Source of the DNA: Kudoa neothunni
Taxonomy: Eukaryota; Animalia; Cnidaria
DNA: 64,000 nucleotides
NCBI GenBank assembly: GCA_964304625.1
Contig: OZ199839.1
Location: 10,837,186-10,901,185 of the forward strand
Direction of reading: 5' to 3'
The notes beneath the pieces were generated by a model, which searched no databases, was not told the origin of the DNA, and saw only the letters and a program-made list of their open reading frames with translations. Each line of letters starts with the position of its first letter. Positions within the stretch are counted from its first letter, which is position 1. The position numbers and the translations under genes were made by a program. Of this stretch, positions 1 through 64,000 are shown one piece after another.

Positions 1-272
1 TTTGCTATTCAGACAGTAATTAAACTGATGGATTTAATGAAATAAAATTCAGTGGAAAATCTGCGAAAATAGTCGTAATAATGTATGTTTATAATAAGAC
101 GAATCTAAGTGGAACAATATTTGATTTGGAAAACTTAATATCTATATAAAATAAAATAAAACTATTTTATGTTAATACACGCGTATCTTTAAACATTTTC
201 AAGGCAAGCATAAAAATGCGCGGTGTTTACTAACAGAAGCGCGCGCAATCTGTCGTAATCCATATAGGATAG

Positions 273-1925
273 ATGGAGTCGAGAAAGTTGGAATTGTTGG
301 GTAACCTCGCTGCAGTGGACAAACAAATGAAAGAACTAAAGTCATACGTCTGCTCGATATTCTCTGCGTATCCGTTGACGGATCGCGATAATAAACAGCA
401 AATGGTAATTTTAATTCAACGTTGATTGCGCATCATATCAATTACAAAACCTCATACCATCTAATAATCCGCTTAGGAGTTGGATAAAAAATACAAGTTA
501 TGTAAATCGATTTTGGAGCGGTTAAATGGAGAGTTGAATAAATTCGACAATCAACTTGATTCGGTATACCAAATGAGGTCGAAGTTATTCGAAGGTAATT
601 TTTAGTGTGATGAGTTTAAAATTTTTCTATATGAATTTTTCAGACAAACAGAAATCGTATCAAAGCAGAGCCAAATTGTACTACACGCCAACGCCTAAAA
701 AAGTCGAATCTAACAAAGACCGACTAGCCTCGAGAAGAATGTCTTCAGCGGATCGGTTGGTGACGACAAAGACTAATCCTCTCATTAGAAAAATGTATAA
801 TTTGATTGTTGGTTGAAGCCTTAATTATAAGAGATTATAGTGAGAGACCTCCCGCTGTCAATAAACGACAATCGTTATTCGACGTGAAAGCCAATAAAAT
901 CAAAAATGACCTCGCCACAAAACTCACTAAACCCGCAAACCCCACAAAACCGTCTAATTTCGGGACTAATTTCAAAGAGAACTCCGATAGGAAATTACCT
1001 TCCTCAATTTCGTCAATTAAGTCATTACCAAACAATAGCAACAACGTGAAAAAAATCAATAACACTCCAACTTTTCATAAAATCACCAACTCAAACACAG
1101 TCAGACAACCAAGAGCGTATTTAACTTGGTTCATGTGTTTATCTATACACAACACAATATAGGAGTTTATGCAATTCCGCTCTCCTTAAACCGCGAACTA
1201 ATTCCACGACCAGCACCGAAAATAAAACTATTTTTAAAATTCCAACCATGATTGTCTCAAATCGTGGGTTGGGTGGTAACAAGGAACTGGAAAATAGTTT
1301 CAACGAACAACCGATTAAACAATCGATTTGTACGCCCTCTCGTATACCTATTGCTAAGGCGTACACCGAACAACCGCCTATTTCTATCAGTCGTAACACC
1401 AATGTCGAGCACACCTCGTTAAGCAATGCTTCTACTAAAGAATCTAACCAATTTAAAATACCCAGAAAATCTATTTTCACTCTTAACACAAATCTGCTAA
1501 AAACACCTACTAGATTGCCGATAGGAGTTGGAGTTGGAGTGGCTAATGATCCACACGATTCCACATCTGTAACTCCTAAGAATATATTGCTTCATTCTAA
1601 TTGTATATTTTTTACTTATTCTGGTGCAAATTACATAAATATTATGTTCTAATTGTTTAATTGTAGTTGGATTACCGAAAATAATCGATAATTTAAAAAA
1701 TGAAGAGGAAATTGTCGATAATCAAAACAAAAAAAGACATTCAATTTTGTAAATTATTTTTTGATATTTTTATTTCCAATTAACATATTATTGCACAGGC
1801 CAACTCCATCTGGATTGAGTTCTATCTACAGTAATTTGCTTTTGGCGGTCAGTCACTAATCAATTTGTTTTAAATTTGTTTTAGAAGCGTCTGCGCTAAA
1901 CTCTGGCAACAAATCAAGCAATTAA
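273..1925 (+). CDS. Spliced gene, unknown protein: N-terminal coiled-coil-like region followed by long basic S/T/P/N-rich disordered region
   Basis: ATG 273 (MESRKLELLGNLAAVDKQMKELK). The ORF fragments 607-816, 806-1162 and 1248-1652 join in frame through short GT-AG introns. 3' end uncertain: stop at 1750-1752 if unspliced, at 1923-1925 if two more small exons are used. Confidence 0.7.
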
Positions 1926-2716
1926 ATAGATTATTCTATTGGTCTAACCTATCAATTTAGATTTTACTGTTTTTACTCCTAGACCACACCTGAAAAAACC
2001 AAAGTCGCCGGTGCTAGAATACATCGAATCGGACACCAGTAGCAATCTACATTAGCTCATTGAGACTTTGTACTTTCTGACTAGAATCGGTGAATATCGA
2101 TTTTAATAATCGCCGAATTTTTATAAATTTTTGATATTTGTTTTTCTTATAAAGTCCAGCTATTATCCTTAATTTTAAATAATTTTTTACTTCATAAAAT
2201 CTCATTTATGACTTTTATTTATTGAGCATTGAGGTAATTGAAAAAATTCTAATTTGATCAAAAAATACATTTATTAATTTTATGATGCTCAATTTTTGTG
2301 TTAAGTGGATTATTGTTCTAAGGAAAACGCTTAATTCTTCAGTAAGAGAGATGAAGTTGAGAAATGTTTGAAAAAATTTTGATTGTTCATCTATAAAGAA
2401 GATCATTTATATAATGGACTGAAATTTGAAATATACCCCCTAACCTTTAAATCCTAACGTATGCTGCTTTAAGGGAAACGCAAAAGTAAGAACTACTTTT
2501 AAATCTGTTAAGAACTAACATTTTGTAGTGGAAGGATAAATCCAGCTCATAAAATTTAACACATTCGCACTTGGATATAATGATGTTAAAATTTTGACAA
2601 AGATTTTAAGATTTAGGAGTATTTTGAATTTTTTAATGTATTACATAACACGTTTGACTTAAGATAATTTTATTTTTTTCTTATTATGCAATAACTTGTT
2701 TGAGTGAAGTTTCGGA

Positions 2717-3850
2717 TTGGGAAGAAAACAACTAAATATGAACGAAAAGTTCGTTTTATTGGAATTTTACAAATATACGAAAGTAATTAAGATATCACTG
2801 AATGAGATAATCAAGAAGTTTAATTTATGTGGTAACTATCGTGTTTATACGAGTATAACGCAAACCCAAACATGGAATTATTTGTTGGCGGAAAAATCTG
2901 TGCGTTATAATCGAATAATTACGGCATTAATGTTTTAATTTTCTTACGAGAATTTGGGTATAAATCAATATTTTAAACGACCCAGTCAAATAAGTCAATT
3001 ATTAATTCCGTTATTCATTATTATAATAGAAAGAGTGTCATTTGATAAATATAAAGAAATATAGTTTCAAATAAATTAATTGTTTTTTATGACGTGTGAT
3101 TAAGGTTAAACCATAATGGAAAAGAGCGCGTTTTTGCTAAAGAATCTGGAATAAAAAATTTTTCAGCAAATAAAGGATGGCTTAGAGGATTAACGAGAAT
3201 ATAGTGGCTTCTTCTAAATTTCTTGGGGAACAAACAAGGTTGAATTTTGATCTATCGATAAATGGATGATGCATGAGAATATTCACATTACAAAAAAACT
3301 ACAATCAGGGCGATATAATAATTATTGTCGTGACAAATCTTTTGTATAATCAAACACCCAAATGATCTTTTATTTTAAAACATGAGATTGATGCTAGAGA
3401 TAAAAAGCTGAATGAGTTATAATATGTGTTTCATTGAATGGAGGAAAATTGATGGTGGCCATAATACAAAATTTAAGGGGCAACTTTTTTCAAGGTGTTA
3501 AAAAGCTTCTTGTTGAATTTTAGTGTTATCAAAATTCTTAAATAACGACTAAAATTATTTATCAAATTACAAAGAAAAAGCTTAGTTAATGTGAAGATTA
3601 TATACTAAGGTTTTATCCTATTCCTATTGGATCGCTCGCACGCTCATCATAAAAATATATGTTGCTTCTCAAAAATAGAATTAAAATCTGATCTCAAAGA
3701 CTACCATCAATTTCGTCTAGTCTCTGGATCTTGGAATTATAAATTCCTCAATGTATCACTATCGAAGTATTCTTTGCCGACACTTTCTGATATATGAAAC
3801 CAGAAGAAAACCAAAATTTATATTATAAGATAGTGCAAGAGTTGTTGAGA
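2717..3850 (+). pseudogene. Decayed Tigger/pogo (CENP-B-like) transposase
   Basis: Fragments with stops and frameshifts: HTH region 'NFSANKGWLR' (~3160), 'FFQGVKKLLVEF', and 'SLDLGIINSSMYHYRS' (~3721), which resembles the pogo QPLDQGII..FK.HYR motif. Confidence 0.65.
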
Positions 3851-3946
3851 AACTTGAGATAAAGTTTTTTTCTTAATTATCAAGTTTTTTTGATGATTAA
3901 ATATTGAATATACATATTCATTCTATTAATAATTTAATTCAAAATT

Positions 3947-6082
3947 GGCAGTGGCTATTGCAACGCGAGGAAATTACTCCTAAACTAACATGTTCATAAA
4001 AATTCCAACTTTATTTTCCCAAAAAATGATTTTTTCGCTAAAATGTTCAACTATTATTAAATAAATCCAAGACAACAAATTTACTTATTTTATGGTAATG
4101 AATTCAGTGGTTAGAAATTATTTTTAAATCTTTCATTTGCATTTTTTTAATTTATAAATGCAATTATGTTGGTCCCAATTCTGAGTAATACGGATAATAC
4201 AAAATGAAATATCAAAAATTACTGACGTGAATTTACTGAGGTGCGCATGATTCATGCAGCGTTATAACTCCTAAGATTATAAATAATGCACAGTTTACGT
4301 AACCCTTAAAGTGTTATATTTTTACTTCTGCGAGTCTAATATGCTACATGTTAATTGATCGATCTTTTCGCTATATAACGATATATTATTTTTATCATAC
4401 TGAAATTTATTTGGTTATTAGTAACTCAAAGGAAATTATTTTATTTCAACCTAGAATCGTTATTTCACACATATAATTAATTTTTTTATTTATTTTCTAT
4501 TTATAGAAATTCCAACAGCTGTCAATGTAGACCCTCTAGAACATTCAGCTATCTTTACTTTTGATCAGGGGTCGGCAACCTACGACCCGCCATGCATTGA
4601 CTAGCATAAAAAAAATTTTTTTAATTTCAAAAAAACGTAAATAGTTTTTAAATTTTTATCTAGATCGTTTTCTACACGTTAATGTGTTATTGATATAAAC
4701 ATTTCAGCCGACTAACATTTATTTTCATTGAGTCAGAAAATTGGAATAAATATGATTATCAAAATAACGTCAAAATTATTTTTAGAAATATATAAAATAT
4801 TTTTAAAAATACGTTTAGATACATCTCATACTATTTGACATCATACAATAAATAGTGTTTCCACGAATTAAGTAAGAGTTGTTTACACTGCAAATGAAAT
4901 TTATTAATATATAATAATTTTTATTCGACGTAATTTTACAGTTGAAATGACTTTTATAAATTCTAATTTGTATATTTATATTCAATCATTGAATTGAGAA
5001 TAATTTAACATTTTTGTAAATTAATTTTAAAAGGGCTCGCATTAAAGTTAGTGCATGTTTGTTTGGCCGGACACTCAAAAGGTTGCCGACCCCTGCTTTA
5101 CATGGACAAGATAACACCAAATCATCATAAATTAGCTCACAATAATTTATACACATCCTAAGATTTCGAAACGTTTTTCTTTCTTAATAGGAATCATTCT
5201 TCCGAAAATAGGTAGTTTTGTTTTAAGAGCAAACTGGTGGTTTGTCTGATGAGAATTCATGAATACTATGTTAATTTTATAAAAATGGGTTTCTATCTGA
5301 TAAATCTAAATCTTCATTTACATATAATACTTACTAACTGTAATAACGATTACAGACTTATTGTTTAAGAATATTTCGTTTAATGGAATTTCATTTGTCT
5401 CATCGAAATAGTTAAGTACTAAACATGTACAAAGTTTAGTAAGTGATATTACATCAATTTAAAATTTCATCCAACTTATTATTTTTATTATTTCCTAATA
5501 ACTACAATATGTTTAGTCGATAATCAATTTTCAAGACCTCTTGTTCAACATAAATCAATTTAAATCCAAATGAAAAATTATGATCGATTTTATAAATTAA
5601 GTGAAACATTGCTTTAAATAAAAAGAGTTCTACATTAGTACGATTATTCGTCTTAAAAACTTTAAGAAATAATATTAAATAAGTACAGTTATAATTTTCA
5701 ATAATAGGACGTATAAAATAAGAGAGATGTTAACAACAGAGGAACCAATACCATTAGTTTTCCAATCCTTACATAATAGCGTGTGCTCCTGCACTTGGTT
5801 ATTCATATTACAGAAAGTATGCGATATACACTAAATTTTTTGAAATTAACCAAAGTTTATGTTTCAGAAAGCTTATATTATTATTTCTGTGATCTATCAA
5901 ATCAAAATGACGTTATGTAATGGCTCAATTTCCAGTAACAACCCTGAAAATTCCAAAATATTATCTTTCTCCAAAAATTAGAAATTATTTTAAAAAAATC
6001 ATTTATTAGGAAAATGAAGTTGAAATTTTTTATAAAAATGTTGGTTTAGGAGTAATTTCCTCCCATTGCAATAACCACTGCC
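3947..6082. mobile_element. Non-autonomous DNA transposon with ~90-bp terminal inverted repeats
   Basis: GGCAGTGGCTATTGCAACGCGAGGAAATTACTCCTAAAC... at 3947 is the imperfect reverse complement of ~5995-6082. Superfamily unassigned. Confidence 0.7.
4566..5095. mobile_element. hAT (Charlie-like) MITE nested in the 3947-6082 element
   Basis: Perfect TIR CAGGGGTCGGCAACCT / AGGTTGCCGACCCCTG. 8-bp flanks CTTTTGAT and CTTTACAT match 6/8. Confidence 0.85.
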
Positions 6083-6595
6083 TAATTTAAATCAAAAATT
6101 TGTTATATGATGGTTGTATTATACAAGAAATGCTGTATTATTAAGTAAAATTTTTGTGATAAACGATTAATTTGAGGTGAATATTGCCGAGCATAACATT
6201 CCAACTTTTGAGTGCGATTATTGTTTAGTTTCGCCTGAAACTAATAAGTTTTAGCAGTGATGGATGATAAGGAAGAAGTAAACAAAGCAGCGGAAATTAC
6301 TAAAATGGAAAATCCACTTAATACTATACGAATAAAATTTTTAAAAAGTGAAATCGAGTGGTTTCATTGAATTATATTCATTATTGGATGGAAGTTTAAA
6401 CATGAAAAAAATGAGTTGCCCTCGCACGCGTGTCCAGGAAAAAACACAATACATGGCACAACGTAGATATATATATAAAACATAGGTATTATAATACATA
6501 ATTATTGGAGTTTCCAGCTATAAGTTATTGTAATGAATTTGAGAAAATATAAATCATAATATGAGCGGTAATTTTGACATGTGTTTTTCAAATTA

Positions 6596-7174
6596 CAGTA
6601 ATGGACCGGTCGTACGTACCTTTTTGCATTGACCGCGTGATTAAATTGATTAAATTAAGCGTTTTCTTCCTTTTTTACCACGATTAAGCAATTAACAAGT
6701 TATTATAGTTAAATCAATATAGAAGTTAGTTGAAAATGAAGGATAAACATAGACACATGTAGATACATAGTAGTATGGTTTATAATGATGTCCTCTCTAA
6801 TTTGTAGAAATAACAATGGCGAAATTACAGCCACTCCCCAATAATTCAGAAACGGAAGATTACTTATTGATAAAAATTTATCCTTTCAGAGATGGTCATA
6901 TTTTACTTAGAAGGGCTTGGCAACTATTTTTAAACATCATGGCTAAAAAAATTGGTAGTTAATGTCGGATCTATTCCAGACGTTTATTCATTTTTAAATC
7001 ACAATTTCAAATAATAAAAATAATTGTCTTTTCTTTAATATTTATGTTATAGCTAGTTTTGTGGTTTAATTTATTTCGCGCACATACGCAAAAGGTACAT
7101 ACAATCCGGCCGGGACCCATAATACGTACAATTTCCTCATTTCAAGGGGATTACATATGACCGATCCATTATTG
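6596..7174 (+). mobile_element. TA-flanked MITE (Tc1/mariner-pogo type), family also present at 45480 and 47801
   Basis: TA|CAGTAATGGACCGGTCGTACGTA ... TACATATGACCGATCCATTATTG|TA. Internal sequence is homologous to 47801-48480. Confidence 0.85.
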
Positions 7175-7199
7175 TATCCATTTTTGTATGTGAAACTTA

Positions 7200-8900
7200 A
7201 CTTTGTGGATCATTGGTTGGATTACACAATTGGAATATTATTGCCTGTTTGGTAGAACTTTGGTGGTTATTCAAGTTTATAATAAACGCCATTAATCCCG
7301 AATGAGCTTGCTCGAAATGGGAATAGAAATGCTATTAAAAATTTCGGCATTGTTGGACGTAAGTTTTATATTATTGAATATTCGATCATAAGCATTCCAC
7401 TATTCAATGGGGTATTATTCCTTTTAATGTAATTGTTGTCAAAATATTCTAGGAAGGGATCTATATTTACGTTTTTAAATTTACTTGATTCGACGCATAA
7501 TTTTTTAAATTCTTTGTTGACGCAAGTGAGGAAATACATTGGATGTAAAGTTTAAATTCATCATCTTCATTGTAATGATTGAATAGATCCAATTTTAGAA
7601 TTTTTCGATACAGACACTAACCCAAATGGAATAAACAAAAATAAACATTTCTTTATGCTTTTTTTTAAAACATTGTAAGGAACACACAGTGGAATGTTGA
7701 TAAGAGGGGTCCTACGGGGATTTCCCGAATCTTGTTATAGGAAGGCCATTGGTTAGAATGGATGACACTTATTGGTTTTATATATCTTTCCACATAATAC
7801 AAGAGTGTATCTTCAGTTCTGTTCTCGACCAAAACTAGAACTCCCCTTTTTTTCAGTGACATCGTACCCGTCGAAAATCTATCCTTGTTTCGGCCGCCTT
7901 CCGACATTATTTTTTGCTTTGGCGATTAATGACTCATCGATTTGAACAATGTGACCCCTTCCACCAAATTCTATAGTTGTCTTTCATCAGCTTTCTTGAG
8001 CGGGCATCTCGAAAATATTAATACCACTTGATAATGATGGCTTTATCTAATGAAAATTCATCCTTGGCTCTGAAAATTGGCCATTCTATACTCAAGGAAT
8101 AACAGACCTTAATAAATTCTTGAAAAGTCAACCTTCGGTTTTCAAGAAAGTGTCTTTCTTCAAGGTCATCTTAATATTTTTTGTGTGTGGGACACCTATA
8201 AATTTTTGAACTTCGATATTTTATCAAGCTCGTTTGCCTCCCTAAATTCTTACATAATGGGGGTGTTTCCCTCGAAATGTTTTTATCCAATAAAAATTTA
8301 AAACTAGTCTTCTCTGAAGAAGTTATCGACGAAGGGAATTGAAACTCTTTTCAGCGCGATTAAAAGATGCGTAGTCTTTAATCCAGGGTCAAACTTCACC
8401 ACCAATGCCAACAATCCTGTTAGTATCGTCTGATCCGGAATCATAAATACAAAAGTTCTCTTTTCTTAAAGTTTCTGTGGACCTACGAAAGTTCGTTGAA
8501 GGATTCACTTTGATATTTTTTCTTTTTCTAATATTTTGAATATTTTGGTATACAAATTTTTTTGAAATAGGGTAGTTATTTATCTATTTTCTTCATTCGA
8601 AACAACATTATAAACTTTACTGGTGGAATATGAAGTATTTTCAGAAATACTTTTGTCTTTTTCATAGAAAAATTTTTTATTCTTTTCTTCGGATACAGTA
8701 TGATTATGGAAACCTCTTTTCTCAATTGTTTCCACTTGATTAGCCGGAAACGTTCTTAATTTACCTTTGCATTTTCTTTGTTGGGTTCTCCAATACTGAC
8801 AAATATTCGTGTTGTAATCTTTGATGTAAAAAAAAAACTCATCGTAGTGTATCATATATTGGTTTCTTTTAATGTCAAGAAGGATCAAAATTTACATTTG
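7200..8900 (-). pseudogene. Decayed Mutator/MULE transposase with FLYWCH-type N-terminus, interrupted by a Merlin element
   Basis: ORF 8580-8888 resembles FLYWCH (YW....RKCKG.L.T...HNH). Further fragments: 'ENFCIYDSGSDDTNRI', 'CLFHLG*CLYRKI..L...YNEDDEF' and 'FLEYFDNNYI...WNAY...SNNAE'. Confidence 0.65.
7650..8330 (-). pseudogene. Merlin / ISXO2-like transposase relic
   Basis: 'GGRGHIVQIDES' (~7930-7965) and 'VENRTEDTLLYYVERYIKPISVIHSNQWPSY' match the ISXO2 DDE motifs. Boundaries approximate. Confidence 0.75.
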
Positions 8901-8955
8901 CGCTAATATCCTTTTTTTTAATTGTCACCCCACGTAGTTAACCCTTAAAGATTAA

Positions 8956-10780
8956 CCTCCTGGAGCCCAGGGGATTAATTTACTTTGAACGTAATATTAT
9001 ATATTAAGCTTAAATTAACTCTTCTACTATTGGCAGATCACATTAAATATGGTATATAAACAAAATTAGAATAGTTAAAGGCAGTAAAGATAAACTATAC
9101 TATTACGCATAACAACAAAACTTATAAGGAATTATTATATTGTTTGCTATTATTAAAATGTATTTATTCGATGTCAGCATTAATTTGGTTGTGTTTTAAT
9201 CAACATTTCTATTAAGTTAATTAGCAAAATTAATAATTATTTAATTAAATTCATTTCTACTATATGTTCAAACCGTTATAAACATTCACATAGCGTTTAA
9301 TAAAAAAACCATGAGCATCAAATGTGTTAAATATTAATTTTTGTTGTGAATTACAGCTTAAATAAATAATGCTTCTCTTTGAATGTTCATTACAAACAAT
9401 TCGATCACATAAGTGGCGATTTTCTTGCTTCGGCGTACAATCCTTGTAGGACACAAACAATATCCCTTTCTTTGATTATTTGCTTGGTTTTCCACTGGAG
9501 GATCACTTTCTTGTTAAATGCGAAACCAACCATTCCACTGTTCTTTTAACAGCAGGCTGGTTAGACACAAATGCGATTTTATATCTCGTTTCCTGCTTAG
9601 GATTAATTAATCACATAGACAAATCCATGAGAAATTGTTGGCGACGATTTGACTTGTTTGTGCCACGATAATCGGGATTGTCATGAATAAAGACAAAAAC
9701 GCGTTGAACTCAGATATGTCATATATTTGACAAAATATAGAGAACGGACACCGTGCACATTTTCTTTTACATGTGTACTTGGAAACACATTGACCCAATG
9801 TGTCAATGCCACATTTCTGTATATTATAATCCAAAGTTGCTTTTGGTTTACGATGACACTTTGAACTAACGCCTGGAGTACGATGCTCCGAATAAAGACT
9901 TATTACTGCATTGTCTTTCCTCGGTACATAAGAAATTAGGGTAAATGACTTATGTAAACCAAATAAGGATAAAAATATCTTCCAAGAGTTATTTGGTTGA
10001 AATTCAGGTGGAATAAATTCTCGACATTTTCGTACCATAGCAAGAATGGACGTTTTTCTTTATCTTAGATATAGTGTCGGGCTAGCTTCCAGGTTGTGAA
10101 GTAATTGTCGTACGTAATAATTCTTCCCGAATCCAACAAATGTTGAGTCAAGTCAATGACAACTTTATAACTTAGATTTGTTTCACGCACTCATCAATTC
10201 TACCCGGGGTAAAACATTGGCAACGTAACATGTTTGATTATCATATACGATCCAAAATTTTAAACTATATTGGATGTTTTTTTTGGCACGTAAAGAAGAA
10301 ATGATACACGCGCTCGGAAAGGATATGGTTGTTCATCTACGGTCAAAGTAGGTCCAGGGATGTAACTATACCTACAGATTTCAGAAAAATTTCCATACAA
10401 TTTATTGACGGGGAAAGATTTGTCAGCTGAATTTGAGATTTTTTTACGCTTTCGATATTCATCAAAACGAAAGTGATTTAAGATTTTTTGAAATCTCATT
10501 TCACTCATAGTGGCGCGAAGTAATGGTCTTCATTGAATTTCATGCCACAGAATCCTGGTACTTTCTAGTTTTGATTTATAGGAACCAGCCAATAACAATA
10601 ATCCTAAGAAAGCTTTTAATTTGATGCCATCTAGGCGTTTCATCGAATTCATTATATTTTTCAAGACCTTTACGGTTTGTGAACGATAATTTTCTTCGAG
10701 CATCTCTTCTATAAAATGCGAAAATGAGCTCCATATGGTTTTTGCGTCCAATGTTTCAATAGGTTTTCCTTCCTCTAGGT
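8956..10780 (-). mobile_element. piggyBac relic, 5' part truncated
   Basis: 'LTVDEQPYPFRAR', 'DYNIQKCGIDTLGQ' and a C-terminal Cys cluster. TTAA|CC end at 8952-8957. Cut at 10780 by a hAT end. Confidence 0.85.
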
Positions 10781-10962
10781 CAGTGTTTCCCAACCTTTCT
10801 ATCACGCCCCACATTTTTCAAAGATATTGATTATTCAATTTAAAAAGCCTAGAATTTTGATTACAGTTTCATATTACATTCAAATTTGAAAGCGATTAAT
10901 ATATACTTCTTTTCTCATTAAAATTATGGCGTATACGATCAGATTTAACAAAATTTATCGAT

Positions 10963-13900
10963 GACAGTGGATATTAGCACGCTAGCGTATAATCCCTTGC
11001 CGGGACTGTCTATTGACACGACAACGAATATCTCCAAAATTACTAATAATTCAAGGCAGTAATTTTATATATTGTTTTATTTTAAATAATGGAATTTTGT
11101 GACAAAGTCTGTTCATCTAATTTTTGGTTTTTTATGACAACATTTTCATGAAATTCATTAATAAATAATATGTAAATTATTTATTTTTACATATATTATT
11201 ACATAAAGCTATAATATATATTTTACAATAAAACTCGAATGAATATCATTTTTACAACATTAGAAATGAGCGGGTTGAATGTAAGTCGCGATATCGGCAA
11301 AGTGAATTCTGTCGTTGCAAGTTAGCAGTTAAATAAAAACAAACACTCGTAATCAATGTAAAGTTAACAATCGACCTGGATATAATTAAATTAATAAGAT
11401 TGTTTATTTAATTGAACGAAGGCTTTTCCTTGTTTGTTGTCTCTTAATTGCTGTCAACTCATAATCTTTAGGACTCCCAACAGCCTTAATTTTACTGGGG
11501 AAATGTTAGATCTAAAACATAATAATACTTGCTACACTAAGTTATATATCTTTTAATTCTGGAGGGTTTATTAATTCTATGTTTTCGAAATCAGTTATAT
11601 CCGGGATAGGGGCGGTTTCAATTACATCTTTTTCTAGCGGTTCAGGTGGCTATGTATCATTTATTGGCGGAATTACAACAAGACTATTTTCTAATTAAAC
11701 AAGTTCATTTTTTTGCCTTAACTAAAATTTATGTTTACCTGAGAAAGTTCGTGTAAAGAGGTCAATATCACTATCATACCCATCAATACTTGACTCTAAG
11801 AATGTGCCAAACTCTAAATTAAATCTTAGTTTACAAAAATAGAAACGTTCTATCTATCAAATTATTTAACGCCGCGTGATTATAATTTTTAAGAGTGTTT
11901 TCACACATTTTGAATAATTTGATGCAGTGATCGAAATATTTCCCGCAGTATTCAGCAGAAGACGTGGATAATTGATTGGTATATACAATAGCCAACTTCG
12001 TACGTTTGGAAAAAGTGGTTATAATATCATGTTGCCTTTTTTATAACGGAACCATTTGGCATGATGTTTTGAGTTGAGTCATTTTTAGTTTTGACAAAAT
12101 TTGATATATGTTCTTTGTTCCATCTGGGATGATATATATGTGAGCCAAACAATGGTAACAATGATTGTGATCTTTGTGTTAGAATGTGTTGGCAAGGTAG
12201 TTCATAAGATCGATAAAACTTACATGTACAAAAATTGATGGTTGAATTATAATTTCATCCACAATCAAATTTTGTTTGCAACTTTTTCAATTCACTAATT
12301 ATAAGTTTACAGGAGAATGAAATTAATCGACCCCAATACTTTTTTTCAACCTCATTTTCAATTTTCCTATTGGGATGTCTTAGATAATTCGACCATTACA
12401 TGACAAACTTTTTCTGTTCTGAATGAATTCAAGAGAATAAAGAATTTATTGAAAAAATCTTCCAGAATAGAGAATATTTTTATCACGCTCTTCAGTTTTG
12501 AATTAAGAGCCTCTAGTCGATTATTTATTAAATTATTGTAAAAGTGTGGGGCTTTACTGAATGATGTATGATCCATTGTGATTGAATTGGATCCCAAATT
12601 TTCTTGAAATAAGTATTGAAATCCCAAATATTAAACTATAGAGCTCATCACATAAGTTTTCATAATCCACTTCATTTTTAGCATGCATCATTTTTTAAGA
12701 ATGGATAACATGGATACTTTTATTTCATTATTAATATTATATTTCGCAAGTTTTAACTCTCATTGAAAAATCTCTATAATGTGAAATTTACAAATAAACA
12801 TTTCGGCGTTGGAAAAATGATTTTTCATAACTTTTCGAAGTTTTAAATCCTTATCAGTAGCAATCGAGAGGATTTTTTTATCCAAGGAACAATTGATATC
12901 AGTTCATTAATGTAACAGTCAACTACCACTTCTGCCTCCTCAAATATTATAAATGCACTATTTAGGTTTGTCAGATCCATAGAGTCTTCAGAAACATTCA
13001 GGTACAAGGGAGCTCTAAAATTAGAACATATAACTTTAATATTTTAAAATAATAAAAATAACAGCGAATCAAGTAATTTTTAGGTTGCGTCAATTGATAG
13101 ATGTTCTGGAAAAACATCCTTCACTTTTTCATCCACAAATACAATTGCACCAACTTGATTTGTTTCACCTGCTAGTATTCTAACATCACAGTTATAATCT
13201 TCCGTTAGTAATTTATAAAGGAAGTTCATATTAATCTTCAGTGTGGATATATATTCTTTAATATTATATATAGACTTCAATTTTATCATTTTACCGGTTT
13301 TCTTGTTGGATATCGGATTGAATTAATTTTGTATTAGCGCACAAAGAAACTATTTCCGACACTATTTGATCACTACGATCAAATTTTCGTTGTGGAGGCA
13401 AAAAATTTAAAAAATGTTGGGTTTGTTTCATGATTGCGGCTTAAATTTAGTGATTTTACTTCGATCGTTTTAACGTCTGAACTTACTCTTAGTGACACAT
13501 GAACGGGACATGTGTTTTTAATGGTTTGTTTTTCTCGAATGCCTTTTGACTTGTCTCGATGCCGGCCACTAAAATAACAAACATATTTGACGGAGTAATA
13601 ATTTAAGTTTTCGTTGAATTTTTTCATGAGGACTCGTTTTATGTTTGATAGTTTTTTTGAGACACGCTTAATCGAGAAACAGCATGTTTGCTGTTCAAGC
13701 TTATGTATAAACTCTTCAAATTGCGTAAACGAGTCAAATTTTTGGCCTACATCGAATATATCAATATAGGTTCTACTTGTCATTTTCCGTACATGTGCCG
13801 CAAATATTTTATTTTAATTTTACAAATTTTAATTTTTAAATTATTATTCATTAATATTCACTTAACTATTGGTTACATGAGACAAGTGTAACATTTTAAC

Positions 13901-14125
13901 TTTCTAATTTTCTTTAAACTAAACATAGTTTTTCCATTATTAGTGGAAAAGTCATTCAAAAAATACTGTAACATAAATAGATATTTTAGAAGCTCAGAAT
14001 ATGTTAAAACAATATATAAAATTACAGACTTGAACTAATAGTAATTTTGGAGAAATTCCTTGTCGAGTCAATAGACAGCCCCGGCAAGAGATTATACGTT
14101 AGCGTGTCAATATCTATTGTCTGTT
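10963..14125 (-). mobile_element. Mutator/MULE element with decayed ZSWIM3-like (SWIM zinc finger) transposase
   Basis: ~82-bp TIRs at 10963-11044 and 14040-14121, with 9-bp TTTATCGAT on both sides. ORF 13379-13783 resembles the ZSWIM3/FAR1-type N-terminus. Also 'FPEHLSIDAT', 'IATDKD' and SWIM 'CTCKFYRSYELPCQH'. Confidence 0.85.
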
Positions 14126-14294
14126 TTTATCGATGGATATTAAAAATTAACATTTTTTACTCATCATTCCATCCGAAACAGCGTTATGTGGAACACATTC
14201 TAATCTTGCTCGCCTTATGCAAGACTTCCATGTATACGTGTCCAGTAAAACCAACAAAAATAATCTAGATATAAAATTAATCAATATTATATTG

Positions 14295-15314
14295 CAGGGG
14301 TGGTCTGACTTGGCTAGATGGGGAACCGATTTTAAGGTTGCTCAAATTTTCAGGAGACACAAGGCATTAACATCATTTATATACCTCTTCTTGATTTAAA
14401 ACTTACATTATTAGAGTATTTTTGGTAAATATTATGATAAAAAGTCGTAGTATTATAAATATAGGTTGTTTTTTTCTTATTCAGTGAATTGATGAAAAAC
14501 TTCCAAATAATTTGTATAGGTATAATTTATGATGGTTTTTTCCAACAAAGTAAATTTGTAGTTAATGATCCAAGAAACTTTTTCTCTGTGAAAAAGGTCG
14601 CAAATGTAATAAAATATTTGTCATATTTGATCATGTTTGATAGTCTGACAGAGTAAAATTAAATATTTACGAATAAAGTAATAACACAAGAATTTAATGC
14701 TTTCGTTTTTTTGGAAATTATTTATAATGTTACAAGTTTTTTATGTTTCCGCATTATCAATGAACTGACGGTAATCCTGTCTGCATGATGTTAGCGCTCT
14801 ACTAATTAGTTCCATCAGGTATTTGTTTGTGAGGAAGGGATCCGTGATGCTTCGATTTTACTAATTTCATCGTTGAATAAATAGACTCACAAAAATATTT
14901 TGTTAAGGAGATAGAAATAAGATTGAGATTTTTTTTAATTTTGAATATTTAGTTTCTGGAACATATTTTCAAAAATTGCTCGGTTAGTTGAAATTACGAA
15001 TCATCTTTAAAGCTTTAATTCGTGTTTTATTCTTTCGATATCTATCACGCTGGTAATGGATGAACATTAGTTCTAACTGTATTTCCTAATAAAACTAATA
15101 TTAATTCTAATTTGCGTCAAATGTTAAAACTACATGGTAGTTTGTAACTATGTTTTCTAATCAAAAATATATTCTAGTTTATGAGTAAAGATTTCATCTC
15201 TCCACTTGATTAAACAGTTTAAACTTTGTACGTTTGTGAATAAACGTTCTGGTGAATTAAAAGTCTTTTTCAAGAGTCATATGTGGCTCGAGAGCCATTG
15301 TTTGGCCACCCCTG
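14295..15314. mobile_element. Non-autonomous hAT element
   Basis: TIR CAGGGGTGG.. / ..CCACCCCTG with a perfect 8-bp TSD, TTATATTG. Confidence 0.9.
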
Positions 15315-15687
15315 TTATATTGGGTTATATCAAAAACAGGGGTGATCAATATTAGCAATAGGACAATATTAGAATTAATACCATTCCGTTTCTATTTGGG
15401 TATGGACCAAGGTAATTGTTATTGTATATATTTATGTAATTAATCATTTATTTTGGAATTGTTTTCTGATACTAGTAGTAACTTAAAAATAAACAAGATC
15501 GAAAATCGAGGTATTGACTTAATGCACCCAACATATCTAATTATCTCATCATTATCCACGCTATCTAAATGCTTGGGACTTTCCACATCCCACCAGAAGC
15601 ATTCACTAGACGTTCAAAATTTCTATGCCCAGCCAAAATTCTTCCAAGTCCCACCGGTGGAGGTTTCCCCCAGGTTGCGAAACACTG

Positions 15688-17799
15688 TCTTAGTTTTTAT
15701 GTTTGCTATATAGGGGCATAACCGGCATCTTTTTTCGCCCTTTCTATAACAGTTTGATGGTTCCATATGCGAAAGGTCACTATTTTCATTACCGTATATT
15801 TCAACAATTTCATCAACCCAATTGTGTAAATATTAACGTCTTGTACGGTTTTTATATTATAGTTTAAATTCATTAAATTTTTCAAAATATACAACCATTG
15901 AGTTATAACCAGCAATATCAATAATGTTATAGAATATTGTAAGTGGCCACCTCAGAGTTCTTCTCCTCACAATGTAGAATCGAATAAGTTGATCGAATAC
16001 ATCTACTCCAACCTTAGTTTGGTTATAGTAATGTACTATTTCGAGTTTCCCATCTTCCTCAATGTTCTTGTCGTTGTGTAGAGAACTGAGAAACAAAACA
16101 GACTTATTTGGCTTTTCGCAAAACGTAACAAGTGTGATTCTGTCATGGAAAAGAAACTGAGATCCAACTCCTTTTTTATTCTGTTGAAAGCACGTAGGTA
16201 AAAATTTACGGGACATTCTCATAGTTCCAACTAGGGCTGTCTTACGGCCTCTTAAATATTTTGTCAGATTTAAACTTGTGAAAAAACTGTCAGTAATTAT
16301 AGTTCTACCTTTATCTAGATAAAAGTTTGCGAGCTCTCTGACAACTCGTCCCCTGATTTACCTCGGGATTATTTGATGATCTTCCTGTATAAATTTGGAC
16401 ATTACACAAGTAAGCATTGTTGGTATCTGTTAGGACTCAAATCTTGATGCCATACTTTCCTGGTTTACTCGGTATATAAGTTTTGAAATTCACACGACCC
16501 CTTGTTGTGAAAAGCTGTTCACCCACTGTTAATTGCCCAGATTTTATGTAATTATTTCGGCAAGTATTGTTAAATGAATCCCATACAAAACTAATTGGTG
16601 AGTCCTTTCACTGAGGGTCACGCTTTACGCGATCATCAAAACGAATATTTTCAGAGGTAATTCTATTTCTTCGACACGACATTACTATAAAATATATAAA
16701 TGTTATTTTCACATATTTATATTTAAATTTTATTAAATATAGGTTATTTCCGTAAAAACAGCAAACCTTTTTCTTTATTCTATAACACCTGTAATGAAGA
16801 GTTTTCGTTTTTCATTATTCCAAGATATACATTAGTACCTATCCATTTCCAAACATCAAAATCGTTAAGTTTTATTTTATTGTTTCTCTTTTCCATAAAA
16901 TTGTTTGTCGAAATTATAATTTTTGCAATAATATCATATTCAATAAAACTTTTGAATGAAGTCAATGGAGAAAATATTTTTTCCTTAACTTCATTTGGGA
17001 TTCTATATTTGTAATTTGGTACAATGATGTGGTTATGTATTTTAACTGCCTTAGTTGGTATTTTCGACTCCCGTTTTATTCATTTTTCTCTTGAGATTGT
17101 TCAATCTCAGAAATATTCTCCAAATTGCTTAAAACTATAGCTTCAATAATTTTATCAATTTCTTCATCAGAAGAAAGATTCTCATCCATGCTGGAATCTT
17201 CTGAATTTTTCATAATCACTTTTATTGCATCATCAAGGATTAACATTCACACAGATTAGCAGCCACACGGGGGCGACAAAAGATTAGTCTGTTATTATCC
17301 TTAATAATAACTATTCCTAGATATTCAACGTAAAAAACAATAGTTTTGTTTATAATAAATTATATTGTAATTAAAAATTTTAGAAATTATGGTGAAGTAT
17401 GCAACAACTTATAATTTTTAAACATGGCTTGAAAAAAACAAACAAAAATGCAATTATCTAGAGATATTTTCTTTCGTTAATGTCAAATCTGGATTTATAG
17501 GTTTTTTTATTACAAATATTTCGTTTTATAATTGTTTTTATTTGATTAAAAGCGTTAATTGTCAAGTTATTCTATTGGGTCCATTGGACCCAGTTTGTAC
17601 ATAAGGGGGTGTAATTTTTTTCGATTAAATAAAAAACCACACAGATGTTGTTTGATCATATGAATACGAATAAAAATACAACAAAAATATTTAGGAAGCT
17701 TCACTATATTTTGACTTTCTGACTTCATTGAGAGAGCCATAATATAAGCAACAATCATGCTCTGGGTCCAATGGACCCAGAGCGTAGGTACAGGTGTTG
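15688..17799 (-). mobile_element. piggyBac relic, 3' end truncated
   Basis: 'YNQTKVGVDVFDQLIRFYIVRRRTLRWP' plus KPGKYGIKI-type fragments. Subterminal GGGTCCA.TGGACCC palindromes at ~17577 and ~17764. The Cys-rich tail (KRCRLCPY) is cut at 15688. Confidence 0.85.
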
Positions 17800-18110
17800 A
17801 GTATGGGAAATTAAATCGTCGTGATAATTGGTGAGAAATAGTTAATAAATACTAGTAGTTTTTAAACTTCTGTTGATGATTTCATTGAACCCAAAAAAAA
17901 TTACGTGAAATAAATTAATATTAAACATTTCAAATAGAAAAATTTTATTAAAAATAATTAAAATGCAAAAATTCCACGGAAATCATTAAAAATTAAAAGT
18001 GATAAGTCAATACCGTAGTAGCTTGATGGTTTAATAATATTTATTTCAAGTAAAATATTTTTACTTCAAAAGTCCAGTAGAATTAATGCTAAATAATATT
18101 TTTGGATTAA

Positions 18111-19477
18111 CCGTCGAAAAACCGTGTGTCGGAAGCTTCAGTATGTGCCCTTGGGGTCGTTTTTGAACGCATCATTATTTTCTTATTTTATTGTGAAAAT
18201 GACCCCAAAAGTTATTCTTGTAATTATTACTCACCACACAGCTATATTAATCGATTAGAAATTTGTTTTAGTGGGAATAAAAATGAGAAAAATGTAATTA
18301 ATTCTTCGATTAAAAATTATAAATATCTGCATAAAAACGCTTGTTATTCTGTGTTTCAAATATATGTTTTATTGCATTTACATTATTGATGTTTTGTGGA
18401 GGTAAAATAAAATGGTTCAAACGAATATAGAAAAGAGATGAACGCAAGCGAACATACAAGATATCCGGCATGATTCCCGGGAAAGTCATTAATCACAAAA
18501 TTGAAAGTAGGATTAAGTATGGATCATAGTTGTAAGATTTGAGTACGTCTATACATTTAAAATAAATAAATTTAATATGAAAATTAAAAATGAATTTATT
18601 TAAAAATAAATCACATCAATTTCGTGGTTTCATAAAGAGAAAGCAAGTTTCTTCAATGATAACATCAATCGGTTTCTAAACTACATGTCTGGCAATAAAA
18701 TAGTTTTTTGAATCTGTGAGACGAGAAAATAGGTTCCTTGTAGATATAGCACCGTATATTAGTTTGTTATTAATATTTCGTTAACAAAATGTACATCGTG
18801 ATCGTTTGCGTGGATCAATGATTTCTGTGGAATAGACGTTTCGCCAATATCCATACATTTATTAAATAGTTCTGAACTATATTTTAAATGCAAATAATAA
18901 CGACCCTTGAAAGTCTGGCGCACATATTCATCCATAAGTTACGGTGCCCCTCCCGAAGTTGATACACGTATACTGTAATTTAGTCCCAAATTATTGATAT
19001 CGTTATCAAAAGACGTTCATAAATATAAATTCCTTCTTAAATTAAAAATATAAAATGAAATAATATACTTTGCTTCCCCTAACGTTTAAAACACATATAG
19101 CCGATAAATCTAAATTTAATCTTATTGAGTCATCGTAATCCTTGGATAGGAAAAGGAAAACCTACAATTTACACATTTATTTAACGTTTAATATATATTA
19201 ATTGGGATAATTTGTCGTTTTTTATTTTTATCTATTGATAATTTTAACATGGAGTTATAGTATGAAGTATGTGGGAGTATGGAGAACATGTGTTCAATTA
19301 TACAAGCATTTTTTCTAGGATAAATTCTAATATTTTTCAAAAATTTTACTTTATTTAGTATATGAATGTAATTAATATGATTAATTGAATTTTACACTGA
19401 AGTCTATGAGGTTTTCATTTATAAAAATAAGATTTACCGAAAATGGGGTCTCGATAGACCCAAAAGTCCTGGGAGGG
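18111..19477. mobile_element. Possible non-autonomous piggyBac derivative
   Basis: TTAA|CCG at the left and GGGAGGG|TTAA at the right, each near GGGGTC...GACCC motifs. TIR match is poor. Confidence 0.35.
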
Positions 19478-20620
19478 TTAACGGAGTAAAAGTAATTATG
19501 ATAAAGTATACGATTTAAATTACCGTATATAATAATGGATATAAATAAAATTTAAAAAATAACTTTTAATTCTAGGAAACAATACTTACTGGATCATCAG
19601 ATATTTCTTTGAAGATTATGGGTCACGACTAAAAAAAGTTGGAAACATCGCCTTCGAGGAAACTAAAACAAATAACCAAAACAGAAGTGAAATGAAAAGA
19701 CAAACGATGGACTCGGGAAACGTAGACATTGTGGTGTTTGTAACAGATCTCCCTAAAAGCGATGCAGCACAAGATGTAGTACGTGCTACCAATTCAATTG
19801 TTATAAATGTTGAATAAAGTTAATATTATTTAAAAAACGTTTTACTGAACAATTCTTTTTTTCGCAGTATAGATCAATGTTTTTTAAGGGATAGACACAG
19901 TGTCCACCTCCATCTATTCACGTAAATTTTGTATCCCTGGGTATCGGAAGGTTAGTTAATAGCAAAGTGGTAGTGCGTGTTGTAATCAGACAGATTAAAA
20001 CGTTAGAATATAAGCACTGTGTCCGTATATTTCATTGAAATCATCTGCTTATGTTGCGCTTTCAGTGATTAAATCCACTGCGGACGGTTCTATTTTTATT
20101 TCATTAAATCAGTTCAGAAAGTTAGGCTGATATTGACGAGCTTTGTACGTGTTCGTGAGAAAGAGTCCACTCAAGTTTATGTCGGTTCAAGAGATATTAA
20201 TTTGGGTAATAAAAATTAATTTACGTAAATTTTCTTCTATCCCTATATCATTCTTGATCTCCCCTAAAAATTGGAGCAATAACTTTCTGGACCGGGCCAG
20301 AATTCGGCTTTGAATAAATCTTGGGATTAAAAAAATTCTTTTTAGATAACACTTTAAGATTATTTTAATAATTCAGGGATGCAATAAAATATGAATCTGA
20401 CTTTAAATTATTTGGTGTTAATGTCGGGTCACGAAATTATTAATCGAACGACAGGATTGGTACCCCCGTGCATAGAAATGATCATGATTCGAAATTTAAA
20501 ATCAAAATAGTCTGGACTATGATGTTTAATAATTTTATTTTGAGTGTTTATGCGTGTTAATTTGAAATATTAGTACATTTTTTTAATCTTTAAAAAAAAT
20601 TCTTCAATGCTTAATATTCT

Positions 20621-20649
20621 CCTAAGGAAAACTGGGAAATTCGCGCTAG
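20621..20649 (+). mobile_element. Helitron-like 3' terminus
   Basis: CCTAAGGAAAACTGGGAAATTCGCGCTAG|T, a degenerate copy of 35488-35516 (hairpin plus CTAG-T). Confidence 0.5.
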
Positions 20650-21229
20650 TAAATATTAAATGAATAATGCCAATAATCTAAAAGAATTTTTGTTGGAAAT
20701 ATAAAATATTGGTTGAATACGATAATATGATAAGTTTATAAACATATATGTTACATTTTATGTTAATAAAACTGAAATTCTCATAAAAAACGAATATACA
20801 AATTAAGAAAATATTTTTCGATTAGTTTAATATTGGAGCCTTTTGTTGAGAAAGAGATGATATCAAAGATCTAGTTTTATAAAGTATTATTTGATGGTTT
20901 CATTAAAATCCAAATCATCATAAATAAATAAAATATACAGAAGTTAATATACATTTTACATTGAAATTATGCTGAATTTCATTAGGATGAAAAATTAATA
21001 ACGCATGACAAATTATTTAATATTTTATTGATTCTTCCGTAAAAATAATTTATATTATTTATTTAATATAGAATTATTAAAAAGTAAGATACTTATGATG
21101 TTTATTATATTAACAAAATATAATCGTAAATAATGAATAACGTCGTGAATGAACTATATATTCGATAACAATGTTTAAACACACATCGACAAAAAGCGTT
21201 TATAATAGCTAATTACGTAGTTTCTTGAT

Positions 21230-22604
21230 ATGTTGATTATTTTAATATTTTTTGCTTTATTAGAGATAATATCCTTAGGTAAACTAAAATTAATATCATA
21301 TTTTAATTTAAATAAACAATAGAAAGGGCATTGGATTCTTATGAATTAGATTATGGAGCTCCTCCAACTTGGATGTCTCCAACGGATCAAAAAGCTGCCG
21401 TAGTTGATCGATGGTACGTCGACAAAGCTACTGCTACGTGCAAAAAATTCCAATATTTAGGTTCTTTAGGAAATTTTAACAACTTTGTGTCGAAAGCCGT
21501 TTGTCAGTATCATTGTAAATTATATGATATAAATTTTTTTAATTTTATTATTAGTAAAATTCACACCTGAAGAGCAGTCCAAAGCGTGTGGATTAGGTAA
21601 ACCTATTGGTCTTTGCACAGTAGATGAAGCAAAAAGAGAAGAGAGGTGGTATTTTAAAAAGACAGAGAATGGTGGCACCAATACCTACTCATGCGAAATG
21701 TTTAAATATTCTGGTTGCGGAGGAAACGCCAATAATTTTAAGAGTGTGGAAGATTGCAAAAATGCTTGTAACAGTAATTAAGTTTGAATAAATCTGTTCA
21801 TAATATTATATCACTAAATTAATTAATTATATTCAGATAAAGAGAATGGTGGTGTAGATACAAATGACCAAGTTAGCATCCTTACTGCAACACCTAACAA
21901 GTTTGACTGCCTTTTTAATGCTGAAGTAGATAACGCTACTCCTAAAATGGGAGTTGTACTACACAAAGACAAAAAAAGATGCGTTTACGCTGCTGTTGGC
22001 CTTGATGCAAAGAGAGGGTTTTTTAAGGAACTACCAAAATGCGTAGATACATGCATAAGTATTAAATTTCGATGATAGGTATGTGATGATAATAATAAAT
22101 AGCGGAGTTTGTTGCTGCTTGCAGTGCAAGTGAACCATATCAAGAACCATCTGACATTGTTATAAACAATGAAATAGATGTTCAAGAATACTTTTATTTT
22201 GACAAAAAAAACAATGTATGTCGTCCCTTCTACTCAAAAAAAGACCGCGGAGAATCAGTTAAAATTGACGATGGTTCACAAAATATATTTAGTTCTGCCG
22301 AGATATGTGCGAGTTTTTGTCCCGCTAGTATTCTATTATAATCAAATTTTCAGTATTATATATTTAATCGAATTTAGCTGGTCATCTTGGTGATCTGAAA
22401 GCGGTTGAAGTGTGCAAACAAGAAAAAGCTGGTGTGTGGAAAGAAGGCGAGAAATACAAATTAAGTAGACACTACTATGAATCTACTTCGAGCTCGTGCA
22501 AACCGTTTGATTTCAACGGAAAAGAGATGAATTTGAATAACTTTAAATCCTCAGATGTCTGCGACAAAATTTGCAAGACACCTTTAGCTGCTAGTGGTGA
22601 TTAA
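21230..22604 (+). CDS. Secreted five-Kunitz-domain protein (Kunitz A), 6 exons
   Basis: Signal peptide exon MLIILIFFALLEIISL. Five phase-1 exons each carry a Kunitz signature (RWY...C..F.Y.G..GN.NNF.S...C). The spliced frame is open to TAA at 22602-22604. Confidence 0.9.
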
Positions 22605-22899
22605 TTTGAAAAGATTTCTTAGTTTAAAATCAACACTTATAAAAGTTAAATACATTTTAAATAGAATTTAATGAGGTTTAATTAATTACTTTTTCTCTTT
22701 TTGCATTTAATTGTACAGTATTTCTCGATCAAGTTGCAAACCGTTCGCATATTTTATCATGATGGCCATTTGAAATGAAGAAATGTAGAGTCAGCATGGA
22801 AGGTACTTGCGAAATTAAATATTGTCTCTAATTGACACGAAAAAATAATGAAACATCTGTAGGTTCAAAAATAATTCTAAGTGTTAATTTTTTTCGTAG

Positions 22900-23250
22900 A
22901 ACAGCATAAAAGGATGACTTGGAATGTTTAAAATGACTTTGGCAACATGTCGATGAAATCTCAACCGGGCTTTTCTCAATGCATCCAATCAAGCCTTTAT
23001 TATTTTTTCGTTATTTTCTTTTTTCTATGGATTAGTTGAGAAAAAATATCTTCGATAGAATTAAAAAACGGAGAATGTAGAGGAAGTAACAATAATTTCT
23101 TCTCACTGTTTACAATGAACGTTCCCATAATTTCGGGGTTTTATGATTCTTTACCCATCATTTTACTGTAAAGTTCAAGTGATTTGTAATTTGATTGAAC
23201 ATGTTTGCAGCTTAATTGAGCATAAGGACAAAATACTCGATATTGTGTTA
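22900..23250 (-). pseudogene. Tc1/IS630-type transposase fragment
   Basis: 'KKLLLLPLHSPFFNSIEDIFS' resembles the LPPYSPFLNPIE motif. Confidence 0.5.
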
Positions 23251-23546
23251 CCCCGTAATGCGTCGTAGCGCAGTGTTTCCCTGCCTCACCACACTAAAAT
23301 CCAAGTAATATTAATGAAAACGTAGCTTTTAAACGTGTTTTTATGGGGTATCAATGTGGATAATTGAAACGAGTAGACTTGAAATATTGAAAAAAACAAA
23401 TCCTTTTGGATATTGTAATATTTTTGAAAAACTCCGATATAATAGTTATTTTCTTCCGATATTAAAGAGGATTTCGTTATTTTTACATTTTACTGTTATA
23501 AAATTTTATAATATATTAGATTTTTCTAAATATTAAACGTAATCCA

Positions 23547-25490
23547 TCTACTATCTTATCTATATATATATATAATCCTGTCTGTCTCTGTCTACAAGTG
23601 CGCTTGTGCCACGGAGAAACATGTTTTAAATACAGCTTTTAGTTCGAATTGAGTAGATGATACCATTAACAGAAATCTTTCATTTAATTAAAAGTACAAA
23701 TATAGTCAATATCGTTATCAGAAGTAAGGTATTTTTGGCTGTTTACATCAATTAACAGATTTAAAGGTACCGGCATAATATTGATGTTTGTTAATTTCAG
23801 ATTGGTACTCAATTAGAATGAACTTTTACTCATTGCGTACAAGGAGAATCTGCTAAATATGATGTATAACATTTATAAATGTTACATATGTCTGTTTGGG
23901 GTAATTTGAAGCATGACTCAATTATTTACGTTTTGGATTCATTTTTCTAGCGTTATGGATATAGTTAAGCGAAAAAGATTATTATCATTTTAAATAAGAC
24001 ACATAATTCGAGATTAAAGTTGTTGCCATGTTGGAATTATTTGGGTTTCTATACGCATTATAAAAACGATGTAGGATGCGTGTAGAGTTTTCGAATAATT
24101 AAATTTTTGTGACAATTTCTTAAATGAAAATTTCTTTTTCTCAAATATATCGGTTGAGATTTAAACTATATTCGTTTTTTCAAGGAGCATTTATTCATTT
24201 TTTGGTTTTCCTAAACTTTCTTTCGAAACAGCTACCATAACTAATTCGATATGTTTCTATATTTGATGAGGCAATTTTTTTAATAATGTTTAAGTTCTTA
24301 ATAACCAAATTATTCCCTATCCCCAGACCCTATGGTTTATATTCAAATCAATATATAATTTTCTTTTCTCTAAAAATAATTCATTATGATATAAAAGTTG
24401 CATGAAAGTATGTAACACCTCATTCTATACGTAGTTTAAGAATTTACATTCGCGATTGCTGTTGCACAAAATACAGTCTCCCTTCAATACGTGTCATGTA
24501 AGTTAATAAGAAATTATTGGTCTATTCGATCTAACCGATATTTTCACAAAGTATTCGTTAATTTAAGAATAATTCAATACAAATAAATTTTTTGGGGCAA
24601 TCATATAGTACGTTTGTTTTTAAAAAGTATGTATTCCTTCGAGAAAACTAGTTGATATTTAAGCACTACTATAATTTTTCAACATCAAAACACCTTTACA
24701 TTTTAAATTAACAAAATACGATTAAATCTAATTTTTATATATTTGAACCAATAAGTATTTTTGTTAGAATGAAAGGTTTTATTTATTTAAAGATCAGGAA
24801 ATTATGTTAAAATAGTGAATACGTAAGTTACCACTCACAGCTTATTAATACCTCGTTAACATCCTTTATAAAATTGCAAAAAAGGAGTAACAATTAATAT
24901 TTTTATTTCTGACGCACTATAGGGCGATTTTATTTTTCTTATCGTTTGTAGACTAATAATAAATTTTTTAACATGAAGGATTAATTTTTATTGTAAGATA
25001 TTGAAAAGTACTGAAAGTCCTATTTAAATTACTTAATGATTTTGTTTAATAAATAAATAAACTTTAATCGTTAATTAAATTGCTCATAAAATTAAGGTCA
25101 TTATATTTTTGGTATTAATTTTTAAAATAAATTTAAAAATACTCTTTTATTTCCCTCAATACCTCTATTTATATTTGAATGGGAAATGCTTGCATAATTT
25201 TGTTTATCTAAATCAACACATTGTAAAAATAATGAGAAGCTTTAAAATGCAACAATTAAAATAGAAAAATAAAATTTACAATGCTTAACGTTTTTAATTA
25301 GATTAAATCTTCCGTGGAATTTATTCATTCAAAAATAAAATTAACAGTTACAATTTTCCATCACACAGTACCCGGTAAAAATGGGAATTAGCGCGATTTA
25401 CTTAAAAATCAACAAGGCTTTAGTCTGCACCAGGTTTTAACCTACTTGGCTGGGCAAGAAAGCTTTCGCGAAGCGGGGCTTTTGCATTAG
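23547..25490 (+). mobile_element. Putative non-autonomous Helitron
   Basis: 5' A|TC...TCTATATATATATAAT..TGTCTGTC. 3' GCTTTCGCGAAGCGGGGC hairpin followed by TTAG|T. No coding relic seen. Confidence 0.4.
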
Positions 25491-25651
25491 TTATTAACAT
25501 ATGACAAGGATACTACTTCACCGCATATTTCTGGATGATTCCGATGCCAATGTTGCTATAATCTCTTGAAACAGAGGGATCTTCTTCATCAGTCAAAATA
25601 TCAATATTATCTTAAGCCTCGAGGTAACGTCCAAAACTCAACTGTGCTTAA

Positions 25652-27697
25652 CCCTCTAATGTACTTAAAATTGACTTACTTACGATGGATTTTGGGGTCA
25701 AAAATACCCCAAGTTTTTTTCATTTCAGACGCAAGAAAAAAAATATAATTTTTTGAAATTATACAAAATAGAATAAATATAGTGTCAGAATCAGTTGAAA
25801 ATCAATAAATCAATAATCCCTATAATCCTACGACAACTAACTTCGTTAAAAATCGCTGCTCTAATTTAAACATAATGGATAGTTTTTTATTGTGCATCAT
25901 AGCAAAAATCTTTGTTAGTAAAAATGAAATTAATGACAACAATAATTACAAACGTTTAATACATGGTTTTTGCAACGGTATCTACCACATTTGAAACAAA
26001 CATTGTTTGTTTTTTTATGTAATTTCCTGGGGGAAAAATTCGCACCTTGACAATTTACTTTAGGAGTTCGGTGTATTGGGTTGTTGTGCAATGCAGGACG
26101 AAGGCCTTTTGATAACTTTGTAATTTGCTACATTTCTTTCCATAAGTGGATCAACAATTTAGCCATTATTTTCAGAAATTTTCTTCGAATAATATTCCCA
26201 TCAAATATTTTGTTGTATACAGACATTGCATTTACCAGTGTTAAATCGACTATATTAAAAAAATACCACCATAGGCCATCTTCTGTTATGGCGTCTAACA
26301 GAAACGGATGACAACATACGGTCCACAGTATCAACACCACCTTTTGTTGAATTATAATGAATATTAACTTCTGGTTTGCATTTAGAATCATCATTAATTC
26401 CATTGTTCGTTGATCCTGAAGAAAACAATATTACCGCTTTGTTTTTTTTGCTTACATATGACGTTATCATATGTTTCTCGTGGAACAAAAATTGACTGCT
26501 TTAAAAATGTTTAGTTTTGGATAGCAGAGCACAAGGTGAAATTTCTGGCTTGTTATGTCGAATAGTACCCAACAGAGTCATTTTTTGGGAGGAGCTTATT
26601 CGATAGATTGTATGACGTAAAGAAATTATCCATTACAACATTTCTACCAGAGAAATAAAGTGGCTCACAAAGCTTCATAACGATATTTTTGCCAACGCTA
26701 GCGGATTTTTCGGGTCGAGGGCCATTTTTTACCTAGATACACATCAACACTGTACACATATCATCCGACGGGATCCACAGCTAAAAAAATTTTCATACCG
26801 TATTTAGTAGGCTTTAACGGCATGTACTGCCGGAATGGGCATCTTCCCTTAAATGGCACTAACTGTTCATCGATAGTGACATCTTCGAATGGTACAAAGC
26901 ATTTTGGTAAAATGTCTGTCCACATACTAAAAATGTCACGAATCGCACAAAATTTGTCCTCCTTTTTTCTTTCCTCTCGAGTATTATAGTCGTCAAAATG
27001 AATCGCCCTAGATATCTGACGAAATCTTTGGTAACTGAACAACTGCCTATAAACACATTTTCCCTCGGAGGTACTAAAAAGTTCACCGCGGTCTTCATGA
27101 ATGGCCATAGGAATTGAAATCCCCAAAAAACCTTTAAATTCAATCTCGTCAACGTCACGCCAATTGTCAAATTTCGACGCACCAAACTGATTAGTATATT
27201 TTATTATCGTCGAAATGATTTCTTCCGTAAAAAAAATATAAAAAACAATCGAGTTAGGTTTTGACTCTAGATGTGCAATAGGCCGTAAGACCAGGTGCCG
27301 GCTGCATAATATTACATTTTGATGCTTTGGAAGTTGGTGGTTTTTGATAACTCCATATAATTCCTTTTTTACTGAGTGTGGATTTATCAAACCGTTCACA
27401 CTCCAAAATATCTGATTCTTCTTCAGATTCTGTGAAGTTATCATCATATTCATTATTAGAAGTATCTGTAATATCACTGCAGCTGCTATCCATATAATCC
27501 ATTTTTGAGGGGGGGGGGGCGATGTGCGCGAATCTAATGAACTTAATGATGTATTTGGTAAGAATTAAGAACGTTATATTGTATAATTTACCCTTCAGTA
27601 AATTCCCAACTTAGTAAAAATATTCCAGAACATTTTTGTTTTTAATTCTGAAAGAGAAAAAGTTGGGGTATTTTTTTACCCCAAATCCATTAGAGGG
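25652..27697 (-). mobile_element. Full-length piggyBac with frameshifted transposase
   Basis: TTAA|CCCTCTAATG ... CATTAGAGGG|TTAA. Motifs 'VTIDEQLVPFKGRCPFRQYMPLKPTKYGMK' and 'YNSTKGGVDTVD'. Confidence 0.95.
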
Positions 27698-27812
27698 TTA
27701 AATATCAACATTTTTCGCCATAACTATTAGAATTAATTATTTTTTCGTATGCCGTTATGAAGGTGTAAGCATTAGGTCATGTAACCAATTAATTGGAATT
27801 TATCACGTCAGT

Positions 27813-28155
27813 GGGTTTTCGCCCCTTTTTCGACATTATATTATATTGCTTACATTTCTTGACCCCTGTAACAGTTCGACCTATTTTGAACAAATATTAT
27901 TTAGCTAAACTTCTAAAATTATAATTGGGCTTGTGAATTTTAAATTTGTCGTTTCTACGAAAGTACTGTTCTATTCCTACCTCAGTATACCATAATTACT
28001 ACATAGAACATAATCAATCTCAAAGGTGTAAATTCATTATTGAAATTTAATTAAAAATTAAATTTAAAATGAATTAATAAGTGATATATCATGATGTAAA
28101 ACTCATTGACGAATTATTAAAATTTTTAGAGGCAACAATGAGGGGCCGAAAACCC
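27813..28155. mobile_element. Possible small MITE
   Basis: GGGTTTTCGCCCCT and AGGGGCCGAAAACCC form a GC-rich inverted pair around an AT-rich interior. No TSD recognised. Confidence 0.4.
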
Positions 28156-28337
28156 GGAATGGATTATTCAATAAAATAGGATACTATTAAAATTTTATTA
28201 AATTTTCAAAATTAATATAGCTAATTAATAGCTTATTTTAAAGTAGGAAATTTCATTTATATCGTGGTAACACTCGTTTATAACTAGTAATTATTAATAT
28301 TTTCATTTTTAACGCTATGCAATAATGTGTACAGGTA

Positions 28338-28749
28338 CAGTGTAACCCCTGAGTTCGAACGTGTCGGAGCCTGCACATATCGGAGTTCGACTACAAATTA
28401 TGAACCAACGGCACTTTTTCGTTCTAACACATAAATAAAGGGTATTCGGAACAATTCCAATTGGAGCACAAGCAGAGAAGAAAAGAAATTTTAGAAGAGT
28501 GGCTGAATCAGATTGTGCGAACGACACCAACAAATATTTATCCTATATTTCACTTTTATTATTAGTTATTATATTTAATACTTGTTTGTTATATTTTATA
28601 AACATAAGATATGTGTATTATTTTCATAAATTAGGATAAAAATAGTTATTTTATGCGCGGTAATGGATTAAACTAATTTTCATTATTCTGAACAGGAAAA
28701 AATTATTTGGAGTTCGAACCGATTAAGGTAGAAGTCCGAGGTTTCATAG
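28338..28749. mobile_element. Tigger/pogo-type MITE
   Basis: TA|CAGTGTAACCCCTGAGTTCGAAC ... CGAGGTTTCATAG|TA, with repeated GAGTTCGA internal motifs. Confidence 0.6.
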
Positions 28750-28863
28750 TATTCTTAATTAATCAGAACAACTCTCATGCGCAAATATGGATTGACAATT
28801 GGGAAATATTGATTTTTATAAAAAAAATAAAATAGCATACATAAAGTTAATTACATTATTGTA

Positions 28864-31829
28864 TCAATTTTCAGCCTGTTTTTGTGTCATTTTGATGAGC
28901 TTTAAGTGGTTTTCATAGGCAGCATATCCATACGGATATCGAAGATTATATAGATGAAGTACATTAGGATCAATAATGTTGATTCCTTGAAGTTGGTTAC
29001 CTAGGGTAATCCTAAAAGAAAACATGATTTAGCACGAAAATTATTAATGGAATTTACCAATTGGGCTGAACATTGTGTTGACGTCCGAATATTTCTACGA
29101 GAAAAGTGAGCATAGAATTAATTTCATTTTAGTTATGAGAGTAATGTATTTTAGGTTACCTAGTTTACGAGTACCAGGAGAGATTCTCTCGATAATACCA
29201 TATATTTCATCGGGTTTATGACTGGTATCTCTCACTTCTGACAATAACACATCGCAATCGAGCAATTTGTCTATCTTTGGAGGGTTCCCTTTGACACCAA
29301 TCTATTCAAATATATCATATTAATTTGTTGGTAGGAAATAAATTTCACTCACTAAACAATGCTCTTTTCCGTGATTGAGCCAGTGACCAGTTCTGCCTGT
29401 ACGAATTAAACGTTGAATTTGGTTGAGCTTTACCCAGATAAGTTCATCAACACGTTCATATCTGAATCAGATGATGCATTAATATAATACGGCAATAAAT
29501 AACAACACAGACAAATAACTACCCCCAAATTGATAAACACTCTCTTCCCAGTTCCATAGCTCTACCAGTAACCCACAAAAAAATATAGCCACTATTTTGT
29601 AGTTGTGAAATTGGCAACGATCTCATTTCATCATCTGCCATTGTTCCGTAAGGAAGCTATCAAATACACATTACAAATGAACAACTAATCAATCATTAAC
29701 TTCCATATGAATATCCCAAGGTGGATCTGCCATAATTACATCAAATTTTCCCAAAACACTCACATCAAAATTTCTTATATCACATTTTATCCACTATTTA
29801 CATTCATATTAAATTTTTTGTGAATACTGCATGTGCAACTAACTTGTGGCGGGAAATAATAATTCACTATTGGTTGTTTTGATGACAACTCTTTAAAATC
29901 CTAATATTTATTTATTTACTTTAAATTCCAATATTTGGTTGGGTTATATTAGCAACAACAACAACAACAACAACAACAACCAACCAACCAACCAACCAAT
30001 TATCTACCTGTTCAAGCAGAAAATTATAATTCTCAATAGGTTTAGGTGTTGGTGCAGACCATTTCATTAGCTCATAATGAATATACTAGGAAAAAATCCG
30101 CGTAAGTAGTCAAAATTAAAAAAAATTCCTTACTTTACATAGATGCATATGGAAACATGAATTTAAAAATGAGCAATCACCAAGGTAATCTATTTTCATT
30201 CTATGACACACAAACACATCAACGCAAAATACCTTCGGTATGTTGAAGCTTTATTGGTTTGAAATGGAGCTAAATGTTGACTTACTAAAAATAACTTGTA
30301 TTTATGTGATACTCTCGAACAGGAAGATTTGTTATGCTTTGAACAATTTTCTGTGGTTCCATGCAAACAAAACTCATTAAAACAATCTCGAGTGCGAGAA
30401 CTCCGAATTCGATGGTATAATTGAGTCTAAAATATTGCATTATTATATGTAAGTAGACGATAAGAGAATTTCAGTAAATCAACTTACTCCATACGAATCT
30501 GTATGCAAAACATCATAAAGATGACGTTCCTCTTCTACATTCTATATTTTGATAAAGTTTCCATATTATTTTGTGGTAAGGAAGAAATTCAATTGTTTTT
30601 ATGTAGAATAATATTGGAAGGTATAACTTTAATTGAATATATTTTTTTATTAAATTAATACAATTAATGTAAATTATAAGTACAACTATTAACTCTATTA
30701 AAAATGTACTTTAAATCAAATTAACGGTAATTAAAGAAAAGCTGTGTTTATTGGCCCTTAGAAATTAAATCTAAAATTGAAAATGGGCCTGCGTCACATT
30801 TAGTTGTAATCCCCACAACTCTAATTTATATGCTGCGTGTGCAATACAACTTTTAGAATGTGTTAAAGTAAACAAATACACGAAATTATTTAATTTACTA
30901 CAATGAACAAACATTTATTTGTATAAATTATAACTTGAATATGGTGCGCATGCGAATTGAAATTTGACCGTAAAACAGGCTCTAATCACCCGCTTCAATA
31001 AAATTACTTTTCTATAGAATGTGGTGGGTGTTTCGATTATATTCTAAAGTATTTTAGTAGTTAAATTAGGACTCTTTATAATTACCATAGCTATCTTTCT
31101 AATATCTTCCGCTGAGTCGGTTTTCCTGTCAAGAATTAGTCTATTAATCTGTCTTCAAATTAATTACCATAGTTTATAGAAGTAAGCATCATCATCGTCA
31201 TCTATCGGAGTGTTACCATCGTTTAAATAAATATCAATTTGATCCACCAAATACTTCAGCTATTATTAATAAACTGTATTATATATACAAAGAAATTATC
31301 TACCTTCTCTGTATCAATTTCTGCAATCGCTTTTTCTCTGGTTAGAGGATTGGACACCAGTTTCAATATTTTAATACTTTCCAATAACCGAACACAAGAA
31401 TCAAATACGTCTTTGTTACATTTCTATAGTATTTTATGTGGAATATTATGAATCAAATATTACACCTCAGAAACTTACTTTAGCTAATGATTTCACCTCC
31501 ATGCAATACTTCTCAAAATCGGAATACATCAGCAGTCCATGATACCGTTGTCTGTTTTCGGGATTTTTAAAATGACCCAGAATTACAATTGATGTAGAAT
31601 GCAATGTATTGACGAATATTTCAGTATCTGTGGGTGAACCAGTCCCATCACTCGAAACCACATCTTAAGTGGTGTATATTAAAAATAATAACAATTGATG
31701 ATTTGTAGGTAAAATTTTGGAGAATTAATTACTGGATGGATTAGTTTTGCTAAGCGAGTTAGAATACTTTTCAATTTGCATCCAAAGGTTACAAACTGAA
31801 GCTACATAGTGGGAGGGATGTTCATGCAT
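28864..31829 (-). CDS. METTL3: mRNA m6A methyltransferase catalytic subunit (MT-A70), 18 exons
   Basis: The spliced translation gives two CCCH-type zinc fingers ([11 protein letters not shown]...CSRLHF; [21 protein letters not shown]). The catalytic domain reads '[102 protein letters not shown]'. The 5' exons (31003-31829) join through a ~460-nt intron and are less certain. Confidence 0.95.
29953..29999. repeat. Compound microsatellite (CAA)n(CAAC)n in a METTL3 intron
   Basis: Directly visible. Confidence 0.95.
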
Positions 31830-33071
31830 ATTAGGATATATGCTGCGCGCGACATTGTTATTAATCCCATGTAAAGATTATAGTGGTCCTCATGTTAGAT
31901 AATTTGTCACTCTTGAAACTTACTTTAATATGTTCTTAAAAGTTTATATATTAACGTTGTTTTAAAATTTTAATTATATGAGGTGTTTACAATGAATTAA
32001 TTTGAAATTTGTTATGAATATTGACGCTTAAATTTTATTATATAAACTGGTTAATTAATATTTTTAATGAATTTTATAGGTCGCATATATTAAATAATCA
32101 TTTAAGACTAAAAATATATATTTAACTTGATACATAATATAAATTGTTATATTTTTCAATTCTTAACTATTTAAAAAATATCAATAATGATTAGTATGTA
32201 AAGTAAGGTTTGTTATAGTAATAATAATTATAAACAGTATTTCGATATTGGTAAAGGTTATTATTCAAAGATTCCTATCTGTAGACATAGTTTAACTTAA
32301 TACAGTTGGTAATCGATTTTACGTACTTTTACTTTTTCTTCTCTTATACATAATTATCAGAGTTAAAACTATTTCTATAACTTAATAAAGTTTATTTTAT
32401 TCAATTAAAATTAAAAATTATAAGAAACAAGTACTTTATCGAAGATTTTTTTATAAAAATAGAGATTGTCGATTTTACGTAACTTTTCGGTTCCAACCTT
32501 AATTTTCCATATCCTTTGTTTCGATTAATTACGTCAATGATAACAGCGTAAATAATTTAGATATGAAATAAAGCTTTTTATTTTTCCATTTTTTACAATT
32601 TTTCGAACGAAAGCCGGTAAATCTTGTATATTATTTGGCGTTTTTGATCTCGTACCTATTCCTGCTTTGAAAACTGCTGAATGAATAATTTCGAATTGAT
32701 TTCCTCATGTACAATAAGTTTAGATTCATTCAAAAGAGGGATCACATAATAATTTTTATGCTATAGTTTATAATTGATTAAAAGCGTTCGAGTCAAGAAA
32801 CCCGATTTATTACAGACGATTAAATATGTAAAAAATTAGTAAAGGAGTTAAATTAAAATAATTTATTACTTATAGGAACTTTTATGATTATAGATCGTGC
32901 TTTAACTTAAAAAAGGTTTATTTTCTTAGATGACCATTTATGTACTCAAAACAGTTACTGTAACTAGTAGAACAAAGTGAATGCCATTGCTGCAAAATTT
33001 ACCGGCCTTTTTTGTTAAATTTATATAAGACTACATTAATCAATCAACAAAATAATGTCAAATAATTTTAA

Positions 33072-35459
33072 CCTTTTTATTCCTGTTGTGCGGTATATTG
33101 AACATTAACTTCTCCTTCGTTTAAAATGAGCATTGGACTATTGTTTCGCATTCGTTACAAACACATAATTTTAACCCAATTAAATGTATAAAAACCGTTA
33201 TTACATTTTTTAAGAAATTTTATGTATAAAAAATTTCATTAACAATATTCAATTCACCATATCACGTTCGTCCTAAAAGTAATGTATTAATTTGTATACC
33301 GAATTATATTATTTTGTGGAACCAAAATTTTTACAGTTACAATATGTTGTTGTTAACTGAATTTGACTCTTTAAATTTTAAGAAACTTATTATTATCTGA
33401 AATGATAAGATTTTAAGTCTTGTCAGTAAACTGAACAACAGGAATACGTGGACCTATTTTTGGACAATCGCAATGGATTACAATATTTGTAACGATGAGG
33501 ATAAAACTAGAAAAAGAACTTCGGAAATTATAGTGCTATCTGATGTCAACGTATCCGAACCGGACACTTATTTTGAAGACGATACAACATTTACATTATC
33601 AATATTGAACAAATTTTCAGATCAAAAGAATGTTCATCATCCGACGATTCTGATGTTGAAATTGACACTGGCCTTCAATGGAAGAAACAAGATATTAGTT
33701 CAAATTTACCAGAGGAATTGTACAACTTAGACGACGAATTTGAAAAGTTAGATCATTTAATTCATCCCATCGATTATTTCAACCAATTTGTTGACGATGA
33801 TTTGATTGAATTAATTGTAAACGAGTCAAATCAATACGCCATACAAAATAATTCGAATTTCAAGACAAGCGGTTTGGAAATTAAAACTTATTTGGGAGTC
33901 ATAATTTTAATGGGGATTGTACGGATGCCTCGTTATCGATGACATTGGTCCAACCGTTTCAATTATTCACCTATTTCGGATGTCCTTTCTAGAGACAGAT
34001 TTGAGCAACTCTCAAAATTTTTACATCTTAATAATAATGGCAATGCAACTAACGATCAATCTTCCCAAACGTTTGATCGATTTGTCAAAATTAGACCTTT
34101 TTTGGAACACTTGAGGCTAGTATTTTTAAAAATCACTCCAGAGAGCATAAATTATAATTCGGTCGACGAACAAATGATTCCCTTTAAGGGTAAGTGCCGG
34201 GCAAAACAGTATATATCAAATAAACCGACGAAATGGGGCTTCAAAGTTTTTGCTAGATGTGAATTAAGTGGGATAGTGCATGATTTTCATTTGTATGATG
34301 GAAAATCGCCCGTTGTACAAGAAAACTGTGGTTTGGTTGCCGGAGATATTGTAATAAAATTATGTGCACAACTTCCAAAGAATATGATGTATCTATTGTA
34401 TTTCGACAACTGGTTCACATCATTCCGGATGCAATTTTAATTGAAAAAAAGGGAATATATTCGGTGGGGACTATTAAAAATAATAGAATTAAAGGATTTC
34501 CTTTATTCGGTAAAAAAGATTTAATGATAAAAAAGACGTGGCTCATTTGATGTTGCTCAAAACTCTAATGATGCATTAGTTTTAACTCGATGGTATAATA
34601 TCTCCGTTGTGACTTTATCGTCCACTCACTCTGGTAGTGAACCTCTAACAACAGTAAATAGATATGATGGGCAATAAAAAACGCGATAAAGTCGAGTTTC
34701 CAGATGTTGTATCGGAATATAATAAAACATGGGTGGTGTTGATTTGTCCGATATGCTAATGTCATTATATAGGTTAAACCATAAATGCAAAAAATTTACA
34801 TTCGGATATTTTTTGGGGCATCAACACGGCGATCACTAATTCGTGATTATTGTATCGGAGGCATAATTCCATGAATAATGTAAACAAGACTAAAGTTCTT
34901 GATTTGCTTTCGTTCACGTGTTCAATCTGTGAATCATTATTGTATAAAAACCAAACATTAATACAAACTCGAAAACGTGGTCGTCCGGTTAATGATTGTA
35001 ATTCATAAAAAATAATGGAATCTACTATATCGAAACGCAAGAGAAATACTCTTTTATCAGATCACATTAGATATGATAATGTACACCATTTTCCAGAGGT
35101 AGTATCTACACCAAGTAGATGCAGAAGTTGTGGAAGAAACACTCAAATAATTTGCTTAAAATGTGGCGCTCCGTGTTGTCTTGTAAAAGGTAGAAATTGT
35201 TTTTATGTGCACCATTATATTTAAAATTATTGTTTTATTGATAACTCTATCTGTTATTGTTATAATAATTCGATTTCTTTTTTGCGCATTTTCTTTACCA
35301 CAAAATCCCATTGTTCAGTCTACTGAACAAAACTTACAACTCAAAAATATTAGCCCCAAAATCTTTTTCGCTCCAAAATTTTATTTATTTAGTATTAGAA
35401 GAATATATTGTATTAAAAAAAATTTTTCAGGGATAAATAAAAATTCAGGCACGAAAGGG
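33072..35459 (+). mobile_element. piggyBac relic (PGBD2/3-like lineage)
   Basis: TTAA|CCTTTTTATTCCTG ... CAGGCACGAAAGGG. Motifs 'SVDEQMIPFKGK..KQYISNKPTKWGFK', 'YFDNWFTS' and 'RYDNVHHFP..RCRSC..CLKCGAPCC'. Confidence 0.9.
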
Positions 35460-35487
35460 TTTTGAAACGTCTCTATGCAAAATCTTT

Positions 35488-35516
35488 CCTAAGCAACGCT
35501 GGGCAATTCGCGCTAG
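35488..35516 (+). mobile_element. Helitron-like 3' terminus
   Basis: CCTAAGCAACGCTGGGCAATTCGCGCTAG|T: GC hairpin followed by CTAG and host T. Confidence 0.6.
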
Positions 35517-36762
35517 TATTTAATATGTAGTTAGTTGATATTTAATGTAAATATAAAAATTTATTTTATTAGCATAAAGAATCCTTCTGTTTCTATTTTC
35601 CAGCTATTTTGTCTAAAAAGGCAAATTCGTGAGTGGCGACTTTTATTTAAAAAACCTATGATTTATATCTAAATTTCAACCTTAGAACAGGAAATAATTT
35701 AAATAAATATAATCTTCAGGTAGGAAATAAATAGAGCATTAAATTTTAAAAATACATTGGCACATGTGTATGCGGAATGTTCGATAATATAATCTTTAGA
35801 AACCGAGATGGAATTTTTGAGTTGTGAATTTTACTTATAATCGTGATTAGACATTGAGTTATAATTTTTGTTATTAAAAAATATCAATTATATCTTTTAA
35901 TAATACATTTGAGTAAAATAAAATAAAAATTAGAGAATTAATCAAAGGACGATTTATTTTGAACCATTACTTAAGGTTGATCCATATTAATAGGCTTAGG
36001 AAATTCATAAGAAAAAAAATTTCTGAAGGAAATTTAAAATCAATTTAGATGATTTTATGTTCAATTATATATCTAAAAAAGAGTCACGTTATGACTTTAT
36101 GATTGCGGAAAAGAACAAAAAACTCAAAATATTTAATTTATCATTAGTTCTATTAATTTTATCGTATTTATATGTTACATCCTCTCCGAAAAAAACTGCT
36201 TTCATAATTGTCAATGTAATTTTTGTAAGTAGAATAGGAATTCTTGTCGCGTTATTGTGCAGACTAAAAATAAATTCGTTGTATAATTCAACATTTGATT
36301 GTGACAGAAACTAAAATGACTTGGGAAGCATTCCGATAAAATATAATACAAAATAAATTAAAATTTTTATTACGAAAAGAATTTTAATAGAATTTTCACG
36401 GTCTTTTTCTAAAAATCATAAACGTAAAAACAATGGCTTTATTGACAGCAAATTTTTGTTCAATGATTTTAATCCGTATTAAATTCTTTCATACACAGTC
36501 GCATATACAAATAATATTATATATTTATTTTCTCTATATAAAACGTATTAAAATAATATTTTTAATCAATTTGTATCTGAAATAATTCTTCACAACATGA
36601 AAACGGTTCTTTTTATTTAGAGACATTTCTGTTTAATTAGAAGTTATGCGCAACCTATGATATTTTGCATTTACTAACACATGAATAGGCTTATACATAT
36701 ATAAATAGTTATTGTTTATTCAAACTGTATAATATAGTCTGATTTACGTCCTATTTACAAAT

Positions 36763-39696
36763 ATGTATAATTATTTTGTATTTTTCGTTGTGAATATTGG
36801 CTTTTTATGTAACAAATTGTATATGATCACATGTTAAATTTATTGTCACAGTTAATGATAAATATTGTGCCGAAACAATCCCCCAAACTTCTGAAAAAGT
36901 CCTTTCATATCTTATTGCAGACAACGATAAAGTTCAACTGATTTTATCTGGCTCAATATACGAAGCAACTTCGAAAAAATGCCTTATAAAAAAGGAAAAC
37001 GATTCTATTAACGGATTCATTGACTTTAATCCTTGTAATGGAAATGAAGACGCTAGTACACCTAGGAAATGTGTTCGTACATGCACCCAAGATAACAATA
37101 AGTTGGCATTCAATGTGTTATCGCCTAGAACCAAATATATTTATGTGTATTCAGGAAATGAAGTAAATGCAGTAAAAGAAAATATCAAGGGTGGAGAAGT
37201 TTTTGGGCTTTCGACACGTACTTTAAATAAAATCTTTTTTTATAATAAATTAAATATAGCACTTTTGGTAAACCCAATTATCACAATTACCACAGATGCT
37301 CAGAAACTAAAGCTTGAAACTAAAACATGTGCAAAAGTTAATTGCCCCATTTATTACAAAGATGTGAAATATGCAGATGGTACGGCAGGAGGAAACTGTG
37401 ATGCTCCTAATACAGCAAATACAGTTGATTTTGACATAATGATATCGTATTATGAGGTAAAATGCAGTAACTATCCTAGTTTCTTTTACGAAATGCCGAA
37501 TCCATATATGAAAAAGAATATTGATGTTTATAAACCACAATATTATGTGACAATGAAAAACCGCGATAATGAAAACAAAAAATATCTCTTAAAATTTACC
37601 AACCCAATCCCGACTGAGATATGTTTGTTCAATATTAAAGATGCGGCGACTGGTGCTTCTGGAGAGACGGCGAGTTATGCATCAGCGTGTGGAAATGTAG
37701 CCCCAAAGGAATGTTATGCGCCTTGCGATAATGTCGAATTAACACTCTCTGAAATGAAACCTATTGTTAAAATATTAATTCAAACTAGGCATCATGAACC
37801 AGGAAAAACTGATACAAACTTAGACGGTTATGAAGAGAAAAAATTTGGTATTACATTAAAATAAATTTATCAATCACAATTTATAGCTATCGTTGAGGCT
37901 GCTGGTGCAAGTACACTCTTTTCTTCACCCACAACAGGGGGCATAACTTTTAGTCCTTCTCCTTATGATCCTAGTAATAATGGTGCAGTAAAATTCACCA
38001 CTTGTGCTTTGAAACATTCTCCCGCCGACATACCAAGGCCGGCCACGGTTAACACGGAAACTCAATGCACGAGTGGTAAATGTGATACAGCTTGTGCGAC
38101 AAGTTCGGTTATAACGGGGCTAAATGCAGGAAAAGCATACATTATTGAGATTACACCAACAGACATATCGACTCACAGCGGCTTTAAAGAATATTTATTT
38201 TTCAGAACAAGTAACTAATCATATTTTTTATAATTAAATAATATTTGTGAAAAGGTGCTTCATCAAACTTGGCTGCCACATCTCCTACACCATCCGACGT
38301 GAGTGTTGCAGTTAAAGCGATTGATGGTGACATAAGCACGGCAGATACCGAACCAACCTGCTCATATTACATAAGTGAAACTGGTAAGGAAGCATTCGTA
38401 GAAGCACAATGCGAGGATAGTGATCCATGTAGAGGATTTTGTAAAGAAACAAAGAAACTGATCAACTTAAATCTTAATACAAGATATGATATTAAGGTCG
38501 TTTCAAACAAAGATTATGGCATTAAAAAATATGAAAATGTTGCCACTAGTATGTCTTGACAATCACAATTAGATTTAACACATTATTAGCATGGTCAACT
38601 CTTACATTATCACATACGTTCATGGACAAGGGTTTTAAAGTGGTTGGTACCTTAACATCACCATATCCAAAAGCATTATGTCATTATAAAATTAATGTTA
38701 AAAACGATCAAACTTCAAAAGAGGTTTATTCATGTCCAGCAGTTGTTTCACCCCCTCCAAATGTTAGTCCGCCAAATTCCAACAATGAACAATCATCTAG
38801 TTCATCTCAACAACAGAAACTACAGACATCTCATTTATTCGGTGATAATAAATTAGCTGAGATATATGTTGCGAGAGCGGCTACTACTGAGAATAATGTT
38901 GGAAGTTCGTCTACGACCATTCAAAATACAAATGTTCCGCCAAAGATCCCATCATGCACCGAACCACCGCTTTGCACTAAGATATTATTTAGTGAGGGGT
39001 ACGAAGCGGATAAAGAATACGAGGTTTTGGTGACAGCTGCAGAAAGATCAACCGAAGTTCTTATAAATATTCCTAAAAGTATTTTAAAAATATAATTTTA
39101 TCTACTTTTTTTAATATTAATAATTAATATAGATATGCCTCCAGAACAGCCTAGTGAGGCAGAAAGAGAAATAGCTGTTATCATTATAAGGGAGGGAGAT
39201 ACACTAAAAATCTCTTCATTGCTACCCAAGGGTAGGGATGATAACGCAAAATGCAAATGGATATTAAGAAACACGAGCGAGACATCACAGTTAATAATGA
39301 AAAAATGTGTGACAGAACGTACTACCGGTTGCGTTCTTCCGACGTGCAAGTCCTTCACAATTGAAAACATACGTGACGAAAATGATTATCATTTAACCGT
39401 CATTTTGGCTAATGATGCTAAAGTCTTTGGTATCGGGAAAATTAAACGAGGTATTTAAAATCGAAAGAATAGTAATATAATTGATTATTTAGGAGAAATT
39501 TCAAATCAATCAAGGTAAATGAATTAATAATAACAAACTATAATATATATTTAGGGCGAGTTCGACCATGTATTAGATTTATATTTGATGTTATAAAGTT
39601 AAATCATACTTTAGGATCATTTCTATTGTCATTCCAGTTGTTATCATTGTGGTAGGAGTTGGATTTTATTTTGGTTACTGGAAGAATAAAGGATAA
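36763..39696 (+). CDS. Type I membrane protein with ~7 Cys-rich fibronectin-III-like domains, copy A (10 exons, ~850 aa)
   Basis: Signal peptide MYNYFVFFVVNIGFLFNDKYCA. Phase-1 exons end in FN3-like 'ITGLNAGKAYIIEI', 'LINLNLNTRYDIKV', 'IENIRDENDYHLTV'. Two microexons follow, then TM helix IISIVIPVVIIVVGVGFYFGYW and tail KNKG*. The gene model is strong; the fold call is inference. Confidence 0.85.
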
Positions 39697-41749
39697 GCAT
39701 AGACAGCTCAAATATTCATTCAGAAATTAATTTATTACTCTCCTTTATTTTTAATTATTTCACATATTTTATATTTTAAAATAATATTTTTCGCAAAATT
39801 ATAACAATACATTGTTATTTTATTTAAGGAAGTTTCCATTATATGATTAATATAACCTATAAATAATATTTATAGTTTAAGAGTATACAATCAACGACGG
39901 TTATTGCATAAGCGAATATTGCGCTCTTTTTGTTGTGTCATTATTTTGTCATTTATAAATCCCGGATATATCTTGTAAGTCTGATAATGTAGTAAAAAAC
40001 ATGTGAAATTATTTATTTAAGAATTTTTTTATAACTAATAGAAAATGGATATTGCGCGGTAATTTTAGTCACCGTTAAATTGATAAATATCACAAAATAG
40101 AAGTTAAGTATTATTATTTAATGACTCCAATTTTAAAGAAGTAGACCAAAATTAAACGTTGGTATTGATTTTTTTTAATTTCCATATTTATAATCATGAA
40201 TGGGGGTTAATTTCTTATATAACAAAAATTTTCCTATTAATATATGTGGTTAAACATATTTTGTTTATAATTATAAATCTTATTCACACACATAAATTTG
40301 TTAAAAACTTGGTTTCATTACATATTGTTCTTTAAATATGAGTAGATTCGTTAATTATAAATATTAAGTATGATTATTGTATATATATCGAAAAACTAAA
40401 ATGATAACAAATGTTTTGTACGCTTTCAATATTAGATTGTATTAGGGCCATATTAACTCCTATGTACTGCATAAAATGGAAACATACAGAATATATTTCT
40501 TTATTAAAAGAGGAGTTGTAATTGCTGATAAAATTCAAAAAATTTTAAAAGACAATTCAGAAATTGTTCTTACTCAATTTGTGTAACTATTACAAATAGA
40601 TGATGCCTATAATATGGGTGAAATTGAAGAATTTATAATTAAAAAAAGTATGAACTTAATTATTAAAAATAAATATATTTCTTTTATACATATCTCCTTG
40701 AGTGATTAGTATTATTGATAAAATTAATGATAAATGAAATACACGTGATCTGAGAGAATCCTAGAAAATTGTGACCACCGGAAATCAGCCACAACACTAT
40801 AATTTAATTTTGCTTCCCTTACGTTTAAAAAATCATTAAAAATCTTTATTTATTGATTAATTACAAACTAAAGTGCCCCCCCCCCCTCAAAAAAAAAATT
40901 TGCACGTAACGTATATAATGGTTCAGGTGGGTTAATTCACTCATTAAACCTTATCTGGAGTAATAAAATGATTTAAAGACAAATAATTAGCACATACAAC
41001 AGTTTTCTAAATCATATTTGTATATTACATTAATCTCGAGACATAACTAAGTTTTTTTGTGTTTCCGCAATCTAACGGCTATATGGAGCAGAATATTTAT
41101 TTCCATCAACTTTAAACAATCTAAAAAATGAAAAGTAGCGGTCTATGGATATTTTCTATACTGTTTAAGTAAAGCTTTACATATAAAAAGAAAGTATTAT
41201 TGGAAACGAACGAAGATTTCGTTGTAATTACACGTGGTCGTGTAGCTTTACGGTTCTACAAATAAGAATATGTTATTTTGAATATACAAAAACCCGCAAT
41301 ATTTAATTATATTACAGCTAATTAGACAAATAGGAATTTTATCAACGAATTAAATTATAAAGAAATAAACAGACAAAAATTACATCGAGACAATGTAATT
41401 TAAGTGTGCTTGTTTCTCATTATGATGAAAATAAGTAATTTCTAAAAATAATTATAAATTTATTATAGGTGCTCTTTTTTTGATTAAAAATGAATTATGA
41501 ATTCTTATCATTAAAACGTGGGATATAACGGTTTAAAAAATCGACGATAAATAATAAATATATTCCATTGTTAACTACATATCTTTAAATAAAGTAAGAG
41601 AAAGAGCTAAAAAAATTTATAAACTAAAATACTATTATTAATTATTTAAAATAATGTTTCGTTACAAAAATCATAAATTGTTGACTTTACAATTGAAATT
41701 ATTTTTTGATACTGAAAATATGCTTATAATTATCATCGATAAACATTAA

Positions 41750-44700
41750 ACCTTACAGGACGGTGTTCGGAAAATGTACGTATGTTCCGGTATGAGGTCC
41801 GTGATTACCCCAACGGTTATTTCATTATGTAAGCGCAATTTTTATTATAACTACCATTTTATATTATTAATATATTATAAAGATATGGAAACAATTATTA
41901 GTTGGTTAAAATTATCTATATATTTTTGTAAAAAATGGATAGATTAGCAGAATTTTCTACTGAAGGCGAAGCTTCACAAAATGACTGTGACACTCTTGTA
42001 CGGCGCCGATGGGCAGTATAAAGTAGCTTTTCCATGACAATGATTAAACCATTCCGTAACATTGTTTGTATTCAAGAATATTTACAGGAACAGCTAGCTA
42101 CGTCAAGCCGCGTTTTCCGAACAACTCTCGTTAATCTTCGTATAGCGCAGAGGATTATAATTATAACAAAATTGTTATTTGTTGATAAACATAGAAAACA
42201 CATAATATAATATTTTTATTAATAAAATATTACATTGATTTTATTTTACATACCAATGAGAGAATTATTTATTCACTATAAAATAAAAAACTTACTTTTA
42301 AACTTGTAAGATTAAATTAATCATCGATGCATGTAAAGTCCGAAAAAATTGATATCCATATCTACATAGTTCGTTTATTGTATCTGAATATTTTTTCACT
42401 TAGAATAAATTTTTATTTCTATGTGATTTTAAAATTAAAAAATAATACGGAATATTAGCTCGGTGTTTTTTGGATAGTTTCATCGAAAGTCAATTCAAAA
42501 AAATATGATAAATCAAATCATAAACGGTGGTGAATATTTCGGAACTGAAATTATTGTATGCAGTAAATATTGGTCAGCGAAACATTTATTAATTTAAAAA
42601 ATATAAAAATTTAGAAAGGTTATTTTACTAAATTACAATGAAAATTTGTATTTATTTTAGTTTCTGTTTGGCTTTAGTTTCTTATCGTGGAATGTTAGAA
42701 TAATTGTGAGAAATTTGTCTGAAATTTTCATTTAAAATAAATCATAAAATTCAAACTGTTGTTATGTTGAACAAACATTGGTTTGAACACATCGAAAAGT
42801 TATGAAAAAACTATTTCTAATTTGAAAATCTTTTTAAATATGTATATAGTTAAAAATATTTTTTTATAATGCAATAAAAAAATGAGCCAATATAAAATAG
42901 ATTTCACTTTCGTTAGACAGGATAATAATTCAACAATAAACTAAGCATTCAAATCAACCTGGCAGTCTGGACAAATGATTATAATTTTCTGGGTTTTATG
43001 AAGTGAGAAAATTGGCTTGTTACAAGAAGAATATTTTGTTTTGGTTTTCCTTTCCATGTTACGTGGGAAACATACGCATTGTCCCTTTTTAGATGACGTT
43101 GAATCATTTTGCATATTTAAGTTGGAATTGGAGATAAAGCTATTGAATATTTTGACTCCGTATTGTAAATCTGAATGATACCTAGTAAAGGTTTCTTGAC
43201 GACACAATACGTTAGAGGTGATCAATTGAATCCCTAATTCTCGAAAGAAGGTTTGACATCGACTGCGATCATTCGAACGCCAATCAAGAAATCTGGTTGT
43301 CCATATAATATGTGCATTTAACGCAGATGTATGGATCAGATCCATGAAAACACGGGATGGCCAACGATTGGTTCTTCTATAACAACCATTAAGTTTGGTT
43401 ATCCGGTCTCCATTGTCAACTACTCATTTTGTGTGATTGTAATGAACGGTAAGTTCATGTTTTTTATCACCCCTTTCGATGGCACTATCATGGAATTCTG
43501 TTGATAATAAAATGACGTTTTTGTTTTTATTGAGAACATATGAAATTATAGTTAAGTCATCGGAGAAGCAAAACATTGAGGAATTTTCATCACGATCTTT
43601 TACACTAAGAATATTTTTTGGGATGTATCGGTTATTTTTTCGCATAGTTCCAGTCAGAGTTCAATCATTTTTCAGTAAAAATAAGGCTAGGGGAAGGAAT
43701 ATAAAAAGTTATCAGTCGTTATACCACGACGACTTCCATAATAAGGAGAAACTAAATCCTTGACGACTCGTTCTCCTTGTTTTTTCTCTCTGATACCGTT
43801 AACTTTACCAAGGTAAAGTTGGGTATTAATACGTATGATGTATCTGCATCTGAAGCCACCCATGACTTCACCCCGTAACAATCGGGTTTATTCTTCATGT
43901 AAATACGAAAAGAGCTCCTTCCGCGAAATGAAACCATTCTTTCATCTACAGTTATATGTGTGCCAGGCGAATAATTCCGTGTGAACGAGTAATTTAAATT
44001 ATCGGCGATTTCTTGCATTTCGTCAAATTTGTTGCCAGATGTTCTCAGTATTGATGTTCTCGTGAGTCGATCATCAAAACGGATCGTTCTGTATATCTGG
44101 CAAAAACAATCCCTCGATAGAGCCACAGAAAAAATGTTGTTTGAACAACGGGTTCAAATCACAAAGATTTTCGAGTGATAATTTGGCTCCATTACATCTG
44201 CCAGATATTATCATGATTCCAATAAAAGCCTTCAGCTCTTCCATTGTTATGGTATCCTTATCGCTATATTTTTCATTCGATAGGCAGTACTTATTGGTAA
44301 AATATAATATTTTTTCCAACATAATACTCGAAAAAATAGCGAGAATGTTTCCATAATTGGTTGTACATTTTTAGACTCTTCTGTAAGTCTAGGTTTTGGT
44401 AAGTCTAGATTGTGGCTTTTGTTTTTCCTCCTCATTTTTTCAATGCAACTCCATTTGAATCCAATGCTGGAGTCAGAAATTTCTATTAAATTTTCTAAAT
44501 CATCATTATCTTCATTGCAAGATGAGGGATCAATTGTTTCTACAGTATCATCGCAATCCGAAATATCAGTTAGCGGTCCCTCAAAATCAAGATCACTGTC
44601 GATTTCATCAATCTAAACAGGATCACTTAATAAATCGTCAGAATATTCGCTTGGCATCGCTCTATTAAAGTTTAATTAAAAAAGCAATAATTAATAATTT

Positions 44701-45097
44701 ATTTATATTGTACACAAACAACGTGGATTTAAATTTAAGCGTCTAATCCCTTAGTAATCTATGGGTATATATATTTATATTTTTCGGGCGATGATATAAA
44801 ATTATAGAAATACGAGCATTTTGATTTAAAATATAATTAAAACACATTTTTAATGAAGTTTCATTAATTATTTTATTTTTTTGTATTAATCTCAATTAAA
44901 AAGCTAGCTAAATAACCCCTTTGTCACAAATATTCACAAAAAAAGTAAGTTTATTTCGACTAATTTTAAATTTAAAAAAACTTGATACCTTCTTATGGAA
45001 TTCATGGGATTAAAAAAATTTTCGATTATAAAGCGAAGAAAAAACGCGAAAATACAAAAATTGTGGTCCGCTTGAACCCCACACCGTTCCGCGAGGG
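41750..45097 (-). mobile_element. piggyBac relic with both ends
   Basis: TTAA|ACCTTACAGGACGGTGT ... ACACCGTTCCGCGAGGG|TTAA. Motifs 'ITVDERMVSFRGRSSFRIYMKNKPDCYGVK' and 'ITTDNF'. Confidence 0.9.
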
Positions 45098-45479
45098 TTA
45101 ATAAATTAACCATGAATCACTTTTATTAATATAAAAATAGAAGATAGTTGAAATCAATGTTTAATTTCGTTCAACTTTTTTAACATAAAAATCACCAAAT
45201 AATGATAATACAATTTGATTTTGAGATATTGTTAAATTTAATGGTTACTAAGATTAGTGCGCAATATTCATTGAAAAACCCCACATGGTGATTGAATTTT
45301 AGCGCAGAGAATCCATTTTCTAATATTTGTAAAAAAAAATTTCTAACAAATAATTTCAAATGTTTCCTTAATAGTTTAATAAACCTATTAGATAGAAATG
45401 CATTTAATATTATGAAGAAATAATAACACACAACGAAAAGTGGGAAATATCTACCTACGAAATAACCTTTGTTGACTGT

Positions 45480-45855
45480 ACTATGAATTAGAGGGGACAT
45501 CATAATAAACCACCCAACTATGTATCTACAACATGTGTCTATGTTTATCCTTCATTTTTCAACTAGCTACCACATTGATGTAACTATAAAAACTTACTAA
45601 TTATTTAACTGTGGTAGAAAAAAAAGAAAACGCTAAATTGAATCACGCGATTCAAGCAAAAACGTACGCGAGGCCGAACCTCACGCGACTTTTTATTTTT
45701 CGTTTATTCGTAGTAATTGTGCTTGTAAATAATTTAAACGAGTAATTCTAACATTATATAATTTTTTAAATAATTTTAAAAATGATCGAAACTTTTTACA
45801 TGTAAAATAACTAATGAACATACGAGCGGTGCTACGTACGACCGGTCCATTACTG
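45480..45855 (-). mobile_element. Partial inverted copy of the 6596/47801 MITE family
   Basis: Ends TACGTACGACCGGTCCATTACTG|TA. The interior is the reverse complement of the 5' half of 47801-48480. Confidence 0.8.
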
Positions 45856-46130
45856 TAATTGTTTATATTTATATGCGAACGAGTAAGTTTGCTAATGCAT
45901 GCCTAAGGATATAAATTTTTTAGTATTTCCCTAAGAGTTATAATATATTTATAATAGAAGTAATGCCATTTTGTCAACCATTAAATTTTAAATGAAAATT
46001 AGAAATTCCTTAGCATATACAATAAAAATGATTTATCTAAGAAAACTGTGTTGCTTTAAAATAGTACTAAATTTTAGGTATGTCTACGAATATAAACGAT
46101 ATGGTCAATTTGATCAAAAGTTTGTCCTTG

Positions 46131-47629
46131 TTAGGCGGGGTTTTCTTGTGGGGTCTCTTCTTGTGGGGTTTCTTCTTCAGGGGGCGTAGCAACTGCAGCG
46201 CTAGAAGAGGTTTCTGTATCTATAGAGGTGGTACTCTCTTCGCTTGAAGAGGTTGATTCAGGAGCATTTTCAACCTCAATTCTGTCAAAATAATGAACAT
46301 TAAATGAGCAAAAATCTTTCAAATTACTTGGGGGCCTTTTCTAACGGTGTATTTTCTCCAGAGCATACGGCCAAACATTTTTCGTTAGATTCAAAATTAT
46401 TGTTGTTTCCACCAATTCCTCTGTATAGGAATTGTTTACAGGTTTTAGTTTGGCTTTCAAAGAAGTATCTCACTAAACGAAGATTTCCATGCCCTTGATG
46501 CTGTTTTAGTTTGCATAAATCTCTAACTGGGATGTAAGCGTGCCGCATATTACCGTTTGATTCTCTCGCTAAGTTAATAGTCTAAAAAATTGTATTTTAA
46601 GATAGTTGTATTTACCTGTTGGGCATGATCCAGCACATTCGTCATATGATTCAAAAACATTCACATCTTCAGCAATTGGGCAATCTTGTGTCAAGAATTG
46701 ATGGCAGGTTTTGTATAAGGCGTTGTAAAAATATTTAACGGTTACTGACTTTCCACACGTTGGTTGAGCGATTTTATTTGCACATTTTGGATTAGCAGTT
46801 GCTGGATCATCTTTTGAGAGTTTTATTTCTTATTAACCACAAAATAAAAATTACTGAAACATGTGTCAACACATTGTTTCAAGGAGGAAAATACACCTCT
46901 TGTTTGCTCTTCATCGACAACTACCTGCTTGCATATACGCTTGAATGTGTCGGCAAAAATTTTGATTTTTTGAGTTTTGGTAGAGGCTATATTTGGTAGA
47001 GAACCACAATCAGAACGATTTGGTCTAGTTTTTCCATTCACTATAAAAAGTTATTAGTAGAGAAATAATGAAAATTACATCCTCCGGCCTCTTCACATTG
47101 TCTTCTAGTGTCAAAAATATTATTTCCTGCCCCGCAACCTTTGTATTCAAATTCTTCGCATGAAGAGGTTGTACCGCCATTTACTGTTTTTTTTAAATAA
47201 TATTTTTTGACCGCTGGACCGGTACACATAGACGTTGGTGGGTCGCTTGGAGTAGTACTGCTACTAGTTAATACTCGGGTCGCTTCATCCAAGATTTCAT
47301 CGGAAGTTTTTTTTTCTACAGTATATGAGAAAAGTAGCAAACATACTGATAATACTATGATCGTTACATTCTTTTAACGATTTAAAGTTATTAAAGTCCA
47401 TTCCCTTTCCTTTATAGTTAAATTTTTGACATTCTCCTGTTTCTTTAATAATTCTATACCTCTCTATTTCCGGAAAACCATCTTTTAAAGCTGTATTTTG
47501 TTGTAATAAATTTTCATATGATCCAAGATCTTTTTCTATGGAATGTACAATAAACTTTTATGAAAATAAATTACCAAGAGAACATATGACAAAAAACAAA
47601 GCATAAGTTGTCAAATATATGATATTCAT
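46131..47629 (-). CDS. Secreted five-Kunitz-domain protein with acidic S/T/E/P tail (Kunitz B), 7 exons
   Basis: Signal peptide MNIIYLTTYALFFVICSL, five Kunitz-like exons, tail ending ..EETPQEETPQENPA*. Spliced frame open. Confidence 0.9.
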
Positions 47630-47800
47630 TGTAAAGTTAAAATAGTAACTGATTAAGAGTATTTATAAAAATATTAAGGGACAATTGTATTAATCGCTTG
47701 GAATAAGTAGATCGGAAATCGATAATACTGAATACAAGTGTATTTTAAGTAGTTTCGTCTGTACACCTATGCCCCATTGAATTAACACCAGAGATGTATA

Positions 47801-48480
47801 TAGTAATGGACCGGTCGTACGCATATTAATTATTTTACATATTAAAAGGTTCTCTCGTATTTAAAATGATTTAATGTTATTATTACTCGCTTTAAATAAT
47901 TTATAAGCATAATTAGTACGAGAAAATGAAAAGTCAAGTGAGGATCGGTCGTACGTACCTTTTTGCTTTGACCGCGTGATCAAATTGATTAAATTAAACG
48001 TTCCTTTCTTTTTTTACCACGATTAAGAAATTAGTAAGTTTTTATAGTTACATCAATGTGATAGCTAGCTGAAAAATGAAGGATAAACATAGACACATGT
48101 TGTGAATACATAGTAGTGTGGTTTATAATGATGTCCTCTTTAATTCATAGAAATAACAATGATAGTCTCTCCCCACTGATTCAGAGATGGTCTTATTTTA
48201 TTTAGAAGGGCTTAGCAACTATTTTAAACATCATGATTCAAAAAAGTGGGAGTTAATGTCTGATTCTATTCCAGATGTTTATTCATTTTTAAATCGTAAT
48301 TTTAAACAACAAAAATTGCCTTTTCATTAATATTTAAGCTATAGCTAATTTTGTGTTTTAATATTTTTTGTGTGCTTGTGCAAACAAATACGTACTATCC
48401 GGCGGGGACCTGGGCCGGGACCGGAAATACATACAATTCCCTCATCCCCAAGGGGATTATTTACGACTGACTCAATATTG
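47801..48480 (+). mobile_element. TA-flanked MITE, longest copy of the family
   Basis: TA|TAGTAATGGACCGGTCGTACG ... TACGACTGACTCAATATTG|TA. Homologous to 6596-7174. Confidence 0.85.
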
Positions 48481-48540
48481 TAGATGGATTTATGGAAACA
48501 AATCTTATCAAAGATATAACTAAAAAAATAAAAAAAATTA

Positions 48541-49045
48541 ACCGTGTTGGAATGAATAAACTCCTAGTTGGGCTATGTGCCGAGGAAAAATAGCACATCG
48601 GTGTGACACTCGGACTCAGAACCATGAGGTAATGGATTCGATTCCGCCGGTGGTCAGACTACCTGCTTTCATGTGATGCGCCACTATCCCATATTTGGGA
48701 GCTGTGGTTAAAGTGTACGCTCGCTGTGAGGTGGATGCACCAGCAGTCAAATTCGCGTAAAATGGGTTGAACTTGAATAGGAGTTGGAATCTCCGGAACC
48801 CATCGAAAGGCGAGTAATTTCCTGGCCTCATAGAGCCAACATCCTTAAAGGGATAGGGTTTGGGATGGTGGTCGCCCTGAGACGAGGATGTTTAATGGGT
48901 TAAAGTCCCACACTACCGCATAAAGATAAATGGCGAGATTTCATGTTACGTCCTGCGATGCCTAAAGCGTTAATGGAAGAGGTATGACCAACCAGAATTC
49001 CACATCCGAATAAGTTGCGCCAGGGGTTTTACCTTGTAAAAAAAA
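48541..49045 (+). mobile_element. tRNA-derived SINE-like element
   Basis: GC-rich island with A-box TAGCACATCGG (~48591), anticodon-like loop CTCAGAA, B-box GGATTCGATTCC (~48634) and an A8 tail at 49038-49045. No clear TSD; 5' boundary approximate. Confidence 0.7.
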
Positions 49046-49257
49046 TTCTAGCGGTGTTCTGAATTTTATATTAAAATCAATGTTGGATTAAAGTTTGAAT
49101 TTATTGTTTTTAATTATGGTTGTTCAAAATAAAAGAAAAAAATTAGATAAACAAATGAACTAAAGTAATAAGCAAGAAGATGAAATATGAAATTAAATTA
49201 TATGTAAGTCTTATCGAAATATAACTAATTACGAAACAACACTGTTAGAAATTTTCT

Positions 49258-50838
49258 TCAGGGGTTTCTTTCTGGGGCGTTATCAGTTTGTATATTATTT
49301 TCTGAACTTTCATTAACCGTTGGTTTCATTTGTCCAGTTTCATCAGCTCCTTCTGAAGATGTTTCAGTTGAGGTAGTGGTTACACTAGAGGAAGTATCAG
49401 TTGAGGAGACATCGGTGCTAGTTTCATTATCAGCTGTAGTAATTGGATCGATAGAGTCGTCCACCGGTGGATCTCTCACACTATCAATAATATTATTTTG
49501 AGAACAAATTTGACCAGATACGATGGAGGTTTTGAGATTTCAGCACTCTTACCAGAGCATACACCCATGCATTTATCCCTGGTTATGAATCTATTGTCAT
49601 TTCCTCCAATCCCTCTGTATATGAACGGCATACACGTGTTTGTATGACGATCAAAGTAATATCTGGCTAAAAATAAGTGCCCAACACCTTCACTTCTGCC
49701 GAGCCTGCAAATGTCATCAGCTTTTTTGTACTTAATACCATCTTCCTCATCTGAAGGCAAACCTAACAACCACCTTTTAATGATGAGTATATGTTATGGA
49801 AAATTACCTGTGTGAGTAGGGCATGAAGCAACACAATCGTCCAATGTTTCAAATGTATTAGCATTGTCTGGATGCTTACAATCTTCCGTTTCATAAACCT
49901 CACAGACCTTGGATGATTTTTTGTAAAAATATCTTTGGACAATCTTCCTGTCACATTTCATTTGGGAAATCCCTGAGTTACATTTAGGGTTGATGTCGGC
50001 AGGAGCACCTTAATCATTACAACTATTTTTTTAATGCTACTACTTCAATAAATTACTTAGACAAATGCTGGTGCATTGTTGCACTGAATCGAAAACTCCC
50101 ATTGTTTCGCCCTCATTTACCACAGCATGTACACATTTATGGGCTGTCATATCAGCAACAATCCCGATTACTTTGTGTGAGTCAATTGCTAGTTCCGGGT
50201 GGATACCACAATGGAAGCGATTTTTAACACCGTCAACAACGGCTATTTTTAAATTTACTGAAATAGAAATAATTTAGAAAAATACCAGCTTTTGCTTGTT
50301 GGCATTGTGACATAGAATCAAAAAAATTCTGTCCTCCTCCACATCCTTTGTACTCAAAGGTTAGACAAGAATAAGAGATGCTATTATTATCGTTAGTTTT
50401 TTTGAGGTAGTATTTGTTTACGACGACTCCTGTACATGGTGATGTAGGGGTTACATTGGGATTTGTCTCTGACTTAACTACAACAGCTTTAACTGCTATA
50501 TACACATCATCTTTTGATTTTTCCTCTTTAGAATATTATGTGTGACATCACAATAATGTTTATACTGTGATTTTCGCATTCATCTAAAGATTTGAAATTG
50601 TTGAAATCCATGCCTTTCCCCTTGTATTCAAATTCTGCACATTTTCCAGTGCTCTTAATTATTGTGTACCTTTTCACTGTAAATTTATCACTTAATTCTA
50701 TATTTTTTTCCTTTAGATCATCATATGACTGAAGATCCGTTTCTACAAAAGGTGAAGAATCATTATTAACAATAGATAGTTACCAAATGAACAGGCTGTG
50801 AAAAGTACAGCATAGGTGCTCCAATATAAAACATTCAT
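49258..50838 (-). CDS. Secreted five-Kunitz-domain protein with S/T/D/E-rich tail (Kunitz C), 7 exons
   Basis: Signal peptide MNVLYWSTYAVLFTACSF. Domain 5 reads CRLGRSEGVGHLFLARYYFDRHTNTCMPFIYRGIGGNDNRFITRDKCMGVC. Same intron positions as Kunitz B. Confidence 0.9.
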
Positions 50839-50975
50839 TGTAGTGGAAAAATAATATCTATCTTAAGATTATTTCTACAAATATAAATAGTCAAATTTGG
50901 TCCGACGTATTGTGATAAAAAATCGTAAGACGATTACCTTGCATAGCAATGCGATTGGCTAGTTCCATCAGTATA

Positions 50976-52233
50976 CAGTCGATGATGGGTGGTTCGTAAC
51001 TTTCGAAAATATGTAAAAATTAAATATTATAAAAAAATGAACTATTATATTTTAACTCAAAACACACATTAAGTTGAAAAAATATTAGCTATATAATAAT
51101 TAAGTTTTTGTAATTTTTTTCTTATTTCTATAGACTGACGTGTGGTTTGTAACTTTTCGGGTGAACAAACGTCCAGGTTTTGTTGTATAAATTATTGATT
51201 GAAGATAAAAATTCAAAACAATGTTAGATCTATTTCTGAAAAATAAAAAAAATCAATTGTTTTGACAATAAGTCAAAAGCAGGGATAAAATCGAGAACTA
51301 TCAAAATTTTTAATGCATCATCCTTATCTACATTGTTTTGTTTTAAATAAAACAGATGATATAATCTGCGCATTTAAGCCCAGTTTGGTCCAAGAAATAT
51401 ACGACATACTTAAAATAAAACATTAGAATAATTATTTTTTGTTTTTAAACAAAACTAGTAGTCATCTAAAATTGAAATATTGAAATATTAAACTAATTTT
51501 TCTTCTCCCGAACACTCCGAACGCTCCCCGACCCATAGATCAGAGCATAATATACTTGTTTAAATTCTACTATAAAGTATATACGATAAAACTCCGCATT
51601 TCTTCCATCAAAGTTTCAATGGAATCTGTATTTCCTAATATTTTGAACGCACTTTTTTTGATTGCGGATTCCTGGGATTCGATGACTAAATCAACTATTT
51701 TTAATAGTTTTGTCATGACAAAATCTAATCGCAAAAAATATTTCTATTACCGATAATTTAGATGTAAAAAATGATTAAAATTTAGAATACAAATTTTCTG
51801 AAGAGATAAATGAAATGAACAATGATGAAATAATATCGAATGCCGTGGATATCGGAAATGACAATCTTTCCGATGAACATGAAAATATCATAAAATTAGT
51901 GAATATCCAGACGATGCCACCGAAATTTAAATCAAAGAGAATATTTATTAGTTTAAATATACGAAAATAAAAACATTAATTTCTAAAACTGTCCTATTTT
52001 ACTTTGGCAAACTTAAGCAATACCTCATCGAGCTTGGTTCGAAAAAATACGAATATACTTAAGGATATTGAAGATGAAATACAATAAATAATAATAAAGC
52101 GGAAAATACTATAATTAAGGAATATTTTCACAAAAATAACTTTTATTAATTATCAACTCCTTCTACCTTGTGTGATTTGAAACAACGAAACGCGCGCATT
52201 TGCCAATAGATATGAACGACCCCTCATCTACTG
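50976..52233 (+). mobile_element. Internally deleted Tigger/pogo element
   Basis: TA|CAGTCGATGATGGGTGGTTCGTA ... TATGAACGACCCCTCATCTACTG|TA. Acidic C-terminal transposase-like relic ending 'TIIKEYFHK'. Confidence 0.75.
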
Positions 52234-52687
52234 TATTCACAATCTATCTCACTCATACCTATGTCTATATATTTTTCGTGCGATTTAATCTAATCAATGA
52301 TATAACAATTAATCAACTAAATACAAATAAAAAATAATGTTTTTTTGTATATTAATACATTAAGTTAATATATTAATCTCTGTTTTCAGACAAAAAATAA
52401 AAAATTTTGTATTCAGTCATAAGTAATGGTGTAAAGTTACCCTAAGGGCTGGTACGGTTTTTATTAAGTCATCGTTACTGCTTATCAATAGAATGACTCC
52501 TAATTAAATGGCCAAATGAAGCGGTATACTTATTGTTTATAAAAGCTGCCACTGAAAATAATTCTATTCAGACGGCACCGTGTCACGAATTTCATCTATA
52601 TCAATATTTTTCGACTGATTTATCCTGCCCCTGGCTTTTTCAAAAAAAGTCCGGCTTACCCAACTTATTCAAAAATATCGCTTACAT

Positions 52688-53281
52688 CAGAGGTTCTCAA
52701 CCGTTTTTTCAAATTTACCCCCGTAACTTGAAAATCAAAATCATATTTACCCTTAGTTTCTATATTGATTTAACTATAGCAGAGGCTATTTGAATGGTAA
52801 ATTCTGGTCCTAAAAAGCACGTATGCTTGCATCATGACAATTTTTAATCCCATCAACTCGCCCACAAGCTGTATACAGATTTTATTTTTTATATTTTGTT
52901 AAATCAATCTAATCTTTTCCTAATATTACGCTCTTAGGGGCTAGAAATAATTAATAATAGTCAAAACTAACGACATTAATATTATTTACCATGAAAATAG
53001 TCATTTTAAGTATTACTATTATTAAGCTACATCACTTAAAGATGAACGAGGCATAAAAAAGGAGACTAAGAATAGTTTTATAAATAGCTGTTAAAAACTT
53101 ATTCCTAAAAACATTTTAAGAATTTTTGAGAAATTCTTATTGAGTTTAATGCCCCTGAATAATATAATTCAATCGGGAAGTACGTCACAAACCCCATAAT
53201 GCAAAAATTCTCCCTATCTAATCTTGATGTTATTTAATTTATCCCTGCCATTTAAATTTTACCCCCGGTTGAGAACCTCTG
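52688..53281. mobile_element. hAT (Charlie-like) MITE
   Basis: Perfect TIR CAGAGGTTCTCAACCG / CGGTTGAGAACCTCTG. TSD GCTTACAT / ACTTACAT (7/8). Confidence 0.9.
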
Positions 53282-54558
53282 ACTTACATTAACATAATCA
53301 TTCCAAAAATTTGTATTTTATTTAATACAACGCCCAAACTTTATCCTTTTAATTATTAAAGTAAACTTTTTTTAATTTAAAATATGAAATATTAAAAGGA
53401 TTCTTAACATTGAACCAAAATCACATTTTGGTTAAAAATTTTTAGATTAATATCTTACGCTTAAAGTAGTGGTTACACATATTCTCTTTCAATAATTTCT
53501 TTTTTATGAATATTTTCATTATGAAATTATTTCCAATCAATATAAAAGTTTAAGTAAAATTTATTATATCACTTTATTAAAATTTTTCGAATATACTACG
53601 TTACATTTATTGTTTGATTGGCATACAGATGTCTGCATTTTCCAATTTTGTCTAGTTCAAATTTTCAATTGTTGAATGATAATTATATGTTATAGAATAA
53701 TTTTCGAAACTTTCTAAGAAGTTAAGAGGTTATCCATCAAAAGATCGTAATTATTAATGTATCATTATTTCAAAATATATTTAATTTGATCGATATAACA
53801 TTACTTTTAAAAATTAGTTATTTCGTTATATTTTATAATACATAGTTTTTACAAAAAATGTTAAAACGTTATATTCCATTTAAATAATTTTGCCATAATG
53901 TTAAAAATTTGAATAATTATTTCAAAAAGACAAATAGGGATTGTAAGCTTAATACAAAAAAGTTAAATTACTAACGATTTGAATAGCTGGGGAAATAAAA
54001 TGAGAGGAATATCAACAATTAACCGTACGTAACTAGGTCTAAAACTATTCCAATTATATTAGAGTAATGATCTAATATTTTATCATATTTTTTGAATAAT
54101 GAAGTTTTTCTATTATTTTGGATTTTTTTAATATCAATAATCGCAAAAAAATGAATGATGAACATGTATATAATTTACACGTATCGAGCACTGATGCATT
54201 ATACGTAACCGTTACTACCCCCATCAATGTATTCCATTAATTCCCCGAATTGCTCATGGCCAGTCAGTATCTTTATTTGGACGATTTCAGGATATTTACT
54301 AAATGTGTTTATAGTACACTGAATCATATGGATTATTTTATCTTGAATAATAATTTTATTAACTTGAAAACATAATATTCAATTATAAACAAATATACAA
54401 CAAAAAATTAAATAATTATAAGGAAGCTTAAGAATTAAGGATAAAATCATTAATCGGTAAAATATGAAATAAATCATATGTAGGGTTTTTAAAACTATAA
54501 GATGAATTCCAAACACCATTATTATTTTATGCTCAAAACAATTTTAGTTTATCTTGTA

Positions 54559-56130
54559 TCAATCAGTTTGTGCAGTCTGGCCTGTGGCATCTTCATTGTT
54601 TTCACCTGTTTCAGTCTGCTCCTCAGCTCCTTCTGAAGATGTTTCAGTTGAGGTAGTGGTTACACTAGAGGAAGTATCAGTTGAGGAGACATCGGTGCTA
54701 GTTTCATTATCAGCTGTAGTAATTGGATCGATAGAGTCGTCCACCGGTGGATCTCTCACACTATCAATAATATTATTTTGAGAACAAATTTGACCAGATA
54801 CGATGGAGGTTTTGAGATTTCAGCACTCTTACCAGAGCATACACCCATGCATTTATCCCTGGTTATGAATCTATTGTCATTTCCTCCAATCCCTCTGTAT
54901 ATGAACGGCATACACGTGTTTGTATGACGATCAAAGTAATATCTGGCTAAAAATAAGTGCCCAACACCTTCACTTCTGCCGAGCCTGCAAATGTCATCAG
55001 CTTTTTTGTACTTAATACCATCTGTCCTCATCTGAAGGCAAACCTAACAACCACCTTTTAATGACGAGTATATGTTATGGAAAATTACCTGTGTGAGTAG
55101 GGCATGAAGCAACACAATCGTCCAATGTTTCAAATGTATTAGCATTGTCTGGATGCTTACAATCTTCTGTTTCATAAACCTCACAGACCTTGGATGATTT
55201 TTTGTAAAAATATCTTTGGACAATCTTCCTGTCACATTTCATTTGGGAAATCCCTGAGTTACATTTAGGGTTGATGTCGGCAGGAGCACCTTAATCATTA
55301 CAACTATTTTTTTAATGCTACTACTTCAATAAATTACTTAGACAAATGCTGGTGCATTGTTGCACTGAATCGAAAACTCCCATTGTTTCGCCCTCATTTA
55401 CCACAGCATGTACACATTTATGGGCTGTCATATCAGCAACAATCCCGATTACTTTGTGTGAGTCAATTGCTAGTTCCGGGTGGATACCACAATGGAAGCG
55501 ATTTTTAACACCGTCAACAACGGCTATTTTTAAATTTGCTGAAATAGAAATAATTTAGAAAAATACCAGCTTTTGCTTGTTGGCATTGTGACATAGAATC
55601 AAAAAAATTCTGTCCTCCTCCACATCCTTTGTACTCAAAGGTTAGACAAGAATAAGAGATGCTATTATTATCGTTAGTTTTTTTGAGGTAGTATTTGTTT
55701 ACGACGACTCCTGTACATGGTGATGTAGGAGTATTACCAGAAGCTGGACTTGTACTTGCAGCCTCGCTAACTTTTTTGACAGCCTTATACACATCATCTT
55801 TTGATTTTTTCTCTTAATGATATATTATCATAATGAGCTCATAAACAATTTTACTATGATTTTCGCACTCTTCCAATGATTTGAAATTGTTGAAATCCAT
55901 GCCTTTTCCCTTGTATTCAAATTCTGTACATTCTCCAGCTACGAGCTTTATCTTGTACCTTTTCACTTTATACCCATCACTTAATTCTGTATTTTGTCCA
56001 GTTGGCTCATTATATGAGGTCAAATCTTCCTCTAAAGCCGAACGATTGGTTAACTGACTTTATTGAAGGATCTACCAGACAAGACCAAAGTAAAGAATGC
56101 TGCAAATAAGTAAACGCCAACAAGCTTCAT
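54559..56130 (-). CDS. Five-Kunitz-domain gene (Kunitz D) with a 1-bp frameshift before domain 5 (truncated allele, pseudogene or assembly error)
   Basis: Signal peptide MKLVGVYLFAAFFTLVLS. Paralog of Kunitz C. An extra base at ~55024 gives GLPSDEDRWY* instead of GLPSDEEDGIKY. Confidence 0.85.
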
Positions 56131-56584
56131 TAGAGAGATTTAATGATATTCAATAACTATTCTTAGACAATGAGTGTATTGATGTCTATTTAATCGGATT
56201 TATATTTATAGATGAAAAAGAGAATCTGAATAGACCTCAAAAGTGAAATATCAAGCGGAATATCAAATCATTAACGATTAAGAAAAGAAATTTTTTAAAC
56301 TTAAGAAATTATAAACTATTTAATTAAGCGATTAAATCCATCATTCTAGACTCCACTGAATACGTTAGATACCATTAACTCATTAACACTCATACTGAGT
56401 TTGTGGTAAAAGGTGACCCCAGAGAAAAGTTCACTTTTTAAAAACTATATTGATCAGCATTAAAAATTAAAAATTTATCGTTCTAAATTCACCTCTATAT
56501 ATGTCATTTTATATTTTAAAATATGGTTATTATATTTGAACCTATTCCGTTTTTATTCATGTATTAACTTAAATTCACCTTTAA

Positions 56585-58920
56585 CCCTCTAACGAACTTG
56601 AGGTCTTTTGGATCCCAAACCGGTATTAAACGAGGTATAGAATTTTATGTAGTAGTTCGCAAAACTTTTTATCCTGGCTATTCTCATAAATTTATAATAC
56701 TTAAAACTTACCAAACTTTGGACAAAAAATAAAAATAATATAGCTCAGAAAAATAAAATTATCCTTTAACGAACTTGGGGTCTATAAGACCCCAATTTTT
56801 GTTGTTTGGTTATTATTAAAAAAATATAAAATGCTTAAAAACTGTTGAACTACATTTCTTACATCATTTTATAACAATAAATTATATTTCGAAAGTGTTT
56901 ATTATTTTCTTAATATCGATGAAGTTTTGGGAAATACATTTTTAATACACATGAACCCTACATTACTGGCAGGTTTGAAACTAAATGATATTTTTATATT
57001 GAGATGATGTTCTTATTTAACTTTTACTTCCTTCAGCATTGATGATTTTTAACCAAAAAAACGATATCACCCCATATGGTTACTTCGATGGGCGAGTGAG
57101 TTATATTTTTTGAAGCGTGATGAGTAGTTCGGAGGAATACATCGATGAGATCGAATCGTCTGTTAGTGAATTAGATGATTTTTTGTGTGAGGTATCCGAC
57201 AATACGAAAGGAATGTCAGATTACGAATGTCCTACAGATGCTACGATAGACAAAAATGGAACGGCGTGGACTTTGAAAAGCCCCCTTCGTCGAAAGTTTG
57301 TCTTGAAAATACACTTTCTTCCCGATCTGATCCAACGGCATATTCAGTTCAAAGAATCAAATACATTGAAGATTATTTCACAATATTTTTTACAAATAAT
57401 ATTTGTGGTGAAATAATAAAATAAACAAATGAATTTGGAAGAGGTCGCTTCAGAGATTCTTGGACTGATCTAGATGATATTGAGTTAAAGGCATATTTGG
57501 GAACACTTGCTTTGATGGCTGCTCATAAAGATCGAGAGGAGCCTTTAGTCGAGCTGTTTAATCTTTACGAAGGAAATGAATTATATCGTCAAATTTTTTC
57601 TTATAACCGCTTCAGATAAATAACGAGATCTCTGCAATTTGATGATGCAAATATTAGGGTTCAAAGAAAGGCGACTGATAAATTCTATGCCATCCGTATT
57701 GTATGGAATATGTGGGTTGACATTTTGCCGTTGTGTTTCTCTCCTAATGAGGATATAACTGTAGATGGGCAGTTAGTGCCATTTAGGCAATATATTCCAT
57801 TAAAACCAGCCAAATAGGGTTTAAAATTCTTTCTGCTGGCGGACCCAAAGGATAAATATGTTCTTAACGTCTCTCCATATCTTGGAAAAAACGGAAGTGA
57901 AGCTAGTCGAACCTTAAACGTGGGTGAAATCATTGTACTTTTTCTGACAACCCTATTTCACTATTCTGAAAGAACAGTTGTTGCAGATAATTTTTTCACT
58001 TCTGGGGTTAACAACAAAATTACTGGCGAAACAGTTAACATATTTGGGAAACATTCGTCACAACAAACGAGATCTGCCATCTTGTGTTCTTTCAAACAGA
58101 TGCAAAGAATTGTACAACACCACGTTTGCGTTCTTCAAAAAAATATATTGACATCATACGTAAACAAAAAAAGTAAGGCTGTTATTATATTATCAACTGG
58201 CACCAACAATACAGATACAGACAAGGAAATGGGCAAAAATAAGCCAGTAACTATCTTACACTACAACAGAACAAAGGGTGGTGTAGATACCATTGATAGA
58301 ATGTTGTCGTCTGTTTCAGTTAGAAGATTTACTCGACGATGGCATTTGATTGTATTTTTTAATATGGTCGACTTATCTTTAACCAATGCTTTTGTGCTAT
58401 TTAAATATATTTTTTGTTGAACAAAAAAAATGCGACGTCAATTTATGAAAGAGATGGCCCAAGTCCTTTTACCGACCATTCCTTGCTAAAAATACACTTG
58501 ACAAGAAAATTATCAAAAGGAGTCATTCAGCTCTCTCCGCTAAACCAGTCTTTGCAGATTCTAATTTGAAAGAATCGATGCGAATTTCGTCCTCGAGAGA
58601 CTGATGAAAAAAACTAACATCCACTGTGGTAGCTGTGGTAGCTTTTTCTGTAGAGATCATTCATCAAAAAAAAGTAAGTTTTGTTGAAACTAATACTAGT
58701 TTTATATAACAATATAATTTGTATTGTTTTTATTATTTTGCGTTATTAGACTTGTTTCATGTTACTGCCCGAATGTTTACGAAACGCTGTTTAAGGCAAC
58801 CGAGTCAGATTAGATGATTAATGGTTTTATGAAATGTAGTTTCTCTGAAAATTCATTCGATAAAAATTCTTTATAGTTTTATTATCGCTTAATAATATTT
58901 TTTTTTGATATGATTATGCA
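56585..58920 (+). mobile_element. piggyBac relic lacking its right terminus, related to 25652-27697
   Basis: TTAA|CCCTCTAACG with an internal repeat at ~56762. Motifs 'VVADNFFTS' and 'YNRTKGGVDTIDRMLSSVSVRRFTRRW'. Confidence 0.9.
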
Positions 58921-58928
58921 ATAAAAAC

Positions 58929-60481
58929 GGTAATGAGGGAGTATACGCCTCACCAAATTTAACCTTTTCCGCATGCTCGGCGGTCCCGATTTTATTCCAA
59001 CCTTGTTTTACATTATTTTTAAATATTGAGTGAACAGAAGGAAATCAAAAATCATTATCTTAAAAAACATGACAACATCTGCCCTTCGGGTTAAATCGGG
59101 ACGCACACGCTTGTGCGCATTTGGGTTTTCCGTTGCTTTCGACTCTATATGATCATTTAAACAATTTTTATACAATTGGTTTCTTTAAATTGGACAATAA
59201 TGACCATATTCTTAATTAGCGAATACAATTAAAATTGACCCTATTGATTATTTTAATTTTTTTGATTTACCGGTGTTTCAGAGCCAGTAGGTTACTTTGG
59301 GCGTTATATTTAATATCAATAATAGATACTATAATATATTATGTATGGAACTCCTAGCCCCGTTCATAAATTTCATCAAACCCTATAATTTAACCGATAG
59401 AATAGAACATTTTGAGAGGTATGATGTTTTCATAATCTTATTAAGCAGATTTGCAGAAAATATTCTTTCAGGGTTAAAGTTTATTAATAAGTATCAAAGT
59501 TAAAGGAGTGTATTTTTAAAAATAACAGTTCATATGGTATAAATGTTTAAACGTGAATAATTTTGTTGAGCATGGAAAAATTAATTAAATCACGAAGCGG
59601 AAATTAGCATTTACAATAATATATATTGACATGAAATTTCAGTTGTATAAATGATTCCAAAGTTAATATTGCCACATCGTATTAAATCTATGCAACAACT
59701 GTATTATGAACCATTTTGATTGTTTTTAATATTTATTCATTTTTTCCATCTGATAACATTAATTTATTGTTTAACATATTTGGAATTTATGAATTAAAAA
59801 TAATACAACATATCTTCTCCCAAAATTTCATTTTACTTAATAACATTAAAGTGATTTGAGTAATAATGTATTTTGTAGACATAATTATAACATCGATATC
59901 TAGAGGTGTCTTTTAACTCTTAAATTAAAAAAATTTAATTATTAGATATTAATAATTTAGAAAAAAAAATTTCTAAGATAAAATTCCAACAAAAATAGCA
60001 ATAAAAGAAACATATAATCACATGCTATTGTATTTTCATGATCATTTCGTCACCGACCATTATCAAGACATCAGAAAAATATATAAACTAAAGCTAATTT
60101 ATTGAAATTTCACAGTAACTTTTTAATTTTAGGAATTGAAATCTATCATATACAAATTGCGTTTTCTTCCTATAACCTTTTGAGTATATACAGCATAACA
60201 ATAATAGGCTGTTTTACATTGAATAAAAAATAATAAAAAGAAACTAGTTGTATAAAAGTTGTTTAAATGATCAAATAGAATTGAAAACAACCGAAACCCA
60301 AACGCGCGCGCCGATTTGCGTCGAAGGACAGATGTTGTCATGTTTTTTAAGATAATGATTTTTGATTTCCTTCTGTTCACTCAATATTTAAAAATAATGT
60401 AAAACAAGGTTGGAATAAAATCGGGACCGTCGAGCATGCGGGAAAGGTTAAATTTGGTGAGGCGTATACTCCCTCATTACC
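58929..60481. mobile_element. Foldback-like non-autonomous element with ~250-bp terminal inverted repeats
   Basis: 58929-59185 is the reverse complement of 60238-60481. The outer ~160 bp has about 3 mismatches. Termini GGTAATGAGGG (Merlin- or Mutator-like); no TSD. Confidence 0.85.
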
Positions 60482-60961
60482 GGAAAAAATGAAGAATGTT
60501 TTCTCAGAAATAAGCTGAAGATTTTACTTTTGAGACTAAGATGCTTTGAATGATTTCTACTCAATGATTGACCAAATGTCTAAAAATATAAAATCCATGG
60601 AGAAAAGTATTTTATAACAGATTATTTCAGAATATAAATGTCAAGTGGTTTGTTTCAAAGATAATTGAGTTTTATCTTTCATGCGCATGTGATTAAATGA
60701 ATATTTCGCAACAACTCTGTTGACTGTATTTCTTTATTTATATGAAACATTAAATTTTTTTAATCGAATTGTATGTAAAATATTTCATGGCAACAATAAA
60801 CTAATTATTTTTATTTTAATGCATTTTTGATTTTTTACATGTTTTGTGCAACCTATAATATTTTGCCTTCATTAACACATGAATAGGCTTATACTTACAT
60901 GAATAGTTATTGTTTATTCAGAATGTGTAATACAGTCTAATTTACTTCCTATTTTACAAAT

Positions 60962-63903
60962 ATGGATAATCATTTGGCATTTTTTGTTGTAATTATTGGC
61001 CTATTATGTAATGAGTTATATGAGATCACATGTTAAATTTATGTTCATAGTTATTGATAAATATTGTGCCGAAACAACCCCCAAAACTCCTGAAAAAGCC
61101 GAAAAAGCCCTTTCATATCTTATTGCAGACAACGATAAAGTTCAACTGATTTTTTCTGGCTCAGTGTATACAACTGGCTCTAAAAAATGCCTTATAAAAA
61201 AAGAAAACGATCCTATTAACGGATTTATTGACATTACTCTTTGCAGTGGAAGTGGTATGACCTCTGCAGAAGGAAAATGTGTCCTTACATGTACTGAAGA
61301 AAACAACAAATTGGCATTCAATGTTTTATCGCCTAGAGCCAAATATATTTATGTGTACTCAGGAGATAATGACAGCGACGTAAAACAAAATGCAAACGGC
61401 GGAGAGGTTTTTGGGTTTTCGATTCGTATTTTAAATGAAATCTTTTTTTATAATAAATTAAATATAGCACTTTTGGTAAACCCAATTATCACAATTACCA
61501 CAGATGCTCAGAAACTAAAGCTTGAAGCTAAAACATGTGCAAAAGTGGATTGTCCCATATATTACAAAGATGTAAAATATGCAGCTGGTACTGGAACAGG
61601 AAACTGTGAAACTGCTAATACAGCAAATTCAGTTGATTTTGACATTATGATACCTCATTATGAGATGAAATGCATTAATTATCCCAGTTTCTTTTACGAA
61701 ATGCCAAATCCATACATGAAAAAGAATATTGACATCTATAAACCACAATATTATGTGGCATATAAAACCGACGATAACAAAAAATATCTCTTAAAATTTA
61801 CCAATCCATTCCCAGCTGAGATATGTTTGTTCAATATTAAAGATGGGGCGACTGCTGCTTCCGGAGATACGACGAGATATGCATCAGCGTGTGGAAATGT
61901 AGCCCCAAAGGAATGTTATGCACCTTGTGATAATGTCGAACTTACACTCTCTCAAACTAAACCAATTGTTAAAATATTAATTCAAACTAGGCATCATAAA
62001 CTAGAAGAAACCAGTGGTAGCTTCGAGGGTTACGAAGAGAAAAAATTTGGTATTATATTAAAATAAATTTATCAATCACAATTTATAGCTATCGTTGAGG
62101 CTGCTGGTGCAAGTACACTCTTTTCTTCACCCACAACAGTGGGCATAACTTTTAGTCCTTCTCCTTATGATCCCAGTAATAATGGTGCAGTAAAATTCAA
62201 CATTTGTGATTTGAAACACTTTCATGCTGACAAACCAAGGCCAACTTCCGGAGGAGGAATTGTAACCCAATGCACGAATGAAAAATGTGGTACAACATGT
62301 GCGACAAGTTCAGTTATAAAGGGACTAACTGCAGGAAAAGCATACATTATTGAGATTACACCAGCAAATTTAGACAGTTACACCGATTTTAAAGAATACT
62401 TGTTTTTTAGAACACGTAACTAATCGTATTTTTTTATAATTAAATAATAAATATGAATAGTTGCATCATTAAACTTGGCTGTCACATCTCCTACACCAAC
62501 CGACGTGAGTGTTGCAGTCAAAGCGATTGATGGTGACGTAGGCAAGACAGTTAACGAACCAACTTGCTCATATTACATAAGTGAAACTGGTAAGGAATCA
62601 TTTGTAGAAGCCGTCTGCGAGGATAGTGTTCCATGTAGAGGATTTTGTAGAGAAACAAAGAACCTGATCAATTTAAATCCTAAAACAAGTTACGATATTA
62701 AGGTCGTTTCAAACAAAGATTATGGTATTAAAAAATATGAAAGTGTTACCACTAGTATATCTTGATAATCGAAATTAAATTTAACTCACTTATTAGCATT
62801 TTCAACTCTTACACTTTCACGTACGTTCTTGGACAAGGGTTTTAAAGTGGTTGGTACCTTAACATCACCATATCCAAAAGCAGTATGTCATTATAAAATT
62901 AATGTTAAAAACGATCAAACTTCAAAAGAGGTTTATTCATGTCCAGCAGTTGTTTCACCCACTCCAAATGTTAGTCCGCCAAATTCCAACAATGGACAAT
63001 CATCTAGTTCATCTCAACAACAGAAACTACAGGCATCTCATTTATTCGGTGATAATAAATTAGCTGAGATATATGTTGCGAGAGCGGCTACTACTGAGAA
63101 TAATGTTGGAAGTTCGTCTACAACCACTCAAAATACAAATGTTCCGCCAAAGATCCCATCATGCACCGAACCACCGCTTTGCACTAAGATATTATTTAGT
63201 GAGGGGTACGAAGCGGATAAAGAATACGAGGTTTTGGTGACAGCTGCAGAAAGATCAACCGAAGTTCTTATAAATATTCCTAAAAGTATTTTAAAAATAT
63301 AATTTTATCTACTTTTTTTAATATTAATAATTACTATAGATATGCCTCCAGAACAGCCTAGTGAGGCAGAAAGAGAAATAGCTGTTATCATTATAAGGGA
63401 GGGAGATACACTAAAAATCTCTTCATTGCTACCCAAGGGTAGGGATGATAACGCAAAATGCAAATGGATATTAAGAAACACGAGCGAGACATCACAGTTA
63501 ATCGTGAAAAAATGCGAGACAGAACGTACTAATGGTTGCGTTCTTCCGACGTGCAAGTCCTTCACAATTGAAAACATACGTGACGAAAATGATTATCATT
63601 TAACCGTCATTTTGGCTAATGATTCTAAAGTCTTTGGTATCGGGAAAATTAAACGAGGTATTTAAAATCGAAGGAATAGTAATATAATTGATTATTTAGG
63701 AGAAACTTCAAATCAATCAAGGTAAATGAATTAGTAATAACAAACTATAATATATATTTAGGGCGAGTTCGACCATGTATTAGACTTGTATTTGATGTTG
63801 TAAAGTTAAATCATACTTTAGGATCATTTCTATTGTCATTCCAGTTGTTATCATTGTGGTAGGAGTTGGATTTTATTTTGGTTACTGGAAGAATAAAGGA
63901 TAA
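60962..63903 (+). CDS. Type I membrane protein with ~7 Cys-rich fibronectin-III-like domains, copy B (10 exons)
   Basis: Same exon-intron structure as 36763-39696. Signal peptide MDNHLAFFVVIIGLLFIDKYCA; identical TM helix and KNKG tail. Confidence 0.85.
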
Positions 63904-64000
63904 GCATAGACAGCTCAAATATTCATTCAGAAATTAATTTATTACTCTCCTTTATTTTTAATTATTTCACATATTTTATATTTTAAAATAATATTTTTCG

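What the first reader, a model, noticed from the sequence alone, without database searches (positions are those of the whole stretch)
36763..63903. Candidate variant surface-protein system: paralogous receptors with CDR-like hypervariable loops on a conserved scaffold
Seen: copies A (36763-39696) and B (60962-63903) are both intact and alternate between near-identical framework blocks and short, almost fully replaced patches. Examples (A vs B): DFNPCNGNEDASTPRKCVRT vs DITLCSGSGMTSAEGKCVLT; GNEVNAVKENIKGG vs GDNDSDVKQNANGG; HHEPGKTDTNLDGY vs HHKLEETSGSFEGY; HSPADIPRPATVNTETQCTSGKCD vs HFHADKPRPTSGGGIVTQCTNEKCG; PTDISTHSGFKEY vs PANLDSYTDFKEY. Cysteines are conserved. The adjacent introns 2 and 3 differ by only 2/42 and 1/39 nt, so these exon patches are more diverged than the introns. 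Variation is highest in membrane-distal domains 1-5 and vanishes at the TM helix and tail. Established: this pattern marks diversifying selection in variant antigens and in immune or allorecognition receptors. Inference: an uncharacterised antigenic-variation or host-recognition family.
Basis: partly seen in the sequence, partly recalled or inferred. Interest (0 to 1): 0.9.

Follow-up and report, generated by a model that had tools for sequence, protein, structure and literature searches.

The report
Kudoa surface-protein family shuffled by gene conversion
Two of four neighbouring, intact copies of a very large, undescribed membrane-protein family in the tuna muscle parasite Kudoa neothunni differ in patches because weakly constrained surface loops sit on a conserved scaffold that the copies keep exchanging; tests found no positive selection, and antigenic variation could not be tested.

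Summary

They are two of four tandem paralogues. The family has at least 185 members in a 40.26-Mb genome that matches the published Kudoa neothunni assembly. The scan has flagged this FN3-like family on other DNA of this genome many times.

Each protein has a signal peptide, about seven cysteine-stapled Ig/FN3-like modules, two micro-exons, a transmembrane helix and a 4-residue tail.

Two processes explain the patchwork:
- **Selection:** the scaffold is under purifying selection (dN/dS about 0.2-0.4). The loops are near neutral (0.56-0.71, below 1) in independent paralogue pairs.
- **Gene conversion:** three incompatible groupings of the four copies occur in long runs (p<1e-4). The 3' half is homogenised, introns included.

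So the near-identical introns 2 and 3 lie in the best-conserved stretches of the mosaic, and the membrane-distal gradient comes from homogenisation of the 3' half. Neither is evidence of diversifying selection.

A host-facing surface repertoire is plausible. Antigenic variation is untested, because no RNA data exist. No named homologue was found, and the papers searched do not describe the family.

The parts
36763..39696 (+). Gene A, 10 exons: 36763-36808, 36852-37217, 37260-37847, 37887-38210, 38255-38548, 38590-39078, 39133-39450, 39493-39514, 39555-39569, 39615-39696. Encodes 847 aa: signal peptide, modules D1-D6, TM helix, 4-residue tail.
   Evidence: All introns are GT-AG, the frame is intact, and the domain introns are phase 1. 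No RNA support was available.
60962..63903 (+). Gene B, 10 exons: 60962-61007, 61051-61425, 61468-62049, 62089-62415, 62461-62754, 62797-63285, 63340-63657, 63700-63721, 63762-63776, 63822-63903. Encodes 849 aa.
   Evidence: Model transferred from A through the four-way DNA alignment. Frame intact, all introns GT-AG, intron lengths within 1 nt of A's.
36640..36762 (+). Conserved upstream block (probable promoter or 5'UTR), 87-91% identical in the four cluster genes.
   Evidence: A whole-genome DNA search finds it only upstream of A, B, C and D; see also the alignment.
36852..37217 (+). Exon 2, module D1 (membrane-distal). Contains two variable patches at 37022-37081 and 37154-37195.
   Evidence: In 9 independent paralogue pairs, patch dN/dS is 0.67 against 0.29 in the scaffold.
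37218..37259 (+). Intron 2: 42 nt, in frame and free of stop codons in A.
   Evidence: This stretch is unalignable among paralogues and carries a stop in most of them. A homologue from another organism (P0002) lacks these 14 residues.
37260..37847 (+). Exon 3, module D2: 195 aa, 8 invariant Cys, two beta-sandwich subdomains. This is the family's signature domain. Includes a variable patch at 37790-37831.
   Evidence: Alignment A2. AF2 model with pLDDT 62. Fold matches to Ig-like and FN3 domains. 185 exact motif hits in the genome.
37887..38210 (+). Exon 4, module D3 (FN3-like). Holds the most diverged patches, at 38015-38086 and 38156-38194.
   Evidence: No other place in the genome holds A's or B's version of the patch.
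38560..39740 (+). Homogenised 3' tract: D5 (exon 6, begins at 38590), D6, micro-exons, TM exon, 3'UTR and the introns between them. A is 97-100% identical to the other copies here. B and C are identical for about 1.3 kb (A coordinates 38234-39533), and B, C and D are identical for 600 nt (A coordinates 38434-39033).
   Evidence: synonymous divergence 0.004-0.08 against 0.24-0.31; Fisher p <= 1e-11.
39493..39569 (+). Two micro-exons (22 nt and 15 nt) with the intron between them. They lie just before the TM exon.
   Evidence: The micro-exon sequences and the TM exon with its short basic tail are conserved in six distant paralogues, while the introns between them diverge.
39615..39696 (+). Exon 10: TM helix and a 4-residue cytoplasmic tail.

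Best explanation
A and B are two of four tandem, intact members of a lineage-specific family of at least 185 genes, probably several hundred, in the myxozoan Kudoa neothunni. The genes encode type I membrane proteins. Each has a signal peptide, six exon-encoded cysteine-stapled Ig/FN3-like modules (the second is a double sandwich), a Ser/Pro/Gln-rich stretch, two micro-exons, a TM helix and a four-residue tail.

Two demonstrated processes produce the patchwork. (1) The beta-strand and cysteine scaffold is under purifying selection, while the inter-strand loops are only weakly constrained and evolve nearly neutrally. (2) Gene conversion or unequal crossing-over among the tandem copies is frequent. 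It homogenises long tracts, introns included, and re-deals loop versions among copies in different combinations.

Inferred, not shown: the proteins form a diversified surface coat or adhesin repertoire at the parasite's interface with its host. They do not signal through their own tail.
For: Genome identity: 40,260,978 bases, three chromosomes and a fourth contig of exactly 18,219 bp, with window GC of about 0.24-0.37. These figures match the published K. neothunni assembly in PMC12239612: 40.2 Mb, N50 12.0 Mb, three chromosomes, an 18,219-bp mitochondrial contig, 30.4% GC and 49-nt median introns.
Family size and integrity: 121 scored of 688 candidates with exon 2+3. 185 exact motif hits against 0 for the control pattern. 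113 of 120 D2 exons are full-length and free of stops. 150 scored of 309 candidates for D6, of which 148 are stop-free and lie about 2 kb downstream of D2 hits. The micro-exon and TM architecture is conserved in distant paralogues.
Fold.
Selection: whole-gene dN/dS is 0.43-0.56. Patch against scaffold is 0.56 vs 0.21 (D2), 0.67 vs 0.29 (D1) and 0.71 vs 0.42 (D3) in independent pairs. Ts/tv-weighted values for D2 are 0.71 vs 0.28. Site counting gives 0.66 vs 0.29 with no robust positive site.
Gene conversion: 124 informative sites support three incompatible splits in long runs, permutation p < 1e-4. The closest pair changes along the gene. Synonymous divergence drops from 0.24-0.31 to 0.004-0.08 in the 3' half. 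B, C and D have identical introns 4 and 5.
Against: No transcript or protein evidence exists for any member. The two RNA runs laid gave no reads, and the genome paper reports that very few host RNA reads mapped. So splicing, expression, surface location and host exposure are all inferred. Both structure models are of low confidence (pLDDT 59-62), and the fold matches are weak (Z < 8, TM 0.3-0.6). Inside the A-D cluster, patch synonymous divergence exceeds scaffold divergence (0.27-0.43 against 0.17-0.26). That could also mean that selection keeps old loop versions apart. Counting methods average over sites and are conservative, and recombination blurs the trees, so a few positively selected loop sites cannot be excluded. 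The D1 and D3 tests rest on only 9 and 6 pairs.
Confidence: 0.62

Rival explanations
1. One reading: a true variant-antigen or host-recognition system. Loops are driven apart by diversifying selection, segmental gene conversion makes new mosaics, and only one or a few members are expressed at a time.
For: The organism is a parasite of fish muscle. The family is very large and clustered, and this cluster lies among transposon remnants. Variation is concentrated in predicted loops. Loop versions are shared in different combinations among A-D. A's and B's D3 patch versions are unique in the genome. Patch synonymous divergence is raised within the cluster, as expected if old versions are retained.
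Against: Patch dN/dS is below 1 in all three distal modules, with confidence intervals that exclude 1. No site-level signal would survive correction for multiple tests. All four copies are intact and each has its own upstream block, so there is no silent-cassette and expression-site layout. No shared upstream element was found across the family. No expression data exist.
Confidence: 0.18
2. A parasite-internal family with no role toward the host. Examples would be adhesion between the nested cells of the plasmodium, or spore-valve and sporogenesis proteins. Its loops simply drift, and its size reflects tandem duplication.
For: Loops are near neutral and the scaffold is constrained. The tail is four residues and carries no signalling motif. 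The scaffold is old: D2 from a distant relative is 33-39% identical, close to the 44% for an SNF5 exon from the same organism.
Against: Hundreds of intact copies (113 of 120 D2 exons and 148 of 150 D6 exons are free of stops) are hard to keep by drift alone. Families of this size are unusual for housekeeping adhesion in a genome of about 5,300 predicted genes.
Confidence: 0.15
3. An artefact: A and B are uncollapsed haplotypes or a false tandem duplication in the assembly.
For: The genome paper notes haplotypic duplication before purging.
Against: The four copies lie on one Hi-C-curated chromosome, with different spacers and unrelated flanks. Synonymous divergence in the 5' half is 0.24-0.31. 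Contigs from short-read runs reproduce A-specific sequence exactly, although they are probably from the source study.
Confidence: 0.02

Closest known systems
Toxoplasma gondii SRS (SAG1-related sequence) superfamily (comparison from my own knowledge)
   Same: More than 100 genes, mostly in tandem arrays, for parasite surface proteins built from disulfide-stapled beta-sandwich modules with variable loops. Members are mostly intact, and the family evolves by duplication and exchange.
   Different: No sequence or Pfam relationship was found. SRS proteins are GPI-anchored, whereas these have a TM helix and a 4-residue tail. SRS proteins have one or two modules, these about seven. The host organism here is an animal (a cnidarian), not an apicomplexan.
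Giardia VSPs, and the VSP-like genes reported in the myxozoan Sphaerospora molnari (preprint 10.64898/2026.02.11.705288)
   Same: A large family of type I membrane proteins with a variable ectodomain, one TM helix and a very short tail. The S. molnari genes were proposed as an immune-evasion repertoire in a myxozoan.
   Different: As defined in that preprint, VSPs have more than 10% cysteine and repeated CXC or CXXC motifs. These proteins have 29 Cys in about 847 residues (3.4%) and a beta-sandwich architecture.
Mosaic-forming antigen families: Plasmodium var, Trypanosoma VSG, Borrelia vlsE (from my own knowledge)
   Same: Segmental gene conversion among paralogues produces mosaics of variable blocks on a conserved frame.
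   Different: There is no sign of an expression site fed by silent cassettes: every copy is a complete gene with its own upstream block. dN/dS is not above 1. Switching has not been tested.
Hydractinia Alr allorecognition genes, a cnidarian Ig-superfamily cluster (from my own knowledge; not compared by sequence here)
   Same: Both are cnidarian, clustered type I membrane proteins made of Ig-like modules. The membrane-distal part is the most variable, and paralogues recombine.
   Different: Alr proteins have long cytoplasmic tails with signalling motifs, whereas the tail here has four residues. This family is far larger.
Fibronectin type III and Ig-like domains (Pfam PF00041 and relatives)
   Same: Predicted beta-sandwich modules of about 100 residues, one per phase-1 exon. 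The best structural matches are FN3 domains, cytokine-receptor modules and C2-set Ig domains.
   Different: No Pfam model matches. The modules carry extra conserved disulfides. The structure models are of low confidence.

Membership tests
FN3 / Ig-like beta-sandwich domains | Sequence match to a curated domain model (such as PF00041 fn3) | tested here: not met
   No fn3 or Ig model matched any of the five domain exons, even at E <= 10.
FN3 / Ig-like beta-sandwich domains | Seven-strand beta-sandwich fold | tested here: inconclusive
   The AF2 models are all-beta but have pLDDT of only 59-62. For D3 the best matches are FN3 domains and monobodies, with TM 0.45-0.6 and E >= 0.06. D2 splits into an Ig-like half (Z 6-7.6) and an FN3-like half (Z about 6), both below the Z = 8 caution line.
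Variant surface antigen system (var / VSG / VSP type) | Large paralogous family of surface-anchored proteins | tested here: met
   At least 185 motif copies. Signal peptide, TM helix and short tail are present in the cluster genes, and the TM anchor recurs in distant members. The surface location itself is inferred.
Variant surface antigen system (var / VSG / VSP type) | Variation concentrated in exposed regions of a conserved scaffold | tested here: met
   The high-entropy columns across the family coincide with the A-D patches and with inter-strand, low-pLDDT segments.
Variant surface antigen system (var / VSG / VSP type) | Positive or diversifying selection on the variable regions (dN/dS > 1) | tested here: not met
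   Patch dN/dS is 0.56-0.71, with confidence intervals below 1. It is 0.71 with ts/tv weighting. In the site count, 4 of 215 columns are nominally positive and none would survive multiple-test correction.
Variant surface antigen system (var / VSG / VSP type) | Segmental gene conversion that makes mosaics | tested here: met
   Three incompatible splits occur in runs of 4-17 informative sites, p < 1e-4. The 3' half is homogenised.
Variant surface antigen system (var / VSG / VSP type) | Mutually exclusive or switching expression | not testable with these tools
   No listed holder of the stretch is on record as RNA, and the two RNA runs laid gave 0 reads.
Giardia-type VSP | More than 10% cysteine with repeated CXC or CXXC motifs (definition quoted) | tested here: not met
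   29 Cys in 845-849 residues, about 3.4%.
Toxoplasma SRS / apicomplexan 6-Cys | Match to the family's Pfam domain model | tested here: not met
   No Pfam match of any kind to the domain exons. No named homologue among 21 hits in 1.84 billion proteins; the 20 looked up are all unnamed.

The most novel reading that the evidence does not exclude
Kudoa uses this family of several hundred FN3-like genes as a true antigenic-variation system. Each plasmodium would express one or a few members, and gene conversion among tandem copies would keep producing new loop mosaics. As far as I know, that would be the first system of this kind in an animal parasite.
Probability: 0.12. Interest if true: 0.85.

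Novelty: new variant of a known kind. Interest (0 to 1): 0.5.

Why it matters
Myxozoans are economically important fish parasites, and how they persist in immunocompetent hosts is largely unknown. This family has at least 185 mostly intact genes against about 5,300 predicted genes in the published annotation. That would make it one of the largest parts of the Kudoa gene repertoire. The genome paper does not mention it. It has no named homologue in the collections searched.

The four-gene cluster is a clean case for measuring gene conversion in a myxozoan. It also gives concrete targets for testing whether these parasites vary their surface: conserved membrane-proximal modules for antibodies, and copy-specific loops for expression typing. 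The negative result matters too. Patchy divergence next to near-identical introns is not in itself evidence of positive selection in a family that undergoes gene conversion.

Tried and rejected
- **Pfam on the five domain exons:** only sub-threshold chance hits.
- **Word-indexed protein search with exon 2+3:** nothing, but only proteins of 0.55-1.75 times the query length were seen.
- **Language-model atlas search with D2:** no usable lead.
- **ESM Atlas shape search with D2:** only generic FN3 and secretion-tail sandwiches, TM <= 0.47.
- **RNA evidence:** no listed holder of the stretch is on record as RNA, and the two RNA runs laid gave 0 reads. The best holders turned out to be genomic contigs that run through the introns.
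- **Donor search for the D3 patches of A and B:** none anywhere else in the genome. Import from a distant paralogue is therefore rejected for these patches.
- **Family-wide promoter element:** rejected. The upstream block occurs only at the four cluster genes.
- **Haplotype or assembly artefact:** rejected.
- **Other family fragments or pseudogenes between A and B:** none.
- **tRNA genes in the window:** none.
- **Paper search for the three sample accessions that hold homologues:** nothing.
I did not see it on reading the sequence. The plain micro-exon model is conserved in distant paralogues.
- **Joined protein:** the spliced protein was never sent to any search, fold or database tool. All such calls used single exons by reference. 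The joined coding sequence was used only inside local scripts, for translation, dN/dS and a local comparison with the 84-kb neighbourhood.


Full report
**Observation**

The window holds a 3.2-kb direct duplication, 36555-39793 against 60753-64000, at 90% identity. I built gene models using GT-AG introns of 39-54 nt.

The 42-nt second intron is in frame and has no stop codon in A. I treat it as an intron for two reasons. That stretch cannot be aligned among paralogues and carries a stop in most of them. A homologue from another organism lacks exactly those 14 residues.

The intron figures of 2/42 and 1/39 are right, and each copy has 29 cysteines.

**Which genome this is**

The assembly has 40,260,978 bases in four contigs: 17.15, 12.04 and 11.05 Mb, with a remainder of exactly 18,219 bp. 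Introns are about 40-50 nt, and GC in the window runs from about 0.24 to 0.37.

PMC12239612 describes a Kudoa neothunni assembly recovered from Thunnus albacares sequencing data. It reports 40.2 Mb, N50 12.0 Mb, three chromosomes, an 18,219-bp mitochondrial contig, 30.4% GC and 49-nt median introns. I take the identity as settled. Earlier notes of this scan had suggested the same species.

That paper does not use the words 'gene family', 'surface' or 'orphan' anywhere. It states that very few host RNA reads mapped to the parasite.

**Anatomy of the gene**

The product starts with a short hydrophobic signal peptide. Six exon-encoded modules follow, D1 to D6, and every module intron is phase 1. 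D5 contains a Ser/Pro/Gln-rich stretch. Two micro-exons of 22 and 15 nt come next, then an exon for a TM helix and a four-residue tail.

In six distant paralogues the micro-exon sequences and the TM exon with its short basic tail are conserved, while the introns between them have diverged. This supports the model by comparison.

No Pfam model matches any module. AlphaFold models of D2 and D3 are all-beta but of low confidence, with pLDDT of 62 and 59. D2 behaves as two sandwiches:
- Residues 1 to about 85 best match C2-set Ig-like and similar domains (Z 6-7.6).
- Residues about 92 to 195 best match FN3 domains (Z about 6).
- The whole of D2 resembles two-module cytokine-receptor regions.

The best matches for D3 are FN3 domains and monobodies. 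These matches are weak, so I call the modules Ig/FN3-like by prediction only.

**A large family**

- Exon 2+3 of A finds 121 scored matches among 688 candidates in the genome. The four best lie in tandem: A, B and two further copies, C and D, 6 and 12 kb beyond the window's end.
- A back-translated motif from D2 occurs 185 times. The reversed control pattern occurs 0 times.
- Of 120 D2 exons fetched, 113 are full-length and free of stops.
- D6 gives 150 scored matches of 309 candidates. Of these, 148 are stop-free and typically lie about 2 kb downstream of a D2 hit on the same strand.

The family therefore has at least about 185 members that share one architecture and are mostly intact. Many lie in regular tandem arrays. 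The window around A and B is otherwise full of piggyBac-type transposase fragments, and it also holds a MULE/FAR1-like fragment.

**Relatives elsewhere**

A profile of D2 searched against 1.84 billion proteins found 21 hits. The 20 I looked up are unnamed singletons from ENA or Logan assemblies. The six I traced come from three samples.

In one of those samples an SNF5 exon is only 44% identical to the Kudoa neothunni gene, and the D2 domains are 33-39% identical. The scaffold is therefore old and is shared with at least one distant relative. I could not name that organism.

**How the patchwork arises, part 1: gene conversion**

All four cluster genes are intact. Along the alignment the closest pair keeps changing. 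B and D are closest upstream and through much of D2. C and D are closest in the D3 patch. B and C are identical for 1.3 kb from D4 onward.

Of 124 informative sites, 50, 50 and 24 support the three mutually incompatible groupings. They occur in runs of up to 17 sites, with 99 adjacent same-pattern pairs against 44 ± 5 expected (p < 1e-4). Loop versions are shared in different combinations. One D2 loop version is common to B and C. One D4 loop is common to A and D against B and C. The D3 patch is common to C and D.

Synonymous divergence falls from 0.24-0.31 in the 5' half to 0.004-0.08 in the 3' half (Fisher p <= 1e-11). Introns 4 and 5 are identical in B, C and D. Only recent exchange can make introns and synonymous sites identical.

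Introns 2 and 3 lie in the two best-conserved stretches of the gene's 5' half, in a gene whose tracts are demonstrably exchanged. Short introns are also constrained by their own splice signals. Introns 1, 4 and 5 differ between A and B by 13-21%.

It also explains the apparent gradient toward the membrane. Outside the cluster, D6 is no better conserved than D1-D2: 56% against 64% identity to the next relatives.

**How the patchwork arises, part 2: selection**

Whole-gene dN/dS among A-D is 0.43-0.56. In sliding windows the patches reach about 0.8-1. However, synonymous differences there are high too; for example pS is 0.80 and pN is 0.54 in the D3 patch of A against B.

Choosing patches and testing them on the same four genes would be circular. 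I therefore defined patch columns from A-D and tested them on other, phylogenetically independent close pairs:

| Module | Pairs | Patch dN/dS (95% CI) | Scaffold dN/dS |
|---|---|---|---|
| D2 | 34 | 0.56 (0.50-0.62) | 0.21 |
| D1 | 9 | 0.67 (0.52-0.89) | 0.29 |
| D3 | 6 | 0.71 (0.57-0.87) | 0.42 |

Weighting sites by the measured transition bias (kappa 2.3) raises the D2 values to 0.71 and 0.28. A tree-based count of substitutions on 113 D2 copies gives 0.66 and 0.29. In that count, 132 of 215 columns are significantly negative and only 4 are nominally positive, fewer than chance allows.

The loops are therefore weakly constrained, and I found no evidence that they are driven apart. The variable columns coincide with predicted inter-strand and low-confidence segments. 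'Variable loops on a conserved scaffold' is a fair description. 'Diversifying selection' is not shown.

One caveat remains. Within the cluster, patch synonymous divergence (0.27-0.43) exceeds scaffold divergence (0.17-0.26), and A's and B's D3 patch versions exist nowhere else in the genome. Old loop versions have thus escaped homogenisation. There are two possible reasons: selection may favour keeping them distinct, or conversion tracts may simply stop at stretches that are strongly diverged and rich in indels. My data cannot separate these.

**Function**

The following points are shown:
- an extracellular-type architecture;
- a membrane anchor conserved across the family;
- a tail too short to signal;
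- very many intact copies;
- a constrained scaffold.

From these I infer a diversified surface coat or adhesin repertoire at the host interface. In general logic it is closest to the Toxoplasma SRS family. It shares the mosaic-forming habit of classical variant antigens but not their expression-site layout: each copy is a full gene with its own upstream block, and that block occurs only in this cluster.

Expression could not be examined. The best holders of the sequence are genomic contigs, and the two metatranscriptome runs laid gave no reads.

**Novelty and relation to earlier notes**

The scan has flagged this FN3-like family repeatedly on other DNA of the same genome. My D2 motif hits fall inside several of those places. 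One earlier follow-up reached a similar verdict: a variable binding site is possible, and antigenic variation is not shown.

Neither the genome paper nor a 2026 preprint on surface families in Sphaerospora molnari describes this family. I class it as a new variant of a known kind, namely the expanded surface-protein families of parasites.

**Method note**

All searches, fold jobs and database calls used single exons by reference. The joined spliced protein was not sent to any such tool. It was used only inside local scripts, for translation, dN/dS and a comparison with the 84-kb neighbourhood.

Noticed in passing
window 9607-10038(-), 15857-16222(-), 26761-27477(-), 34102-34440(+), 43752-44126(-), 57920-58420(+): Six ORF fragments match the piggyBac-type transposase model DDE_Tnp_1_7 (E from 3e-5 down to 1e-34). 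The gene cluster sits among transposon remnants.
   Followed up: partly
window 13379-13783(-): An ORF matches ZSWIM3_N and, more weakly, FAR1 DNA-binding domains. This is a MULE-type transposase relative. A 2026 preprint reports expansion of MULE elements in several myxozoans.
   Followed up: no
window 49340-50728 and 54620-56017: A 1.4-kb direct duplication at 94% identity lies between genes A and B. Its content was not identified.
   Followed up: no
window 58928-59186 and 60237-60482; also about 9.7-11.3 kb beyond the window's end (upstream of copy D): An inverted repeat of about 250 nt (86-89% identity) lies just upstream of gene B, and a similar pair lies upstream of D. It could be a small foldback element or a boundary of the duplication unit.
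   Followed up: no
window 37218-37259 and 39451-39492: Intron 2 is 42 nt, in frame and stop-free in A, B and D, so retaining it would add 14 residues. Retaining intron 7 would end the protein one codon into the intron, giving a secreted form without the TM anchor. Neither could be tested without RNA.
   Followed up: partly
window 39493-39514 and 39555-39569; loci L130-L135: Two micro-exons of 22 and 15 nt before the TM exon are conserved in sequence across distant family members, while the introns around them diverge.
   Followed up: yes
loci L051, L052, L126-L129: Unnamed contigs from three public samples (SRR31175926, SRR33849685, ERZ795007) carry D2-type domains. The first belongs to a distant relative, with an SNF5 exon 44% identical. 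In the second sample, one homologue lacks the D1-D2 intron.
   Followed up: partly
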